This document shows, one piece after another, positions 1-64,000 of a stretch of DNA of 64,000 nt (the first letter of the stretch is position 1; every line of letters starts with the position of its first letter). Made by a program: the position numbers and the translations under genes. Source of the stretch: a virus; IMG/VR virus record IMGVR_UViG_3300037471_000902, positions 47,858-111,857 of that record; one strand, written 5' to 3'. The notes under the pieces are model-generated. The model saw only the letters and a program-made list of their open reading frames with translations, was not told the DNA's origin and did not search any database.

Positions 1-5
1 GAATC

Positions 6-887
6 TCATTTCAGTTCTTCTGGAATTGGAAGCTTGGCTTCTTTGAGTGATTTTATTGCATCAGCAAAAATCTCTTGAGCATCTTTTCTAGCCCTAATTT
101 GCTTGATGACGTCTTCGGCAGTCATGATGTCTTTTGCTGATACATTCTGTCCAAATAGGAATTTGGCAACAGTATCTGGATCAGTGATGATATCTGGATT
201 TGGGTCAAACTTAATATTCTTTCCAGAGATAGCCTGGGCGTGCATGGCTAATTGGCCTGGATCCATCTTATTCATCGTCTTTCCAAACGTCTTTGTTTCC
301 TTGTCATATTTTGCGGCTTTAAACAGCCGCTCTACGCCAGTGTCTAATTTGATAGCTCTTGACGCACGAGCTACGACTTCACCCTTATACTTCATGATGA
401 AATCTTTTCCACCTTCATGAGTATGGCGCATCGCTGCCATGAGAAGGAAGTTTCTAACTACGCCTGGATACTTAGACTTGTCACCTTCGGAAGAATAGTA
501 GATGAACTTTGCCCATGTTTTGTCATTCACAAACATTAAGTCAACCTGAACTTTCTTTCCGCCCACATCTACTGCGTATGAGCCGATTTTTGTTCCCTTG
601 TTGAACGTGCCCTCATTGTTTACCAATTCCATCATTTTCAAATTGGCTTGTTCGCTAGACATCTCATCATTTCCTATGACGATGTCAATGTCACCGCTAT
701 CATTCTTTTTACCCGCAAGAGTGAGGTGAACCGTTCCAAGAGTGCGGTTCTTGATATCGGGCAAATTGAGAGTTCGACCCACGATGTCAAGGGCTTTCTC
801 AATGTCTTCTTTCGTTGCTCGCTGAGTGTTGAACTTCTCAGTTGCAGCACCGCCCTCAGCAAGAAATTGTTTGAATGTTGTGACCAT
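6..887 (-). CDS. Pol-beta-superfamily nucleotidyltransferase-like protein with an N-terminal capsid-targeting-like sequence
   Basis: LGT...KKNDSGDIDIV (DxD) plus a third Asp in VQVDLMF. N-terminus MVTTFKQFLAE resembles the T4 internal-protein CTS (MKTYQEFIAE). Minus-strand TAAATA at 912-917. Confidence 0.6.
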   Translation of the reverse strand: MVTTFKQFLAEGGAATEKFNTQRATKEDIEKALDIVGRTLNLPDIKNRTLGTVHLTLAGKKNDSGDIDIVIGNDEMSSEQANLKMMELVNNEGTFNKGTKIGSYAVDVGGKKVQVDLMFVNDKTWAKFIYYSSEGDKSKYPGVVRNFLLMAAMRHTHEGGKDFIMKYKGEVVARASRAIKLDTGVERLFKAAKYDKETKTFGKTMNKMDPGQLAMHAQAISGKNIKFDPNPDIITDPDTVAKFLFGQNVSAKDIMTAEDVIKQIRARKDAQEIFADAIKSLKEAKLPIPEELK

Positions 888-911
888 TTGTTTGAATTGG
901 TGTTCTAGATC

Positions 912-924
912 TATTTACTAAATA
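912..924. promoter_or_regulatory. Back-to-back divergent late promoters (TATTTA-C-TAAATA)
   Basis: Two inverted TAAATA boxes 1 nt apart, between divergent ORFs 6..887(-) and 946..1911(+). A gp55-like sigma factor is encoded in the window. Confidence 0.65.
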
Positions 925-945
925 TCTGATTACAGGACACGTAAA

Positions 946-1911
946 ATGCCCAATCAATATATCACGCCAGTCTGGAACAGTGAGGTGTGTCACACCCTTA
1001 TTCTTAGAACTGGCTCTGTTTCTGCTGGGACAGTCACTGTCAAATACATGAACCATCGTCTGTCGACGGGCGATGTGATGAGTTTGGAGACAAATGCTGA
1101 GTATTCAGCATGGAGTGGTGAGCACCCCATTACAGTGGTTGATCAGAACACATTCACATTTTCAATCACAGGCACGCTACCTTTTCCTTCTCAAAAACCA
1201 GGACAAGGAATTGCACTAACTGCAAGATTTAAAAAGTACTCACAGCTGATGACATTTCCAGCTAAAGCGAGAATCACTATACCTGCTGGAACAACAGTGA
1301 TTGTGGAGCATTATGATTCTGGATGGAAGACGCTGAAGACACTTCATTCGACCGATAGTCCTTCTGATATTGTGTTCTCCAATCAATTCAAAGAAGTCAG
1401 ATTGCAAGTTTCTGCGGGACCTGGTCAAGGAGAAGCCATCGCTATCCATGAATCAGCACCACCATTGTCCGATCCAACTACCACTTATCCTGTCCCAACA
1501 ACAATTCCAACTATTGGAGCACCTGGTACTTATGGGGTGGTGACAGTGAACGAATTTGGACAAGTCATTGCTGGCGAAGCTCCGCAGGGTGAGCAGAATA
1601 TTTTTAGTGGATCAGCGCAAGTTACGTCAACTTCGACGACAATCATCGATTCAATCTCTACTGTCACATACAGATCGGCAAAATATCAAGTTCAGATTAC
1701 TGATGGCGTTAACGTGGAAACTGTAGAGGTTATGCTGATGCATGACAACAGTGATGTCTTTGTTTCAGAACATGGAAACGTATTCAACTCGCCAAATTCG
1801 CTTGGAAACTTTAATGCATTAATGTCTGGGAGCACAATTTCCCTTACATACACCGCATACACCGCCACTAACAAAACAATACGCTTTATCAGGACGGCTA
1901 TTGATAGTTAA
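946..1911 (+). CDS. Virion structural / tail-fibre-associated protein
   Basis: N-terminal HRLSTGD...ITVVDQNTFTF beta module. C-terminal YRSAKYQVQITDG...ETVEVMLMHD domain is paralogous to the C-terminus of 1945..5982. Confidence 0.65.
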   Translation: MPNQYITPVWNSEVCHTLILRTGSVSAGTVTVKYMNHRLSTGDVMSLETNAEYSAWSGEHPITVVDQNTFTFSITGTLPFPSQKPGQGIALTARFKKYSQLMTFPAKARITIPAGTTVIVEHYDSGWKTLKTLHSTDSPSDIVFSNQFKEVRLQVSAGPGQGEAIAIHESAPPLSDPTTTYPVPTTIPTIGAPGTYGVVTVNEFGQVIAGEAPQGEQNIFSGSAQVTSTSTTIIDSISTVTYRSAKYQVQITDGVNVETVEVMLMHDNSDVFVSEHGNVFNSPNSLGNFNALMSGSTISLTYTAYTATNKTIRFIRTAIDS

Positions 1912-1944
1912 ATAAATAGATCCTAGAACTTACCTAGGGTCAAC

Positions 1945-4900
1945 ATGGCAACAATTAAGGACTTCTTCGTTAAACAAGGTGCACAGGCAACGACAACACT
2001 CGTTGCGGGTGCAGGTCAGGCAAACCAGCTCACACTCGCTGGTGGAGCATCCGGCTCTCCGGGCATTGTGAGCCTGACAGCGTCTGGCACTGATACTAAC
2101 ATCAACGTAAACGTAGTCACCAAGGGAACCGGCATATTCACTGTTAACGGTAACCCCATCACGGTGACTCCGGCTGGCACGAGTGGACAAGTCCAATACA
2201 ATAACAGCGGATCATTCGGTGCTTATTCGATCACTGGTACTGCTGGTTCTGTTGTTATGTCCAACGCGCCGACAGTCGTAGGCGGATCATTCACAGCCCT
2301 AACGACTCTTACTGTTCGCAACGCCGGTACTGGTGCGTTCGATATGTCTGTCTCGCACAACGGAACCCTAACTGCGAACAGAACCCTAACAGTCAATCTT
2401 AACGACGCATCGCGAACTCTCTCCCTTGCAGGCGACTTAACACTAGCAGGTGCGTTCACTACTTCCGGCGCAAACGCACTGACACTGACAACTACTGGTT
2501 CGACTAACGTCACGTTGCCTACTGCGGGTACACTTGCGACTCTGGCAGGAACAGAGACGTTCACCAACAAAACGCTGACCACACCGCAAATTAACGCGGC
2601 AACAGTCGGCGTAAATGCGGCGGTAACTGCAGGTACTAACGCACAGGGTCAAGGTGCTCTCACTAGCGACATCAACGTCATCACGACGAACGCGTCGAAC
2701 CCAGGTGGTGTGACTCTGCCTACCGCTACGGTAGGACGTTGGGTTTCAATTGTTAACAAGTCAGCTAACCCACTGAAGGTTTATCCAGCCTCTGGCGCCG
2801 CGATTGATGCCGGTGCAGCTAACGCTTCAATTGATCTTCCTGCTGGTGGTAAGCTAGAATTCCTTGCTAGCTCGACCACGCTGTGGCACTCGTCTGCGAC
2901 AGGCGCCAAGGGCAACGGTATCCTGACTCTGGCAGGTAATTTGACCACGTCAGGTGCGTTCGCTACCACCTTCACAATGACTGGTGCTACAAGCGTCACC
3001 TTCCCAACGTCTGGTACACTGATGACCACGACTGGTAACACGTCAGGTCAGGCAGGTTCTGTTGCAAACGCGGTCACGTTCAACAACGGTGGTGCAGGTG
3101 CTGCATCAGGCTCGACGTTCAACGGTTCGTCTGCAGTCACTGTATCGTACAATACGATCGGTGCTCCATCAACAACAGGTACAAACGCGTCCGGTACATG
3201 GGGCATCTCGATCTCGGGAACCGCAACCAACGCGACAAACGTTGGTATTACTGACGACACAGCAACCAACGCTACGATGTATCCAGCGTGGGTTACTGCC
3301 AACACTGGTAACCTACCAGTAAAAACAACGTCGACAAAGCTGACGTTCAACCCATCAACAGGTGTACTGTCCTCGACGTCGTTCACTGGTGCAGGTACCG
3401 GATTGACTGGTACTGCAGGCTCATTGAGTATTGGTGGTAACGCCGCCACGGCAACCAAGGTCAATAACGCTGTCACGTTCAACAACTCGAACTCTGGTGC
3501 CGCATCTGGAACAACATTTGATGGTTCCAGCGCGATCACCATTTCGACGAACACAATCGGCGCTGTTCCACTAGCCGGTGGAACAATGACTGGATCATTG
3601 ACACTGAATGCAGACCCAACTCAAGCATTGCACGCTGCGACGAAGCAATATGTTGATGCAACTGCTAGTGGCTTGGATATCAAGGGTTCTGTTCGCGCTG
3701 CTACTACCGCGGCTCTGACTGTCACCTACTCTAACGGCGCAAGCGGCGTTGGTGCAACGCTTACCAACGCTGGTGCTCAAGCAGCTTTTGTTCTTGATGG
3801 TGTAACTCTTGCCACAAACGATCGTGTTCTCGTCAAGAACCAGGCATCTGCATTCCAGAACGGTATCTACACGGTCACTAACATTGGATCAGGCTCTACT
3901 AACTGGGTGCTGACTCGAGCTGTTGACGCTGATACAGCAACTGAAGTTACACCAGGTCTCTTCACATTCATTGAGGAAGGAACGACGCTAGGTGACACTG
4001 GCTGGATCTTGACATCCACTGGTGCAACGACTATCGGTACTACCAACCTGCCATTCACCCAGTTCTCTTCAGCTGGTGTGGCTACCGCGGGTAACGGTAT
4101 CGTTCAATCGGGTAACGTTTTCCACTTTGCGAAGTCTTCGAACTATACTGTTGGCGATCTTTTCTACGCCAACTCTACGACGGGACTTACGACACTAACA
4201 GCTGTCGCGACAGGTAATGCAATTATTTCTGGTGGTGTTGGTGCTGCTCCATCATGGGGTAAGATTAACCTCGACACTTCTGGAACTGCACACGTAACTG
4301 GTACTCTGCAAGTTGGATCTGGTGGTTCTGGTGCTACGACACTAACTGGATACCTCAAGGGCAACGGTACTTCTGCCTTCACCGCATCGGCAACAATTCC
4401 TGGTGCTGACATTAACGGCAACATTTCTGGAAATGCAGCAAACGTAACTGGCACTGTCGCGATTGCTAACGGTGGTACTGGCGTGACCTCGACTACTCAG
4501 TGGGGTATCGTATACGGTGCGTCAAGCACCACATATGGAACAACTGCGGCTGGTACAGCTGGACAGGCGCTTGTTTCCAACGGATCTGCAGCACCAACAT
4601 GGCAGACACTTGACATGTCGTATCTGCCAGATTCTGCATTAAAGAAATCTGTAAAGGCGGCAACCACAGCTAGCGTCACCCTCGCTGGTTCTGCACCCAA
4701 CACGCTTGATGGTGTCACACTTGCAGCTAACGACCGCATTTTGGTTAAGAACCAGGCTACTGCTGCTCAGAACGGTATCTACATTGTTCAAACTCTGGGT
4801 ACAGGCGCTAACGGTACTTGGGTTAGATCCGCAGATGCTGACGTTGCTAGTGAAATTGCAGGTGGTTTTGTAAACGTTGACCAGGGAACTGTCAACGGCG

Positions 4901-5982
4901 GACTGATGTTCAAGACGACGTTCAAGACGACTGACACGCTTGGCACCACCGGCATGACTTGGTACCAAGTCTACACGTCAAATGACTCCGCAACAGCTAA
5001 CACTGCCAACGCTCTTGTTCTGCGTGATGGTTCTGGTAACTTCAGCGCTGGCACAATCACTGCTACGCTGTCTGGTAACGCAACATCAGCGACCACTGCA
5101 ACTAACTCGACGAACGCGGCGATCACTGATGACACGTCAACCAACGCGTCGATGTTCCTCGCATGGGTTACTACAGCGTCTGGCAACCAGGCAGTGAAGG
5201 TAAGCTCTACAAAGCTGACATTCAACCCATCAACTGGTGTGCTGACAGCGTCGGGTGGTTTCTCTGGAACGGCTACAAACGCAACGAACACTGCGATCAC
5301 AGATGACACAGCGACTAACTCGACGATGTACCCTATGTTCGTCGCGGCAGCATCTGGTAACCAGCCAAACAAGGTAAGCTCCACAAAGCTAACCTATAAC
5401 CCATCAACTGGAACATTGTCTGCAACCACGTTCAGTGGTGCGTTGAGTGGAACTGCGACGAACGCAACGAACATTGCGATCACCGATGATACCTCTACTA
5501 ACGCCACGATGTACCCAGTGTGGGTTACTACAGCATCTGGTAACCAGGCTGCTAAGGTGTCAAGCTCGAAGATGTCGTTCAACCCTTCAACGGGTACTGT
5601 AACAGCGTCTAACTTCAACACTGCTGGAACCACGACAACTGGTACCACAGCGTATGGATCAAATGCGACAGTAACGACGGGTTCTGCATCTGTGACCACG
5701 ACGTCAACTACAACTGTTGACACATGGCTTGCTACATCATATCGTTCTGCGCGCTATACAGTACAGATTGCTGATGGAACTAGCTATGAAACAGCTGATA
5801 TGCTGATCATCCATGATGGTACAACAGCATACGTTACTGTCTTCGGTAACGTGTTCACGTCAGCATTCTCGTTGGGTAACTTTGACGCATCCATCGCGAC
5901 TGGTACGCTTAGCGTCACCTATACCGCGACGGCAGCTACTTCCAAAACCGTGAAGTTTACTCGCCAGCTAATGACTGTCTAA
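1945..5982 (+). CDS. Long tail fibre protein 1 (Thr/Gly/Ala/Ser-rich, repetitive)
   Basis: Fibre motifs: ADPTQALHAATKQYVD, two LDGVTLAxNDRxLVKNQ...NGIY modules, ~60-aa ITDDTxTN repeats, LRDGSGNFSAGTITA. TAAATA upstream. Confidence 0.8.
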   Translation: MATIKDFFVKQGAQATTTLVAGAGQANQLTLAGGASGSPGIVSLTASGTDTNINVNVVTKGTGIFTVNGNPITVTPAGTSGQVQYNNSGSFGAYSITGTAGSVVMSNAPTVVGGSFTALTTLTVRNAGTGAFDMSVSHNGTLTANRTLTVNLNDASRTLSLAGDLTLAGAFTTSGANALTLTTTGSTNVTLPTAGTLATLAGTETFTNKTLTTPQINAATVGVNAAVTAGTNAQGQGALTSDINVITTNASNPGGVTLPTATVGRWVSIVNKSANPLKVYPASGAAIDAGAANASIDLPAGGKLEFLASSTTLWHSSATGAKGNGILTLAGNLTTSGAFATTFTMTGATSVTFPTSGTLMTTTGNTSGQAGSVANAVTFNNGGAGAASGSTFNGSSAVTVSYNTIGAPSTTGTNASGTWGISISGTATNATNVGITDDTATNATMYPAWVTANTGNLPVKTTSTKLTFNPSTGVLSSTSFTGAGTGLTGTAGSLSIGGNAATATKVNNAVTFNNSNSGAASGTTFDGSSAITISTNTIGAVPLAGGTMTGSLTLNADPTQALHAATKQYVDATASGLDIKGSVRAATTAALTVTYSNGASGVGATLTNAGAQAAFVLDGVTLATNDRVLVKNQASAFQNGIYTVTNIGSGSTNWVLTRAVDADTATEVTPGLFTFIEEGTTLGDTGWILTSTGATTIGTTNLPFTQFSSAGVATAGNGIVQSGNVFHFAKSSNYTVGDLFYANSTTGLTTLTAVATGNAIISGGVGAAPSWGKINLDTSGTAHVTGTLQVGSGGSGATTLTGYLKGNGTSAFTASATIPGADINGNISGNAANVTGTVAIANGGTGVTSTTQWGIVYGASSTTYGTTAAGTAGQALVSNGSAAPTWQTLDMSYLPDSALKKSVKAATTASVTLAGSAPNTLDGVTLAANDRILVKNQATAAQNGIYIVQTLGTGANGTWVRSADADVASEIAGGFVNVDQGTVNGGLMFKTTFKTTDTLGTTGMTWYQVYTSNDSATANTANALVLRDGSGNFSAGTITATLSGNATSATTATNSTNAAITDDTSTNASMFLAWVTTASGNQAVKVSSTKLTFNPSTGVLTASGGFSGTATNATNTAITDDTATNSTMYPMFVAAASGNQPNKVSSTKLTYNPSTGTLSATTFSGALSGTATNATNIAITDDTSTNATMYPVWVTTASGNQAAKVSSSKMSFNPSTGTVTASNFNTAGTTTTGTTAYGSNATVTTGSASVTTTSTTTVDTWLATSYRSARYTVQIADGTSYETADMLIIHDGTTAYVTVFGNVFTSAFSLGNFDASIATGTLSVTYTATAATSKTVKFTRQLMTV
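5090..5620 (+). repeat. Three tandem ~60-aa coding repeats (TATNATNxAITDDTxTNxxMYPxWVTxASGNQxxKVSSxKLTFNPSTG); a further copy at ~3220-3390
   Basis: Visible in the translation of 1945..5982; boundaries approximate. Confidence 0.8.
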
Positions 5983-6001
5983 CGACAGTTTTAATCAGGT
6001 T

Positions 6002-6030
6002 AAGGGGGACACCATTTAGGTGTCCCCCTT
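6002..6030 (+). terminator. Strong hairpin after fibre gene 1 (probable terminator or processing stem)
   Basis: Perfect 12-bp stem AAGGGGGACACC-ATTTA-GGTGTCCCCCTT with only a short U tail. A new TAAATA follows at 6048-6053. Confidence 0.6.
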
Positions 6031-6077
6031 CCTCATGCGCCAGTGGATAAATAAAGCGTTGATCGCTAGGAAATTTA

Positions 6078-9000
6078 ATGGCAACGAAAAACTTCTTCAC
6101 ACGCGCACTAGGCGTAGATTTTGGTAACTGGACGCTAAATCTTGACGCGTCAGGAACACCATTCACTGCCAACAGGTTGCTGTCATTTGACACTGCAGAT
6201 TCAGATAGAACTATTTCTCTCTCAGGCAACTTAAGCATTGCCAACAACTTCACAACGTCAGGGAATTTTCCTCTAACACTCACAACCACTGGTAGCACTA
6301 ACGTCACGTTTCCAACTAGTGGAACATTAGCAGTAACGGGCTCAAACACCTTTACTGGAAATCAGACAATTTCTGCAGCGGGAAGCACCTCATCAGCTCA
6401 ATTGGTGTTCTCTGGCACAACGATGAACTGGGTAGATTTTGGAATACTTGGTTCCGCGGCTCCAGCGTTCACTACACGAAGCGCAGGAACCAAGATTGTT
6501 CTGTCAAACACATTGTCTGGTAGTGCTGCAGATTTCGCGTTGGGTATGGAATCTGGTGCGATGTGGTTCTCTGCTGCCGGAACAGGTAACAGCTTCAAAT
6601 GGTATGGCGGCACTACCACTGCCATGACATTGACTGGTGGTGGTAACCTAACGACAACTGGTTCTCTTACTGTTGGTTCAGGGATTACTAGCGCAAACAA
6701 CTACTTAACGTTGGCAAACCCAGGTATCGGTTTTGGTAACGGTTTCTCATTCACAAGAGGCACTGACCAAGCGGGTATTAACGTAATTGAAACAGCGAGT
6801 GATACCACGCTGTATGAAATTTGGATGGGTGATAACCCTGATGGGACATCAGACGCAATCCAGTTCAGATGGACTGATTGGCAGGGCGCCAACAGTATGG
6901 TTGTTCCATTTTATATGGCCGACAAATCTGTTCGTGTTGTTGGTTCACTTGCGCACTGGGGCACCATTTCTCAGCAAGGCGCAAGCAATTTCTACACGAC
7001 AGCCAACACCAGTGCTATTAATGGAGCAGATAAACTTCTCCAATTCAACACGATCGGAAAACTACGAGTTGTAGGTTCAACTGTTGACATAAACGCATTT
7101 GACGTCACTGGCTACAGTGCAACGAGCGGTAACTCGTTTTGGATCAAGCTAGATACCACGACCACGTTTGCGTGGGGGTATGGGTCAGTTTCAACTGGCA
7201 CCGCGACTGCGACTGGCATTGCACTGTCAACATCACCACAAACATTAGCCAACGGGGTGTCTGTCGGATTTACAGCGACAACCGGAGCTGTTGGTGATGC
7301 TTGGCATTGCCGAATTTACAAGGGCACAACTAGCTCACCAAATGCTCTAGGAAGCACCAATATTACTGGTGTTCTAAACGTCAGTCAGACAACCGCGAAC
7401 GCAATAAATGCCAGCCTTGCTAGCATGGGCAGCACCGCTGACACAAACTTCAAGTTAGTAGTTGCCAACGGTTCTGGTACAAACGGAACCGGACAAGAAG
7501 TAGCGAATCTTGGTGTTCGCTATAATAGTGGATCGCTACTGTCTGGATTCAGCTTTATTCGTGGCGCTTCTTCTACTAACTCGTATTTTGATTTTTACTC
7601 TGACGGCTCGGTGCGCGGCCGCCTTACTGGTGGTGGAAACTTATTAATCGGTACGACTACTGACGATGGTATCAGCAAATTGCAAGTCAGTGGTCAGGTA
7701 ATGACCACTGCTAGCGTTAACCTCTCGTCAGGCAGTACGAACGGGGCTGGTTCGGGCGGGGTAGTGTTGGGTCTTAAGTTTGCGCAGGCAAACCCAGGTA
7801 CCGCGACGAACTACAAGATTGCAACCTTACCAGTATCAAATGCCGCAACATTTGAACATCTTGTTCTGGAAGGTGTCTTTGATTCTGGTTGGGGTTCAGC
7901 CAACAAGACAACATTCAAGATTCTTGTTAGCAACCGTAACGCGCTCATTGTGCAATACGAAAAGGGTGCTGCTCGCCAATCACATATTGACATGTACACT
8001 GAAGCGGATGGTTCAGTGTCAGTGTGGCTTGTCATGGATGCTAGCACGTACACTTCAGCCACCGTCAATATGCACGGAGTTGGGTCGTCGCCAGCTAACC
8101 ATATCCAGCTGTACCACAATCCAAGCACAGGCACGCCAACCGGTACTCTTTCGTTCAGCACCGCGACAGCCTCTCCAATCTATCAAACTTCTAGCGGTGG
8201 ACGCTTCATCATTGGTTCTGGTACAGATGATGGCGTGAACAAGCTTCAGGTTAACGGCCTTGCGAACTTCAGCACGGACGTAAACGTTAACGGCGACATC
8301 TACGTCATTGGTGGTGATGTCAGAATTAGAAACTCTGGCACAGGTGCTTTTAACTTTGTTGAGCGTCACAGCGGTACTATGACCGCTGATAGGTCTCTTA
8401 ACTGGGACTTGGGTGATGTTTCTCGCAACATTACCCTCGGTGGAAACATCACCACAGCTGGTAGCTTCACAATCTCCGGTGCATTCGCCACAACCCTGAC
8501 AGTTACTGGCGCAACAACCCTGACATTGCCTACCTCTGGTACAGTCATTGCGACGGCGAGCATGCAGGGCGGTCGCTCCTATTTGACGCATGATTTCTCT
8601 ACGTACATTCAGCTGTACGAGACAAAGTTCATCAACCCGACAGGATCAACAAACCTCCCTACTGGCTACTCTGGTAACGGATACTTATTTGGTATGGGCG
8701 CAGGTGACGTCGCCTCTCGCGGTTTTGAACTGCTTGGTTCCAGCTCTAACCAGTTATGGTACCGCGAGCGTGGATCTGGAGCGTGGATTCGAGTAGCAGG
8801 CACTGACCCAACTCAATATGGCACAGGCCAAACAAGCTATGCTACTGGCGACATGCTCTATGCGTCTGCCACGAACGCGCTCAGCAAGCGAGCAATTGGC
8901 ACAACAGGTCAAGCGCTAACCGTTTCAGGTGGAGTACCTACATGGTCGACTCTCGACATGAGTTACCTGCCTGACGCTGTCTTCAAGAAATCAGTAAAGG

Positions 9001-11072
9001 CAGCAACGACAAGTACGTTAACTATTACAGCTCGCGCGTCCACGACGTTAACTGTAGGTGGAACAGCCTTAACACTTGACGGTGTTTCCCTTGCAAACAC
9101 CGATCGCGTGCTTGTTAAAGACAACACAACTGGCGTCGCAGGTGCAGGAGCAGCTGATAATGGCATCTACTCAGTAAGTGGTATTGGTACTTCTGTTGTT
9201 TTAACGCGAGTTGTTGACGCTGACATTAGTTCTGAGATCGCAGGTGCGGTGGTTGGTGTTGATCAAGGCACTGTGAATGGTGGACAGCTGTTCACGACTA
9301 CCTTCAAGACAACCGATACCCTTGGCACTACGTCAATGCTGTGGTATCAAAACTATACATCGCAACAGTCAGCCACGGCCAACACAGCGAACACCCTCGT
9401 ATTGCGCGACGGTTCTGGAAACTTTTCTGCAGGTACAATTACAGCTACTTCCTTCTCTGGTAGCGGTGCATCACTAACTAGCCTTAACGCTTCTAACCTT
9501 AGTTCTGGAACAGTAGCAACTGCACGATTAGGTAGTGGATCCGCATACAACGCATCCTTCTTACGCGGTGATGGAACATGGGCGCGTCCAGGTAATTCGA
9601 TCGTGGCATCTGCTGTCAATACCGCTGGCACAGATCAGAACAAATGGGCGCGTCTAGCAGCACTGACAATTACAGCGCAATTTGGCGATGCTAATATTTC
9701 TCTTGACATAACTGGTTTAGGAACTGGGTCAGGAACATCGAGCTTTGGCAGAGTGTATGTACGCGTTAAACAACAGAACGCGATGGCTGGCGTTCCAGTT
9801 TATTCCCTATACTGTGATGGCTTAGTTGTTCTTGATCCAACCCGTCTGGCACTTGTTATTGTTCAGAATGATGCAAGTGCCACAGTCGCGGAACTATGGA
9901 TCAAGGCACCACTGACTTTTGAAACCATCTACGCCTTTGAACGTTTTGGGTATGTAAGCAGTGGGTCTATCAATTATTACACTGGTTCAACATATCAGGC
10001 AGCTCTTCCAGCAGGGTCATTTATCACCGCTGATCCGATGCCGGGATGGATATTGAATAGCGGCACCGGCGATTTCGGAATCAACGTGTCTCACAATGGC
10101 ACCTTGACAGCCAACCGTAATCTATCGTGGAACCTGAATGATGCTGATCGTACGGTTAATTTGTCAGGTAACTTAACGCTTGCGGGCAACCTCACGACGG
10201 CCGGTGCGAACTCCATTACTTTGACGACCACTGCTCCAACTAGTGTTACGCTGCCTACGACTGGAACACTTGCAACAGTTGCAGACACCCTTGCGTTAGT
10301 GGGTGGGTACCCTGTTTCTGCGTCAAACACTGATTTAAACAGCTATACCACAACTACGGCATTCTTGCGCGGAACAAACATGACAAACGCGCCAGACTTA
10401 GGATGGTGGCAAGTTCTAGTTCAGACACACGACTCGGGTACATTGTGGGTAATGCAAACAGCCTGGGCTTATCAAGCTGGTACACCTGCTACGACTGCAA
10501 CTACGATGTACAAGAGAGCTCGAGTGAACGGTGTCTGGACAGCGTGGAACAAGATTATTGACAGCAACTCACTGATCCTTGCTAATACGCTCACCACGTC
10601 TGGTAACTTCGCGGTCACTCTGACTTCAACAGGAACAACCAACGTTACCTTGCCGACTACTGGTACTCTTGCAACGCTTGCAGGAACAGAGACGCTGACG
10701 AACAAAACAATGTCGACAGGAAGTACATGGAATGGTAATGCTGTTCCTGTCGCCAATGGAGGAACTGGCGCGACTACAGCTTTATCAGCTCGTGCTAATT
10801 TGGCCGCGGCGACCTATACTGCAGACACTGCGGCACCGTCAAATCCAAATGACGGTGACAAATGGCTAAATACAACCACTGGCATTGAGTTCACCTACGT
10901 TGATGATGGTACATCAGCACAGTGGGTTGAATTAGGTGGAACATTGGTCACGCAGAATGGTGCGCAGACGTACATAAGTGACACCCAACCAACAGATTCA
11001 GGACCATATTTCTGGATACAGACCGGAACAGGCTCAGATGGAACAGGCGTAATGCTCTGGTTCAACGTGTAA
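6078..11072 (+). CDS. Long tail fibre protein 2 with a pyocin-knob-like domain
   Basis: Shares shaft modules with fibres 1 and 3. Two IGT/GSGTDDGxxKLQV motifs. Knob-like DLNSYTT...NAPDLGWWQVLV...MYKRARVNGVWTAWNKI at ~10330-10560. Confidence 0.8.
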   Translation: MATKNFFTRALGVDFGNWTLNLDASGTPFTANRLLSFDTADSDRTISLSGNLSIANNFTTSGNFPLTLTTTGSTNVTFPTSGTLAVTGSNTFTGNQTISAAGSTSSAQLVFSGTTMNWVDFGILGSAAPAFTTRSAGTKIVLSNTLSGSAADFALGMESGAMWFSAAGTGNSFKWYGGTTTAMTLTGGGNLTTTGSLTVGSGITSANNYLTLANPGIGFGNGFSFTRGTDQAGINVIETASDTTLYEIWMGDNPDGTSDAIQFRWTDWQGANSMVVPFYMADKSVRVVGSLAHWGTISQQGASNFYTTANTSAINGADKLLQFNTIGKLRVVGSTVDINAFDVTGYSATSGNSFWIKLDTTTTFAWGYGSVSTGTATATGIALSTSPQTLANGVSVGFTATTGAVGDAWHCRIYKGTTSSPNALGSTNITGVLNVSQTTANAINASLASMGSTADTNFKLVVANGSGTNGTGQEVANLGVRYNSGSLLSGFSFIRGASSTNSYFDFYSDGSVRGRLTGGGNLLIGTTTDDGISKLQVSGQVMTTASVNLSSGSTNGAGSGGVVLGLKFAQANPGTATNYKIATLPVSNAATFEHLVLEGVFDSGWGSANKTTFKILVSNRNALIVQYEKGAARQSHIDMYTEADGSVSVWLVMDASTYTSATVNMHGVGSSPANHIQLYHNPSTGTPTGTLSFSTATASPIYQTSSGGRFIIGSGTDDGVNKLQVNGLANFSTDVNVNGDIYVIGGDVRIRNSGTGAFNFVERHSGTMTADRSLNWDLGDVSRNITLGGNITTAGSFTISGAFATTLTVTGATTLTLPTSGTVIATASMQGGRSYLTHDFSTYIQLYETKFINPTGSTNLPTGYSGNGYLFGMGAGDVASRGFELLGSSSNQLWYRERGSGAWIRVAGTDPTQYGTGQTSYATGDMLYASATNALSKRAIGTTGQALTVSGGVPTWSTLDMSYLPDAVFKKSVKAATTSTLTITARASTTLTVGGTALTLDGVSLANTDRVLVKDNTTGVAGAGAADNGIYSVSGIGTSVVLTRVVDADISSEIAGAVVGVDQGTVNGGQLFTTTFKTTDTLGTTSMLWYQNYTSQQSATANTANTLVLRDGSGNFSAGTITATSFSGSGASLTSLNASNLSSGTVATARLGSGSAYNASFLRGDGTWARPGNSIVASAVNTAGTDQNKWARLAALTITAQFGDANISLDITGLGTGSGTSSFGRVYVRVKQQNAMAGVPVYSLYCDGLVVLDPTRLALVIVQNDASATVAELWIKAPLTFETIYAFERFGYVSSGSINYYTGSTYQAALPAGSFITADPMPGWILNSGTGDFGINVSHNGTLTANRNLSWNLNDADRTVNLSGNLTLAGNLTTAGANSITLTTTAPTSVTLPTTGTLATVADTLALVGGYPVSASNTDLNSYTTTTAFLRGTNMTNAPDLGWWQVLVQTHDSGTLWVMQTAWAYQAGTPATTATTMYKRARVNGVWTAWNKIIDSNSLILANTLTTSGNFAVTLTSTGTTNVTLPTTGTLATLAGTETLTNKTMSTGSTWNGNAVPVANGGTGATTALSARANLAAATYTADTAAPSNPNDGDKWLNTTTGIEFTYVDDGTSAQWVELGGTLVTQNGAQTYISDTQPTDSGPYFWIQTGTGSDGTGVMLWFNV

Positions 11073-11085
11073 ATAAGGAATAGAA

Positions 11086-11382
11086 ATGGCATTGCAAAAC
11101 CTATTAGGCGATATAGCACTTGACTCGAATCTTCAGAAGATCGCAGAATATCTTGAAGTGATTGCTTCAACAATTGGTAGAACTTACCCGGATTCAAACG
11201 GTCGTCTTCAGGTTAACGTTGCAGCAGGCACTCTTCCCACCGTGACAACTGTCACCACCGTAAGCACCGTAAGCACCGTTACTAACGCCACTCAGCAAAG
11301 TGGATATAGCACTGCATACGATCAGTATTGCCAAATGATGACTAACGCATCATATATCAGAAGCAGAATCACCACAAGTTAA
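11086..11382 (+). CDS. Small fibre-associated protein
   Basis: AGGA RBS and TAAATA upstream; low-complexity TVTTVTTVSTVSTVT; sits between fibre genes. Confidence 0.55.
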   Translation: MALQNLLGDIALDSNLQKIAEYLEVIASTIGRTYPDSNGRLQVNVAAGTLPTVTTVTTVSTVSTVTNATQQSGYSTAYDQYCQMMTNASYIRSRITTS

Positions 11383-11389
11383 ATAGAAA

Positions 11390-12805
11390 ATGACGACTAC
11401 AGTTAACCTTAAGAGACTACTTGATCGCAAACAGTGGGAAATGTGCAGCTTCGCACCGGTGACAACTGGTGCGGGCATGTTCGTGGCATCAAGTGGACTG
11501 TTTGATCAATACCAATATTTGGTTGCATCAAACACCACCGCATATGTGTATGATCCATTTGAAGATGGATGGACAACATTGCCTTCTCCTGCATTAGCTG
11601 GTACTTTTGGTGCGGGGACTGCTGGAACAAGGCATCCCGCAGGACCACGGGGATTCCCAACTGCTGGAACGACGACCACCATCACAACGTCGCTTAACCT
11701 GCAACGTCAACTTTCTGGATATGTGATTCGTATCATTGCCGGTCCCAATGCTGGAAGTGAATACACGATTTTGAGGAACACGACAGGTTCAAACTCAATC
11801 ATTACGATCACTGGAACGGCAGCTCAAGCCTTTACTACCGCGAGTGAATTCATTCTGGTGACTGGTCGCTTATGGGTTGTTAACGGTGGTACTCTTGCAT
11901 CTGGTTCTTTCAAGTACTACGATTTAGCTACCAACACGTGGAACAACGCGACACAGACTGGTCTTCCAGCCACAATCGGCACTGATAGTAGATTGGTTGC
12001 AACTCCCGGGTATCTACTAAACAACTTTGTCACGGCGACAGCGACTGTCTTTTCTACCACTACTATTGGAACTGGCTCGGCTACATGGGCGACAAACATG
12101 TGGACTAACTATCAAGTTCGCATCACGAGTGGAACTGGTGCTGGACAATTTAGATCAATTGCATCTAATACTGCAACAACTCTAACAGTTTCATCAGCGT
12201 GGACAACTACCCCAGATGGAACATCTCAGTACGTTATTGAGGGAAATGATGACTACATCTATTACCTAGGTAACAACGCGGTGACGATGTACCGCTATAG
12301 CATCTCGGGTAACACGTGGTCGACACTATCGCCTGTTGCTGCCCGTACTGGTGCACCTGTCGCCGGTATGAGTGCGCATTGGGTTTATAACGTCAGCGAT
12401 TCTTCTTGGAGTGATCTAACTGGCGCGACTAACTTCTTGAATGGCCGCTACATCTACTCGTTTAGAGGCGGCGCGGCAACACTAGATCGCTATGACATCG
12501 CGGCAAACACGTGGGAAAGTGACGTTGCATACGCACCCAAGGGCGAAACACTAAGTTCTGGCTCAAGCTATGCATACGCAGATGACTACATCTACGTAAA
12601 CCTAACTAATACCGGACGTGTTGTCAAGTATAACGTCGCAAAGCAATTGCTTGAACCTTTTACCCAACTCTTCTACGCACAGAGCACCACAGCGCTTGGT
12701 GATCGCTTCTTTGATGTGGTTTATACTGATGGAGCGACAAAGCTTCGCTGGCTTTACTTCATCACGCACACTCAAACTGCGATGTTCAGAATTTTGGTAT
12801 TTTAA
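11390..12805 (+). CDS. Kelch-like beta-propeller virion protein
   Basis: Repeated YDxxxNTW / YSISGNTW / YDIAANTW blade motifs, plus two ITSGTGAGQxRxIxxNT inserts. Confidence 0.65.
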   Translation: MTTTVNLKRLLDRKQWEMCSFAPVTTGAGMFVASSGLFDQYQYLVASNTTAYVYDPFEDGWTTLPSPALAGTFGAGTAGTRHPAGPRGFPTAGTTTTITTSLNLQRQLSGYVIRIIAGPNAGSEYTILRNTTGSNSIITITGTAAQAFTTASEFILVTGRLWVVNGGTLASGSFKYYDLATNTWNNATQTGLPATIGTDSRLVATPGYLLNNFVTATATVFSTTTIGTGSATWATNMWTNYQVRITSGTGAGQFRSIASNTATTLTVSSAWTTTPDGTSQYVIEGNDDYIYYLGNNAVTMYRYSISGNTWSTLSPVAARTGAPVAGMSAHWVYNVSDSSWSDLTGATNFLNGRYIYSFRGGAATLDRYDIAANTWESDVAYAPKGETLSSGSSYAYADDYIYVNLTNTGRVVKYNVAKQLLEPFTQLFYAQSTTALGDRFFDVVYTDGATKLRWLYFITHTQTAMFRILVF

Positions 12806-12808
12806 TCT

Positions 12809-15800
12809 ATGGCGCTTAATTTTCCGTCAAGTCCTACGCCTGGACAAACATATACGTTCGGCTCTAAGACCTGGACGTGGGATGGCACTGTCTGGAATCT
12901 AACACCAACTGTAGCATTGTCGAGTCAGTATGGTGGTACCGGCGTGAACAACGCCGGGAAAACTATTACACTTGGTGGTAATCTAACAACGTCTGGATCA
13001 AATGATCTGACGTTTACAACAACTGGTTCCACAAACATTACATTGCCAACAACTGGGACAGTAGCTACACTTGATGGTGTTGAGACATTCACGAACAAGA
13101 CGATATCAGCACCAGTTGTTATTGGACCAGTTGACCAACGCGATGGAACAACAGGACAAGACTATAGACTCTATAACACCTATACAGACGCATCTAATTA
13201 CGAGCGTGCATACCTACGTTGGACTGGAAACGTCTTAAAGTTCGGTACTGAAGCTGCAGGAACTGGTGTGGTTCGTGACATTTGGGTAGTTGCAGGTACT
13301 GGCGGAAACGTGTATATTGGGGCGAACACCGCACCACGGTGGCTGGTCAACAACACTGCGGCCTTCCTGCCAGCTGCTGATAACACACAGACAATTGGCA
13401 GCGCGAGCGCTCAAGTGTCTGTTGTGTATATTGGTAGCCGCATTCAATTAAACGCAGTCGGATACCTTGCGTGGGGAGCCGACACGAACATGTACCGGGA
13501 GGCAGCAAGTACTCTTGCTTATCGCAACGGTGGCCAGCCTAACACGTTGCGAATCTACAACACATACACTGACGCATCAAACTATGAACGTTTGAGACTT
13601 GGATTTGCAACCAACATTGCATATCTAAGCACTGAGTCCTTAGGCACCGGTACGCAGCGTGGTTTGGTTATCAACGCGGCCACTCAGGATTTTCAGATCG
13701 CAGGTTCAACAAAATGGTCAATTGACAGTAGCGGAAATCTAACAGCTACTGGATCGAATGACATTACTACGTCTGGCGACTTCACGGCTGGTAACCATCG
13801 TATATTCAGCTTCACTCGCACAGTTCCAACAACTGTTGGTGTTGAAGTCGACATAGGCACATTTTCATTACTAACTGTTGGCACGACGAATATTGACATG
13901 TGGATCAACGTTCAGAGCAGCAGTTTTTCTGTCGCCAAGCGCTACAACATCCCAGTCACTTATGGAGCAACAAGTGGTGCTTGGCAGACGGTGGTGCCAA
14001 TCAATAATTCTGGTCCGTACTTAGGTAATGACTTTGACTTAGAGATCCAGGTAAACTCCGGATCAGCGCTCTTACGTATGCGCCGTTCCGCTGGAACAAC
14101 TGCGGGCACAGCCTACATCGTAATGTCTGTAGCTGGTGTGTCAAGTGACGCATTTTCACCGTCCACTACCACATCCGCAGTGGCAGCACCGACCGTTAAG
14201 TACGCGCCAGCGCTGGTGAATATTGACACAGTCACTAACCCAGATATTAATGGTGGTACAGTTGATTCGCTAACCACACTTTCTATTCGTAACCAGGGAA
14301 CTGGTGCTTTTGATCTATCTTTTGTGCATAACGGCACAATGACCGCAGGGCGATCACTGACTCTTAATGTCAACGACGCATCACGCAGTATTAGCCTGAG
14401 TGGTGATCTAACGCTTGCGTCAGCACTCACTACTGTCGGTGCATTCACGCTGTCGTTAACAACTACTGGAACAACTAACGTCACCTTACCAACAACAGGA
14501 ACGCTTGCCACGTTAGCAGGCACCGAGACGTTTACTAACAAGACGATTGGCGATACTTTAACTCTGGGTGCTGCTGGAAGTGCAACTTCACCGCAAATTT
14601 TGCTGAACGGCTCCAGTATGAACTGGATTCAGTTCACGATTGCGGGTGTTGGTGCACCAGCATTCACAACAAGAAGTTCAGGTACGAAGCTTGTGCTGTG
14701 GCCTCAAGTCGACGCTACGAACGTCGACTATGCAATAGGCATAGAGAACTCTAACATTTGGTTTAGTGTTCCAACCTCGGCTAGCCAGTATGGTTTTAAG
14801 TGGTACACAGGTACGACCAACGCTGCCACTCTGAATTCTGTTGGTTTAACCGTTACTGGTACGATCGCGGCGTCTAATCTGAGTTTAGGTGGAAACTTTG
14901 CTACGTCTGGCGCGAGTGCTCTCACTCTGACAACGACTGGCGCGACGAACGTCACACTTCCTACCGCAGGTACACTTGCGACTCTGGCTGGAACGGAAAC
15001 GCTCACAAATAAGACACTGACCACGCCGCAAATTAACGCAGCTACGGTCGGTGTGGCGGCTACTGTCACCGCAGGTACTAATGCGCAAGGCCAGGGTGCA
15101 TTGACGTCAGATATAAACGTCGTCACAACAGCCTCTAACAATCCTAGTGGTGTGACACTACCAACGGCGACGGTGGGCCGTTGGGTGAGTATTGTGAACT
15201 CGGGTGCCAATCCATTAAAAGTCTATCCTGCTTCAGGTGCAGCAATTGATGGTTTGGGAGCGAACGTCGCTGTTGATCTACCAGTTGGTGCTAAGCTAGA
15301 ATTTTTAGCTTCGACAACAACAAAATGGCATTCATCAGCAACTGGTGCCAAGGGAGCGGGTGTTCTGACACTCGCTGGCAACTTGACAACGTCTGGTGCG
15401 TTCGCCACAACACTCACGATGACTGGTGCTACCAGCGTCACGCTTCCAACAGCTGGTACCCTTGCAACACTTGCTGGTACTGAAACACTCTCGAACAAAA
15501 CTATCAGCGGTGGCACGTTCTCTGGCACGATCGCTGGAACTCCTACTATTTCTGGCAACTGGACCATGGACGGGGCATTCCCCGGCATGTACCTAAACGA
15601 GAACGATCAGGGAACTGACCTTAAGAAGTGGTTCATGGTCGTAGATGGACAGCAATTCCAGTTTCAGACGCGAACTGACGCGAACGCTGTTATCGCAACA
15701 CCATTTGCGGTGAATAGATCTGGAAACTTGACTGTTCTGGGAACAGTAACTAGCAACGGCGGAAAGGTTCTGACTCTCGCTGGTAATTTGACAACGTCTG

Positions 15801-16897
15801 GAGCATTTGCTACTACCCTAACAGCTACTGGAACCACAACTGTTACCCTACCCACGACAGGTACACTGGCAACACTGGCTGGAACAGAAACGTTTACCAG
15901 CAAGACATTAACTAGTCCAACGGTCAACGGTGGAGCTTTGACGGCACTGACTGCTCTAGGAATTAGATCAACGGGTACGGGCGCTTTTGACCTTACACTT
16001 GCCAATACCGAAAACCTGACGGCTGGCCGCACGCTTACACTGAAGGTCAATGACGCTGCACGTACAGTCGATTTGGCTGGTAACCTGACGCTCGCATCAT
16101 CCTTCACCACGAGTGGCGCCAACGCACTCACGTTGACCACAACAGGTTCAACGAACGTCACGTTGCCAACGAGCGGAACGCTGGCAACGCTGGCTGGCAC
16201 TGAGACATTGACTAATAAGACACTGAGCGCACCAGTAGTCTCGTACGCCTCAGTTACACCTGGCACAAACACGCAAGGTCAAGGTGCAATGACTGCGGAC
16301 ATCAACGTGGTCAGTACAGTTGGAAGTAACCCGTCCGGTGTAACTCTGCCAACGGCCACTACAGGAAGAAGAATCACTGTAATTAACCGATCTGGTGGAA
16401 ATATTGCAGTTTTTCCAGCGTCTGGTGGAACAATCGATACATTGACAATCAATGCGTCGGTTGTTATGCCAGTAAACAGTATCCTTGAGTTTTTTGCAAC
16501 GTCAAGCACCCAGTGGTACTCCACGTCTGTTCGAGTTTTATCAGGCTCAACTAATGTATACGGACTTGGTTATGCTCCGACGGGAACAGGTAGTACTTTA
16601 CAGCAGAGTTCACCTCGAACAACATCTGTCACAATAAACACACTAAGTGGATACTTCCTGATGGCTTCAGTTGCACAAGCTGACGCAGACGCAGGGGCAG
16701 TAATATTCACAGTAAACAATTCTGCGGTTGCATCGCAGGATGTCGTTATTGCAAATGCATGTAGTTCTAGCTATGATTGGGTTGTACAAGTAGTCAAGGT
16801 TGGAAGTGGTTTCTTTAGACTGCGCGTGGTAAACGTGAACGGTTCCTCTGTGACTGAAGGTACACCGATCTCATTTGCAGTGTTCAAGAACACATAA
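12809..16897 (+). CDS. Long tail fibre protein 3
   Basis: MALNFPSSPTPGQTY...WTWDG N-terminus; about six LTTTGxTxVTLPTxGTLATLAGTETxTNKT repeats; large blocks shared with fibres 1 and 2. Confidence 0.8.
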   Translation: MALNFPSSPTPGQTYTFGSKTWTWDGTVWNLTPTVALSSQYGGTGVNNAGKTITLGGNLTTSGSNDLTFTTTGSTNITLPTTGTVATLDGVETFTNKTISAPVVIGPVDQRDGTTGQDYRLYNTYTDASNYERAYLRWTGNVLKFGTEAAGTGVVRDIWVVAGTGGNVYIGANTAPRWLVNNTAAFLPAADNTQTIGSASAQVSVVYIGSRIQLNAVGYLAWGADTNMYREAASTLAYRNGGQPNTLRIYNTYTDASNYERLRLGFATNIAYLSTESLGTGTQRGLVINAATQDFQIAGSTKWSIDSSGNLTATGSNDITTSGDFTAGNHRIFSFTRTVPTTVGVEVDIGTFSLLTVGTTNIDMWINVQSSSFSVAKRYNIPVTYGATSGAWQTVVPINNSGPYLGNDFDLEIQVNSGSALLRMRRSAGTTAGTAYIVMSVAGVSSDAFSPSTTTSAVAAPTVKYAPALVNIDTVTNPDINGGTVDSLTTLSIRNQGTGAFDLSFVHNGTMTAGRSLTLNVNDASRSISLSGDLTLASALTTVGAFTLSLTTTGTTNVTLPTTGTLATLAGTETFTNKTIGDTLTLGAAGSATSPQILLNGSSMNWIQFTIAGVGAPAFTTRSSGTKLVLWPQVDATNVDYAIGIENSNIWFSVPTSASQYGFKWYTGTTNAATLNSVGLTVTGTIAASNLSLGGNFATSGASALTLTTTGATNVTLPTAGTLATLAGTETLTNKTLTTPQINAATVGVAATVTAGTNAQGQGALTSDINVVTTASNNPSGVTLPTATVGRWVSIVNSGANPLKVYPASGAAIDGLGANVAVDLPVGAKLEFLASTTTKWHSSATGAKGAGVLTLAGNLTTSGAFATTLTMTGATSVTLPTAGTLATLAGTETLSNKTISGGTFSGTIAGTPTISGNWTMDGAFPGMYLNENDQGTDLKKWFMVVDGQQFQFQTRTDANAVIATPFAVNRSGNLTVLGTVTSNGGKVLTLAGNLTTSGAFATTLTATGTTTVTLPTTGTLATLAGTETFTSKTLTSPTVNGGALTALTALGIRSTGTGAFDLTLANTENLTAGRTLTLKVNDAARTVDLAGNLTLASSFTTSGANALTLTTTGSTNVTLPTSGTLATLAGTETLTNKTLSAPVVSYASVTPGTNTQGQGAMTADINVVSTVGSNPSGVTLPTATTGRRITVINRSGGNIAVFPASGGTIDTLTINASVVMPVNSILEFFATSSTQWYSTSVRVLSGSTNVYGLGYAPTGTGSTLQQSSPRTTSVTINTLSGYFLMASVAQADADAGAVIFTVNNSAVASQDVVIANACSSSYDWVVQVVKVGSGFFRLRVVNVNGSSVTEGTPISFAVFKNT

Positions 16898-16933
16898 AAC
16901 CTGTAAATATTATCTTATCATAAGGAGATCTTT

Positions 16934-17266
16934 ATGAACGACCTACTATTTTGTGTATTATTTCTATGGGGCTTCTGGCTCCTATACATCTTAGTCATGG
17001 GTCTCTATAGAGCGCATCTTCAGGGGCGCCTAGGCAAGGTAGCAACAGTTCTAGCATATCCAGCCGTGCTACTCGGTTACGCTGTTGACGCATTCTCAAA
17101 CATCACCCTAGCAACGCTATTTTTTGCAGATTTACCCCGTGAGCTGCTAGTCACGACACGGCTCAAGCGTTACAAGGCAATTGACGATGGGTGGAGAAAA
17201 GCTGCTGCAGAATGGATTTGCACGAACTTGCTTGACCCATTCGATCCTAGTGGTGATCATTGCTAA
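16934..17266 (+). CDS. Small membrane protein of a type found next to phage tail-fibre genes
   Basis: Two hydrophobic segments; C-terminal WICTNLLDPFDPSGDHC; strong AAGGAG RBS; TAAATA at 16904-16909. Confidence 0.6.
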   Translation: MNDLLFCVLFLWGFWLLYILVMGLYRAHLQGRLGKVATVLAYPAVLLGYAVDAFSNITLATLFFADLPRELLVTTRLKRYKAIDDGWRKAAAEWICTNLLDPFDPSGDHC

Positions 17267-17277
17267 AGGGGCGAATC

Positions 17278-17775
17278 ATGGACTATGTAGAAGGAAGAAA
17301 TGAAATCAAGTCAGGCGACCTTCTTGCATTCACACATGTCGGATGGAAGAGCTGGCGTGACATCAAGATTCAGATCGTTCGAATGTTTACTAAGTCTGAA
17401 TATTCGCACGTTGGTGTAGCGTGGGTTGTTGGGGGTCGCGTATTTGTTCTCGAGGCTGTAGTTCCCCTAATACGCATTTATCCACTTTCTAAGTGCGGCA
17501 ATTTCTACCACATTCCCATGGATTTGAACTGGACTCCTGATGTGGAAGGTTTTGCATTATCCAAAGTGGGTGAGGAATATTCTCAATTCGAGGCCATACT
17601 CGCGTCTATTGATAAACTTGAGCAGGGCGCAAATAACAAATGGGAATGCGCAGAGTATGTCAAAGCAGTTTTTGGGAAGGCCGGTGTTGTATTGAATGGC
17701 GAGGCTACTCCTACTGACGTTGTCAGAAGTGCACAAGAACTGGGAAAATGCACTCGCCTCGTTAGGAATAGTTGA
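17278..17775 (+). CDS. Permuted papain-like NlpC/P60 (YiiX/YebB-like) amidase/peptidase
   Basis: IKSGDLL, YSHVG (catalytic His first) and WECAEYV (Cys later), TPTD. Start moved to ATG 17278 after AAGGGG. Confidence 0.7.
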   Translation: MDYVEGRNEIKSGDLLAFTHVGWKSWRDIKIQIVRMFTKSEYSHVGVAWVVGGRVFVLEAVVPLIRIYPLSKCGNFYHIPMDLNWTPDVEGFALSKVGEEYSQFEAILASIDKLEQGANNKWECAEYVKAVFGKAGVVLNGEATPTDVVRSAQELGKCTRLVRNS

Positions 17776-17829
17776 TTCTAGTTAAAATATTTCTTTCATA
17801 ACATTTCACATCAGTCATCTAAATAGCTG

Positions 17830-18564
17830 ATGCACACAAACATGAATTTCCTTATTACCTTAGATCTGGACAGCGACACGGCCCCAGATTTCTCTAACGA
17901 GTTCAAAGAATTTGTCAAGAAGTTCAACCTAGAAGTAACTGAAACTTTACTTGACAATAGCCACACAGCAATGTTCACTAAGCAGTTGGCAAAAGTTGAA
18001 GAATCTGAAGAGCTTAGCCCTGAAGAGGCTGAGAAAACTCCAGCATTAAACGAGGATGACCTCTGCCCCACATGTGGCGAGGCAGAGTGTAATTGCCCAG
18101 AACCAGAACATAAGTGTGAAATGTGTGACGATGATCACAAATGTGATGAATGCAGTTCTGATAAAGAAGACGTCAAGGAAGAACTGAAAATGTTTGACTT
18201 TGATCCTTGCAGAGTGCTCACACTCAGCACTCTTGTTGATATTCCTGTCAAGGTTAATTTGCAAGAGAAAAATACGAAGCTTTTTGTAAGCTCCGTTCTT
18301 AGTGAGAACCAAGTTGTTCGCTTCCACTACAACTCTCATTATCACGCGCTTCCAAGTTATACAGATAATCGTGTGCATATCGTGAATGAGGGGCATGACG
18401 TTGGGTCAGCGACTGTTCGCCTCGTCCTCGACTTTGCTGGTAAGACATTCCCATCTCTAGTAGATATTACAGAAGGTCAAGAGGACGTACTCATCATTGG
18501 ATCAGATCTCTTTGAGATCATCCAAAAGGATAAGGGTACTTCTGATGTTGTATCGACCAAATAA
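17830..18564 (+). CDS. Acidic protein with a Cys/His cluster and a possible degenerate retropepsin-like C-terminal domain
   Basis: CPTCGEAECNC...HKCEMC...HKCDEC. C-terminal VRLVLDFAGKTF...VLIIGSDL resembles RimK-associated aspartic protease folds but has no DTG motif. Confidence 0.5.
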   Translation: MHTNMNFLITLDLDSDTAPDFSNEFKEFVKKFNLEVTETLLDNSHTAMFTKQLAKVEESEELSPEEAEKTPALNEDDLCPTCGEAECNCPEPEHKCEMCDDDHKCDECSSDKEDVKEELKMFDFDPCRVLTLSTLVDIPVKVNLQEKNTKLFVSSVLSENQVVRFHYNSHYHALPSYTDNRVHIVNEGHDVGSATVRLVLDFAGKTFPSLVDITEGQEDVLIIGSDLFEIIQKDKGTSDVVSTK

Positions 18565-19255
18565 TATCGAGTTTCGTGTAGCATCTGCGGCTGCAATTGG
18601 GGAATTCAAAACAGCCCAAGCTCACACATTCCTGCAGGTATGTCGCAGAGAATTTGAGTTCGGTCTTTCCGCCAAGGAAGTAGTACTGCTGTCCTATGAC
18701 AGATTCTCTCATTGGCTGTTTGACATTGAGCGTGATTTTCTTGATGCATCGCACAAACAGACATCTCAGGCGTTGATTGACAAGCTCGTGAGATTATTTC
18801 ATGGTGAATTGCAAGTCATTGAACAGATCTGTGCTGATAATCCCGAGATTTTCAGTAAGTCTATTCAAGAATATGTCAAGTGTATCCATGGATATGCAGC
18901 AGAAGATATGCAGCTTGTTATTTCACAGGTTGCAGATAATAAACCATCCAAAGCATTCATCGCCGTCAGCGAATGCTTAACAGATTATCTTCAACATCTT
19001 CTACTAGCAATGCACGAGTACAACAATAATCTTGTCTTACGAAATGCTCCATTCCTGTGCATTGGTAGATACAGTCTTCTACCAAAGAAAGACGGCTATT
19101 CATCGATTACAGAACGAGCAGCATTCTTTCGAGAAGTATTAGGACCACATCAGACATTTATCATCAAGAATTTTACTGATGAAGCACTGGAAGAATCTGT
19201 CATCAGTGCGTTAGAAAAGTCTGGAATAATCGCGCACGCGGAAGTTCTGGTGTAA
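18545..19255 (+). CDS. Hypothetical helical protein
   Basis: Long ORF; start moved to ATG 18545 after AAGGGT. Confidence 0.55.
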   Translation: MLYRPNNIEFRVASAAAIGEFKTAQAHTFLQVCRREFEFGLSAKEVVLLSYDRFSHWLFDIERDFLDASHKQTSQALIDKLVRLFHGELQVIEQICADNPEIFSKSIQEYVKCIHGYAAEDMQLVISQVADNKPSKAFIAVSECLTDYLQHLLLAMHEYNNNLVLRNAPFLCIGRYSLLPKKDGYSSITERAAFFREVLGPHQTFIIKNFTDEALEESVISALEKSGIIAHAEVLV

Positions 19256-19299
19256 ACTGTCTTTCAGATAAATACAATCTGATAAGCAGCAGGCATGCC

Positions 19300-19959
19300 A
19301 TGGACTTCCTTTTCGACATTGTAAAGCAACTAGCTGCAAGCCTAAGCCCAACGCAGTTTTTGTGGATACTCGGCATTATTGCGGGGACCACGTTTTTCTT
19401 GGTGCGGTTTATCCTAGCAAACAAAAAGAAAATTGTTTCTTGGTTGACTGGACAAAAAGAAGTAGATGAAACACAGGTTGCATTGCAGGACATCAAGGCC
19501 GCACTTTTAAAACTGTTGACAACGCAAGATTTTCAACAGGACTTAGCTCGCCTCGATGTTAGCATAAAACTGGCGCTCACTGCCCAAGCTGCTGATTTGG
19601 AGGCTATTCGCGAAAAACTTGTTGAGCTTTCATCTATCAAGACAGAACTTGTTACAGCAAGTCGACATATTCTTGACGAATTGTCAGAGATTAAGCATAC
19701 TATTCATGTGCACAATGACGGAAGTCAGACGCAATATCGTGATGTGCTTTTGCAGCTGAATAAGAGCCATGAACTCATTGCTCGTAACCTGATGCAAATT
19801 GAAAAGATGGACGAGTTTTTCAAAGCCACCGTGCCTGAATTCCGTGGTTATCATCATGAGCTTGGCACTGAGCTGAATAATCTCAGCCGTGACATTGCGC
19901 TGGTTGAGCGCAGCATTCAGATGCAGATGAACTCTGGGTTGGCAGTAAAACTCAGATAA
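19300..19959 (+). CDS. Membrane-anchored coiled-coil protein
   Basis: N-terminal TM (FLWILGIIAGTTFFLVRFIL) followed by KKK, then heptad-rich helix; TAAATA at 19269-19274. Confidence 0.6.
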   Translation: MDFLFDIVKQLAASLSPTQFLWILGIIAGTTFFLVRFILANKKKIVSWLTGQKEVDETQVALQDIKAALLKLLTTQDFQQDLARLDVSIKLALTAQAADLEAIREKLVELSSIKTELVTASRHILDELSEIKHTIHVHNDGSQTQYRDVLLQLNKSHELIARNLMQIEKMDEFFKATVPEFRGYHHELGTELNNLSRDIALVERSIQMQMNSGLAVKLR

Positions 19960-19988
19960 ATACAGAACATTCTTCATAATATACACAT

Positions 19989-20627
19989 ATGGCCGTCAAA
20001 TCCCCTTTCATCATTCGACCAGATTTTTTATCACCATTAATGTGTGAGAGAATCCTTGCCGATCTGGATACTACTCCTAATTTTGACGTAGAGGGTGATC
20101 CTCTCAAGCTGGAGAGACACAATTTGGCATGGGAACAGACGATCATTGATGCCTTTCATGAGGTTGTTCCAGAGATTGAGGAACGATATAGCTGTGTGTA
20201 TAGAGGACTAGAAAAACCTCTGTTCCAACTCTATCCAGAGAATGCTAAGGTTCCAGCTGAACAGCCCGGATGTGCTAATAGCAAATACATCCGCAAGCGG
20301 TGGGTCCAAACTCGAGACATTGATTTAGTCGGTTTTATCTGGCTAAAGGATTTCAACTCCAGTGTTCCCCTTGATCCGCGTGTTGAGGTCTTCGGTGGAA
20401 AGCTAGAATTTCCCGCCTATAACTTCTCGCTTGTGCCTCAGAAGGGTACGCTTGTCATGTTTCCTGCAGGCCCACACTTTATTACAGTTACATCACCGAT
20501 TTTACTAGGATCGCTACAGCAAGTAAAATTAACTGTAAGCGTAAAAACAACTGAAGGTGGTCAGTGGTTTTATCAACCGACAAACTTTCCAGGCAAATGG
20601 CAAGATTGGCTCAATGAGCATCTTTAA
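19989..20627 (+). CDS. 2OG-Fe(II) oxygenase (prolyl-4-hydroxylase-like) fold, apparently lacking the metal ligands
   Basis: DFLSPLMCERI, GGKLEFP, PQKGTLVMFP motifs present. Expected HxD reads GCAN and the distal His reads FITVT. Confidence 0.65.
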   Translation: MAVKSPFIIRPDFLSPLMCERILADLDTTPNFDVEGDPLKLERHNLAWEQTIIDAFHEVVPEIEERYSCVYRGLEKPLFQLYPENAKVPAEQPGCANSKYIRKRWVQTRDIDLVGFIWLKDFNSSVPLDPRVEVFGGKLEFPAYNFSLVPQKGTLVMFPAGPHFITVTSPILLGSLQQVKLTVSVKTTEGGQWFYQPTNFPGKWQDWLNEHL

Positions 20628-20635
20628 GGAATAAT

Positions 20636-21085
20636 ATGAAGATTCGCGACATCATTGAAGGAAACGTTACCCACATAAAGCGCGTTCTTGATCTGGCAAC
20701 AGGTGAGTGGAAGATGATTGACATGTCTAAGGCAAAGCCAATCAGCATGATGGCTGCACTTGGCGATGAAGAAGGTGCAGCCCTCCAGGAAGCTGGAGTT
20801 CATCTGGCTGAGAAGCCAGATGATTGGGAATATCTTGATGATCACTACGTCATTACTCCTTCTAAGATGCGAAAGGTTGAAGAAATCTTAGGACGCGAAC
20901 TTGATCGTGTAGCTGGTGAAACTCTTTTTGGTGGTGTAAAACCTCGAGGTCCTCTTGCTCAACTTAGCAAGGAACCGAAGAGAGGGATTTTTGTCATTCA
21001 GTTCGTGCAGGATGGCAGCAAATATCTTGTAAACACATTGCACGCCAACTCATACATTCGTATGTGGGCTAAGATTGACGTATGA
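20636..21085 (+). CDS. Hypothetical protein with a CTS-like N-terminus (MKIRDIIE)
   Basis: AAGGA RBS; N-terminal motif shared with the head-targeted family. Confidence 0.6.
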   Translation: MKIRDIIEGNVTHIKRVLDLATGEWKMIDMSKAKPISMMAALGDEEGAALQEAGVHLAEKPDDWEYLDDHYVITPSKMRKVEEILGRELDRVAGETLFGGVKPRGPLAQLSKEPKRGIFVIQFVQDGSKYLVNTLHANSYIRMWAKIDV

Positions 21086-21636
21086 AACTTCACAAAATTC
21101 TTCTAGAACAGGAACGTGGCTGGCGCGTTCTGCATGGCGCGGAAGCTGACAAAGATGAGTACGTTGGTGCTCGGGTTGGTACACTAGATGACACAACCTA
21201 CGACGAGCTTGTTGCTATTTTAGGTGAACCAACTGAAAAAAATGTCGGTGATGATTTTGATAAGTGTGCTGTCAAATGGGTCATTCTTGGAAATGATGGA
21301 ACAGTTTGCCGCATTTATGACTACAAGCAGTCCACACAGTACACTGGCGACGAAGACTTAGAATTCAGCAATCTCCATGATGATGAGGATGTTGCTAGGG
21401 AATTGGAAATGAAACAACATGGAAGGTCGCAAACTGAAGCTGAGAGATTGGGGGTTTCGCGTGTCAATTCGTGGAGTATTGGTGGTGGAGCAAACGACAT
21501 TGAAAAGAGATTGCATGATCGGTTCGGGCAAAGGATGACAGCTGGCGTCGCCGTTGAATTAGCCAAAAAAATATTTGGTGATAAAGCTGTTCACAGCATC
21601 TTTGAGAAACCCTTTAGGGACATGTTTAACAGTTAA
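21082..21636 (+). CDS. CTS-like protein (MKLHKILLE) with FSNLHDDED motif
   Basis: ATGA overlap with the upstream gene; shared motif at 21364-21390. Confidence 0.65.
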   Translation: MKLHKILLEQERGWRVLHGAEADKDEYVGARVGTLDDTTYDELVAILGEPTEKNVGDDFDKCAVKWVILGNDGTVCRIYDYKQSTQYTGDEDLEFSNLHDDEDVARELEMKQHGRSQTEAERLGVSRVNSWSIGGGANDIEKRLHDRFGQRMTAGVAVELAKKIFGDKAVHSIFEKPFRDMFNS

Positions 21637-21688
21637 TTTAAAACTCTTGCTGTGATAAAATCATACAGTCGAGGACCCCTCTTGATGT

Positions 21689-22252
21689 ATGAGCATTGAT
21701 GATATCGAACTTTCAGGATCCTTCTTTCGAAGACTTGCTCCATCCGAACAGCAAGTCTTCCTTCAAAATCTCGCAACGCGTCGTAGACGATATGAGGCAA
21801 TTAGCTCAGCGTTACGAGGTGAATGCGGTCTTTCCGAAGAGTGCAAGAAAAAACTTCTCATTGTGGGCGACCGACCCGGTCCATCCAGACCCACAGATCC
21901 TCGATTTCATCATACACCTTTCTATTCCACATTCCACTGTTCAGGATGGCTCAACGCACTTCAGGTTGATGAAGGAACGCCAGAGGACGAGCTCGTCTGG
22001 ATTAACTCTACAAATGAGTTGGGATGCAATCTCCCTGGAAGAATCCTCACAGCGCTAGAACCATGGGGAATTATCTTGCTGGGCGGACATGCAAGTAAGT
22101 GGTTTGAAAGCACTGATGGGAATGAGAACTGGCGAATTCAATTCCGTTTTGACCATCCTCAGTACTGGAAGCGGTTTCGGAACAAGGATCCATATCCTAT
22201 CTTCCGAGAGATGAATGAGTTGATTGCCGGACGCAGAGACAGATTGTGGTAA
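21689..22252 (+). CDS. Uracil-DNA glycosylase superfamily (UDG-like) protein
   Basis: Motif A-like LLIVGDRPG, then PF, SGWL, WINS, IILLGGHA and motif B-like HPQY. GAGG RBS; extended -10-like TGATAAAAT at 21653-21661. Confidence 0.65.
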   Translation: MSIDDIELSGSFFRRLAPSEQQVFLQNLATRRRRYEAISSALRGECGLSEECKKKLLIVGDRPGPSRPTDPRFHHTPFYSTFHCSGWLNALQVDEGTPEDELVWINSTNELGCNLPGRILTALEPWGIILLGGHASKWFESTDGNENWRIQFRFDHPQYWKRFRNKDPYPIFREMNELIAGRRDRLW

Positions 22253-22290
22253 TTTGATTGTCTGAAGGGGTCAGATGAGGCCCAGAGATG

Positions 22291-22320
22291 AAAAAAGGGA
22301 GCCTATGAAAGCTCCCTTTT
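22291..22320. terminator. Bidirectional intrinsic terminator
   Basis: AAAAAAGGGAGC-CTATGAAA-GCTCCCTTTT between convergent genes 21689..22252(+) and 22319..22768(-). Confidence 0.8.
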
Positions 22321-22768
22321 AAGTTGGGTTGGATGTCTCTGGGAGGATCAGATCCTCACCATCAAAAATTTTGACTGTCCCATAACCAAAAACCTTCTCA
22401 AGGGCTTCTCTGTAGCGAAGCTGCAGACTTGGCAAGACAAAACTCGCATGTGAGGAGCGTGATGACTTGACGGTAACATCAGCATGAACTTGATGACCAC
22501 GTGGATACATCTTCTCCTTCTTAAGAAGTTCCTTCACGTGATTAGCTACTTCAGGATCATCGCTCAAATCACTTATCAAGTCATGCTTCAAATCCTTTAG
22601 ATCACCCTTTCTTCGCAGTCCATGCACATAGACGTCCTCGCAATTGCCTAGAGCCTTCTTCAAGGCATCTATGATTTCCGTCTCACTCATCTCTCTACTC
22701 AGCGTGATGACATAGTAGATGGCATAGTATGAGTAATTCTCGGCAAGAAATTGTTTGAACGTGTTCAT
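22319..22768 (-). CDS. CTS-like protein (MNTFKQFLAE) with ISDLSDDPEV motif
   Basis: Closest match in the window to the T4 IP CTS; ATGA overlap with the upstream gene. Confidence 0.65.
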   Translation of the reverse strand: MNTFKQFLAENYSYYAIYYVITLSREMSETEIIDALKKALGNCEDVYVHGLRRKGDLKDLKHDLISDLSDDPEVANHVKELLKKEKMYPRGHQVHADVTVKSSRSSHASFVLPSLQLRYREALEKVFGYGTVKIFDGEDLILPETSNPT

Positions 22769-24348
22769 GCGCTTTCTCTAATTTTTCGGCGGTAGTAATC
22801 CACACCCTGTAGATCAATACCATTCACGGCATTTCCTACGCCGTCATGGTGAATAAGACCATATGCAAACTCGCCCTTTGTAAGCGAAGGATAGCGAGCA
22901 CTGTGTGGCGTCTGCTTGATTGGTTTTCCAGCAATCGTGGTTTTGCCGGACGCATTGTAGCCGTTCCAGTAGGGCTTTATTTCAGCCTTGTAGAATTGAA
23001 TCATTGCTTTTGTGGCTTTATACGCATCACAGCGGTCTGCGCATGCTGTAGTGCCATGATATTTCAATGCAATTTTGTCAAGCATTTGATAGAGCCCCAT
23101 CGCAGAACTTGTTGGGTTCTTAGCATAGGGGTTATATCTAGACTCAATCTTTGCAATGAACTTGATAAGCTTTTTGTCCTCAGCATCTAGTGAACCATCC
23201 TCATCAAGTGCACGCTCAATTTCAGCATTCACCGCGTTGGCATCTGGAATCACACTGGGGGTGCAATCAGATACAGATGGCATCTGATTGCTAGATGGTG
23301 GAGTAGTGCTATTTGGTTCAGATGTTGTGGGATCAGATCCAATCACTAGTGGACAGCCACCACCGCTTCTAGCATTCACTTCGTGCTGCGTAAGTGCTGG
23401 TGACGTGTTAGTTCTTGTTTGATCTGCTGGCTGCGATCCGTCATTCTGGACGGGTGGGGTAATTATTATAGACCCACGAATATACGGGGTCGGATCAACT
23501 GGTGTACTACCACCTAAATGCAGCTCAAAGTGCAGGTGGGGACCAGTGCTAGCACCCGTAGATCCTTCAAGCGCGATGACTTGTCCTTGACGAACTTTTT
23601 GTCCATTGCTTACAAGAAGTTGTTTGCAGTGGGCGTATAGCGTCATGCCTAGAAGTTTACCGTCAGCTGCCTTGTGATTGATTCTAATGCAGTTGCCATA
23701 TCCACCAGCTGATCCAGCAAAGCACACGTCTCCATCAGCAGCAGCTACAATTTTGCCTTGACCCTTTGCACCAGGAGACATGGCAACCCAGTCTTGACCC
23801 TTGTGGAATTTCTGAACTTTAGAGATCGGATGAATGCGTGGGCCGAAACCGCTGTTAACCTTTGCTGATCCTGACGAAGGAACGTACGGTTGGACTAGGG
23901 AGAAGGACTCCCCTTTTGTTGGTTTGCTAGGAGAGAAAGTGAATTGGCGAGAGTCAATGACGCCCTCGCTATCATTCGCGGTGATTGTAATTTGGAACGT
24001 TGCACCTTCTTGCGAGGTGTCAACAGTACCACTCAACTTGCCAGTTGATGAGACAAACGAGAGTCCAGGAACCGATGGACTCATTGTCCACGATGTTGCT
24101 GTGCGAGGTCCCTGTGAAAGCGTAAACGTCTCATCGACTTTCAATTGAGCGTCAGCAGTGATAGAGGTGTTTTGAATTCTATTGACTAAATCTTGGCGCG
24201 CGTCGTCCTTTGGACCCGCATCATTTCCGCGCAATGCGTAGCAATCAATGTTTTCACCGGGCAAAATCTCAGTAAAAGGAACTCCATTGTTTGGAGGAAT
24301 CCTCGTGGGACGTTCATTTACTACCGGTTTTTCGCAACCACAACTCAT
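22765..24348 (-). CDS. Multidomain peptidoglycan hydrolase: Ig-like (He_PIG) + M23 endopeptidase + lytic transglycosylase (SLT-like)
   Basis: PGLSFVSSTGKLSGT (Ig); FGPRIHP...HKGQD and STGPHLHFE (M23 zinc ligands); IAKIESRYNPYAKNPTSSAMGLYQML (SLT catalytic Glu). Confidence 0.85.
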   Translation of the reverse strand: MSCGCEKPVVNERPTRIPPNNGVPFTEILPGENIDCYALRGNDAGPKDDARQDLVNRIQNTSITADAQLKVDETFTLSQGPRTATSWTMSPSVPGLSFVSSTGKLSGTVDTSQEGATFQITITANDSEGVIDSRQFTFSPSKPTKGESFSLVQPYVPSSGSAKVNSGFGPRIHPISKVQKFHKGQDWVAMSPGAKGQGKIVAAADGDVCFAGSAGGYGNCIRINHKAADGKLLGMTLYAHCKQLLVSNGQKVRQGQVIALEGSTGASTGPHLHFELHLGGSTPVDPTPYIRGSIIITPPVQNDGSQPADQTRTNTSPALTQHEVNARSGGGCPLVIGSDPTTSEPNSTTPPSSNQMPSVSDCTPSVIPDANAVNAEIERALDEDGSLDAEDKKLIKFIAKIESRYNPYAKNPTSSAMGLYQMLDKIALKYHGTTACADRCDAYKATKAMIQFYKAEIKPYWNGYNASGKTTIAGKPIKQTPHSARYPSLTKGEFAYGLIHHDGVGNAVNGIDLQGVDYYRRKIRESA

Positions 24349-24351
24349 GGT

Positions 24352-24957
24352 TTATTTTCCTAGCTTGCACTTGAACTTACCATCGTGGAAGTAAAGAGTC
24401 ATCATTACCTGCATCGTTAAGTATGGGAAATATTCATCATTTGTAAATTCATTCCACGCATCAATTACACAATTGATGAAATGTTCACCAGTGATTTCAT
24501 TTGGTGTTAAGTCATCACCCATATAACGACTAAAACCCCTCGTGGCCATGGCGCGCATTGAGGCACTGGCAATGCCAATGCGTTTGAGTTCTCTAAAAAG
24601 AAGATTCAAGCTATCAACAGCATCAAGTAAAGATTGTTCAATCTGTGATTTTTGTTCTGGTATCTCAAGGTCTTCATTTCCATCATAAAGATTGTCTAGG
24701 AAATGTTTGTTGGAATCGGCTTGCTTAATTTGGCAAATGACTGAAATGTTATCATCATTTTTAAATTCGTGCACATTAGTAAAAACCGAGAGATCAATTT
24801 GCTCATTATTTGACTGTAACAGATTTACATATCCTGCTGGCGAGTTGGGATGCAATCTCCCTGGCACCTTGCGGTTAAACGCAGCCTCAAGCATTGTTCT
24901 CACAATATTACTAAGAATTGTCCCGCGCCGATAACTGGCCACTTCGTTTAATTTCAT
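24352..24957 (-). CDS. CTS-like protein (MKLNEVA) with LDNLYDGNEDLEI motif
   Basis: ATGA overlap with the o-spanin stop; shared motif at ~24661-24703. Confidence 0.6.
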   Translation of the reverse strand: MKLNEVASYRRGTILSNIVRTMLEAAFNRKVPGRLHPNSPAGYVNLLQSNNEQIDLSVFTNVHEFKNDDNISVICQIKQADSNKHFLDNLYDGNEDLEIPEQKSQIEQSLLDAVDSLNLLFRELKRIGIASASMRAMATRGFSRYMGDDLTPNEITGEHFINCVIDAWNEFTNDEYFPYLTMQVMMTLYFHDGKFKCKLGK

Positions 24958-25250
24958 TTTGATGATTGTTGATCGAGCTTCTTCTGTTCGTCGCTTAGAA
25001 ACTTTGCGATTTCATGAAGTTTTGCTTCGAGTTCTTCAACGCGCATATTCATTTCGGCTGCCCAACGAGCAACGTCAGATTGATCTGCCTTGTCCCAATC
25101 AACACTAGGTAATGGAGCTGGAATAGTAAGCGATTCTTTGGGAGGAACGCGAAGAATGTATTCCTGCTTTACAACAGTTGTTGGTTCAATCTTTTCCACT
25201 GACGCACAACCCGTCAGCAGAATCATTAATGCTAAAGCGATCTTCTTCAT
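24954..25250 (-). CDS. o-spanin (outer-membrane lipoprotein, Rz1-like)
   Basis: Signal peptide II with lipobox LTGC; Pro-rich linker; C-terminal helix; directly downstream of the i-spanin. Confidence 0.75.
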   Translation of the reverse strand: MKKIALALMILLTGCASVEKIEPTTVVKQEYILRVPPKESLTIPAPLPSVDWDKADQSDVARWAAEMNMRVEELEAKLHEIAKFLSDEQKKLDQQSSK

Positions 25251-25657
25251 TTCTTCTTCCTTTTCTGGATGTCCTTTAGAGTCTCACGAAGAACGGGAGC
25301 AATAGTTCCGTTGTTTCGTGGATCCTTCAGCATCTCATCAATTTTCTTGTTAGCGTCAGCGAGATTTGCTTGGCTGACTTGCTTTTGTTTAGCGAGTTCT
25401 GCAATCAACGCTTGAGCATCCTTGCGCTCTTCCAAAAGCTTCTTGTTAGCTTCTACCGTAGATTGATTTGCCTTAGCAGCTTCTTCAAGATTAAACTTCA
25501 GCGTGGTATTGTTGGCTTTCAAAATAGCGTTGTTCTCTTGAAGCGTAGACACTTGCTTCTCAGCAGAGTGGAGTTGAAACCTTGTGAGACCCAGAATTAG
25601 TGCGAGTACCAAAACTGCACCAATGAGGACCTTTGTCAAAATGCTACCGGTGAACAT
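25247..25657 (-). CDS. i-spanin (inner-membrane anchored coiled coil, Rz-like)
   Basis: N-terminal TM, long coiled coil, C-terminal IAPVLRETL; coupled to the lipoprotein gene. Confidence 0.75.
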   Translation of the reverse strand: MFTGSILTKVLIGAVLVLALILGLTRFQLHSAEKQVSTLQENNAILKANNTTLKFNLEEAAKANQSTVEANKKLLEERKDAQALIAELAKQKQVSQANLADANKKIDEMLKDPRNNGTIAPVLRETLKDIQKRKKK

Positions 25658-25689
25658 ATTTTCCCTTTTACTTCATCCATGACTGAACA

Positions 25690-26010
25690 TCATAGCTTCT
25701 TGCTCGTCAGACCTCGCATAAACTTCATATGGTCGTCACGTACTTTCTGTTTCGCAAAGCCAGCAGGTTTTGCAAACTTTTCAAACTTAGCCCGATCCAT
25801 TTGAAAGTCGAGATTAGGATTACTAGCATCACAGAATTGTACAACCGTGTCAGTTAGATCAGTGATTTGGTACAGGTGATCATCGTAGACCGCTACTTCA
25901 CCTTTTTTAAAGAATGAATATGCGCGCGTCGAAGTTTTGAATTCAAATTCCATATCTACTTCAAGCGTCATTTCGACTATCAATGACCCCAATTCTTGTA
26001 GAAGTTTCAT
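25690..26010 (-). CDS. Small CTS-like protein (MKLLQEL...), probable paralogue of 26288..26572 and 60002..60334
   Basis: Start moved to ATG 26010 (ATGA overlap); beta-rich core; C-terminal KFMRGL. Confidence 0.55.
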   Translation of the reverse strand: MKLLQELGSLIVEMTLEVDMEFEFKTSTRAYSFFKKGEVAVYDDHLYQITDLTDTVVQFCDASNPNLDFQMDRAKFEKFAKPAGFAKQKVRDDHMKFMRGLTSKKL

Positions 26011-26237
26011 AGAGTTCTGCGTGATGCAGTAGTTAGGGCGCGGAGAGCCGCGTTGAACGCACAAGGTTCGACACGAAGGTTACCCAAATCATAGTCATTT
26101 ATGACTGATTCATCAACTTCATTGAAGTGGAAAATTCCCTTGTTGCCAATCTTCTCAATGTAGTCTAGGCGATAGCCTAAAAACTTCAAGGAAGCTGCTA
26201 GAAGAATGTCTTGGGTTTCGATGGTCTTTTTGGACAT
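26007..26237 (-). CDS. Small protein, DUF5659-like
   Basis: TQDILLAASLKFLGYRL...KGIFHF pattern; AGGA RBS inside a hairpin that contains TAAATA. Confidence 0.5.
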   Translation of the reverse strand: MSKKTIETQDILLAASLKFLGYRLDYIEKIGNKGIFHFNEVDESVINDYDLGNLRVEPCAFNAALRALTTASRRTL

Positions 26238-26239
26238 GT

Positions 26240-26281
26240 TCTTTCCTATAGATTGATCAGATATTTATGATCTAGGAAAGA
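26240..26281 (-). promoter_or_regulatory. Late promoter inside an RBS-occluding hairpin
   Basis: TCTTTCCTA/TAGGAAAGA and GATCA/TGATC arms flank a minus-strand TAAATA at 26262-26267. Confidence 0.6.
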
Positions 26282-26287
26282 TTGGGA

Positions 26288-26572
26288 CTAGCTTTTTAAT
26301 GAATTCAGGAAGGCACGATCAAATTCACGTTTCGGCGACGTCGAATTAAGGAATGTTTTCTCGTCAAGATCGAATAATCCAGCATCAACATCAGTCGCGT
26401 CGATAAAATAGACGCGTCCATTCTTTCTTTCCTTAACAAGGATTTTGTGTCCTGGGGAGAAATAATTGTCAGGAGGCGGGACATTCCCGCACTCGCACCC
26501 GGCTTCGAAAGGCTTCGTGACAACGAACATGTCGGCACTTTCGAATAGATCAAATAAATCACAGACTTTCAT
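26288..26572 (-). CDS. Small CTS-like protein (MKVCDLFDLFE)
   Basis: ATGA coupling; paralogous pattern with 60002..60334. Confidence 0.55.
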   Translation of the reverse strand: MKVCDLFDLFESADMFVVTKPFEAGCECGNVPPPDNYFSPGHKILVKERKNGRVYFIDATDVDAGLFDLDEKTFLNSTSPKREFDRAFLNSLKS

Positions 26573-27123
26573 TCAAATTCCTTCAAATGCTTAATCAACT
26601 CGACAGTCTGTCTGACATCCTTGCTATATTGATACATGGCATCGCGCTGTTTCTGACCGTGCAGCGAGTTTATCTTCTTCAGGTACTCGCGTGAGTTTAG
26701 GTAATGATAGCGCGCACCAACAGCATTCTTAAGCCATTTTTCGAAACCATATTTAAAGCCGTCGCGCGTGAGCACGAATAGTAGGGACCAATCAACACGC
26801 ACCTCAAAACTTTTATCGGGGGTTAGTATACCTTCAAGTGCCTCGAACTCTTTATCAAGTTTCTTAAGCGCTTTGTTAGCTAATGAGCTGAGCTGATCCT
26901 TTTCATCTATGGACAGCAAATCATAGTAGTCAAAGCAAGTATTACTGACGTTCCATTTGAAAGTAACAACATACTCCCCATCACCAGCCCATGCGTATTT
27001 TCTCTTATCGATAGTGACGTTAACGAATTTGTCCGCTTTTGCAAGTTCATGTTTTGCACGTTCAAAATAGATCTTCCTGTACTCTGGTGGGAAGTCACCA
27101 TCGATAAGTTCACTAAATTTCAT
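26569..27123 (-). CDS. CTS-like protein (MKFSELIDGD)
   Basis: ATGA coupling; the N-terminus itself matches the shared LxD[DG] motif. Confidence 0.6.
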   Translation of the reverse strand: MKFSELIDGDFPPEYRKIYFERAKHELAKADKFVNVTIDKRKYAWAGDGEYVVTFKWNVSNTCFDYYDLLSIDEKDQLSSLANKALKKLDKEFEALEGILTPDKSFEVRVDWSLLFVLTRDGFKYGFEKWLKNAVGARYHYLNSREYLKKINSLHGQKQRDAMYQYSKDVRQTVELIKHLKEFE

Positions 27124-27563
27124 TTTCGTCTACCCATGCGGCGATCGTGGGCACGTTGTCTTAATTCATCTTGTACGTCAGGATCATCATGCAGATCATG
27201 AAGTTTCAGCTTGTTTGCAGAAAGATATTGCACGTCTCTTAGCATGTTGTGTGCAGCTAAAGCAATTTCATCTGCTTCAAAGCGACCTGGAGAGTTAGGA
27301 GAAGAGAAGTGCGGTTTGAAGTACTCACTTTTGATTTCATTCTCGTCTCCGAACAGTCGCAGACGAACTTGCTCCATATATTCATGATACTCAATCTCAA
27401 CACACGGGTCATCTTCTTCTGTAGCAGCCGCATTGTAGACGATGAGCATGTGCTCACCATGAAAATCCTCGATATACAGCTTACCACCCCTCAATTCATC
27501 CTTGATGTTCTTGATTGGGTTTTGAATCTTGAAACGATTTTCAAGAAGCTCTATGAATTTCAT
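27120..27563 (-). CDS. CTS-like protein (MKFIELLE) with LHDLHDDPDV motif
   Basis: ATGA coupling; motif at ~27172-27210. Confidence 0.65.
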   Translation of the reverse strand: MKFIELLENRFKIQNPIKNIKDELRGGKLYIEDFHGEHMLIVYNAAATEEDDPCVEIEYHEYMEQVRLRLFGDENEIKSEYFKPHFSSPNSPGRFEADEIALAAHNMLRDVQYLSANKLKLHDLHDDPDVQDELRQRAHDRRMGRRK

Positions 27564-28129
27564 GATACAGCAATAGTGAGCGTATATGTCACTACCAATT
27601 CTCTGTTAGCAGTTTTTAGAATTGGGGAGAAGACAATGTGCGTAAGCAATTTGTTATCTTCAGTGAAGAGACCTAGTTCGTCAAATGCAAACTGTGCATC
27701 TGGGTTAGTATTTGGTGGCGAATCAGAAAGATCCTGTCCGCTTGGTTCACCAGCAGCAATCGTTGCAGTGCAGATCACGATTGATGTGGTTGCTGGATCA
27801 AGACTTTCCTGATACGTGACAGAGTTTTCAGCTGGTGCTGAAACATCCGCGTCATCGATGATTTCTTCATATGTCGCGTTATAGAGATCTGCCGTAGATC
27901 CCGTCACGTTAGGAGCTTGGTAGGTGATTTGGTTAGTGCCATCAATCGATGAACCACCATTACCTAATTTCAATTTGTAGATAACGCCATTCGCGTCATT
28001 AGCAAGGCATCTAGCAATGGCGATAGCCATGTTCTTATTATGGACCGCATTGAACTTGTCAAGAACGACTTCGCCTGTAGCTTTGTCCTGAATAAGGACG
28101 TGACCTTTAACCTGAGTTTGGATTTGCAT
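27560..28129 (-). CDS. Baseplate/tail-collar-like virion protein
   Basis: KGHVLIQD...DKFNAVH, LGNGG, FDELGLF, LLTHIVFSPILK...VTYTL pattern; GGAG RBS; TAAATA at 28154-28159. Confidence 0.65.
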   Translation of the reverse strand: MQIQTQVKGHVLIQDKATGEVVLDKFNAVHNKNMAIAIARCLANDANGVIYKLKLGNGGSSIDGTNQITYQAPNVTGSTADLYNATYEEIIDDADVSAPAENSVTYQESLDPATTSIVICTATIAAGEPSGQDLSDSPPNTNPDAQFAFDELGLFTEDNKLLTHIVFSPILKTANRELVVTYTLTIAVS

Positions 28130-28173
28130 TAAATTTCTCCGTGGAGCTGATTCTATTTATCCATGTGCCTTCA

Positions 28174-31100
28174 TTATCGGGCTGCGTAGTGGGCCGCAAT
28201 TCTTGTTGATGAAAGTACTGTGTTGTAGATTGCTACTTCACCAATTCGCCCCTTGAATGCAGATACTCCCACGCCAACCCCAGCTTCTTGAGCTGCTCCA
28301 ATTCTCCAAGGAACAGTATTGCTGTTAATTGTGATTGTTGCAGTCGACACGCTTCCTTGGCTTACGCCATTTACCCAGAGGGCCGCTGTACCACCAGCGC
28401 TGTATGTAGCAACAACGTGATAATCCTGACCTGGAGTCAAAACGTTAGACAGAACTTCAGCATCTACTGTTAGATCGTTTCCTGTTGATAATCTGAATCT
28501 GAGCTTGTTGATAGATCCATCCCAAACAACGGCAACTGGGAAATCAGAAGCAGTTTGTGGATCATAGATCGTTTTTCCAACAATGAACTGCATTGGCTGT
28601 GTGTTGCTTCCATCCGCGTTGAAGAAGAACTCAATGGACAGCGTTGTGTAGCCTGTTGTAATGCTCGTGTTGACACATGAAGCACTTGTTCCAGAGAACA
28701 AAACAGAACCTCCACCACTTGTGAAACCCGCCTGATTCAAGGTATATGTGCCATTGTACGTTCCAGCAATTCCAGTAGCACCGCCGGCGATTCCAGTAGA
28801 GCCACTGTTAAAGGCGGTGGTACCAATTACTTCATTAAGCCTGTAGTACATAACAGGGGAGTCAGCCAATATCTGCTGATGATATCTAGCCGCGACTGGG
28901 AAGACATCTCCAGGAATTGAATAATTGGATGTGTGTCTACCAGTTCCAATTGTTATCCGCACTGGTCCCATATTACCAGTAAAGACAGCTGTAGAGTCAG
29001 GAATACGGGCTGCCTGTGCTGCGCCAAGACACCCAGCATCTGAACTGAAGTTGCCCGATATTGACAAGGTCCCTTCTAAATTACCATTAGCGAAAATGTA
29101 AACAATTGAACCAACTCTTGACATCTCAACAAAGTGCCAAGTACTGAATGCTAGAGCTGTGGTCCCTGTTACAGCACTGCCGCCCTTTTGGAAGTATATA
29201 TTTCCGCTAGCATTGATGCCGAATGACGTTCTGTTGGCAAAATCACCAGTACCATTGGTATATTGTGACCAAATATAGCCGCTGGTTGTTGGATAAATCC
29301 AAGCCTCTACAGTTGCGTCTTCACCAGCAATATGCGCCCCGGCTGGAAGTTCTAGACGCGGAGTACCTCCTGACGGACCAGGGAAAGACATGGTGCTAAA
29401 CCCAGCAAACTTGACAGTCGATGACGAGGATGATAGACCATTGTTGTTTGACAGCGTAATGTTAGCTGGTGACTTATCAGTGAATGACCCATCATTTAGA
29501 ATGAGTTTTACTTGCTGTAAATTCTTGTCATTATTCTCTTTCAGCGTTATGGGAGCTGAGACAGTATTTGAGGCAATTGCCTGCACATCATAGGTAAATG
29601 CATTTGGCTCTGCTGATACATCGTTCATGCCGAGTTTTGGAACGAATGGAGATACTGGCGGAACAAATGGTGCTGTATAGCGCGCAACACCACGTGTAAT
29701 TCTTATATCATCAATATAGCCGCTAAACCACCAGTCATTGTTGCCACCACCATTGGGGTACTGACCAATGCGTATGGCAGTTCCGGGGTCGTACATAGCT
29801 CCCGGTGCGGTCGCAATCGCGACAACTGCACCGTTCACAAAGACACGCATTGCGTTGTTAGCCACTGTGAAAGTAAAAGCAACGTGGTACCATGTGTTTG
29901 TCGTGATGATGCCAGCTGGTGATGCTGCAGCAGTAACAACGGTTCCAGAGCTGGTGCCTATTGTGCCAGATATGGAACCGTTGTTGTACACACGAAGTCC
30001 ATATGCTTCTTTCGTGCTACCAGATATTTCTCCCTTTTCTAAAATGCAGCATCCCGTAGATGCTGTACCAAGGGAATTAAGATAAATCCAGGCTTCAATC
30101 GTGAAATCTACTACAGCCAAGTTTAGTGAGCTGCTGTTTTGGACAGCGATAGAATCGTCAACACCATCCAAGAACAGTGCAGATCCGAACTTACCAAATG
30201 AACTAATGAATGGTGCGCCACTGCTGCCTGTTCCCATGCCGACAGTGTTGACGTTAATAGATGCATCAGTGAAAGTTGTCGATCCATTGCTTCCATTAAA
30301 GTTCAACAACAGTGCAACTTGGTTGAAATATGGGTCAACCATTAACGGGAGTGGTGTTGTAGGAATGGGGAATTTATCGATATAGCGCGCGATACCTTTA
30401 CTGATACGGACCTGATCCATATAGCCTGACCAATACTGGTTTGAACCTGAATTATCGCGGCCTATTACGCATCGTGCATCTGCAAAAGTTGCAGATGTTA
30501 CCCATGTTCCAGTGATGACACCATCCACAAATGCTCGTATGCTTGTACCAGAACGACAGAGCGCAATATGAGTCCATCCATTCAGCGCTGGACCTAAAGT
30601 TGATTGCCCCGAAATTTGGTCTGCGTTATTTGAAAAGATCTGCAGAATGCCGTTAGACGCATACAACATGAATCCGATTGAACTGCCCGCAGTCGCCCGA
30701 CCATCGAATAACACATGACCACCAGTGTTGTTAGTCGAGTACACCCACATTTCGATAGTGAAGTCCGACGAACTAAGGTTTATAGCACCGTTAGGGACAC
30801 TTAAGTAACTTGTTGTTCCGTTGAATGAGAATGATAATGAACCAAACTTGGCTTGTGCAGAGGATGTGGTAACTGCAGTATGAGTGATAGCGTTAAGCAG
30901 CTGAGAATAATCCACTGGTCTAGTATTATTCATCGCGCTTAGGATAAGCACGTTCTTGATCCAGTACAGATCCCCAGTATGGGAAAACGGAGTAACAGAT
31001 GGTGTAAATGAACCTGTATATCTTGCCGTTCCATTTGTTACGCGGAAATCTGAAAGGTAGAATTGTGCAGCGCACTCACCCAGAATAATACCACCAACAC

Positions 31101-31857
31101 CATTTCCCCATGTTGCGCCATCTGTGAATGTTCCCAAGAGTGATCCATTCAACCAAACAGAACATGTTGATCCTGATCGTGTCACCGCAAGATGGAACCA
31201 CGTGTTAGTTGGAATAGCATTTACCGAGCCAATGTTAACTGTCGCATTGCCAAATCTGTTGAAACCTAGCTGTCCGCTGGCGATTGACAATGATGTGCGA
31301 CCAGTTGCATCAGCTCCCTGACGGCAGATGAACAAGTTAATATCGCTGCCATCATATCTATACCAGCCCTCGACGGTAAATTCACCAGTCAGTAGGAGAC
31401 CTGACTGGTTTGAAAATACAATGCTGTTCGAGACATTTCCACCGACCAGAATAGATGTGGTTCCCCACTTTGCTTGCGCATTCGTGATTGAGCAACCAGT
31501 GACACTTGTCGGTTGAAAGTGTGGGGGTGCCGAGTTTAGGATTGTCGTACTTCCATTTGCGCCAGTTCCATGAAGCAGTAATGGTACGTTTTCCCAATAA
31601 GGATCAATCCCACCTAACACGCCAGTATCAGTGAATGTGATTTGACCAACATTGTCAATCTTGTACACGTAATCTGACGAGTACGAAGACTGTGTGCTGG
31701 TAAAATTGAAGCTTGTCGGCATTCCCGTCACAGCGACAGTACCGAGAATCGATGACACTGATTTAAAGTCAAAGTGTGAAAGGGTCTGCGCTGCTAAAGC
31801 AACGACAGACGCCATCGAGAATCGATATAAATTGATTACTCCAACAATACCGCTCAT
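28174..31857 (-). CDS. Virion protein with five LamG/concanavalin-A-like domains (putative adhesin)
   Basis: Repeated DPYxxxVxLLL...FTIEAW...WxHxA...GYIDDIRITRGVARY units; the last unit is of the ADSPVMYYRLNE type. Start moved to ATG 31857 (ATGA overlap). Confidence 0.8.
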   Translation of the reverse strand: MSGIVGVINLYRFSMASVVALAAQTLSHFDFKSVSSILGTVAVTGMPTSFNFTSTQSSYSSDYVYKIDNVGQITFTDTGVLGGIDPYWENVPLLLHGTGANGSTTILNSAPPHFQPTSVTGCSITNAQAKWGTTSILVGGNVSNSIVFSNQSGLLLTGEFTVEGWYRYDGSDINLFICRQGADATGRTSLSIASGQLGFNRFGNATVNIGSVNAIPTNTWFHLAVTRSGSTCSVWLNGSLLGTFTDGATWGNGVGGIILGECAAQFYLSDFRVTNGTARYTGSFTPSVTPFSHTGDLYWIKNVLILSAMNNTRPVDYSQLLNAITHTAVTTSSAQAKFGSLSFSFNGTTSYLSVPNGAINLSSSDFTIEMWVYSTNNTGGHVLFDGRATAGSSIGFMLYASNGILQIFSNNADQISGQSTLGPALNGWTHIALCRSGTSIRAFVDGVITGTWVTSATFADARCVIGRDNSGSNQYWSGYMDQVRISKGIARYIDKFPIPTTPLPLMVDPYFNQVALLLNFNGSNGSTTFTDASINVNTVGMGTGSSGAPFISSFGKFGSALFLDGVDDSIAVQNSSSLNLAVVDFTIEAWIYLNSLGTASTGCCILEKGEISGSTKEAYGLRVYNNGSISGTIGTSSGTVVTAAASPAGIITTNTWYHVAFTFTVANNAMRVFVNGAVVAIATAPGAMYDPGTAIRIGQYPNGGGNNDWWFSGYIDDIRITRGVARYTAPFVPPVSPFVPKLGMNDVSAEPNAFTYDVQAIASNTVSAPITLKENNDKNLQQVKLILNDGSFTDKSPANITLSNNNGLSSSSSTVKFAGFSTMSFPGPSGGTPRLELPAGAHIAGEDATVEAWIYPTTSGYIWSQYTNGTGDFANRTSFGINASGNIYFQKGGSAVTGTTALAFSTWHFVEMSRVGSIVYIFANGNLEGTLSISGNFSSDAGCLGAAQAARIPDSTAVFTGNMGPVRITIGTGRHTSNYSIPGDVFPVAARYHQQILADSPVMYYRLNEVIGTTAFNSGSTGIAGGATGIAGTYNGTYTLNQAGFTSGGGSVLFSGTSASCVNTSITTGYTTLSIEFFFNADGSNTQPMQFIVGKTIYDPQTASDFPVAVVWDGSINKLRFRLSTGNDLTVDAEVLSNVLTPGQDYHVVATYSAGGTAALWVNGVSQGSVSTATITINSNTVPWRIGAAQEAGVGVGVSAFKGRIGEVAIYNTVLSSTRIAAHYAAR

Positions 31858-33671
31858 GCGAAGTCCTTGTTCAGCGTGGCGCGCCACGTGGTGCCATTGT
31901 CGAAGGAGGTGATACCTAACACGTCAACTTTGTTTACCGCGCTTGAGATGGTTGGTGCAGAACCACCTGGCCATTTGAATGATGAAGGCCACGCGAAAGT
32001 GCGAGGTGTTGCAGGATCTTGCGTGATTTGGATCATCAAGCTAATACCTCTTCCAGCGCCAGGAAGATTTGAGAATGTCAGGTTAGTGACGTTAGCGCCC
32101 AATGTCAATGTGAAATAATCACCCAGCAGACAATCAACGTTGACTGTGCCAGAGCTGTTAGTCAGTGTTGAAACAGTGCTGATTCCGTTTGCAATTGCGA
32201 GATAACCGATCAAATTGACCTTTAATCCCTTAGCTGTTCCATCTCCAATCTGATCTACGTCGATCGTGATTTCAGAATCATCTGCGATTAGAATTGCAGA
32301 TCCAGTCAGAACAGGTGGTGTCGCAGCTGTTGCAGAAGTTTTCTCTCCGTTGTCAATGGTGATTTTTGTCGAGAACACTGATGTTCCGTTTACCTTCACG
32401 TTGACAGTAACTAGCGCGCCGCTGGTTTGAGCAGTGTTTAAGCTTGCACGAACTGCAAAAAGACGGAATGCTCGTGGAGCACGAAGAGTAATTTTACCAG
32501 TTCCAGTTGTTAGCGCAGAAGTTTCATCACTTGCAGCAATTGGCAAGTCGTAGGTGTCGCCATTATTTGAAAGAGCTGCATCAACATAGGATTTAACAGC
32601 TTTCTCAGTTGGGATGTTAGAGTCTGCATTACCCGCGAGAGCAGTCGATGTGGTGACAGAGATTCCGCTGTCCTTAATTACCTTACCAGTTGTCCCGTTG
32701 AATGTGACAATACGATCTGTCACAGAGGAAGATGGACCAGTTACATCACCAGCAGGTTTAGCATCGACGTACGCCTTAACCGCGGCTTCTGTTGGAATAT
32801 TCGTATTAGAGTTGCCAGCCAGAGTAGTTGAGGTAGTGAGTGAAAGTCCACTATCCTTGATAACTTTTCCGCTCGTTGCATTGAACGTTGCAAAATGATC
32901 AACAACCGCTGATGCGGGTCCAGCCACGTCACCAGTTCCAGTAGGACGCGAGTCAACATACGCCTTGACAGCAGCTTCTGTAGGGATATTCGTATTAGAG
33001 TTGCCAGCTAATGTGGTGCTCGTAGTTACTGCTAATCCACTGTCCTTAATTACTTTGCCGGTCGTGGCATTGAAGGAAGCAAGATTGTCAACAACAGATG
33101 ACGCAGGACCTGTGACATCTCCAGAACCAGTTGGCTTTGAGTCGACGTATGCCTTGACAGCAGCTTCTGTTGGAATGTTCGTGTTGGAATTTCCAGCCAG
33201 TGTGGTGCTTGTGGTGATAGCAAGGCCACTGTCCTTGATCACTTTACCGGTTGTTCCGTTGAATGTGACAACACGATCTGCCACTGAGGAAGCTGGACCT
33301 GTGACGTCTCCAGTACCACCAGTTGCTAGAACAATCCAGTTAGTGCCATTGTATTGGTAATTGACGGATTCATCAACTGCATAGACGAGCCATCCATTTT
33401 TTGGTGGATAAAATTCCCATGCAGCAGGAATTGCACTCCAACGTGCAATGCTTTTATCGTGGCCGGCCCATGCACCTGTTGCAGAAGCACCGACGATGTA
33501 TGTTGCGCCGTCAGTTGGTGAACCAGGTGGAGCTGTGAGATCCTTATCAAGGATTTTTGGTTGAACTAACGTGTCAAGACCGCGCCACATGGCCATGAGC
33601 GCGTCATAGTGTTCCTCGCCCTTAGTACCATTAACGAGTAAGCCTAGGTTTGGGCCATTAGAAAGTGCCAT
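31854..33671 (-). CDS. DUF2793-domain fibre-like virion protein with internal repeats
   Basis: DKDLTAPPGSPTDGATYIVGASATGAWAG...WEFYPPKNGW; four repeats; C-terminal TFAWPSSFKWPGGSAPTIS...VDVL domain. Confidence 0.75.
   Translation of the reverse strand: MALSNGPNLGLLVNGTKGEEHYDALMAMWRGLDTLVQPKILDKDLTAPPGSPTDGATYIVGASATGAWAGHDKSIARWSAIPAAWEFYPPKNGWLVYAVDESVNYQYNGTNWIVLATGGTGDVTGPASSVADRVVTFNGTTGKVIKDSGLAITTSTTLAGNSNTNIPTEAAVKAYVDSKPTGSGDVTGPASSVVDNLASFNATTGKVIKDSGLAVTTSTTLAGNSNTNIPTEAAVKAYVDSRPTGTGDVAGPASAVVDHFATFNATSGKVIKDSGLSLTTSTTLAGNSNTNIPTEAAVKAYVDAKPAGDVTGPSSSVTDRIVTFNGTTGKVIKDSGISVTTSTALAGNADSNIPTEKAVKSYVDAALSNNGDTYDLPIAASDETSALTTGTGKITLRAPRAFRLFAVRASLNTAQTSGALVTVNVKVNGTSVFSTKITIDNGEKTSATAATPPVLTGSAILIADDSEITIDVDQIGDGTAKGLKVNLIGYLAIANGISTVSTLTNSSGTVNVDCLLGDYFTLTLGANVTNLTFSNLPGAGRGISLMIQITQDPATPRTFAWPSSFKWPGGSAPTISSAVNKVDVLGITSFDNGTTWRATLNKDFA
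32580..33311 (-). repeat. Four tandem coding repeats (period 189, 189, 183 nt)
   Basis: GDVTGPxSxVxD...TGKVIKDSGLxxTTSTTLAGNSNTNIPTEAAVKAYVD units start at 33311, 33122, 32933 and 32750. Confidence 0.85.
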
Positions 33672-33688
33672 TTCTCAAATTTCCTTTT

Positions 33689-36190
33689 TTAAGTTCCCAG
33701 TGATAGGCCAAGGCCATATCCTAATCCAGTCAGCACGCTTGTAGAGCAAATAACCGTGAACGGTCCTGTTCCATCTGGAACAGTAAACGAAAAACTCATT
33801 GTGCTGGTTGCAGCGGGTATCTGATCATACGGTGAATTATTGACAGGAACGTTGAATGTTGAACCTGAATCAGCAGTAATCGTCACAGACTGAACATCCG
33901 CGGGCTCTGTCAAAGTGACGACATACGAAGTCGTCACTGAATCAACATGCAATCCGCTAATGTCATGAACTGAAGGTGTATAAATCAAGTTAGTTCTAGT
34001 GAGCGTGCTTGACTCATACTCATTAATTACTAGTCCCTCAAAGAATGATGTACTAGAACTGTCTCCGGACGACGTGTCACCAACAACCGTAATCTCATTG
34101 TCAATATTTAGGTGTTCGCTAATTTTGACATTTATCACCTGTGCCCACGAGCTCTGCTGGTGGAACCTGATAGTCATCAACGTAGATGAGTTGATAAATT
34201 CGCTGAAAAAATCTGAATCAAAAGTAAGGAATGACGCCTGTCCAGCCGCTTGGGTGACAGACATAATCCGAGTATTTGGATCAGAAGCCGCGAAAATATC
34301 TACAGTGCTTGGCTTATCTGGGAAAACCGCGGGTTCAGAATCAGCATTCAGATATTCAAATGCCAATGGTACCCATCCGTCAGAGTCCAACAGTGATTGA
34401 TATCCAGGAGAATTGTTAAAGCGGAAACGAATGTAATCTCGTTCTACCTTGTCGATAACAATCTCATCACCAGCAGTTGCACCTGGGATGATAACAACGT
34501 TCTTGCTATGATAGAGTGGAAAATACTCTTGAAGAGGATCAACCGGATATTTTTTCTCCCATGCTCCCGCGTCAAACGGAATCTCGTCATTTGGAAATTC
34601 GTCAAATCCAACATCAATAGGATATGAGCTGACAGGAGCAATGAAGATGGAGAGCTTGTTAGTCGGACCGGTTCCAGTAATTAGGAATTTTGAAATGTCG
34701 TCCTCATACGAGACGCCAAGTTGGAGACCTTTTGAGAATCCATACACGTTGTTTTCTACTGTTGCAGTGGTAAATCCACTAGGACCAGTTGTGAAGCTGA
34801 CAGTGTATTTGCTTGGTTGCGCTGAGCTGTGGACCCATCGTTGTTCTTCAAAGCCAAAAAACAATTCGCTAATATCAGAACCAACGCATGGATAGTAGGT
34901 CAGTTCAGGAATTTTGAAGCCAATCTGACCATTAAAATACCACTCACCAATAGTTGCAGGAGTTTGCCAGCCGCTCAAGCTGCCATAAACTAAGTAGCTA
35001 GGACGACGCTTTCCACCAGTGTCTTTTACAGTGAACGTGAATTGTTCAGCCGCGGCAAACGTATGTCCATTTTTATTGATGGTGAAGTGTACGTTAGCGT
35101 CCTTATACGATTGGTTAACATCTAGATTTTCAACCGTATATCCAGGACCATGGAGTGTGTATGTAGTTGCCGAAATGAACGTAAGCGTGTACGCACCAGC
35201 AACTGCCCATTCAAGTCCATGGGCATACAGAGTTAGTGTTGGAGTTCCGCTAGCAAGAGAACCAGTGAATGTTGGAGCGCCGACAAGTGCTAACGCGTTG
35301 GTTTTGATAAGCGTCCAGGTCTGATCAATGCTGTCAGATGCAACGTAGACCTTCACGCTAGGAGTCAAAACAAACTCATCACCATCCACGATATCAGCAT
35401 TTACAGTAGCTGTGAATGTAACCCTAGCATCTGCAAAAAGAACTGATGGGGTGGCATTACCAATCAAACCACTTGTCGATCCAACAACTGAAAATGTTTG
35501 TGTGTCAGCATCCCATGTAATGGTCCACTCTTCTGGGTAACCGTTATCCCAGCTGTCAACGCTTACACTGCCAAACGATCTATCAACTTGTTTTGGATAT
35601 GATAGAGTTCCAAGACGCGGTTCATTCTCTGCGCCAGGTTGAAGTGATTGCCATGACTGCGCTGTAGCATTTGTTAAGAAGGAGAACGCGCCGTGGCTGA
35701 TATGATAGCCAATACTTTCGACAAGTTCTACGCCATTTCTTTCTACACGTGGGATTCCAACTCCACTAAAGTGTCTAGGACTAAAAACACCGCTGTTTAA
35801 GCCAGCAATTTCACTTGCGTTAGTCGCAATGAATTTATTTTGACTTGATTCGCTAAACAGCTTGTTAACTAGAATCGGCGCAAACGGATATGTGAGGCGC
35901 CGCCCATCTGACGCGATGATTTTATCAGCAGAAAGTGTGCTCTCTGGACGAATGGGAGCGCGCTCCCAAACCTTCCTTAGAATATTCTGACTCGCCTTAG
36001 TGTAGTCCAACCCTAGTATGGCCATAGAGCGAACGTCAGAAACTACTGAGACATTTACTGTGTCTTCGAAAAGATATTCTTCAACAACTTCAGAAAGTTT
36101 CGTGTGAAATGGCTTTACGTCTAGAACGTAGTCTATAAGACTGTCGACGTGTCCGTTTGATACGACGAGATTGTTTGCGTCAGCCATCAA
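33689..36190 (-). CDS. Large baseplate-associated virion structural protein
   Basis: SLIDYVLDVKPFHTKL motif; repeated EEWTI...FSVVGSxSG units also seen in 40656..44084; ATGA-coupled. Confidence 0.65.
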   Translation of the reverse strand: MMADANNLVVSNGHVDSLIDYVLDVKPFHTKLSEVVEEYLFEDTVNVSVVSDVRSMAILGLDYTKASQNILRKVWERAPIRPESTLSADKIIASDGRRLTYPFAPILVNKLFSESSQNKFIATNASEIAGLNSGVFSPRHFSGVGIPRVERNGVELVESIGYHISHGAFSFLTNATAQSWQSLQPGAENEPRLGTLSYPKQVDRSFGSVSVDSWDNGYPEEWTITWDADTQTFSVVGSTSGLIGNATPSVLFADARVTFTATVNADIVDGDEFVLTPSVKVYVASDSIDQTWTLIKTNALALVGAPTFTGSLASGTPTLTLYAHGLEWAVAGAYTLTFISATTYTLHGPGYTVENLDVNQSYKDANVHFTINKNGHTFAAAEQFTFTVKDTGGKRRPSYLVYGSLSGWQTPATIGEWYFNGQIGFKIPELTYYPCVGSDISELFFGFEEQRWVHSSAQPSKYTVSFTTGPSGFTTATVENNVYGFSKGLQLGVSYEDDISKFLITGTGPTNKLSIFIAPVSSYPIDVGFDEFPNDEIPFDAGAWEKKYPVDPLQEYFPLYHSKNVVIIPGATAGDEIVIDKVERDYIRFRFNNSPGYQSLLDSDGWVPLAFEYLNADSEPAVFPDKPSTVDIFAASDPNTRIMSVTQAAGQASFLTFDSDFFSEFINSSTLMTIRFHQQSSWAQVINVKISEHLNIDNEITVVGDTSSGDSSSTSFFEGLVINEYESSTLTRTNLIYTPSVHDISGLHVDSVTTSYVVTLTEPADVQSVTITADSGSTFNVPVNNSPYDQIPAATSTMSFSFTVPDGTGPFTVICSTSVLTGLGYGLGLSLGT

Positions 36191-39100
36191 TTTATTCCGT
36201 CTTCCAGTTCTGCTTCAGTTCTCTCTTCAACTGTTGTAGTCGTGTAGACAGAAACAAATGAAGTTTTGAAGATGTCAGTGAACTCATAATTGTTTGCAAG
36301 GGCGTCTTCGAGCACTGCGAAGAAAATCTCATTGATTTGCTTAGCACGAGCGCTTGACCAGATTAATTCCATAGTTGCTCGAGCAGTTTCTGCGTCCTTA
36401 AACCATTCATCTGCATCGTCAAAATTAACTGCCCTGATATAATCAGGGATCACCGTGCCACCGATCTTGAGCTCGAGTGATGTATTTAGAATCGTGTGCT
36501 TAATCGTAGAACGTACTAGATCAGTGTCAGCGAAAATCTGACCTGGCTTAAAGCCAAATCGCGTGCGTGTTCCATTTCTAGCATCGTAGTCGACGCGTGA
36601 TTGGGCTGGTAGAGGGTTACCACCGACATCAGCTCCAGCTGCCGCGTCTGTAAGTTGATCCCACAGCTTTCGCGGAATCCTTGAGTTCTGACTCTTTCTA
36701 ATCAGTGTCCATTCAGCGTGAACATTTCGCAGGTTAAGATCCTCAGGATCATCTCTCAGCGTGTTGTTGTTTGCTAGACGCAGCTTGTAAGTCCCGTTGT
36801 TAGTGACATAGGTATTGAGGCCTGCGATGACGATGGAATCGTACGCCTTTTTATCCTCTACAAGCTGTTCAAACGCCATGTATTCGCTTGGACCATTTTT
36901 CAAAATGGACTTTGCTTGTACTAGAGACATGCTCTTGTTAGGGCGAACAACAGTGCTGTCCTCAACCCAGAAATAATATTTGGCGCCTACGATTGACCCA
37001 TTCTCGTTGCGCACGTCAATTTTGGTGTATTGATAGTCAGTTTTGTACTGGACTTGAATTGACGGATTATCTACTTCTTCTGGGTTAAATGCGAGTTCAG
37101 CAGCAGTAGGCTCATATGCACGATACACTAGGAGCGCTTTCGCGCCAAGGTGCAGTATATTAGTGAGTGCGATGCTTTCAGAACCAAGAGTTGACGTAAT
37201 GACGTAGTTCTTCGGACTTATCTGGATTCCATCAACAAAGACTGACACTCTGTTTGGATTGATAGCCTCATTAGGTTGCAGGAAATCAGATCCAGAGAAA
37301 CTAATGATGTCTGTTTCGTTGGAGATCTTCTGAATTTGAATTGGATTCAGCGCCTCCCAATCAGTCCATGATGTTGTATAGCGTTTGATTGGGATACCAT
37401 TCCTCAAGGTGAGAGTATCAACGCCAATGTCCTTGATAATATCTGACGATGCGATGATTTCAACATTGGCACCGATATATGGGAACCACTTGTGGTGAGG
37501 GAATGCCAAGTCACTGTCAAGATCGTCTTGCGTTGGCACTTCAAAGCTTACCCACCCATACTCTGTCGTTGCATAGTCTGGATCGCTTTCATCATTAATG
37601 AAAATGGTGTCTGGCAGTGCGATGATTTGAGTGAATGCGTTACCCTCGCGGACATACACGTCGACCCACGACATAGCAATATCAGTTGCTAGATCACCAG
37701 CCAAATACGTAGACGTCATGTCATCACGAACGACTGTCAAGCGAAGTCCAGTATTTGGGAACTCAATTGTTAGGGTGTTATCAGAATCTGGAAGCCAGTC
37801 ATTCAATGCTACTTCTTCAGTAGTGTTGTGTTGGTCTGTAATTCGCAGGCGACGAATGTAAGATGCGGAGTCGCGCTGTTCCAAACTCACGGTGAGAGTT
37901 AGCCGACCGATCATCGATCCAATCCTGCCATCTGGAATAGCAGATATGCTAATGCTCGTCAGCAAGCCTGATGCCAATAGCGATGGCGAGGAGAGTGTCG
38001 CTGACGAGCCAATGTCATAGACTAAACTATCTTCATTTACAACAATCTCACCAAATGGAGTATTGTTCTTCCATGCAGAAACATGATTTCCAGGAACAAT
38101 GTCAAAATCTTCAAGTCGACCAGCATCAACATAGATTGCATTATCAGCAACAATCAATCGCTGCATACCAGGACCAAATGCTGGGTGCGCGTTTACACCG
38201 CCAACAAGAGACTTTGACCATGCTATTGGTTTTACAGAAATGGATCGATTGCGGCGGTAGTTAGTTTTTCTAGCTGCCTTGCCTGATGCCCTAGAGATTG
38301 CAGGAATATCTGAAGCACCTTCTTCTTCCAACGCCAATGCATCATATTCTGAAGGAGGAACATCGCTTTCAACCCACTCATACAGATCGATGCTTGCCCA
38401 TTCTGCCAAGTTGCCCCAGCGAGCATGGCGCTCATTACGATCTGAGAAAATCGTAGCATCATAGTATGGGATATACCCAAGATTAGCTGTATTCCACCAA
38501 ACACGGCCAACTTCCTTTTTACCCCATGCCTTTAGAGCAACATAATTAGGGTTCTTGACAGTCTGACCAGTCGTATTGTAGAAGGCAGGATCCTTAGAAG
38601 TTATCGAGCTGATGATTTCAAGTGGTTCGTACGCATGAATGCCAATGGCTGGGTGCCAAAGTGCAAATTCCTTAATCATCTCGTTTTCTACGTAGTCAAA
38701 CAATTTAACTGGGCTTACCTTTGTAGGATTTACCCAAGTATAACCACGAACAGCAAAACGAACACCGCGTGCATCAACGTTCACTGCTGAAGGAACATTT
38801 ATGATTTTCAATGTCGATGCATTCACCATCAATGCATCAACTGTTGAAGTTTCTGACAGTACTACAAGGCCGCCTTCATGGTCATACGTGTATTCTTGCA
38901 CGAATACATTTGGAGGTACTTCGCTATTATGAAAAATACCAACATCGACAAAGGTGTTAGCTTGTAGATTTGCTGTCTCCACGAAAAATTCCATCTCTTC
39001 TGCGTCGAAGGAAATTTCTTGTCCCAAATCGTCTATGCTAAACCAGCGCGTATCATCATTCGATTCTATCTGCGTGAAGTTTGGCAGAGGAGTTGACGGA

Positions 39101-40593
39101 GTATCAGTGAAGAACTGGAGCTGAGTAAATTTTTGAATGCAGTCAGCGACTTCAACCTTTACCTCTGGGAAGGAGCGTAGTCTAGCATCGCCATACTCCG
39201 CGATTTTGTAAGCCCAATATTCATCAACATCAGCTTTCGTGAATTTTTTGTAGTTCACGAAAGCATCAATCGCCATATTCGTTCCCTTGGCCTGAATGAG
39301 ACCGCGCCAGAAGTTAAATTGGGTAGCATCACTTGCACCAAGATCATTGAAGTATGATTTCTTGTTGTAGCCTAATAAAGATAAGGCGTGCTCTGCTGTT
39401 ACTGGTTCATCAAAGGTTCTGCCTGCGTCATAGTACTTGCCAATTGCGTCAACGCTGGAGGTGATGTTTCTAACGACATTGTTCCCAGACAGAACAAAAC
39501 CTGGGAAGTGTGGCTTGCGGTTGGTTTCCTCTTGACGAGTAAAATCCAAATACGCTGATTGAATGCGTAAACCTAGGAATGGATCAAAGATTGTAGCGCT
39601 ATCAGACCCCTCGCTCACATTGTTGTTCATGAGCAGAACATGCTCATACTCGTCAATGAACAGATGCGCGGAGAAAATTGGCACACTGGAATAAGTCACT
39701 GTGTGGTCATCTAGGCGAACAACATCTAACTTGCTCACAGGGATAGCAGAGCCCACAACATCGAACACTGCTTGGGCTGTGCTGACGTCTATAAACGCTG
39801 ACTCTGTATATTGTGATTGGAGACCGGATGGTGTGTCCAGCCAGATCGAATGCATGAATGGATTCAGAATATGGCCTTCACCAGGAGCAAAATTCCTGTA
39901 GATACGGTCTACAAGTTTTTCGATCTCAAGTTGCCAATCTAAATTCCGACCTGTTTCTGAATCAGTGATGATTGATTCACCATGATTAAAACGGAAACCC
40001 AAATCGTCAAGACGGTGAATATATCCGTACAGAACATTTATCAAATTCTGTACACCAGTAACCGTGAATGGCGTTGTCACAGACCTTACTTCACCGTTTA
40101 TAGAGAAGTGTTTCCATTCACGATCTGTGGATTCTCCCTGCAGGGCGTTGAACGTCTGATATTCTGCACTAGTATCCAGATCATAGTACTCCATGATTGG
40201 GTGAGCAGGATTGTAGGTCTCGACACGGAAGACCCAATCAGCACCATCCTCATATGGAACAACATATCCATTGTGAGCAGCCATCGTTCCAGATTGAACA
40301 AGCTGTACACGGATTGCTGATATCCATTTGCCTTCTACGTGTTCGCGCTTCTTTAATACGACATTGTACGCGGTAGATGGAAGTATTCCGAATGTAGTCC
40401 CAATCTTTATCGTGTCGTTCCGAATGAGGGCGCCCAGACGATGGGCTAGCCTGACCTCCCAGTTTCTATACGCATTTGTTGCTTCAGACTGGTCTGTGTC
40501 AATATAGCTGTGACGAAGCAGGTTAGTAAACAGCTGCCCCAAACCAAGGAACTTCTGCGTTTTAGCAGGTGTAAACTTTGCTTTAAATCCCAT
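36187..40593 (-). CDS. Giant baseplate wedge-like protein, C-terminal part
   Basis: FWRGLIQAKGT, DEYWAYKIAEYG, WGKKEVGRVWWN, IDLYEWVESDVPP and KYYFWV motifs recalled from jumbo-myophage baseplate proteins. Confidence 0.65.
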   Translation of the reverse strand: MGFKAKFTPAKTQKFLGLGQLFTNLLRHSYIDTDQSEATNAYRNWEVRLAHRLGALIRNDTIKIGTTFGILPSTAYNVVLKKREHVEGKWISAIRVQLVQSGTMAAHNGYVVPYEDGADWVFRVETYNPAHPIMEYYDLDTSAEYQTFNALQGESTDREWKHFSINGEVRSVTTPFTVTGVQNLINVLYGYIHRLDDLGFRFNHGESIITDSETGRNLDWQLEIEKLVDRIYRNFAPGEGHILNPFMHSIWLDTPSGLQSQYTESAFIDVSTAQAVFDVVGSAIPVSKLDVVRLDDHTVTYSSVPIFSAHLFIDEYEHVLLMNNNVSEGSDSATIFDPFLGLRIQSAYLDFTRQEETNRKPHFPGFVLSGNNVVRNITSSVDAIGKYYDAGRTFDEPVTAEHALSLLGYNKKSYFNDLGASDATQFNFWRGLIQAKGTNMAIDAFVNYKKFTKADVDEYWAYKIAEYGDARLRSFPEVKVEVADCIQKFTQLQFFTDTPSTPLPNFTQIESNDDTRWFSIDDLGQEISFDAEEMEFFVETANLQANTFVDVGIFHNSEVPPNVFVQEYTYDHEGGLVVLSETSTVDALMVNASTLKIINVPSAVNVDARGVRFAVRGYTWVNPTKVSPVKLFDYVENEMIKEFALWHPAIGIHAYEPLEIISSITSKDPAFYNTTGQTVKNPNYVALKAWGKKEVGRVWWNTANLGYIPYYDATIFSDRNERHARWGNLAEWASIDLYEWVESDVPPSEYDALALEEEGASDIPAISRASGKAARKTNYRRNRSISVKPIAWSKSLVGGVNAHPAFGPGMQRLIVADNAIYVDAGRLEDFDIVPGNHVSAWKNNTPFGEIVVNEDSLVYDIGSSATLSSPSLLASGLLTSISISAIPDGRIGSMIGRLTLTVSLEQRDSASYIRRLRITDQHNTTEEVALNDWLPDSDNTLTIEFPNTGLRLTVVRDDMTSTYLAGDLATDIAMSWVDVYVREGNAFTQIIALPDTIFINDESDPDYATTEYGWVSFEVPTQDDLDSDLAFPHHKWFPYIGANVEIIASSDIIKDIGVDTLTLRNGIPIKRYTTSWTDWEALNPIQIQKISNETDIISFSGSDFLQPNEAINPNRVSVFVDGIQISPKNYVITSTLGSESIALTNILHLGAKALLVYRAYEPTAAELAFNPEEVDNPSIQVQYKTDYQYTKIDVRNENGSIVGAKYYFWVEDSTVVRPNKSMSLVQAKSILKNGPSEYMAFEQLVEDKKAYDSIVIAGLNTYVTNNGTYKLRLANNNTLRDDPEDLNLRNVHAEWTLIRKSQNSRIPRKLWDQLTDAAAGADVGGNPLPAQSRVDYDARNGTRTRFGFKPGQIFADTDLVRSTIKHTILNTSLELKIGGTVIPDYIRAVNFDDADEWFKDAETARATMELIWSSARAKQINEIFFAVLEDALANNYEFTDIFKTSFVSVYTTTTVEERTEAELEDGIN

Positions 40594-40596
40594 TTC

Positions 40597-40656
40597 AGGT
40601 GACCTTGAATCTCATGACTATTATTTAGTCAATTAGTGAGATTCAAAAAGTCACCT
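40597..40656 (-). promoter_or_regulatory. 60-nt hairpin with a late promoter at its apex
   Basis: AGGTGAC/GTCACCT, TTGAATCTCA/TGAGATTCAA and TGACTA/TAGTCA arms; minus-strand TAAATA at 40622-40627; the 3' arm covers the AAGGT RBS of 36187..40593. Confidence 0.65.
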
Positions 40657-43600
40657 TATACTAGAACACGACGGATGATCTGCAGGCTAGTTCCACCCAC
40701 AAGGAAACCGTAATTTAAGCCATCGCCGTGATAGGATCGTGAATCATCGCCCCACGAGATTCCCAAATCATTGAAAGTAAACGTGACACCGTCAGTGCTG
40801 GTGTAGGTCTCAAATTGGAAAATAGAGTCATTTCGAAGTTGCAGCACATAAGTGTCGTTAACCGCAACCGCAGCACTTGGCTTAAGATCAGGATTATTGT
40901 TTGGGAATGCATAGGTCCATGTCACACCACCGTCAGTACTTGTTGCAATGGAATTTGCCCAACGCACACAAATGAAATTGTTTGCATCAAGCTGCATTAA
41001 TGTGTTAGGTTGGCTCCAATCAGGATCAAATCTTGACAATAACGACCATGATGTTCCGTTAGTGCTTGAGAAAATCTTGTGCGCGCTCAAATCGTCGCTA
41101 TCCTCAGCGATTGCTAGGAATCTATTGTTAAATGAATCCCAATGAATGCTTTGGAAAAACAAGTTTCCAGACTGGACTAGATGTCTAGTCCAGGTCTGGC
41201 CATCTGTGGAACTATGAATGTAGAAGCTGTCAGAATCTGCATACTCACTGCCAGTGGCCGCGCACCATAAATTCAGGGCGGGGCTCCACACTAATCCACT
41301 GCTACTCAGTGAGTTATAGTAAGAGGGTGCTGGCTCAGTAAAGCTGCCAGTTGTCCACGTAATGCCATCTGTCGATTTTGCCCATTGGCTGTTCTGATCT
41401 CCAACAGTTAGGAAATATGAACCATTCCATGAGATAGCGTAAGATGCAAACGAATTGGTAATTGTAGTCCACGTGGCTCCACCGTCGGTACTTCTAGCAA
41501 TGCTTGTACCACCGTTCTCGATCGCGACAAGCACTTGATCTGGATCACCCGCAACACCAATAGAGCTGAATGGAAGTGTCTTTGTTGAACCAGTCAACAC
41601 ATATGTGGGTTCAGCTGGAGCAACGTTGACCGTCAGGGTGGCATCTACGGGATTAAGACTGAAGCTGGCGCTTTCACCACTCAAGACTCGACGAGCAGTA
41701 AGTGTTGCAGATGAACCAACCATTACGAATGATCCTGCCGTTGGACTTAATCCAACCACATTAGGCTCCATCTCAAGCTCAATGATATCGCCTAGATTGA
41801 ACGGTTTTCCCAAATCCTCAATAACGACATCAGTGAATATGAAGCCGCCAGATGTGAAGCTGAATGCTTCGCCTTCGCGAACATATCCTACTAGAGCCCC
41901 GTCTACTGTCACATCAAATATTGTCACGTTATCTTCAACATGAGAGCAGACAAATTTGACGGTCCCAAAATTGAGTGAAACAATTCCAGTTGAGTTCTTG
42001 ATGTGTTTAGTAGCATCACGATCAACAATGACATCTAATCCTTCTCCGTGCATCTTGAAATCATTTGCTCCAATTGGGCGCATCAGACTTCTTTCAAGAC
42101 GAGGCGAATTATTCCCTGTAAAATACGTGTAGCCCCAAACCTTATCAAGGAAATTTAGAGGATCATTCTTAAAGTGCACCCTTGCGCAACCATAGAAGTA
42201 CTCAAGAGATCGCCTCCATGCTGCCTCTGTTGGACCCCAATCACCAAATTTATATCCCTTATCAATATCTGCCGGGATCACATTCGTGAGTGCATAGGAT
42301 GCATTTCCACTGGAGCTTGATACATAGGGTGGAAGAAGGATGTCAGTTGCTGGATCTACGCAAATCTTCAAGCCTGGGCGTTGAGCTCGGATAAAATCCC
42401 ACATTGAGGTTGTCCACAATCTTGTGCCAGTAGTATCTGCGTATTGACCCCAATCTATTGATAGGGCTTGCTCAGCCGCCAGCTGTGTCTCATATCCTAG
42501 GAGTTTCCACGGCTCCAAATTAGGACGAGCCGTGGATAGAGAACCCGATCTGTTAAAATATGCAAGGTAGATTTGATGCCAGCGAGCAGTATGAATGGGG
42601 ACATTGTCAAACACTGCTTGAGAATAGTTCCACGTAAAGGCATTTGCCGCATCAAAGTACGGAGCGTACATATCAAGATTGTACTTGGCTGCGTACTTTG
42701 CGAATTCAACTTCCTTGTCAGCTTCATACATGCTTGTATCAATCTTCACTGACATAGCAGGGTGAATCCCAGCAAAGAGCTTCTCTTCGATAGCCAAAAT
42801 CAAACTTGTTCTAATGATAGATGGAGTGACAATCGACCATGCACTAGAAATGCCAGACGACGAAATTACCCACTCATTACTTGAAGCATCCCATTGATAG
42901 AGAGTATTCGTAGAGCGATTGTACCAGGTCTCGCCAGGAGCTCCTGTTGGGGTTGTTGACCCTTCATGCGTGACAACAAACGCGCGAAGTTGACCCGTCG
43001 ATACCTGCATCCACAACTGGTTCTTGTATGGCAGTGATGGCATGCCCTCAGAAATGAAGCCCCCAACTTTCACACCATCAAACCGTGTGACGATCGTATT
43101 GACTAGATTCCTGTTGAAATCAAGTTCGACACCCAGCACAGGTGAATGATGACCATCATGGTGGACGATCATGTCTATACCTAGAATGTGGTCGAATGCA
43201 ATAGTTGGTTCGACAGCGGCGACAACACTCATCATAGGAAGAGTGACTGGCCAATACTTGACATTTGCAGTGGTGTCACTAAACACTTGACGCAAGTGTT
43301 CATCACTAGCACGCACTTCTTCGAATTTTGCTAGCAGTGACTGAATTCCAGCGTTCGTCGAGCTAATAGTACTCAACGTGAGTGGTGTAGTTGAAATGAA
43401 ATTCGCGAGCTCGTTGTTTAGGAATTGATCAACGCTAGAGATTGCAAGTCTATATTGATACTCACCAAAATCAATAATGCTCAGTGGAGAGATGTCCTTC
43501 TGAATGAGCATGCTGACTAAGAGCGGGAAGTTGCCATTGTATTCACGAATAGCACCGCCAAACCCATAATCTGGATCTAAATTTCTAAAGTTGTTGACAC

Positions 43601-44084
43601 CAAACGATGAGCCTTCAAAACCATCCTGACTCTTGATAACACTTCTAAAATGGTCGATAAGGTTGCCATAGCTAGATTCAGCATCAAGTGTTTTTGGCAG
43701 GTTCTCAAACATTCGTCGAGGAGTTAACCATGTGCCTTCGCCTGAAGTATCTGCTGCAGCACCACCTGGGAAATTCACTAGCTTTCCAAGTTCATCCTTT
43801 TTCACATAGCGCGGCATCGTGGCGTTATGGATATTGACTGTGAATTTGTCGCCAACAACAAATGTCCCGCTAGCGATAGTGAACGTGGCATCGTCACACT
43901 CAAATGCAGTTCCTACAACTAGTGTGCCAACTGCCCCGCTTCTGCTTCCAAGAACACTGAAGGTTGTTGGAGTTATTGCAGTCAGAGTCCAAACCTGGGT
44001 GTCAGCGTATGTTTTAGCGGTGACAGCGAGTGCGTCTTTTAAATTTTCGTTAGAGCCAATGAAGCTAATGAATGTGGAAACCAC
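40656..44084 (-). CDS. Giant baseplate protein, middle part, with an appended C-terminal BNR/Asp-box beta-propeller
   Basis: DHFRSVI, FTWNYS, RPNLEPWKLLG, FGDWGPTEAAWRRS motifs, followed by six or more S-T-[DN]-G-x-T-W repeats. GTG start with GGAG RBS. Confidence 0.65.
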   Translation of the reverse strand: MVSTFISFIGSNENLKDALAVTAKTYADTQVWTLTAITPTTFSVLGSRSGAVGTLVVGTAFECDDATFTIASGTFVVGDKFTVNIHNATMPRYVKKDELGKLVNFPGGAAADTSGEGTWLTPRRMFENLPKTLDAESSYGNLIDHFRSVIKSQDGFEGSSFGVNNFRNLDPDYGFGGAIREYNGNFPLLVSMLIQKDISPLSIIDFGEYQYRLAISSVDQFLNNELANFISTTPLTLSTISSTNAGIQSLLAKFEEVRASDEHLRQVFSDTTANVKYWPVTLPMMSVVAAVEPTIAFDHILGIDMIVHHDGHHSPVLGVELDFNRNLVNTIVTRFDGVKVGGFISEGMPSLPYKNQLWMQVSTGQLRAFVVTHEGSTTPTGAPGETWYNRSTNTLYQWDASSNEWVISSSGISSAWSIVTPSIIRTSLILAIEEKLFAGIHPAMSVKIDTSMYEADKEVEFAKYAAKYNLDMYAPYFDAANAFTWNYSQAVFDNVPIHTARWHQIYLAYFNRSGSLSTARPNLEPWKLLGYETQLAAEQALSIDWGQYADTTGTRLWTTSMWDFIRAQRPGLKICVDPATDILLPPYVSSSSGNASYALTNVIPADIDKGYKFGDWGPTEAAWRRSLEYFYGCARVHFKNDPLNFLDKVWGYTYFTGNNSPRLERSLMRPIGANDFKMHGEGLDVIVDRDATKHIKNSTGIVSLNFGTVKFVCSHVEDNVTIFDVTVDGALVGYVREGEAFSFTSGGFIFTDVVIEDLGKPFNLGDIIELEMEPNVVGLSPTAGSFVMVGSSATLTARRVLSGESASFSLNPVDATLTVNVAPAEPTYVLTGSTKTLPFSSIGVAGDPDQVLVAIENGGTSIARSTDGGATWTTITNSFASYAISWNGSYFLTVGDQNSQWAKSTDGITWTTGSFTEPAPSYYNSLSSSGLVWSPALNLWCAATGSEYADSDSFYIHSSTDGQTWTRHLVQSGNLFFQSIHWDSFNNRFLAIAEDSDDLSAHKIFSSTNGTSWSLLSRFDPDWSQPNTLMQLDANNFICVRWANSIATSTDGGVTWTYAFPNNNPDLKPSAAVAVNDTYVLQLRNDSIFQFETYTSTDGVTFTFNDLGISWGDDSRSYHGDGLNYGFLVGGTSLQIIRRVLV

Positions 44085-44093
44085 CGAGTGAAC

Positions 44094-44147
44094 TCCGAAA
44101 AGAGATAGGGTAGCAAAAAGTGCTACCCTTATTTATCTCCATTCAGA
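44094..44147 (-). promoter_or_regulatory. Hairpin with an embedded late promoter, covering the RBS of 40656..44084
   Basis: AGGGTAGCA/TGCTACCCT core, GAGAT/ATCTC and TCCGAA/TTCAGA outer arms; minus-strand TAAATA at 44130-44135. Confidence 0.6.
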
Positions 44148-44158
44148 ATCTTAAAAAA

Positions 44159-46747
44159 TCACACCTGCGTCGCAGCCCAGATGGTTTTCAAGACATCATT
44201 TTCTTTCCAGAACAGCAGTCTATCATCCTCGTCCTTGATACCCAGTCCAAGCACGTAATCACTGTTCACGGTGGTTTTTAGGCGACGGCTGATAATTGGA
44301 TCGACAGTAAAGTCTGGATCCTCAGCATAGAAAAAGATCCCTGATGTCACGCCTGCATGGGTTCCATCATAATAGAAAAGATCAAATTGTGGAATCTGAT
44401 TGAACCTAACCTTTTCTTGACGATACCCAAATCCATTCCCAATCTCTTCTTCAGCAGGATTATTATTCTGATCGACCCAACCATTTAGCTGAAGATCAGA
44501 CAAATACTCTATGATGGGGCGTGCTGCCTGAACACAGTCATCTAAGATTGCTGGGTCAATGTCATTCTTATGGGCCCAGAAATTATACCTCTGCCAATCA
44601 GTGAATTCAGGATTCAAGAAATAACCAACGAGGTTAAGATCTAACAAACCTGATTTTCCAAGTATGCCAGTGTGTGCTAGGTTTCCACTATGATTGCTGG
44701 AAATTCCTGTAATAATGGCTTCCCCAAGAGTATCGTCCCATTCAAACGTGACGTTATGTGAATGGACATCATCAACAGTTGATGTGAGCGTGATGGTTGA
44801 AAGGGCGCCAGACTTTAAATCATTCCATTGCGATAATGAAAGATTTACGTGATGGTAGTGGTCACTGGTACCCAGCTCATACAGATATTCAGACGGGGTA
44901 ACTGGAACGTCTGATACGGTTGAAGTTGATTTCCAAATCTCGAATGAGTCGAAATACATCGTCGCACCTTGGTTAGTATTTTCACTAAGACCAATGCGAA
45001 TTTTACGCCCAGATGGTTGTGGGATATTTCCAGTAAATGGCGCGCTTACTACTTGAGTGCCGTTTATACGGCCTATGATCGTGTTGCCAATTCGTTCAAC
45101 CTCGATATCGTAAGTTACACCTTGTGGTAGTAAGCCAAACGAAAAGAGAATAGGGAATGTGGTGCCATTTGCCAAGTAGAAGAACAAACCGTTGGTTGTG
45201 TTGCCACCGCCTAACGCTTGGCTGTAATAGAGAAGGAACTGTGATCCTACCCCAGTTTGTCCTGGGTCCATATTGGACAGAATGCTTTTACCTGCACTGT
45301 TTGTCCAGTTTGCACGCAATTTGATTTTCCAATCGTCATGCGCGGGAAGCATATTGGTACTTGTGGCCGCCGTCTCCAAATACGATGTAGTATTAGCGAT
45401 ATGGAGGGATTGTGTTCCAGCAAGTGGACTTGTTGAAGATACTGATACACCAGTTCCACCAGTTGTCCAGACAGAATCTGCCGCGCCAGTGTCAAGGTAT
45501 CCGCTCTCAAAATCCATATTGACAATTTTACTAGACGCATAGGTGTGCCACGGAGTCGCAGGTCCATCAAAATTGAATGCACCTTCAGCGAAACGGTTCT
45601 GTAATTCCCATGTCGACCCGCTGTAGGTGTCGCCGTCTGTGACATACACGCGCGATAGAAGTGGCCAGTTCTGCGCACTATTGAAATTAGGAGCTCGTTG
45701 CCACTTGCTCGTATCTACAATGTACACGCCATTCTCAGCCGGATTTGTTTGAGCCGTCAACAACACTGCATCACCAAGTTGTACGCGCACACCATCAACG
45801 AGCATCATAGTTGCATCAGGGGAAATATTAGATAGGAATCCTTTTCCAACTCCTGACGTTGCTGGGATGAATCGAACAGAGTTTCCACCTGTCACGTACG
45901 TGATGTCAATTTGGAATTTGTCACCAGCACTGAAGGCAACAGATCCAATAGTAATGGTAAACGAGAATAGCAGATCAGAATCCCCACTGTCACCCATTCC
46001 ATGGCCACCTGACGCGCCATTTTGCAGACTAGGCGCGCTGACATAGAATGTGTTTGCATCACCTGCACCAGTATTTGCTAGAGTGAGGGCACCAGTATTT
46101 GTTGAATCCCCTGGAACTGTTTGGGAGTACAATGTTCCTTGATTTCCAGAAATAACAACCGTGGTAGGACTTGTGAAGAGAACCTCCACAGTTTCAGGTG
46201 GGCGGTCCTTACCATACATGCGAAGGTCACGATCAGCTACTAATCTGACTGGTAGTTTCTGAGTGCTTGTTGACTTTGGGAACTGCTGGACGTAATATTC
46301 TGGATCAATGTCAGGGTTCCAAGGCAGTACTGGCTTGTTCTTCAGCGCCTTGCCATACCAGAAGTAGTTTGAGTAATTTACAAACTTATCAAAATTAATT
46401 GGTGGCGCGTAATTTAGAGATTGCTCCAGCAGAATCTCATTTAGTTTCGTGGTGTCAATACCAAGCGCGTCCATTTTGGCGATAAGGTCGTCAAATGTGA
46501 ACGCTTTTTCCTCAGTACCTGTCTTAACATAGAGCGCGGGGACCAGTGCGTTCTGTTCTCTATCAAGATTAGGTGAGTCAATTACCGCGGCAGAAGTATC
46601 GGTGATCTTACCAATCTGGCCGTTTATGACGACGCTCTGTTCCTCTGCCAGAAAACGGTTGAAGAGGTTGGATAAAAGGCTTGTGCTTCTTTCGTTCCTA
46701 AGTTCAAGGGGAACGTAATTAACAAGGTCGATCTTTTGTTTTGACAT
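44159..46747 (-). CDS. Giant baseplate protein, N-terminal part, with inserted LamG-like and His-rich modules
   Basis: PPINFDKFVNYSNYFW, WQRYNFWAHK, QAARPIIEY and PQFDLF motifs. DGVRVQLGDAVLL...ENGVY module is shared with the fibres. Confidence 0.65.
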   Translation of the reverse strand: MSKQKIDLVNYVPLELRNERSTSLLSNLFNRFLAEEQSVVINGQIGKITDTSAAVIDSPNLDREQNALVPALYVKTGTEEKAFTFDDLIAKMDALGIDTTKLNEILLEQSLNYAPPINFDKFVNYSNYFWYGKALKNKPVLPWNPDIDPEYYVQQFPKSTSTQKLPVRLVADRDLRMYGKDRPPETVEVLFTSPTTVVISGNQGTLYSQTVPGDSTNTGALTLANTGAGDANTFYVSAPSLQNGASGGHGMGDSGDSDLLFSFTITIGSVAFSAGDKFQIDITYVTGGNSVRFIPATSGVGKGFLSNISPDATMMLVDGVRVQLGDAVLLTAQTNPAENGVYIVDTSKWQRAPNFNSAQNWPLLSRVYVTDGDTYSGSTWELQNRFAEGAFNFDGPATPWHTYASSKIVNMDFESGYLDTGAADSVWTTGGTGVSVSSTSPLAGTQSLHIANTTSYLETAATSTNMLPAHDDWKIKLRANWTNSAGKSILSNMDPGQTGVGSQFLLYYSQALGGGNTTNGLFFYLANGTTFPILFSFGLLPQGVTYDIEVERIGNTIIGRINGTQVVSAPFTGNIPQPSGRKIRIGLSENTNQGATMYFDSFEIWKSTSTVSDVPVTPSEYLYELGTSDHYHHVNLSLSQWNDLKSGALSTITLTSTVDDVHSHNVTFEWDDTLGEAIITGISSNHSGNLAHTGILGKSGLLDLNLVGYFLNPEFTDWQRYNFWAHKNDIDPAILDDCVQAARPIIEYLSDLQLNGWVDQNNNPAEEEIGNGFGYRQEKVRFNQIPQFDLFYYDGTHAGVTSGIFFYAEDPDFTVDPIISRRLKTTVNSDYVLGLGIKDEDDRLLFWKENDVLKTIWAATQV

Positions 46748-46748
46748 T

Positions 46749-46785
46749 CTGGAATCTCATCACGGGAATGAGATATTTATCCCAG
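46749..46785 (-). promoter_or_regulatory. Late promoter overlapping an RBS-occluding hairpin
   Basis: ATCTCAT/ATGAGAT and CTGG/CCAG arms; minus-strand TAAATA at 46774-46779. Confidence 0.55.
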
Positions 46786-46811
46786 GTAGTCAATCTTGAT
46801 ATTGACCTATT

Positions 46812-47018
46812 TTAAAAATCTTCTGAGCACCATTCATAATCATAGTGAGTCGTGAAGATCTGATACACCTCGATTTGAATGCTAGTATGGCTACCCTGTT
46901 CCTCAACATAAACATTCACCTTTGGAACAAGTCGTGGATCCTTGTCCCTTACATCCTGCTGTCTGTGCAGAATTCCAGTTCCATATGCGAATATTCCGGC
47001 TGGAGTGAGAGTAGCCAT
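46812..47018 (-). CDS. Small hypothetical protein
   Basis: Starts 3 nt after the gp6-like stop and fills the intergenic gap. Confidence 0.45.
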   Translation of the reverse strand: MATLTPAGIFAYGTGILHRQQDVRDKDPRLVPKVNVYVEEQGSHTSIQIEVYQIFTTHYDYEWCSEDF

Positions 47019-47021
47019 GTT

Positions 47022-50000
47022 TTACTTCATTTGTCTAAGCACTGTTGGGGTAAGAGCAGCCACGATTTCGACATCATTAACCGTCGCACAAGATTGCAGA
47101 ACTTCATCAAAGCCGGAATCGACAGTGAAGAGTGAGCCAAAGGAGTTGACAGAATATGTTGGGACAGGAACTACAGAAGCAATCTGAGTTGGCAGTCGTT
47201 GATGAATTAGGCTGATTAGTTCTGTTGCATAGAACTTGTCACCAAAATCCCAGTTAGCAATGTTGAAGTAGGAGTTGATGACAGCAATCACTTCAGCCTT
47301 GATTCGTTCGTCAGAGAACGTGGCACCTTGGGCCTTCACAATTCTAAACTTGGCGCGCAACTGCGGATCAGCCAATGCACCAAACAAGAGCTTGATTTTT
47401 CCAGAGTGCAGAACGAGAGTATCTGAAAGCATCTTGTTCTTCAAGAGTTCTGCATATGAGGTGCGAAGCTCAAGCGGCGTTGGCGGCGTTGGCTCAACGC
47501 TAATAACACCACGAATGTAATCATTCATATTCTGGTAGTAACCGCGAGATAGAATGAACGCATCATGAATGTTAGTCACAGACGGATCAATCAAGTTTGT
47601 GACGGGAGAGAAATGCTGCCACATGAAGTCTAGCCCAGTGTCAGCGCTGCACGTACCATCTGGGTGAGAAATGATTGGCATGCTGCGGCGACGAACAAGA
47701 ACCTTTCCATCTGGATTGGCTCCAGTCTCAGTGAAGAACTGACCTGCTGAAAACTCGAAATCTAAACCAGCGTAAGGACCGCTAAGAATAATGAGGCGGC
47801 CTGTGTCAAATCTGATCGTGTCAAATGGGTCAATGTCGTATCCACCTGTGTAGATGTATGAGCCACATGGGAGCCACGTCGTTGAGCCATTTTCAACAAT
47901 TCCAAATTCAAACGAATCAGCCGAGAAGTGCTCGTACTGAAGCATGTTGTCAATGACGCCGGTACCAGAAATTGTGTACGCTAAGCTATTAGCTGGCAGA
48001 ACCTCGAGTTGTGATGTGACAACATTTCCGTCATTGTCATAGATGCTTCCAACAACGTCGTATACGTGGTTGTGACGGAGTGGACGGCCATCAGAATCAA
48101 GATTCGATCGAAGGATACGGATCTTGTCATACACAGTCTTCTTGGTCTCAGGATCAATGATCTGGGAGGATTGGTTATACCAGAACTTTGTCGTCGCACT
48201 TTCAACAATGAGACGCATTTCACGATAATAGATAGTGTATTCTAGAGGATTACCAAAACTATCATCAGTTCTCTTGATTAGAAAGATCCAAGCGTTTGCG
48301 TCATCAGACGGGTCAAAGCGGTAGTGTTGAGTAGACCAAGATGCTTGATCAAATGGGTCAACACTAATAGCATCGTGAGAGATGATCTCAAAGTAACCAT
48401 TCAGATTAATCTTTGTCTCACCATTGAATTCGCGAAGGCGGTTAACCCATGTATAACCAGCAAAGGAACTGCTGTCGCTTCTCCATTCTGGATCGTCAAG
48501 CTTGTGTGCTAGACCAGTCCAATATACTTCAACAATGAACGCATCGCCTTGTTCGAATGGTACCTCACCAGCTTCCTCATCTGCAGCAGGGATTAGGAAG
48601 TCAATTGGTGGATCAGAAACCATTGAGCTGTATTGGACACCAACACGAGCGCTTGGCAGGGACCCGCGCAAGTTGCTCACAACGCTTACAGTCGTCTTGT
48701 CAGTTTGAACTTCTAAAGTGAAGACCTCAACACGGTCTTTGTACTCCGGCAAACCGTTAGGGAATGAAGAGATAAGATTGATGTCAGGAGAACCAACGCA
48801 CTTAAGGAATCTATTCCACTTGAGACCAAAATATGGCTCATTCGCGATAGATTGAAGGCCTGATCCCGTGTCACCAGGTGGCCATGTGTTTACGCCGTCA
48901 ATAGTACGACGAAGACTCTCATCATAGAGCTTACCGTCATTCGTTGACGTGGATGTGGTTGGATCATCAATGACACCGTGGCGTGCACCATTCAACGTCA
49001 CGAATGATTTTGGTTCACCATACCAATGGCGGTCTAGCGCACCCTGAATTGCGGTCTTTTCTTTTAAGGAACCGTCAACCATTGGACTTGAGTTAGTTAC
49101 CAAGTCACCGTATGGGTTAGCATTGCCACCATCAATACCATTCACAAATCGTGGAGTGCCATCCGTCTTTAAGGAGCGATTGTCTTCAATGAACGCCCTG
49201 CGTGGGAAGCTCATGATGCCGTATGCATCTGGGTGTGAAGCAGACACATAGTTAATCATGTTAAAGACACCTGTCTTTGTCAGCAATGGCTCAAGATACG
49301 AATCAATCAGTGAGCGCGCAGATGATGTAGACGTGACGTTATTGACATGAATGTCATAAAACATCTTGAGATCATCACCAAACAGCTTGACGTTTTCATA
49401 CTTTCGTGAAGAGTCATTCCATTCAATGTATTTTGGCTGACCAGCAAATGTTCTATTGACAGTCTTGAGCTTCAAGATCGACTGATCTTTCAACATGTAA
49501 GTGTTGTAGTCTTGACCATTCACCATGCGGTTCTGACCGTAATAGGTCGCAGGGGCCGCCTGGCGAATATGCTCGATGTCTTCAGATGCTGCGTTATTCT
49601 GAAGCGCTGAAGTTAGAGAGAACGTGAGAGAAGCAGATTGAGATGCACCGATCTGGTTCACGTATGTGAAGCTCATTCGCGCATTTTGAACCTGATTCTT
49701 GGCAATATTGATTGTCTCGTTTGCAGAGACACGGGCCCAAAGTTGGAAGTCGCCAACTGGAGCGTCACTGAAATCACCATCACCGAAGAGAAGCGCAACA
49801 CGATCGTTCTCTAGCGTCTCGATTTCAAATTTCTTTCGCGTGGAATTGTCGTTGTTGAACTGCAGGTTCTGCTCATTGATCGTCTCCACACGTTTCCAGT
49901 TTTCAGAAATCGTGTCGTTCTCAATACGATAGACCCACACGTCAGTGTCATTCACATTGGTGAGGTCAAGTTCAATTCTACGATTCTTAATTGCTTCTTC

Positions 50001-50795
50001 GATCGTATAGTCGGTACGAATGAGTGTTCCCTGCTTTACAAACATCAAGAAGCCAGTGTAATCAGACCCATCACCACGACCGTCAGATGCATAAGCAATT
50101 GATAGCTGAGCATTTAAATCTGGGTTACGCTCGAAGGGACCATTTTCGTCAACATCAACTGGCACAACTTCCATCGGGAAGCTCTCACCTTGACCACCCG
50201 CTGTAAATGCGAAAACACCATTCTTGAAGCCACCAACACTGTTGTTCAGGCTATAAACCTGCATCATGACATCGCCAATTTGGAATGACTTCTGTGGTTG
50301 GCCAAAGCGTGATGTCATGACCTTGTTCATGACGAGGAAAAATTGTTCCTTCCAATTCGAGTTGTTTGGATCATTCCACGTCACTGTCACGTTCGCCAAA
50401 TCATTACCTAGCGAATCAAAGATCTGCTCGGACGTGCGAACAGTTGTGATCTTCACAAGACCACGAGCTGGAATATTTCTAGATGCACGATATGAAATGA
50501 GTCGTGCAAGCTTCAAAATTGACTGCTTACGCTGGGCAGTGGGCATGAAGTTCTCATGCGACATCACGTCAACACGATATGCTAGCAACTCCGCCACATA
50601 CGCAAACATCTCGAGGATAGCAATAAGCTCTCCAGACTCGATGAAGTCATTGAAGTCTTCAGCATGATAGATTTTCAGGTACTGAAGAAGAGATTCCTTG
50701 ACAGTATCGTAGTCATACGCAGTGAAATTTATCTGTTGGAACGCGTTATAAACCTTGTCCCAGGACTCGGAACTATATGTATTGCGGATAGTCAT
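47022..50795 (-). CDS. gp6: Baseplate wedge subunit, T4 gp6-like
   Basis: YDYDTVKESLLQYL...FNDFIESGE...ENFMPTAQRKQSILKLARLISY; LLFGDGDF; EDIEHIRQAAP...QNRMVNGQDY. Confidence 0.85.
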   Translation of the reverse strand: MTIRNTYSSESWDKVYNAFQQINFTAYDYDTVKESLLQYLKIYHAEDFNDFIESGELIAILEMFAYVAELLAYRVDVMSHENFMPTAQRKQSILKLARLISYRASRNIPARGLVKITTVRTSEQIFDSLGNDLANVTVTWNDPNNSNWKEQFFLVMNKVMTSRFGQPQKSFQIGDVMMQVYSLNNSVGGFKNGVFAFTAGGQGESFPMEVVPVDVDENGPFERNPDLNAQLSIAYASDGRGDGSDYTGFLMFVKQGTLIRTDYTIEEAIKNRRIELDLTNVNDTDVWVYRIENDTISENWKRVETINEQNLQFNNDNSTRKKFEIETLENDRVALLFGDGDFSDAPVGDFQLWARVSANETINIAKNQVQNARMSFTYVNQIGASQSASLTFSLTSALQNNAASEDIEHIRQAAPATYYGQNRMVNGQDYNTYMLKDQSILKLKTVNRTFAGQPKYIEWNDSSRKYENVKLFGDDLKMFYDIHVNNVTSTSSARSLIDSYLEPLLTKTGVFNMINYVSASHPDAYGIMSFPRRAFIEDNRSLKTDGTPRFVNGIDGGNANPYGDLVTNSSPMVDGSLKEKTAIQGALDRHWYGEPKSFVTLNGARHGVIDDPTTSTSTNDGKLYDESLRRTIDGVNTWPPGDTGSGLQSIANEPYFGLKWNRFLKCVGSPDINLISSFPNGLPEYKDRVEVFTLEVQTDKTTVSVVSNLRGSLPSARVGVQYSSMVSDPPIDFLIPAADEEAGEVPFEQGDAFIVEVYWTGLAHKLDDPEWRSDSSSFAGYTWVNRLREFNGETKINLNGYFEIISHDAISVDPFDQASWSTQHYRFDPSDDANAWIFLIKRTDDSFGNPLEYTIYYREMRLIVESATTKFWYNQSSQIIDPETKKTVYDKIRILRSNLDSDGRPLRHNHVYDVVGSIYDNDGNVVTSQLEVLPANSLAYTISGTGVIDNMLQYEHFSADSFEFGIVENGSTTWLPCGSYIYTGGYDIDPFDTIRFDTGRLIILSGPYAGLDFEFSAGQFFTETGANPDGKVLVRRRSMPIISHPDGTCSADTGLDFMWQHFSPVTNLIDPSVTNIHDAFILSRGYYQNMNDYIRGVISVEPTPPTPLELRTSYAELLKNKMLSDTLVLHSGKIKLLFGALADPQLRAKFRIVKAQGATFSDERIKAEVIAVINSYFNIANWDFGDKFYATELISLIHQRLPTQIASVVPVPTYSVNSFGSLFTVDSGFDEVLQSCATVNDVEIVAALTPTVLRQMK

Positions 50796-51379
50796 TTTAC
50801 GAACTCAAAGTTAAGAGTAATTTTAGGAGCGTAGTAGACACTGTCCTCGTGATACTCTTTGAAATGATCAATTGCTGCCTGAGGAGTGACGGTAATGTTG
50901 GTTGCATGACCGCCTACAGCTCCCGTGTAGTAGGAAACAGACTTTAGCGTCATGATATCTAGATCTTCCTTCACGAGAGTACGGAGGAATGCTGTGATAA
51001 TGCGCTTGGATTTATCATTTATAGCGCGACGTTCGTCCATGGTCATGCGCTTTGTCTTTGCCTTTTGCGCGGCTTTAATGTCTTCAGCGTCATCGCCATC
51101 ATACAGATCTGATAAATCCATCGAGTAGTCTAGGGGAAGGTACTTTCCAGAAATTGAAATAGAATAGTAGACACCATCACCACTAAGGCCTGTAGACATG
51201 TGGTGTTTGTAGTCATAAGTACCGTTTTCATTATCTGAGTGGTTAACGCGAAGCCAGTTAGTTGCGTCAGCAATTTTCTTAACTTTCTCAGAGACAATGT
51301 CGATAGCTCTACGCTGCTCGGGTGAGAGATGTCTAGTAGCTTTCTTTCTAGCTTCAAGAAGGAATTCTTTAAATCTCAT
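50792..51379 (-). CDS. CTS-like protein (MRFKEFLLE) with MDLSDLYDGDD motif
   Basis: ATGA overlaps at both ends (gp25 stop, gp6 start); motif at ~51077-51121. Confidence 0.65.
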   Translation of the reverse strand: MRFKEFLLEARKKATRHLSPEQRRAIDIVSEKVKKIADATNWLRVNHSDNENGTYDYKHHMSTGLSGDGVYYSISISGKYLPLDYSMDLSDLYDGDDAEDIKAAQKAKTKRMTMDERRAINDKSKRIITAFLRTLVKEDLDIMTLKSVSYYTGAVGGHATNITVTPQAAIDHFKEYHEDSVYYAPKITLNFEFVK

Positions 51380-51744
51380 CGAGACTTCACCTCAATATGT
51401 AGAACGTCGCGAACGTTAAACTCAATATAGAGTAGATCCGCGAGGGCGATGATTGCGTTGTTGTCAGGAAGACTGAGCACTTTCAAATCTATGAGTTTGA
51501 CGCGCGGATCATAGTTGCAAACCTCGCGAATGTCCGTCTCAATGATTTTCACCGTCTCAGTATCATTGGGTTCAAATGTCAGAATGGGTATTCTGGTGCC
51601 AAAATTCGGCATCATTACTCGCTCACCCTTGACAGTGTAGATGTGATTCAGCAGGTCGCGCTTCACCAGGTCAATGTTAGACAGAGAGGTAGTTTTGCGC
51701 TGCCTCCAATCTGCCGTTGAAAATCCACGATAAATTCTTGCCAT
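51376..51744 (-). CDS. gp25: Baseplate wedge subunit, T4 gp25-like
   Basis: YRGFST, DLLNHIYTVKGERVMMPNFGTRI, YDPRV. Confidence 0.9.
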   Translation of the reverse strand: MARIYRGFSTADWRQRKTTSLSNIDLVKRDLLNHIYTVKGERVMMPNFGTRIPILTFEPNDTETVKIIETDIREVCNYDPRVKLIDLKVLSLPDNNAIIALADLLYIEFNVRDVLHIEVKSR

Positions 51745-51770
51745 CCCTTATTTATCGGGAAATGACAGGA

Positions 51771-52658
51771 TTAATTTTCGTAATCCTGCTGATGTTTTCT
51801 TAACGCATTTTCTGCGTCAGGATCATCAACAAGTGAGCTGAAGTCAATAGGGATGATGTTCAATAGGCGAAGCACTTCGGCCGGATCTTCCTGCATAGCC
51901 GGCATAGTCCCAGTTTGATTCATCATTTGAAGTATGAATCGACCAGTTGGATCATCAACGACTTGCTCAACTCGTTCAAGAGACATCTTGATAAGCTTTC
52001 CACCGTTCCCATTGGCGACTCGATGTGCTACTAGCGCGCAAACACTTGTAAAGCGGGTATTTCGCGGTGAATAAATTCCATACTCTAAGTTCCACTTCCT
52101 GGTGAGAAGCGGCTTCAATGAGTGCTCGACCCAGTTGTTGAATATATTTTCGCGTTCTTCAGCATCAAAAAATTGCGCCTCGGAAACTTTGCGGTCCTTA
52201 AGAGCTTTCTTTTGCGCATTCTTGATTTCGATTTCAGCTTCTGGATCATCTATCAAGTTGCTTAGATCCATCACATGAATTTCAAGATCACGAGCAATGG
52301 TTTTGGCCGACACGTCAAAACGTGGAATTTCTTCATACTCAGTGTCAATTTGATATGAGACACCAACGTAGTCTTCTGGGTGCGTTGCGTTAAATTCCTT
52401 CCTATCTGCTTCAACAGCAATCCCGCCGTCCATGGCTGGCTCTCTCCAGATGTCAACAGTCCATTCATCCACATTGAAGTCCACATACCACTTCAACACA
52501 TAGTCTTCTGGAATGTTTACATCAGCTAGAACATTCCAGACATCGTCACGCAAGCGACTAGTTAAACTATCAATCCTGTCCCAATATTCATCAGCCTTGG
52601 CGTCAGCATAACTATAGTCATCATCCCAATCATGTTCAAATAGGTTAGATACTTTCAT
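51771..52658 (-). CDS. Two-module CTS-like protein (MKVSNLFE) with two LxDDP motifs
   Basis: MDLSNLIDDPEAE (~52233-52271) and IDFSSLVDDPDAE (~51810-51848); internal VSE/A junction. Confidence 0.65.
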   Translation of the reverse strand: MKVSNLFEHDWDDDYSYADAKADEYWDRIDSLTSRLRDDVWNVLADVNIPEDYVLKWYVDFNVDEWTVDIWREPAMDGGIAVEADRKEFNATHPEDYVGVSYQIDTEYEEIPRFDVSAKTIARDLEIHVMDLSNLIDDPEAEIEIKNAQKKALKDRKVSEAQFFDAEERENIFNNWVEHSLKPLLTRKWNLEYGIYSPRNTRFTSVCALVAHRVANGNGGKLIKMSLERVEQVVDDPTGRFILQMMNQTGTMPAMQEDPAEVLRLLNIIPIDFSSLVDDPDAENALRKHQQDYEN

Positions 52659-53908
52659 TACTTTTTCCAGTTTGGGCCACGCGTCTTTCTAGAAATAGGT
52701 CTAGACCATGGTTCATGATCAGGAACAATAGGCGGAGTCTCAGCTTTGTTTCCGCATTGTGCAGGCTGGGCTGTTCTTGCGGCAGGTCCATTCAAATCGA
52801 TACGAGATCCCTGTAGCTTCATGCCCTTTGCAGATTTCAAATCCAACTCACGATTGCTATTTACCGTAACATCCTGCTTCACGCTAATATCAAGGTTCTT
52901 TTCTCCCAGCAGCAACGCGTTGCCTTCAATGACCTGGTGAAAGTTCCCGCAAACCGACGTGAACATATCCTTGTTAACTTTCAAGTGGAGAGATTTTCCT
53001 GTCGTGATGTTGATGTCACCGTCAGCAGCATTGATGTTCACTCCCTTAACAGCGTCCATGTTGATCTTTCGCCCAGCAGTGAAGTTGATATCCTGATCTG
53101 CAGTAACGCTGAACGATGATGCGCTGTAGACGTGAACATGGCCGTCGCTATCCATTTCAAGCCATGATTTACCCTTGTCAGTGCTGACATAAATGCGTTC
53201 ATTCGCATCATCCATGATCATTTGGTGACCGCTTGCAGTGCGAATACGAGCGCGTGACCAGCGAGGATCATCCTGGAAAATGATTGAATGCCGGCCTGGA
53301 GTTACCCAACAGTAGGTTTGGGAATCAAGGTAGGATTCATTTCTTACTGGTGTACGCGAATAACCTTCTTGTCCATCCTTGTCAAATTGCTGTTGCGCGA
53401 CTTGACGTTCATATAGACCTCGTGTCAGCGTTTCAGGTTCTGTCATCTTGTTCTGAAACTGCTCACGAAGATTGGTGTACGCTGGTTCAATTCTATTCAA
53501 TGACATTCCATCCTCTGAACCTGCGTCACCCCATGGACCTGGTTGACCCCTAGGGTCAACGTTTCTGCCTAACGGCAAAGAGCGGTTTCTATGAAGGCGG
53601 AATGTTGACGCGAAATAGTATCGACGACGTGAATCACCACCTAGGAAGAAGCATAATACAGTAGCCCCCATTTTTGGGATAGCCCAAAAACCATAGGAGG
53701 TGTGTGAACTATTTTCTACGTTTTCGCCGCCAGCTGGAAATTCAACCGTGAATCCGGCCAATGGTGAAGCGTACTCAGCCCATGGTAGCATATCTCCGTC
53801 AAATGAATCTCCATCAATTGCTGGAATCCATACCTTGACGCGACCCATCTGGTCAGGATCATCTGTAAAAATGACCTGACCTTCATAAATGAACGGAACT
53901 AATTCCAT
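52658..53908 (-). CDS. gp5: Baseplate central spike, gp5/VgrG-like (OB fold + beta-helix, no lysozyme domain)
   Basis: DPDQMGRVKVWIP, LPWAEYASP, YGFWAIPKMGATVLCFF, RIRTASGHQMIMDDANERIY, IDLNGP, PDHEPW. Confidence 0.8.
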   Translation of the reverse strand: MELVPFIYEGQVIFTDDPDQMGRVKVWIPAIDGDSFDGDMLPWAEYASPLAGFTVEFPAGGENVENSSHTSYGFWAIPKMGATVLCFFLGGDSRRRYYFASTFRLHRNRSLPLGRNVDPRGQPGPWGDAGSEDGMSLNRIEPAYTNLREQFQNKMTEPETLTRGLYERQVAQQQFDKDGQEGYSRTPVRNESYLDSQTYCWVTPGRHSIIFQDDPRWSRARIRTASGHQMIMDDANERIYVSTDKGKSWLEMDSDGHVHVYSASSFSVTADQDINFTAGRKINMDAVKGVNINAADGDINITTGKSLHLKVNKDMFTSVCGNFHQVIEGNALLLGEKNLDISVKQDVTVNSNRELDLKSAKGMKLQGSRIDLNGPAARTAQPAQCGNKAETPPIVPDHEPWSRPISRKTRGPNWKK

Positions 53909-53911
53909 ATT

Positions 53912-56251
53912 TTATACTCTTCCTACGCCACGATTTGGTCCACGGCGGAAACCAGTACTTGGACCAACAAATGCAGCCCCGCCTCCATTCTCAGTGACAG
54001 TGCGCCCCGGCGGAATAGGTGGTGGGTCAGCGCGGGGTGTGGACGGAGGCACGTCTTCTTTTTTCTTGATTGGCTCAGTCGGTGCTGTTGTCGTCGCATT
54101 CGAGAATGATCCATCATAATCCACTGGGACGAGCGACAGTACATGCTTGAAGGTTCCATTCTCAAACGATGTTGTCATTGCCAAAATCATGTAGTAGCCC
54201 TGATAGAAAAACTTCTGGGTATACATTTCTTTTGGATCAATGACATTTCCAGCTAGATCAAAGTTTGGAGCCTTGATATTTATTTTCACAAACACTGGAC
54301 AAGTTGCGACATCAGAGCCGTCTAGAAGCGGGTCATCAGCAGATTTTCGCATCTCATCGTCATGTTTGGGTTTAACATATTTGTTGAAATACTCCAATTT
54401 AGCTGACTGGAACCGTGTTGACATCCTATTCTTGAAATATTTTTCAATGTCAGGTGCGGCCGAAAGAGTAGTGGTAAACATCTCCAAATCATTTGCACTT
54501 ATTAGTGACGATGGGTGTGGGGGAATACCTCCACGCAGTACAACATCACCATACTTACGAATGAGATTAGGATTGCCTCGAATAGTCAGCTGTGTTTGTA
54601 GAGATCCGGTGAAATGCAAAAATGCCATCGTCGCCGAGTACTCTCTTTTAGCACGCACAACTGCTCGCGCTTGTTCGCCACTTAATTCTTCTGTGCGCTC
54701 ACCAGCATGATTAGTTTTCTCATCCTTCAATTTGATCGGAAAAAAGATAGGATCAGAAGGACGAATGTTGGGATTAAAATCCGGAGTCTTTTCTGTGGTT
54801 GGAGAAGACTGTTTATCCATTTCACTTCTAGATGCACCAGCTTGACTAATGTTGGCAAAGCGCTTATCACCAATCTCAAGATCTCTATCTAGACCAACTA
54901 CAGAAGTTGGAGAAAATTGAATGTCTAAATCTAGAATTTGACTATTTCTACCTGTGAACAGGTAGTCATACGTTATAAGATTTCGTGGACGCCCATCTGG
55001 CAGGGATGCTGCTGCTTTCTTTGGCGAAGCAACTTGATATTTCAATCTACGAGACATCGCATCAGAATACTGTGGATCATCCTTTACTTCTATTTTTGGC
55101 GCACGATATGGATAGACGTCAAAATGGATGACGTAAGTATTTGAATCGCTAGTCACCCCAGCAACTGTCTTGTGGAGAACAGCTTCACCCTGGAGTCGAC
55201 GCTCAAAGCTTGCCAGATCCAAAAATTCCTTAGATGATTCCAAAATCATGCTTAGCGCATCTTGGATAGACAAATTGTCATGAAGGGACAGGTAACTTGC
55301 GCGCGCTTTTGCGGCCGCCTCAGTACTCTTTCCAGAAGCAATCGCGTCTTGCTCTAGTTTTTTAGCGTTCTTCTCGTTTTCTTTTTTCCTAGCAACAAAC
55401 ACTTGCTCGATGTTTTTTGATTTATCAGCGGTGTCAAGTGTAAAATTCTGCCATTCCTCAGGAATGGTGATCATGTATTGAACTAATTTTCCTGCACGCT
55501 CAACCTTTTTGTCCTTTGAACCCTTTGAACCCTTGAGCGCATCGTTAGAATATTTGTTGTAGAACTGAAGAGATGATATGTTCAAGAAATCTTCAAGTGC
55601 TTGAATCATTCCACCAACAGTATTAGCCCTCTTCTCAGTGCTGATGGTCAGAGTTCCGCCAAGATCATTAATTGACGGAATACGCTGACCTGGATTCCCA
55701 CTTACTTCAATGAACTCCAAATCAAACACTGATCCCGAAGACGCGAACTTGAACCCCAGATTAAGGAGGAACATGTTCATGAAGCATTTGTCAATGACTT
55801 TAGTGGTTCCGTCGTCACGATGACCAACGAACTCAACAGATAATAGAAAGAATGCAGACGCTCTAGTTGACTGCAACTTGTTCTTCATGATATCCATCAG
55901 GAAATTGAAAAACGAAAGTCCAGTCGTATCAGTGACTCGCATTTTATGGGCAACTGATGGAACAGTCGGATTTTGAATCTTGCCCGTTCCAAAAATATGA
56001 TGGCATTCAAATGAGTCAACAGTGAAATGCGAGTATCGCTTCGTGTCAAGTATCACATACGCATCCATCCCGTTGATCTTTTCACCTAGACGCGTTTGGC
56101 TAACAATATCTCTAAATGAGACAGACCCACTTTCAGTAGGAGTCAGAAGTTTTCGATATGCCTCAGTCGTATTACCAACAACCAAAGTGAAGTGATAGGA
56201 ATACGACCTAAAATTATCTAGTGGATTTGGGTAGTTATGTTGGTCTGTCAT
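53912..56251 (-). CDS. Baseplate hub protein (gp27/gpD-like)
   Basis: NPLDNFRSYSYHF, YDYLFTGRNSQILDLDI, LTIRGNP, FFYQGYYMI...FENGTFKHVL; adjacent to the gp5-like gene. Confidence 0.65.
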   Translation of the reverse strand: MTDQHNYPNPLDNFRSYSYHFTLVVGNTTEAYRKLLTPTESGSVSFRDIVSQTRLGEKINGMDAYVILDTKRYSHFTVDSFECHHIFGTGKIQNPTVPSVAHKMRVTDTTGLSFFNFLMDIMKNKLQSTRASAFFLLSVEFVGHRDDGTTKVIDKCFMNMFLLNLGFKFASSGSVFDLEFIEVSGNPGQRIPSINDLGGTLTISTEKRANTVGGMIQALEDFLNISSLQFYNKYSNDALKGSKGSKDKKVERAGKLVQYMITIPEEWQNFTLDTADKSKNIEQVFVARKKENEKNAKKLEQDAIASGKSTEAAAKARASYLSLHDNLSIQDALSMILESSKEFLDLASFERRLQGEAVLHKTVAGVTSDSNTYVIHFDVYPYRAPKIEVKDDPQYSDAMSRRLKYQVASPKKAAASLPDGRPRNLITYDYLFTGRNSQILDLDIQFSPTSVVGLDRDLEIGDKRFANISQAGASRSEMDKQSSPTTEKTPDFNPNIRPSDPIFFPIKLKDEKTNHAGERTEELSGEQARAVVRAKREYSATMAFLHFTGSLQTQLTIRGNPNLIRKYGDVVLRGGIPPHPSSLISANDLEMFTTTLSAAPDIEKYFKNRMSTRFQSAKLEYFNKYVKPKHDDEMRKSADDPLLDGSDVATCPVFVKINIKAPNFDLAGNVIDPKEMYTQKFFYQGYYMILAMTTSFENGTFKHVLSLVPVDYDGSFSNATTTAPTEPIKKKEDVPPSTPRADPPPIPPGRTVTENGGGAAFVGPSTGFRRGPNRGVGRV

Positions 56252-57276
56252 TTTTGTGGTGGGAATCTTAGAACAATCTTGATGTCCATTCCCATTTTTG
56301 TATTGATGCTTTTCAGGAGATAGAGCCCCAATCCTCGCCAGCGCAGGTAGGCCGCGTAGTCGCTACTCTGCAAAACATAATGGCTATCCTGATTTTTTGC
56401 CTTCAGTGTCATGCTGACCAGCCCCATTTTCTTCCATCTATCAACCATGCGATAGAATACGAACGTGAAGCGGTCCCATGCGTCTTGACTGAATCCACCG
56501 CCGTGGTCTTTTGTTCTATTCAACAGTTTGCGCATCTCCTCTCTATTTCCATCATAGAGACTTGCAATATTTAATTGAGAGAACGTCATCGACAAATCCA
56601 TCTGGTACCAAAATCCAGTTTCAAGATCAATGCGTTCACCTTCCGTGATTGCATCCCATAGTTCTGAATCATTGAACGCATCGATGTCTGTCGTGCCAGC
56701 ATCTTGAATTCGTTTGACGAATGCTGTAGTATCTACTGCTTCTTCAATCTGGTCAGCAGGTTTTCTAAACCATAGGCGCCATGTGTCATCAAAACTGACT
56801 GTTTCTTCATCAGCTTCATCAGCTTCGTAAGTCGTAAGATGCGTCAAAATGTCAAACTTATCAACTTGAATACGCTCATCAGAAGAAGTGGGTGAAATAA
56901 ACTCAAGACCGTGCGTTTTATACTTTTCGAACAGTTCTTTCAACGCTTTTTTCAGAGTTTCCTTATTAGCTTGCCAAGGATAATTTTTGGGAATGTCAAG
57001 ATCTGTATCACCATCATAAAGATCGTGAAAATTCATCGGTGTTTCGCCCAAATGTCCCTGAATTATGAAGATAAATACCCAAAAATTACCAGTATGGAAT
57101 GGATCACGCGGCGTGTAGATAGCTGAAAGATCGGCAAGGGTCGCCATGCCTAATGTTGTCATTTCATGCTGATATTTTTCAGACACCTTAACTTTTTCAT
57201 CTGCTAGTATCCGCACAAATGGCTGCCGTTTAATATATTCCTGACTTGCTTTGTCAAAGATTTCGTTGATCTTCAT
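56248..57276 (-). CDS. Two-module CTS-like protein (MKINEIFD) with two LYDG motifs
   Basis: MNFHDLYDGDTDLDI (~56992-57036) and LNIASLYDGNREE (~56536-56574); IEE/A junction between the modules. Confidence 0.65.
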   Translation of the reverse strand: MKINEIFDKASQEYIKRQPFVRILADEKVKVSEKYQHEMTTLGMATLADLSAIYTPRDPFHTGNFWVFIFIIQGHLGETPMNFHDLYDGDTDLDIPKNYPWQANKETLKKALKELFEKYKTHGLEFISPTSSDERIQVDKFDILTHLTTYEADEADEETVSFDDTWRLWFRKPADQIEEAVDTTAFVKRIQDAGTTDIDAFNDSELWDAITEGERIDLETGFWYQMDLSMTFSQLNIASLYDGNREEMRKLLNRTKDHGGGFSQDAWDRFTFVFYRMVDRWKKMGLVSMTLKAKNQDSHYVLQSSDYAAYLRWRGLGLYLLKSINTKMGMDIKIVLRFPPQK

Positions 57277-57651
57277 TTAGACAACCACTGGGGAAATAAT
57301 TGGAGTTAATTCACGCTTCGAATCTAAACCGCCCTTACGACCAATCAAAATACTTTCTAGACGAACTTTGGACGGAATGTAGAGGATTCTACCGGCAGTA
57401 ATCTCGCTAATTGGATCCAAAATGTTGTTGTACTGCGCCAAGAACCACCAGAAGCGAGGTTCACCATAGAAAACCGCTGAGATATTGTCAAGGCGCCCTT
57501 CATAGAAATTTTCAACAACATAGATTGTGTCTGATGCATCTTGGGTGAATGTTGCGCGCTCCCACCATTCAATACGATTTCCATCAGTTTCTGTCGCACC
57601 ACCGTGAACATAACGGCTAAATCCGTTGTAGAGACTATTGCTGTTGCTCAT
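57277..57651 (-). CDS. gp53: Baseplate wedge subunit, gp53/LysM-like
   Basis: YEGRLDNISAVFYGEPRFWWFLAQYNNILDP...GRILYIP. Confidence 0.75.
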   Translation of the reverse strand: MSNSNSLYNGFSRYVHGGATETDGNRIEWWERATFTQDASDTIYVVENFYEGRLDNISAVFYGEPRFWWFLAQYNNILDPISEITAGRILYIPSKVRLESILIGRKGGLDSKRELTPIISPVVV

Positions 57652-58745
57652 TTGAAGTTCTTCCCAAAATTAATGGCATCTTGCATTGTTCTAGGTACCC
57701 CATCTGCCTTTGCTCTCGTCATATCAACAAGTGATCCTTCAGCGATTCGCGCCTTAGTCAAGTCAGTAAGCTTTTGGATAGTAGCAGCATCATAGGCGTT
57801 TTGAGGTTCAGAATTAGCAAGTGGTGTAGCCCCTGACACTGTAGCAGCCGCCACATCATTTGCCTGTTGTTCCTTGGCGAGTCCTGATCCAGCTGGCGGC
57901 TGCGCTGGTTTGCTAAATCCCCTGTAAGCATCCTGCATATTGCCAAGTTTGTAATCAGTAATACTGAAAGATGATGTTTCCGCTGGTGACCAGGATTCTT
58001 CAAGAGACAAACTTACTTCAACAATCACCGGCACTGCTACCCCGGTATCAGCTTCAATGTAATCGATTGTGTTGTCATATGCCCAATTGTAATCTTTCAT
58101 GACGCATTTCACTGGTCCAATCATATTGGTACCATAAGCTTTAAGCGTCAAAATTGGCGGTGGTGCGCCAAGGAAATCAGGCATGCTGCTAGCAGTGCCT
58201 TCACCAAAAAACGGCATGCGCCAAGAGCGAATAGTGTTCATAATGAGCAGCGTTCGACGCGCCTCATCTCTCGTGCGGGAAATCAGTTTTGCATTAATAC
58301 TCCACGAGCGAGCGGTGCTGTATCGATATTTTTGAATTACACCAGGGTGATGGGTTGGCTGAACAGCTTCATAATCTGCTCCACCCCTTTCATCAATGCG
58401 TGGCATCACATCAAAGATCACGGTGTCTAAAGCGCCTGAAACACTAGGGCTTTGCGTGATAATGACTTTGCGATCAATCGTTGGTGGACGATCGCCATAA
58501 AGTGCTTCGGGCGGAATGATGTTCTCTGAGCGGTGAACTTCTTCATTTCGAAATTCTGACACAGCATCGATGAGAGAACTGTCGACTTTAGAAGGGTCAG
58601 TGACAACACCTCCATTGAAGTCAGCGATTGTTCCATTAGAGCTCAGTTTTTGCGCGGCCTCAGCAACTTTCTTGTCGACACTTGCTACACCAAAGTCCTG
58701 ATTTTGATAAGTTTCAATTTTCGCGCTAGCACTGTCAAGTGTCAT
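57648..58745 (-). CDS. Baseplate tail-tube initiator-like protein (gp48/gp54/CIS tube-type)
   Basis: ADYEAV...H...KYRYST, GAPPPILTLKAYG, PVIVEVSLSLEESWSP; immediately upstream of the gp53-like gene. Confidence 0.55.
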   Translation of the reverse strand: MTLDSASAKIETYQNQDFGVASVDKKVAEAAQKLSSNGTIADFNGGVVTDPSKVDSSLIDAVSEFRNEEVHRSENIIPPEALYGDRPPTIDRKVIITQSPSVSGALDTVIFDVMPRIDERGGADYEAVQPTHHPGVIQKYRYSTARSWSINAKLISRTRDEARRTLLIMNTIRSWRMPFFGEGTASSMPDFLGAPPPILTLKAYGTNMIGPVKCVMKDYNWAYDNTIDYIEADTGVAVPVIVEVSLSLEESWSPAETSSFSITDYKLGNMQDAYRGFSKPAQPPAGSGLAKEQQANDVAAATVSGATPLANSEPQNAYDAATIQKLTDLTKARIAEGSLVDMTRAKADGVPRTMQDAINFGKNFK

Positions 58746-58746
58746 A

Positions 58747-60009
58747 TTACTCTCCTAGAATCTTTACCAAAATTTCTTTGCTTGGAACCAGCTCCCCATT
58801 AAGATAGGGATAATAATTGCCAGCACCATGGAATTCCCAGCGAGCTGGGTGGAACCCATCTACGAATGGAATAGTATTACCATGAGCAGAATTTTTGTCG
58901 CCGCCGAAAATGTTAGCAAGATCAATAAAGACCTCATTCAGATCAACTTTCTTTTTCTTGTTTTTTAATCTGTCACTTGCCACGTCATCATCCATCAACC
59001 CACTAAAAAAATCTTCCGGAGTTTCTGCTCTTGAACCCTCCGGCATAATCGATATGCCAATATGCCCTTGTGAATCAAAAGGATACATTGAACCAGTGAA
59101 CCAAAATTTATCATTATCTAGTGCGTAGAATGAAAACATTCTGTCCTCATCCTTAAATTTAACGCGTACATCAGGATATTGCTTGAAGAACTCAACAAGA
59201 CGTTGATTGGCCTTTTCTAAGAAGTAAGCTAACAGCGTGATAATACGGGCGCCGCTGAGTTCGTTAGGATTAAATGCCTCCTTTACTTCATCAGGATCAC
59301 CTTTTGCACCATCTATAGTCTTCTTAATCTTATCGAACAGCATTTTGGCAAGCTTTTGGTTTCTTTCTAAACCAACAATCTTCGCGAACTCTTCAAAATA
59401 TCCAAGTTCAGCTGCTCTACGAGCAAGGGACCCTGACACAATGTCAGTTTCAATAGCTTCACCGCCCCTGATAGCCTCTAGCGTATCATCAATGTTGTCC
59501 GCCTTAACAGCGCTTTTGGTCTCAACGGCACTTGCATCACGTTCAAGCGAGATGGGAACGTGCTTGATAGGTTTGTCGTTGGCGTCCTTGAAATATTTGT
59601 TCAAGATATTGATGTAGTCTTGAATGCGATCAGAACCTGCAGCAATAGCAATAGGCTCCATTCCTTGTTGGCGCACTTTAGTCAAGGCCTCAAAAGCGTT
59701 CGTTGCGCTAATGAACTTGACGCCATTTGCATGTCCACTTCCTTGCATGAACGTAATTCGCTCATGAACAGTAAGAGGATTGCGTAGCAGTTCGTCTGCA
59801 GTCTTTTTCTTTTTGTCGTTGCCGATCACAATCACTACTGGGATAGCATCGAGCTGGAGCTTATTAGCACGCACAAATTCGCGCACTTTTTGTATGAGCT
59901 CGTAGTGACCCTTCGTTGGTGGATTGAAGCGTCCAATGATGACAGCAACGCGCTTTGTTCCAGGGCCCGGAACATTCTCAAATAATGATTGGAATTCAAA
60001 CTTATTCAT
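58747..60009 (-). CDS. Cytidylyltransferase-like (HxGH nucleotidyltransferase) protein with a CTS-like N-terminus and an appended LxDD module
   Basis: IIGRFNPPTKGH, NPL, AGSDR, VSGSLARRA motifs. Start moved to MNKFEFQSLFE. C-terminal module after VKE/A carries FSGLMDDDV. Confidence 0.75.
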   Translation of the reverse strand: MNKFEFQSLFENVPGPGTKRVAVIIGRFNPPTKGHYELIQKVREFVRANKLQLDAIPVVIVIGNDKKKKTADELLRNPLTVHERITFMQGSGHANGVKFISATNAFEALTKVRQQGMEPIAIAAGSDRIQDYINILNKYFKDANDKPIKHVPISLERDASAVETKSAVKADNIDDTLEAIRGGEAIETDIVSGSLARRAAELGYFEEFAKIVGLERNQKLAKMLFDKIKKTIDGAKGDPDEVKEAFNPNELSGARIITLLAYFLEKANQRLVEFFKQYPDVRVKFKDEDRMFSFYALDNDKFWFTGSMYPFDSQGHIGISIMPEGSRAETPEDFFSGLMDDDVASDRLKNKKKKVDLNEVFIDLANIFGGDKNSAHGNTIPFVDGFHPARWEFHGAGNYYPYLNGELVPSKEILVKILGE

Positions 60010-60334
60010 CATCGCGTAGATCACCCATGAATCGTTTGCTTCGTTCGTTCTTTGAAATACAGCGTGATCTAAAGTGTTCTTCGTCTGTCCAATTCTCCGC
60101 AGACAAATTTGTGTGACCCATGAGAAGAACCTTAAAATAGACCATACCATTCTCAACTCTAGTGATTTGAACTTCACCATCATTCAGCCACTCATTCCCA
60201 TCCCCAGGCTTATCGATGACTTTAGTTACTTCTTTTCCAGCTTTATTCAGAGTGATGGCATAAAGTGGTTTCTCGACATACCAGATATCACCAGGTACAA
60301 GTTCTGATTCGAGAAGAGTTTGTAGCAATTTCAT
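60002..60334 (-). CDS. Small CTS-like protein (MKLLQTLLE) ending in FMGDLRDDE
   Basis: GGAG RBS; minus-strand TAAATA at 60353-60358. Confidence 0.65.
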   Translation of the reverse strand: MKLLQTLLESELVPGDIWYVEKPLYAITLNKAGKEVTKVIDKPGDGNEWLNDGEVQITRVENGMVYFKVLLMGHTNLSAENWTDEEHFRSRCISKNERSKRFMGDLRDDE

Positions 60335-60388
60335 GAGGATCTCCAGATCAGGTATTTATGGAATCATGTTTTCTAAACCAGGAGGCAG

Positions 60389-60416
60389 TTTAAGGTCAAG
60401 AATTCGGGAATATAAT
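60389..60416 (+). promoter_or_regulatory. Sigma70-like promoter for the gp55-47-46 operon
   Basis: TATAAT at 60411-60416 with a weak -35 (TTTAAG, 16-nt spacer). Confidence 0.45.
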
Positions 60417-60455
60417 AGAAGTATCTCCACGCGTCATACGTCATGGAGAAAAAGT

Positions 60456-61094
60456 TTGGCAGTAAAGGCGAAAGCAAAAGTAAAAAGAGAAAAATCGACT
60501 TCCACGAAAAATCACTATGTCACGAATAGTGTTCTTCTTCCAGAAGTCATTCGCGCAAAGGAACTTGGGTACGTTACTAACGAGCTGGCGGTAATGATTC
60601 GGCTGATCGCCGAGCGTTATTCACGCAGTGGAAGTTACGTAAATTACAGCTTCCGAGAAGACATGGTTGCAGCAGCAACTTTGAACCTGTGCAATAACGC
60701 ACTGAAGTTCGACACTGAAAAGTACAAGAACCCATTCGCGTACTACACCACCGCGATCTATCATTCTTTTCTTCAATTCATTGCTGAAGAGAAGAAGCAC
60801 AGAGAGATCCGCGATAAGCTCCTGATCGACGCAGGTAGCAATCCATCTTTCGCTTATTCTGAAAAGGATGAGCAGTCCATCATTGATTCAGATTTATCGT
60901 TTGAAACAGTTGATGAAGATGAAGTGGAGATGCCTGAGGACCAGGAAGAGAAGGTTGATAAGAACGCTCCCAAGAAGAAGGAAGTAAGGTATCGGTTCCA
61001 AAACCGTGAACCTAGCGAGATGAAGGTGTTTACTGGAACTCAGATGGTCTTCGACGAGACTTTGGGTTATTACGTTCCCAAGAAGGAATCGTGA
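60456..61094 (+). CDS. gp55: Late-transcription sigma factor, T4 gp55-like
   Basis: HYVTN, IAERYS...YVNYSFREDMV, KFD...NPFAYYTTAIYHSFLQFIAEEKKH. TTG start at 60456 after GGAG. Confidence 0.9.
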   Translation: MAVKAKAKVKREKSTSTKNHYVTNSVLLPEVIRAKELGYVTNELAVMIRLIAERYSRSGSYVNYSFREDMVAAATLNLCNNALKFDTEKYKNPFAYYTTAIYHSFLQFIAEEKKHREIRDKLLIDAGSNPSFAYSEKDEQSIIDSDLSFETVDEDEVEMPEDQEEKVDKNAPKKKEVRYRFQNREPSEMKVFTGTQMVFDETLGYYVPKKES

Positions 61095-62125
61095 TGAAGC
61101 TCGCACTGTTCACCGACATTCATTGGGGTTGCAAAAACAACTCCATTCAGCACAATGAGGATTGCACTGAATACATTCAGTGGTTTGTTGAACAGATGAG
61201 GAGAGAAAAATGCACAGCGATTGCCTTTTTGGGGGACTGGTTTGAGAATAGAAATGCCATCAACGTCCAGACTCTAAACTATTCATTTAGAGCGTTGAAG
61301 GCGTTAGATGATCTTGGTTTACCAATTTATTTCTGTGTTGGCAACCATGATCTCTACCATCGTGGCAATCGTGAGAATTTTTCCACATTCCATTTCTCTC
61401 AATTCAAAAATGTCACTCTCGTAAACGATTTCACATTTGTTGACGAGATGCTGTTTGCGCCATTCCTGTTCAAGGACGAGTATCCAAAAATGGCCACTCT
61501 CGTTGCTGAACGAAAGCCAAAGTATGTACTTGGTCATTTTGAGTTCAGGAACTTTGTTGTGACTGGTACTGATAGGCGCATTGAGCATGGACCTGACCAC
61601 ACCCAATTCGCTGGTCCAAAATACATCTTCAGTGGTCACTTTCACAAGCGTCAAGTTCAAGACAACATCGTCTATATTGGCAACACATTCCCTACTAACT
61701 ACGGTGACGCATGGGATGATGAACGTGGCATGTGTATTCTAGATGCAGAATCTGCCAACGTTGAGTTTATCAACTGGGAAGACTGTCCAAAATACAGAAA
61801 GGTGAAGTTGTCAGATGTTCTTAGTGGCGAGATTGATCTGACGACAGTGCAGAAGTGTAGGGTTCGCTGCGTAGTGGACGTTGACATCGCGTACTCTGAT
61901 GCCCAAGCATTGAAGGACGAGATGGTGAAAACACTTGGGCTTCGCGAGTTTAGTCTTGAAGAGAATCTTGCTGAGCGCAAAGACATGATCGCTGGTCAGG
62001 ATGGTGAAATTGAATTTGACTTCGCATCCTTGAACGAGGCAGTGATTTCTATGCTGAAGTCTGGAGTGACTGGCACTGCGACTATTGACCCTGAAAAACT
62101 TGTAGAGATTTATTCAAGCTTATGA
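61094..62125 (+). CDS. gp47: Recombination endonuclease subunit, gp47/Mre11/SbcD-like
   Basis: DIHWG, GDWF, GNHD, GHFE and SGHFH metallophosphoesterase motifs; T4-like synteny. Confidence 0.92.
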   Translation: MKLALFTDIHWGCKNNSIQHNEDCTEYIQWFVEQMRREKCTAIAFLGDWFENRNAINVQTLNYSFRALKALDDLGLPIYFCVGNHDLYHRGNRENFSTFHFSQFKNVTLVNDFTFVDEMLFAPFLFKDEYPKMATLVAERKPKYVLGHFEFRNFVVTGTDRRIEHGPDHTQFAGPKYIFSGHFHKRQVQDNIVYIGNTFPTNYGDAWDDERGMCILDAESANVEFINWEDCPKYRKVKLSDVLSGEIDLTTVQKCRVRCVVDVDIAYSDAQALKDEMVKTLGLREFSLEENLAERKDMIAGQDGEIEFDFASLNEAVISMLKSGVTGTATIDPEKLVEIYSSL

Positions 62126-62352
62126 TTTGCGGTATTACGAAAGACGAAGTTATCTTTGCGTCAAAAGACATGGCATCGGTTGATGCTTTGAGAAAAATTC
62201 TGCAGGACGCAAACATTGGATGGAACACTGGGTTTTCTAGCGACGGAGTTGCAATCTGCTGCAATAGAAAACAACTCCAAAACATTCGCAAGCACATTCA
62301 GCGATGGGATCAAGCAATTGATGTGATCGCGAATGCGCTGGAAACGAGGTAA
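62122..62352 (+). CDS. Small hypothetical protein
   Basis: ATGA overlap with the gp47 stop. Confidence 0.5.
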   Translation: MICGITKDEVIFASKDMASVDALRKILQDANIGWNTGFSSDGVAICCNRKQLQNIRKHIQRWDQAIDVIANALETR

Positions 62353-62356
62353 GAGA

Positions 62357-62803
62357 ATGAGGAAGAAACCTGAGCAAACGCGGCGTATTGCTGTCATGAG
62401 AGTCTATGGGCAGCATTACGACCCATATGGAGATGGCTACAGTAGCGAACAATGTATCGTTCAGCACGTCACAAAATTTGAAGAAATTAGCGAAGCAGAT
62501 TTCTGGGAATTCAAGGACGCGCTTAACTCAATGACAAGACATGGCAGTGAGTATTATTTGATCGTAGAAGACGTCACAAGCCCCGTTCTAATTGCGAATA
62601 CGATCAATGAGTATCGTGAAAAGATTGCGCGCCAAAAGAAGGAACAAGAAAAGGCTGCTGAAAAATTGCGCTTGCATGCTGAAGAGGCAAAGCGCAAGCG
62701 CGAGGAAAAGAAGTTGGCAAAGCTTGTGAAGGATAAGGAAAAATTCAAGAAGATGGCAGCTGAAATGGGGCTGACTGTTGTTGAACCAGAACAGCCTAAG
62801 TAA
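62357..62803 (+). CDS. Hypothetical protein with a charged C-terminal coiled coil
   Basis: GAGGT RBS before ATG 62357; Lys/Glu-rich tail. Confidence 0.55.
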   Translation: MRKKPEQTRRIAVMRVYGQHYDPYGDGYSSEQCIVQHVTKFEEISEADFWEFKDALNSMTRHGSEYYLIVEDVTSPVLIANTINEYREKIARQKKEQEKAAEKLRLHAEEAKRKREEKKLAKLVKDKEKFKKMAAEMGLTVVEPEQPK

Positions 62804-62807
62804 TAGC

Positions 62808-64000
62808 ATGAGCACACCCATTCAGCTTCAATCAATCCAATTGAGGAATTTTTTATCATTTGGGAATAATTTAACAGAGATTGATCTCACCTACTACGGC
62901 TCGACGCTGATTGTTGGTGAGAACGTAGATGCAAATAGCAATAATGGTGCTGGTAAAACAACGATCATCAATGCAATCACGTACGCTCTTTTCAACAAGC
63001 CATTTGACAACATCTCTCTTCAGCGGCTAATCAACAGCACCAATAATTCTAAGAACACGTTGATGGAAGTCCGACTGTTCTTGAAAAAGGGTGATGATGA
63101 GTACGAAATCTACCGATGCCGTGGCGAAACGTTCAACATCCAAATTCTCTGTAATGGAGATGATGTCACGCTTGATAGTGTTTCGGGCAATGACAAGTTC
63201 GTCCAAGAAATCATTGGGATGTCGTACGAGCTGTTCACCAAAATTATTATCTTCTCTGGCAATAGCACTCCCTTCCTAATGCTGCCTGTCTCTCAGCAGC
63301 GCGCGCAGATCGAAGAGCTGTTCAACATCACGCTCCTTACTGAAAAAGCCGTGATTTTGAAAGAAAAGATCAAGCAAACTGAGAATGACATCAACGTTCA
63401 GGAAGCCATCATCAAGCAGCAAGAGAATGCTGTGAAGCTTTATCAAAAGCAGGTGAAGGACGCCGAAGCGCGTGTGGAAAAGTGGGATATTGACCGCACG
63501 AGACAAATCCTGGCGTTGAAAAATGCCGAAGGTAGCGATGAAATCGATTTAGATTTTGAGAAGCAGTTGTACGATCTAGTCTCTGAATTGAATCCTCAAC
63601 TCACCTCACTCAGTAGTGAACTGAAATTGGTGAGAGCTCGTGAGAAGACAGCCATTAGCAACAGGAATAAATTTCACGAAGAGCTGATGCACCTGGTAGA
63701 GGCGAAGTGCCCCTACTGTCTGCAGAAATACGAGGACACTGAGCAGAAGATTAAGGAAGTAAGCGAAGCAGCTGAAACTGCAGAGCGCGATGCTATTATC
63801 GCAGAGATTGATGGTAAAAATCTTGAAGCGCAAGTTGCCGAAATTGATTCTCAAATCAAGGAAGCAAAGAGCCTAATGCTCTTCCAATCCTATGCAGCTG
63901 CTGTTCAGGCTAAGGCTGCGAAGGATGGCGCAGCTCAGAAGATAAGTGAGCTTGAAGCGCAAGAGAATCCACACATTGAGGCTCTTGAAGCTTTGAAGAA
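62808..64000 (+). CDS. gp46: Recombination ATPase subunit, gp46/Rad50/SbcC-like (runs off the window end; absent from the ORF track)
   Basis: Translated by hand: MSTPIQLQSIQLRNFLSFGN...NGAGKTTIINAITYALF (Walker A), coiled coil, zinc hook CPYC near 63710. Confidence 0.92.
   Translation, partial: MSTPIQLQSIQLRNFLSFGNNLTEIDLTYYGSTLIVGENVDANSNNGAGKTTIINAITYALFNKPFDNISLQRLINSTNNSKNTLMEVRLFLKKGDDEYEIYRCRGETFNIQILCNGDDVTLDSVSGNDKFVQEIIGMSYELFTKIIIFSGNSTPFLMLPVSQQRAQIEELFNITLLTEKAVILKEKIKQTENDINVQEAIIKQQENAVKLYQKQVKDAEARVEKWDIDRTRQILALKNAEGSDEIDLDFEKQLYDLVSELNPQLTSLSSELKLVRAREKTAISNRNKFHEELMHLVEAKCPYCLQKYEDTEQKIKEVSEAAETAERDAIIAEIDGKNLEAQVAEIDSQIKEAKSLMLFQSYAAAVQAKAAKDGAAQKISELEAQENPHIEALEALK

Follow-up and report, generated by a model that had tools for sequence, protein, structure and literature searches.

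A short acidic motif of the general form greasy-x-x-Leu-x-Asp-Asp/Gly recurs in proteins of the viral DNA analysed here, a stretch of 64,000 nt from an uncultured giant phage that is referred to below as the window. Our favoured reading, which we put forward tentatively, is that the motif is an uncleavable, Asp-type version of the targeting and processing element of phage T4 and is probably a second address tag that stays on the protein for good. All 12 copies reported in the first-pass annotation were found in place, within 10 open reading frames (Table 1). Two more strict copies lie upstream in the 112-kb contig, one at genome positions 10757-11155 and one in a 528-aa ORF at genome positions 46280-47866, which gives a contig total of 14. 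The consensus is F-phi-[SA]-[DN]-L-[HY]-D-[DG]-[DPE]-[ED]. All 33 copies had Asp at P1, coupled to the following [DG][DPNE]; P3 was Leu in 29 copies and Met in 4. Placement was internal or C-terminal for 11 of the 12 window copies, the sole N-terminal one being that of 26569-27123, and 6 of the 33 copies ended no more than 6 residues from the C-terminus of the protein.

Table 1. Motif copies, carriers, family S paralogs and baseplate genes in the window. Positions are nt of the 64,000-nt window; those of motif copies are exact 8-residue spans.
Feature	Position	Strand	Details
Motif FSNLHDDE	21364-21387	+	aa 95-102 of carrier 21082..21636
Motif ISDLSDDP	22553-22576	-	aa 65-72 of carrier 22319..22768
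Motif LDNLYDGN	24676-24699	-	aa 87-94 of carrier 24352..24957
Motif FSELIDGD	27094-27117	-	residues 3-10, N-terminal leader of 26569..27123 (MKFSELIDGD)
Motif LHDLHDDP	27180-27203	-	aa 121-128 of carrier 27120..27563, 19 aa before C-terminus
Motif LSDLYDGD	51092-51115	-	aa 89-96 of carrier 50792..51379
Motif FSSLVDDP	51819-51842	-	one of two copies in carrier 51771..52658
Motif LSNLIDDP	52242-52265	-	one of two copies in carrier 51771..52658
Motif IASLYDGN	56545-56568	-	one of two copies in carrier 56248..57276
Motif FHDLYDGD	57007-57030	-	one of two copies in carrier 56248..57276
Motif FSGLMDDD	58984-59007	-	C-terminal add-on of carrier 58747..60009
Motif FMGDLRDDE*	60005-60028	-	extreme C-terminus of carrier 60002..60334
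Carrier, 184 aa	21082..21636	+	leader MKLHKILLEQE; no Pfam or PHROG match
Carrier, 149 aa	22319..22768	-	leader MNTFKQFLAE
Carrier, 201 aa	24352..24957	-	leader MKLNEV
Protein, 184 aa	26569..27123	-	leader itself is a motif copy
Carrier, 147 aa	27120..27563	-	leader MKFIELLEN
Carrier, 195 aa	50792..51379	-	leader MRFKEFLLEA; between gp6-like and gp25-like baseplate genes
Carrier, 295 aa	51771..52658	-	leader MKVSNLFEH; between gp25-like and gp5-like genes
Carrier, 342 aa, ORFan	56248..57276	-	leader MKINEIFD; between 779-aa hub protein and gp53-like wedge gene
Carrier, 420 aa from corrected start 60009 (MNKFEFQSLFEN)	58747..60009	-	cytidylyltransferase/NMNAT-like domain, aa 18-241
Carrier, 110 aa	60002..60334	-	leader MKLLQTLLESE; SH3-like family S member
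Family S paralog, 94 aa	26288..26572	-	degenerate terminal element FLNSLKS*
Family S paralog, 106 aa from MKLLQELGS (P0009)	25690..26010	-	degenerate terminal element FMRGLTSKKL*
Conserved baseplate module	47022..58745	-	PHROG matches; three carriers inserted
gp6-like	47022-50795	-	PHROG match
gp25-like	51376-51744	-	PHROG match
gp5-like	52658-53908	-	PHROG match
Hub, 779 aa	53912-56251	-	baseplate module
gp53-like	57277-57651	-	PHROG match
Baseplate-module gene	57648-58745	-	

Enrichment and spread of the motif

The contig holds 14 copies versus a mean of 0.53 and a maximum of 4 in 1000-2000 residue shuffles, a comparison in which the pattern was derived from those very copies, so that contigs outside the sample are the fairer tests. 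Two such contigs, G001 and G005, are IMG/VR fragments of one related RsoM2USA-like jumbo phage. They contained 8 copies versus 0.24 in shuffles and 6 versus 0.19, respectively. The excess over shuffled controls, which the first-pass annotation had proposed to look for, was thus seen here and out of sample. The Glu form of the pattern was not enriched in the contig (1 copy versus 0.76 in shuffles). Large fibre and baseplate proteins contained no strict copy, in agreement with the first-pass annotation, and one loose match only, NNTLRDDPED in a 1468-aa protein.

In 14 kb of contig L037 there were 4 strict copies, or 7 with a relaxed pattern. Regex scans of 43.6 kb from RsoM2USA gave no matches, and those of IMG/VR relatives (about 108 kb) gave 1; a motif profile run over the complete genomes of five related jumbo phages, together 1.72 Mb, gave none. 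Among known phages, none matched the sequence closely at the DNA level. When C-terminal copies were sought with a looser DNA pattern, the matches were mostly unrelated acidic tails, such as the FFDDLEDDDDE* ends of proteins of about 300 aa, and matches to the DNA pattern were counted only when several copies clustered in one contig.

It is very improbable that the motif arose by chance, is a compositional artefact or reflects a nucleotide-level element (a promoter, a recombination site or an overlapping ORF). Chance is excluded by the shuffles and by natural-sequence controls. The codons of both Asp residues are GAT in 23 of 23 cases in the contig, against a background of about 0.65-0.73, and create an out-of-frame ATG, which speaks for a nucleotide-level signal. 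However, the other contigs have 18 GAT to 9 GAC, which equals the background, and the Leu codons of the motif are mixed. As the GAT uniformity was not replicated in the other contigs, the nucleotide-level element and the overlapping ORF were rejected. A Dam site or a Shine-Dalgarno sequence was dropped after reading the codons.

Carriers, leaders and genomic setting

The carriers are mostly acidic and are putative head-packaged cargo. Searches of Pfam and PHROGs with the carriers returned nothing except the cytidylyltransferase domain. For 51771..52658 the query itself was the sole match among 5.8 billion protein clusters, and the protein search with 56248-57276 returned the query alone. A second contig encodes identical proteins. 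The description of the carriers as otherwise dissimilar was largely borne out, since blastp among them, within and between contigs, revealed no similarity save one 33-residue match spanning the motif itself. It did not hold for 60002-60334, which belongs to a recognisable paralog family (family S); the other carriers have no detectable homology to family S or to each other.

A protein was scored as having a T4-like leader if [LIF]-x-E occurred among its first 12 residues. Over the whole contig, 10 of 11 carriers had such a leader, versus 15 of 107 other proteins (p=3e-7), the latter figure reflecting a loose criterion. The link was also found in G001 (8/8 carriers versus 17/38 others, p=0.004) and in G005 (5/6 versus 11/38, p=0.018). 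In the window, the N-terminus resembling the T4 capsid-targeting sequence (CTS) that had been ascribed to every carrier was present in 10 of 10, in the case of 58747-60183 only after the start was shifted to 60009. The leader of 22319..22768 is identical to the T4 CTS at 6 of 10 positions. When scored with a matrix built from motif positions P8-P2, the leaders exceeded internal L-x-E sites (-4.1 versus -7.8, p=5e-6). The likeness to the N-terminal signal that had been remarked on earlier was supported, the motif having Asp where the cut site of the leader has Glu.

Beyond the enzyme domain, the cytidylyltransferase-like carrier is extended at its C-terminus by an add-on of about 180 aa, which bears FSGLMDDD. 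Both the leader and the add-on are missing from the RsoM2USA ortholog of this carrier (gene 368, 203 aa), and we read this as co-acquisition of the two. RsoM2USA genes 362-367 form a contiguous counterpart of the baseplate module without the carriers; judged by this sequence comparison, the window carriers in the module are lineage-specific insertions.

In G001, the carriers sit between the genes of the portal (phrog_213), a gp21-like protease (phrog_207, E=7e-55), a scaffold-like protein and the major capsid protein (phrog_138, 63% identical to that of RsoM2USA). This is the site where T4 encodes its prohead core proteins, and it was counted for the favoured reading. Over both phages, the operons in which the motif is placed are late ones, for head and for baseplate. 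A T4-type head set of gp21-like protease, scaffold and capsid protein is thus present in the lineage via this relative, which shares about 33-63% protein identity with the window phage or with the common relative RsoM2USA and is the only source of head-module context, as the window's own contig contains no head genes. A transglycosylase is among the relative's carriers.

Sequence context of the motif and family S

The surroundings of the motif are hydrophilic and are often linkers or the extreme C-terminus. Similarity of the 40-aa flanks was barely above background, both upstream (18.1 versus 17.4, p=0.007) and downstream (19.1 versus 17.5, p=6e-6). Together these properties of the sequence argue that the motif is probably not buried in the core of a single fold. 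The charged stretch that had been noticed after the motif was present on average, with 55% acidic residues at +6..+9 and 23-27% basic residues at +14..+21, versus a background of 11%. The D-D-P-E sequence is also a good helix N-cap. Single-sequence AF2 modelling of 56248-57276 gave a pLDDT of 31. In the ESM Atlas, the model of 50792-51379 was weak (pLDDT 0.61) with a faint IMS_C-like resemblance, and that of 24352-24957 was unusable (pLDDT 0.37).

In the family S carrier, the motif is placed on a confidently predicted helix at residues 95-107 (pLDDT about 77-90), which adjoins the conserved pattern E-[FY]-x-R-x-[FW]-[LM]. The predicted fold is SH3-like but weakly matched, and a Foldseek search of the model against PDB and BFVD found nothing significant. 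The motif helix may just pack on its own domain in this model. Homologs of family S elsewhere are leader-led polyproteins of tandem domains (P0004, P0008, P0011 and P0023), the domains of which end in [FW][LM]x[GSDN]-L-K-E where the window lineage has L-x-D-[DG]. The last domains of these polyproteins, at which no cut is needed, often end in L-x-D. Two polyprotein relatives, P0012 and P0018, have [LI]-N-E 3-6 residues after an L-x-D-[DP] element, so the Asp element could simply be the end of a helix beside a real cut site.

The model of family S also bears on the possibility that the motif is a structural module end, that is, an amphipathic helix turn F-phi-x-x-L with an acidic cap, retained in fast-diverging paralogs that have no common partner. 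The position of the motif on the modelled helix beside the conserved pattern fits such a role, some carrier pairs seem by eye to be related around the motif, and the flanks are slightly above background similarity. Nevertheless, we regard this explanation as unlikely. The motif is far better conserved than the rest of the carriers, across two diverged phages in which the carriers have no blastp match, and some copies stand at extreme C-termini with no helix after them. Moreover, motif and leader were both added to an enzyme whose ortholog has neither, and a tight link to the leader would not be expected of a generic structural cap. The C-terminal copies without a following helix also led us to reject a generic helix N-cap; a Ca-binding loop and an acid-labile Asp-Pro bond were rejected as each fits some copies only. 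The proposal that the motif is a short linear motif stood in so far as it behaves like an element selected at the protein level, occurs in non-homologous contexts and is tied to leader-bearing putative cargo. In at least one family, however, it is predicted to be part of a folded C-terminal helix and not a free peptide.

Relation to the T4 capsid-targeting sequence

The T4 CTS is the classic route for loading foreign or accessory proteins into the phage head and is used in phage engineering. To our knowledge, no binding partner of the T4 leader has been described. The CTS of IPI-III and Alt is MKTYQEFIAE (PMC8442874), in which residues 4 and 7 determine targeting and residues 8 and 10 determine processing (PMC9026906). 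Asp at position 10 (E10D) blocks processing while targeting is kept (Mullaney & Black 1996, reviewed in PMC9026906). The proteases of T4, phiKZ, 201phi2-1 and SPN3US all cut after Glu.

Like the T4 CTS, the motif is short and amphipathic, being aromatic at P7, aliphatic at P3 and acidic at P1, and it is carried by unrelated putative cargo of a lineage that has a gp21-like protease. Unlike the T4 CTS, it is mostly internal or C-terminal, has a natural Asp followed by the conserved [DG][DPNE], and shares its protein with a normal cleavable leader. The register also differs, with P4 polar and P6 hydrophobic in the motif, whereas the T4 targeting residue F7 corresponds to P4. The motif resembles gp21 L/I-x-E sites and the L-K-E junctions of family S polyproteins in marking a module end and in having the same upstream helix [FW][LM]xxL. 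It differs from a gp21-type site in its P1 Asp, and by T4 precedent it would remain uncut. The suggestion of an undescribed system has to be narrowed, the motif being in our reading a variant of the T4 CTS/gp21-site element. The idea of a non-cleavable internal copy gained real support, both from the T4 Asp-10 variant, which is uncut yet targeted (PMC9026906), and from the L-K-E found at the same position in distant relatives of one carrier family.

According to the favoured reading, the motif would mark the module end or C-terminus of proteins that have a T4-type capsid-targeting leader, and the head-core component that recognises the leader would still recognise the motif. The protease of the lineage is gp21-like, and its Glu specificity is assumed from homology, so the motif would stay uncut. 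Recognised but uncut, it would thus remain as a lasting second address or retention tag once the N-terminal leader is removed. We infer the recognition of the motif, its non-cleavage and the identity of its receptor. An elaboration of this reading is a two-signal code for head cargo, in which a cleavable leader is combined with a protease-resistant Asp copy that holds the cargo to a head-core receptor or to SH3-like adaptors; this we consider doubtful. If such a code exists, the motif would help to identify the CTS receptor and could be used as another portable tag with which proteins are loaded into phage heads. The two diverged giant phages together contain about 40 copies of the motif. If the favoured reading is true, phages use a second, permanent address signal, and the motif could serve as a peptide bait for the CTS receptor. 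The set of injected cargo would be enlarged as well, by the cytidylyltransferase here and the transglycosylase in the relative.

The motif may instead be a real cleavage site or an adjoining recognition helix. The protease of the lineage would then cut behind L-x-D, or else at the L/I-x-E that comes next, and so split the carriers into modules or trim acidic tails. Its position is equivalent to the L-K-E junctions of the family S polyproteins, it lies at module ends and in hydrophilic linkers, and [LI]-x-E is found 3-9 residues after some copies (P0012, P0018 and, as IPE, window carrier 24352). In addition, processing in T4 extends to the C-terminus of Alt (PMC9026906). We nevertheless find cleavage of the motif hard to favour, since Glu is the only residue after which T4 gp21 and the related giant-phage proteases cut, and a P1 Asp prevented cutting in T4. 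The Asp is invariant and coupled to the residues that follow it, whereas canonical L-x-E junctions occur in the same phages and even in the same proteins; together this suggests two distinct states. Furthermore, a nearby L/I-x-E is absent at most window copies, and C-terminal copies would shed merely 2-5 residues. If the motif were only an ordinary cut site or a structural module end, it would still be a useful marker of module boundaries in ORFan proteins.

Docking of the cargo to something other than the leader receptor was also considered, the partner being other cargo (for example SH3-like family S adaptors), basic DNA-associated proteins, the portal or ejection path, or, once injected, a host protein. 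In being acidic, hydrophobic and often C-terminal, the peptide is similar to known docking tails. Peptide binding is common among SH3-like folds, and the weakly matched SH3-like prediction for family S, as well as the acidity of most carriers, would be consistent with this. It seems unlikely that so many unrelated proteins would share one host target, and docking elsewhere is on the whole improbable. Short peptides that dock inside an HK97-fold shell or on its scaffold include the cargo-loading peptides of encapsulins and the C-terminal tails of the HK97-type prohead protease and the P22-type scaffold. These tags have no sequence similarity to the motif and resemble it by analogy only, in being short, conserved, often C-terminal and carried by unrelated cargo.

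Source phage and gene content

The window forms the final 64 kb of one 111,857-bp IMG/VR virus contig, whose completeness CheckV puts at ~31%. No near DNA match to it was found among the known phages searched. Compared over the full length, the gp6-like baseplate protein shares 43% identity with its counterpart in the Ralstonia jumbo phage RsoM2USA and is more distant from those in XacN1, GAP32, CBB and PA5oct. These relationships indicate that the source is an uncultured Rak2/RsoM2USA-like jumbo myovirus. The region contains a T4-like baseplate module (gp6-, gp25-, gp5- and gp53-like genes and hub proteins) and many small ORFs without database relatives, and no head genes were found on the 111,857-bp contig. 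Gene starts are longest-ORF calls, several of which were adjusted by eye. The three giant fibre-like proteins have shuffled repeat segments in common, which are up to 82% identical (over 203 aa). The M23-like protein may be a virion-associated lysin.

Features of the window (window coordinates)
Feature	Position	Strand	Remarks
321-aa protein	946-1911		C-terminal ~120 aa common to fibre-like protein 1945-5982
Giant fibre-like paralogs, three	1945-5982, 6078-11072, 12809-16897	+	
527-aa protein	22765-24348	-	peptidase/endolysin-type (M23-like) domain; lies among motif carriers
Leader-bearing ORFan insertions	50792-51379, 51771-52658, 56248-57276	same as baseplate genes	module 47022-58745 compared with locus L001 (RsoM2USA 236776-245745), contiguous there
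Cytidylyltransferase/NMNAT-like carrier	58747-60009	-	leader; motif in 180-aa C-terminal add-on

Recurrence and surroundings of the motif

All 12 copies of the acidic motif (hydrophobic-x-[DNSEG]-L-x-D-[DG]-[DPNE]) listed in the first-pass annotation were confirmed, in 10 ORFs, and two more strict copies lie upstream of the window. The 14 copies on the contig compare with a mean of 0.5 and a maximum of 4 in residue shuffles, the pattern having been derived from the same copies that were counted; therefore, independent tests were sought. A six-frame search of 43.6 kb of RsoM2USA gave no pattern matches, and ~108 kb of IMG/VR relatives with a gp5-like gene in common gave one. A 36-position profile built from ten copies gave no matches in the complete genomes of RsoM2USA, XacN1, GAP32, PA5oct and Vibrio phage 2.275.O (1.72 Mb in total). 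Degenerate DNA scans of IMG/VR led to three other contigs, all from metagenome 3300037471. The enrichment over shuffled controls was reproduced there in G001 (44.6 kb; 8 copies vs 0.24) and G005 (41 kb; 6 vs 0.19), while L037 holds 4 strict copies in 14 kb, or 7 under a relaxed pattern. An artefact is accordingly given very little credence. The G001 capsid protein is 63% identical to that of RsoM2USA, which indicates that the clade includes a second, diverged phage. No carrier (motif-bearing protein) matched any protein of another contig by blastp (E<1e-3). Out-of-sample enrichment, the null result in relatives and the lack of cross-contig carrier similarity argue that the motif is real, specific to a sub-lineage and kept while its surroundings diverged. 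Searches by pattern alone can be misled when the motif is defined loosely: ~300-aa proteins ending in SFFDDLEDDDDE in the unrelated IMG/VR contigs L028, L033, L034 and L055 fit such loose versions by chance, and these ends resemble the acidic tails of SSB-like proteins.

On this contig, GAT encodes both Asp residues of the motif without exception (23 of 23; background ~0.65-0.73). Elsewhere, 18 GAT and 9 GAC codons match the background, and the Leu codons are mixed. These two observations counter a DNA-level element and indicate that the peptide is under selection. The GAT uniformity creates an out-of-frame ATG at each motif copy (window 21364-60028).

Among carriers, blastp similarity runs solely through the motif itself. 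With the motif excluded, 40-aa flanks scored just slightly above random segments, at 18.1 upstream (random segments 17.4, p=0.007) and 19.1 downstream (17.5, p=6e-6). The C-terminus lies within 6 residues of the motif in 6 of 33 copies (e.g., the protein ends FMGDLRDDE, FLDNLHDDDED, FMSDLIDDE and MQDLMDGNED). On average, the residues before the motif are hydrophilic, with Pro, Glu or Asp often abundant, and those after it are hydrophilic too, first acidic and then basic. Such near-background flanks, C-terminal copies and hydrophilic context point mostly to a module end or linker and not a core, so that a single fold with a buried motif, the outcome that would have undone the initial proposal, is mostly not what we found as far as can be judged from sequence. 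We consider it unlikely that the motif is no more than a structural cap at module ends in fast-evolving paralogs.

Leaders and genomic setting of the carriers

Leaders, i.e., N-termini resembling the T4 capsid targeting sequence (CTS), were scored by T4's own rule, [LIF]-x-E in the first 12 residues. The proposed tie between motif and CTS-bearing proteins was borne out on this contig (10 of 11 internal-motif carriers vs 15 of 107 other proteins, p=3e-7) and replicated in G001 (8/8 vs 17/38, p=0.004) and G005 (5/6 vs 11/38, p=0.018). Several leaders are closely T4-like, e.g., MNTFKQFLAE vs T4 MKTYQEFIAE.

The carriers of the window are insertions within the conserved baseplate module; RsoM2USA genes 362-367 keep the same order without them. 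New putative cargo genes have landed in this structural operon. The cytidylyltransferase-like carrier lies in a long ORF (58747-60183) that overlaps 60002-60334, and translation most likely begins at 60009 (MNKFEFQSLFEN). In RsoM2USA, the ortholog (gene 368, 203 aa) lacks both the leader and the C-terminal add-on. Because the leader is of the capsid-targeting type, the product may be a packaged nucleotidyl-transfer enzyme.

In G001, the carriers are located among the portal, gp21-like protease (phrog_207), scaffold-like coiled coil and capsid genes, and a leader-bearing transglycosylase adjoins them. T4 prohead core proteins are encoded at the corresponding place. The RsoM2USA head module likewise contains no carriers.

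Relation to T4 processing sites

The T4 CTS comprises IPIII residues 1-10, of which 4 and 7 mainly govern targeting and 8 and 10 processing; Asp in place of Glu at residue 10 stops processing but leaves targeting intact; gp21 and its giant-phage relatives cleave after Glu only, and T4 Alt has a C-terminal propeptide as well (PMC9026906). Aligned at P1, the motif shares with the CTS an aromatic P7 (Phe in 14/33), an aliphatic P3 (Leu or Met in 33/33) and an acidic P1, but departs from it at P4 and P6. A matrix from motif P8-P2 ranks leaders over internal L-x-E sites (p=5e-6), in agreement with the resemblance to the leader signal noted at first pass. Since the full pattern shows no enrichment when Glu replaces Asp, Asp and the following [DG][DPNE] are selected together. 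None of the papers found in a literature search describes leader-bearing proteins with an additional Asp-type element, whether internal or C-terminal.

Carrier 60002-60334 belongs to an SH3-like paralog family; 12 domain copies of this family, drawn from this contig and G005, give a convincing alignment. The AF2 model made with this alignment (pLDDT 78) predicts that the leader (residues 1-7) is disordered, that an SH3-like barrel forms the body of the protein and that the motif sits on a C-terminal helix (95-107). Fold searches with the model gave no significant relative, and HMMER found only 28 members among 1.84 billion representatives. Several members are leader-led polyproteins starting with MRFKQFLES and containing up to seven tandem domains. 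Every polyprotein domain is closed by [FW][LM]x[GSDN]-L-K-E, which is a canonical L-x-E site of the T4 type, and the final domain, which needs no cut, often ends in L-x-D (LLDKDE, LKDDEV). At the equivalent position in the motif-bearing lineage, some copies have L-x-D-[DG] and others L-x-E, and both can occur inside one protein; the motif is thus the Asp form of an element that, in its Glu form, is a protease junction. Four homologs from other metagenomic phages (P0004, P0008, P0011, P0024) have 4-7 tandem SH3-like domains with L-K-E sites between them and look like arrays of small head proteins that a protease processes.

Our preferred reading, a tentative one, is that the motif copies the targeting/processing element in a protease-resistant form. 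The N-terminal leader would be clipped from the cargo, and the Asp-type copy would resist the protease and stay on as a permanent address or retention tag. We infer all three of its elements, namely carrier packaging, motif recognition and cleavage resistance. True cleavage at or beside the motif is improbable: some relatives carry [LI]-N-E 3-6 residues downstream of the Asp element, but gp21-type proteases cut after Glu only (PMC9026906), and P1 is Asp. Docking to another partner, e.g., SH3-like adaptor domains or a host protein, seems a distant prospect.

The C-terminal region of the G001 gp21-like protease (L013:17030-17650) contains TLAEAVLDDPKAQKYF, which resembles the motif and the following helix with the register off by one residue; RsoM2USA has VCNDKDAQKYL at the equivalent position. 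A second short motif, L-[RK]-[KH]-[LM]-A-G-[LIV], is present close to the N-terminus in two small G001 head-module proteins (L013:17650-17904 and L013:18582-19181), at the extreme C-terminus of the G001 scaffold-like protein (L014:1158-2015; FAELRKLAGI) and in RsoM2USA gene 380 (L001:402-716; MDITRLKHLAGV). It may be a separate head-core docking peptide.
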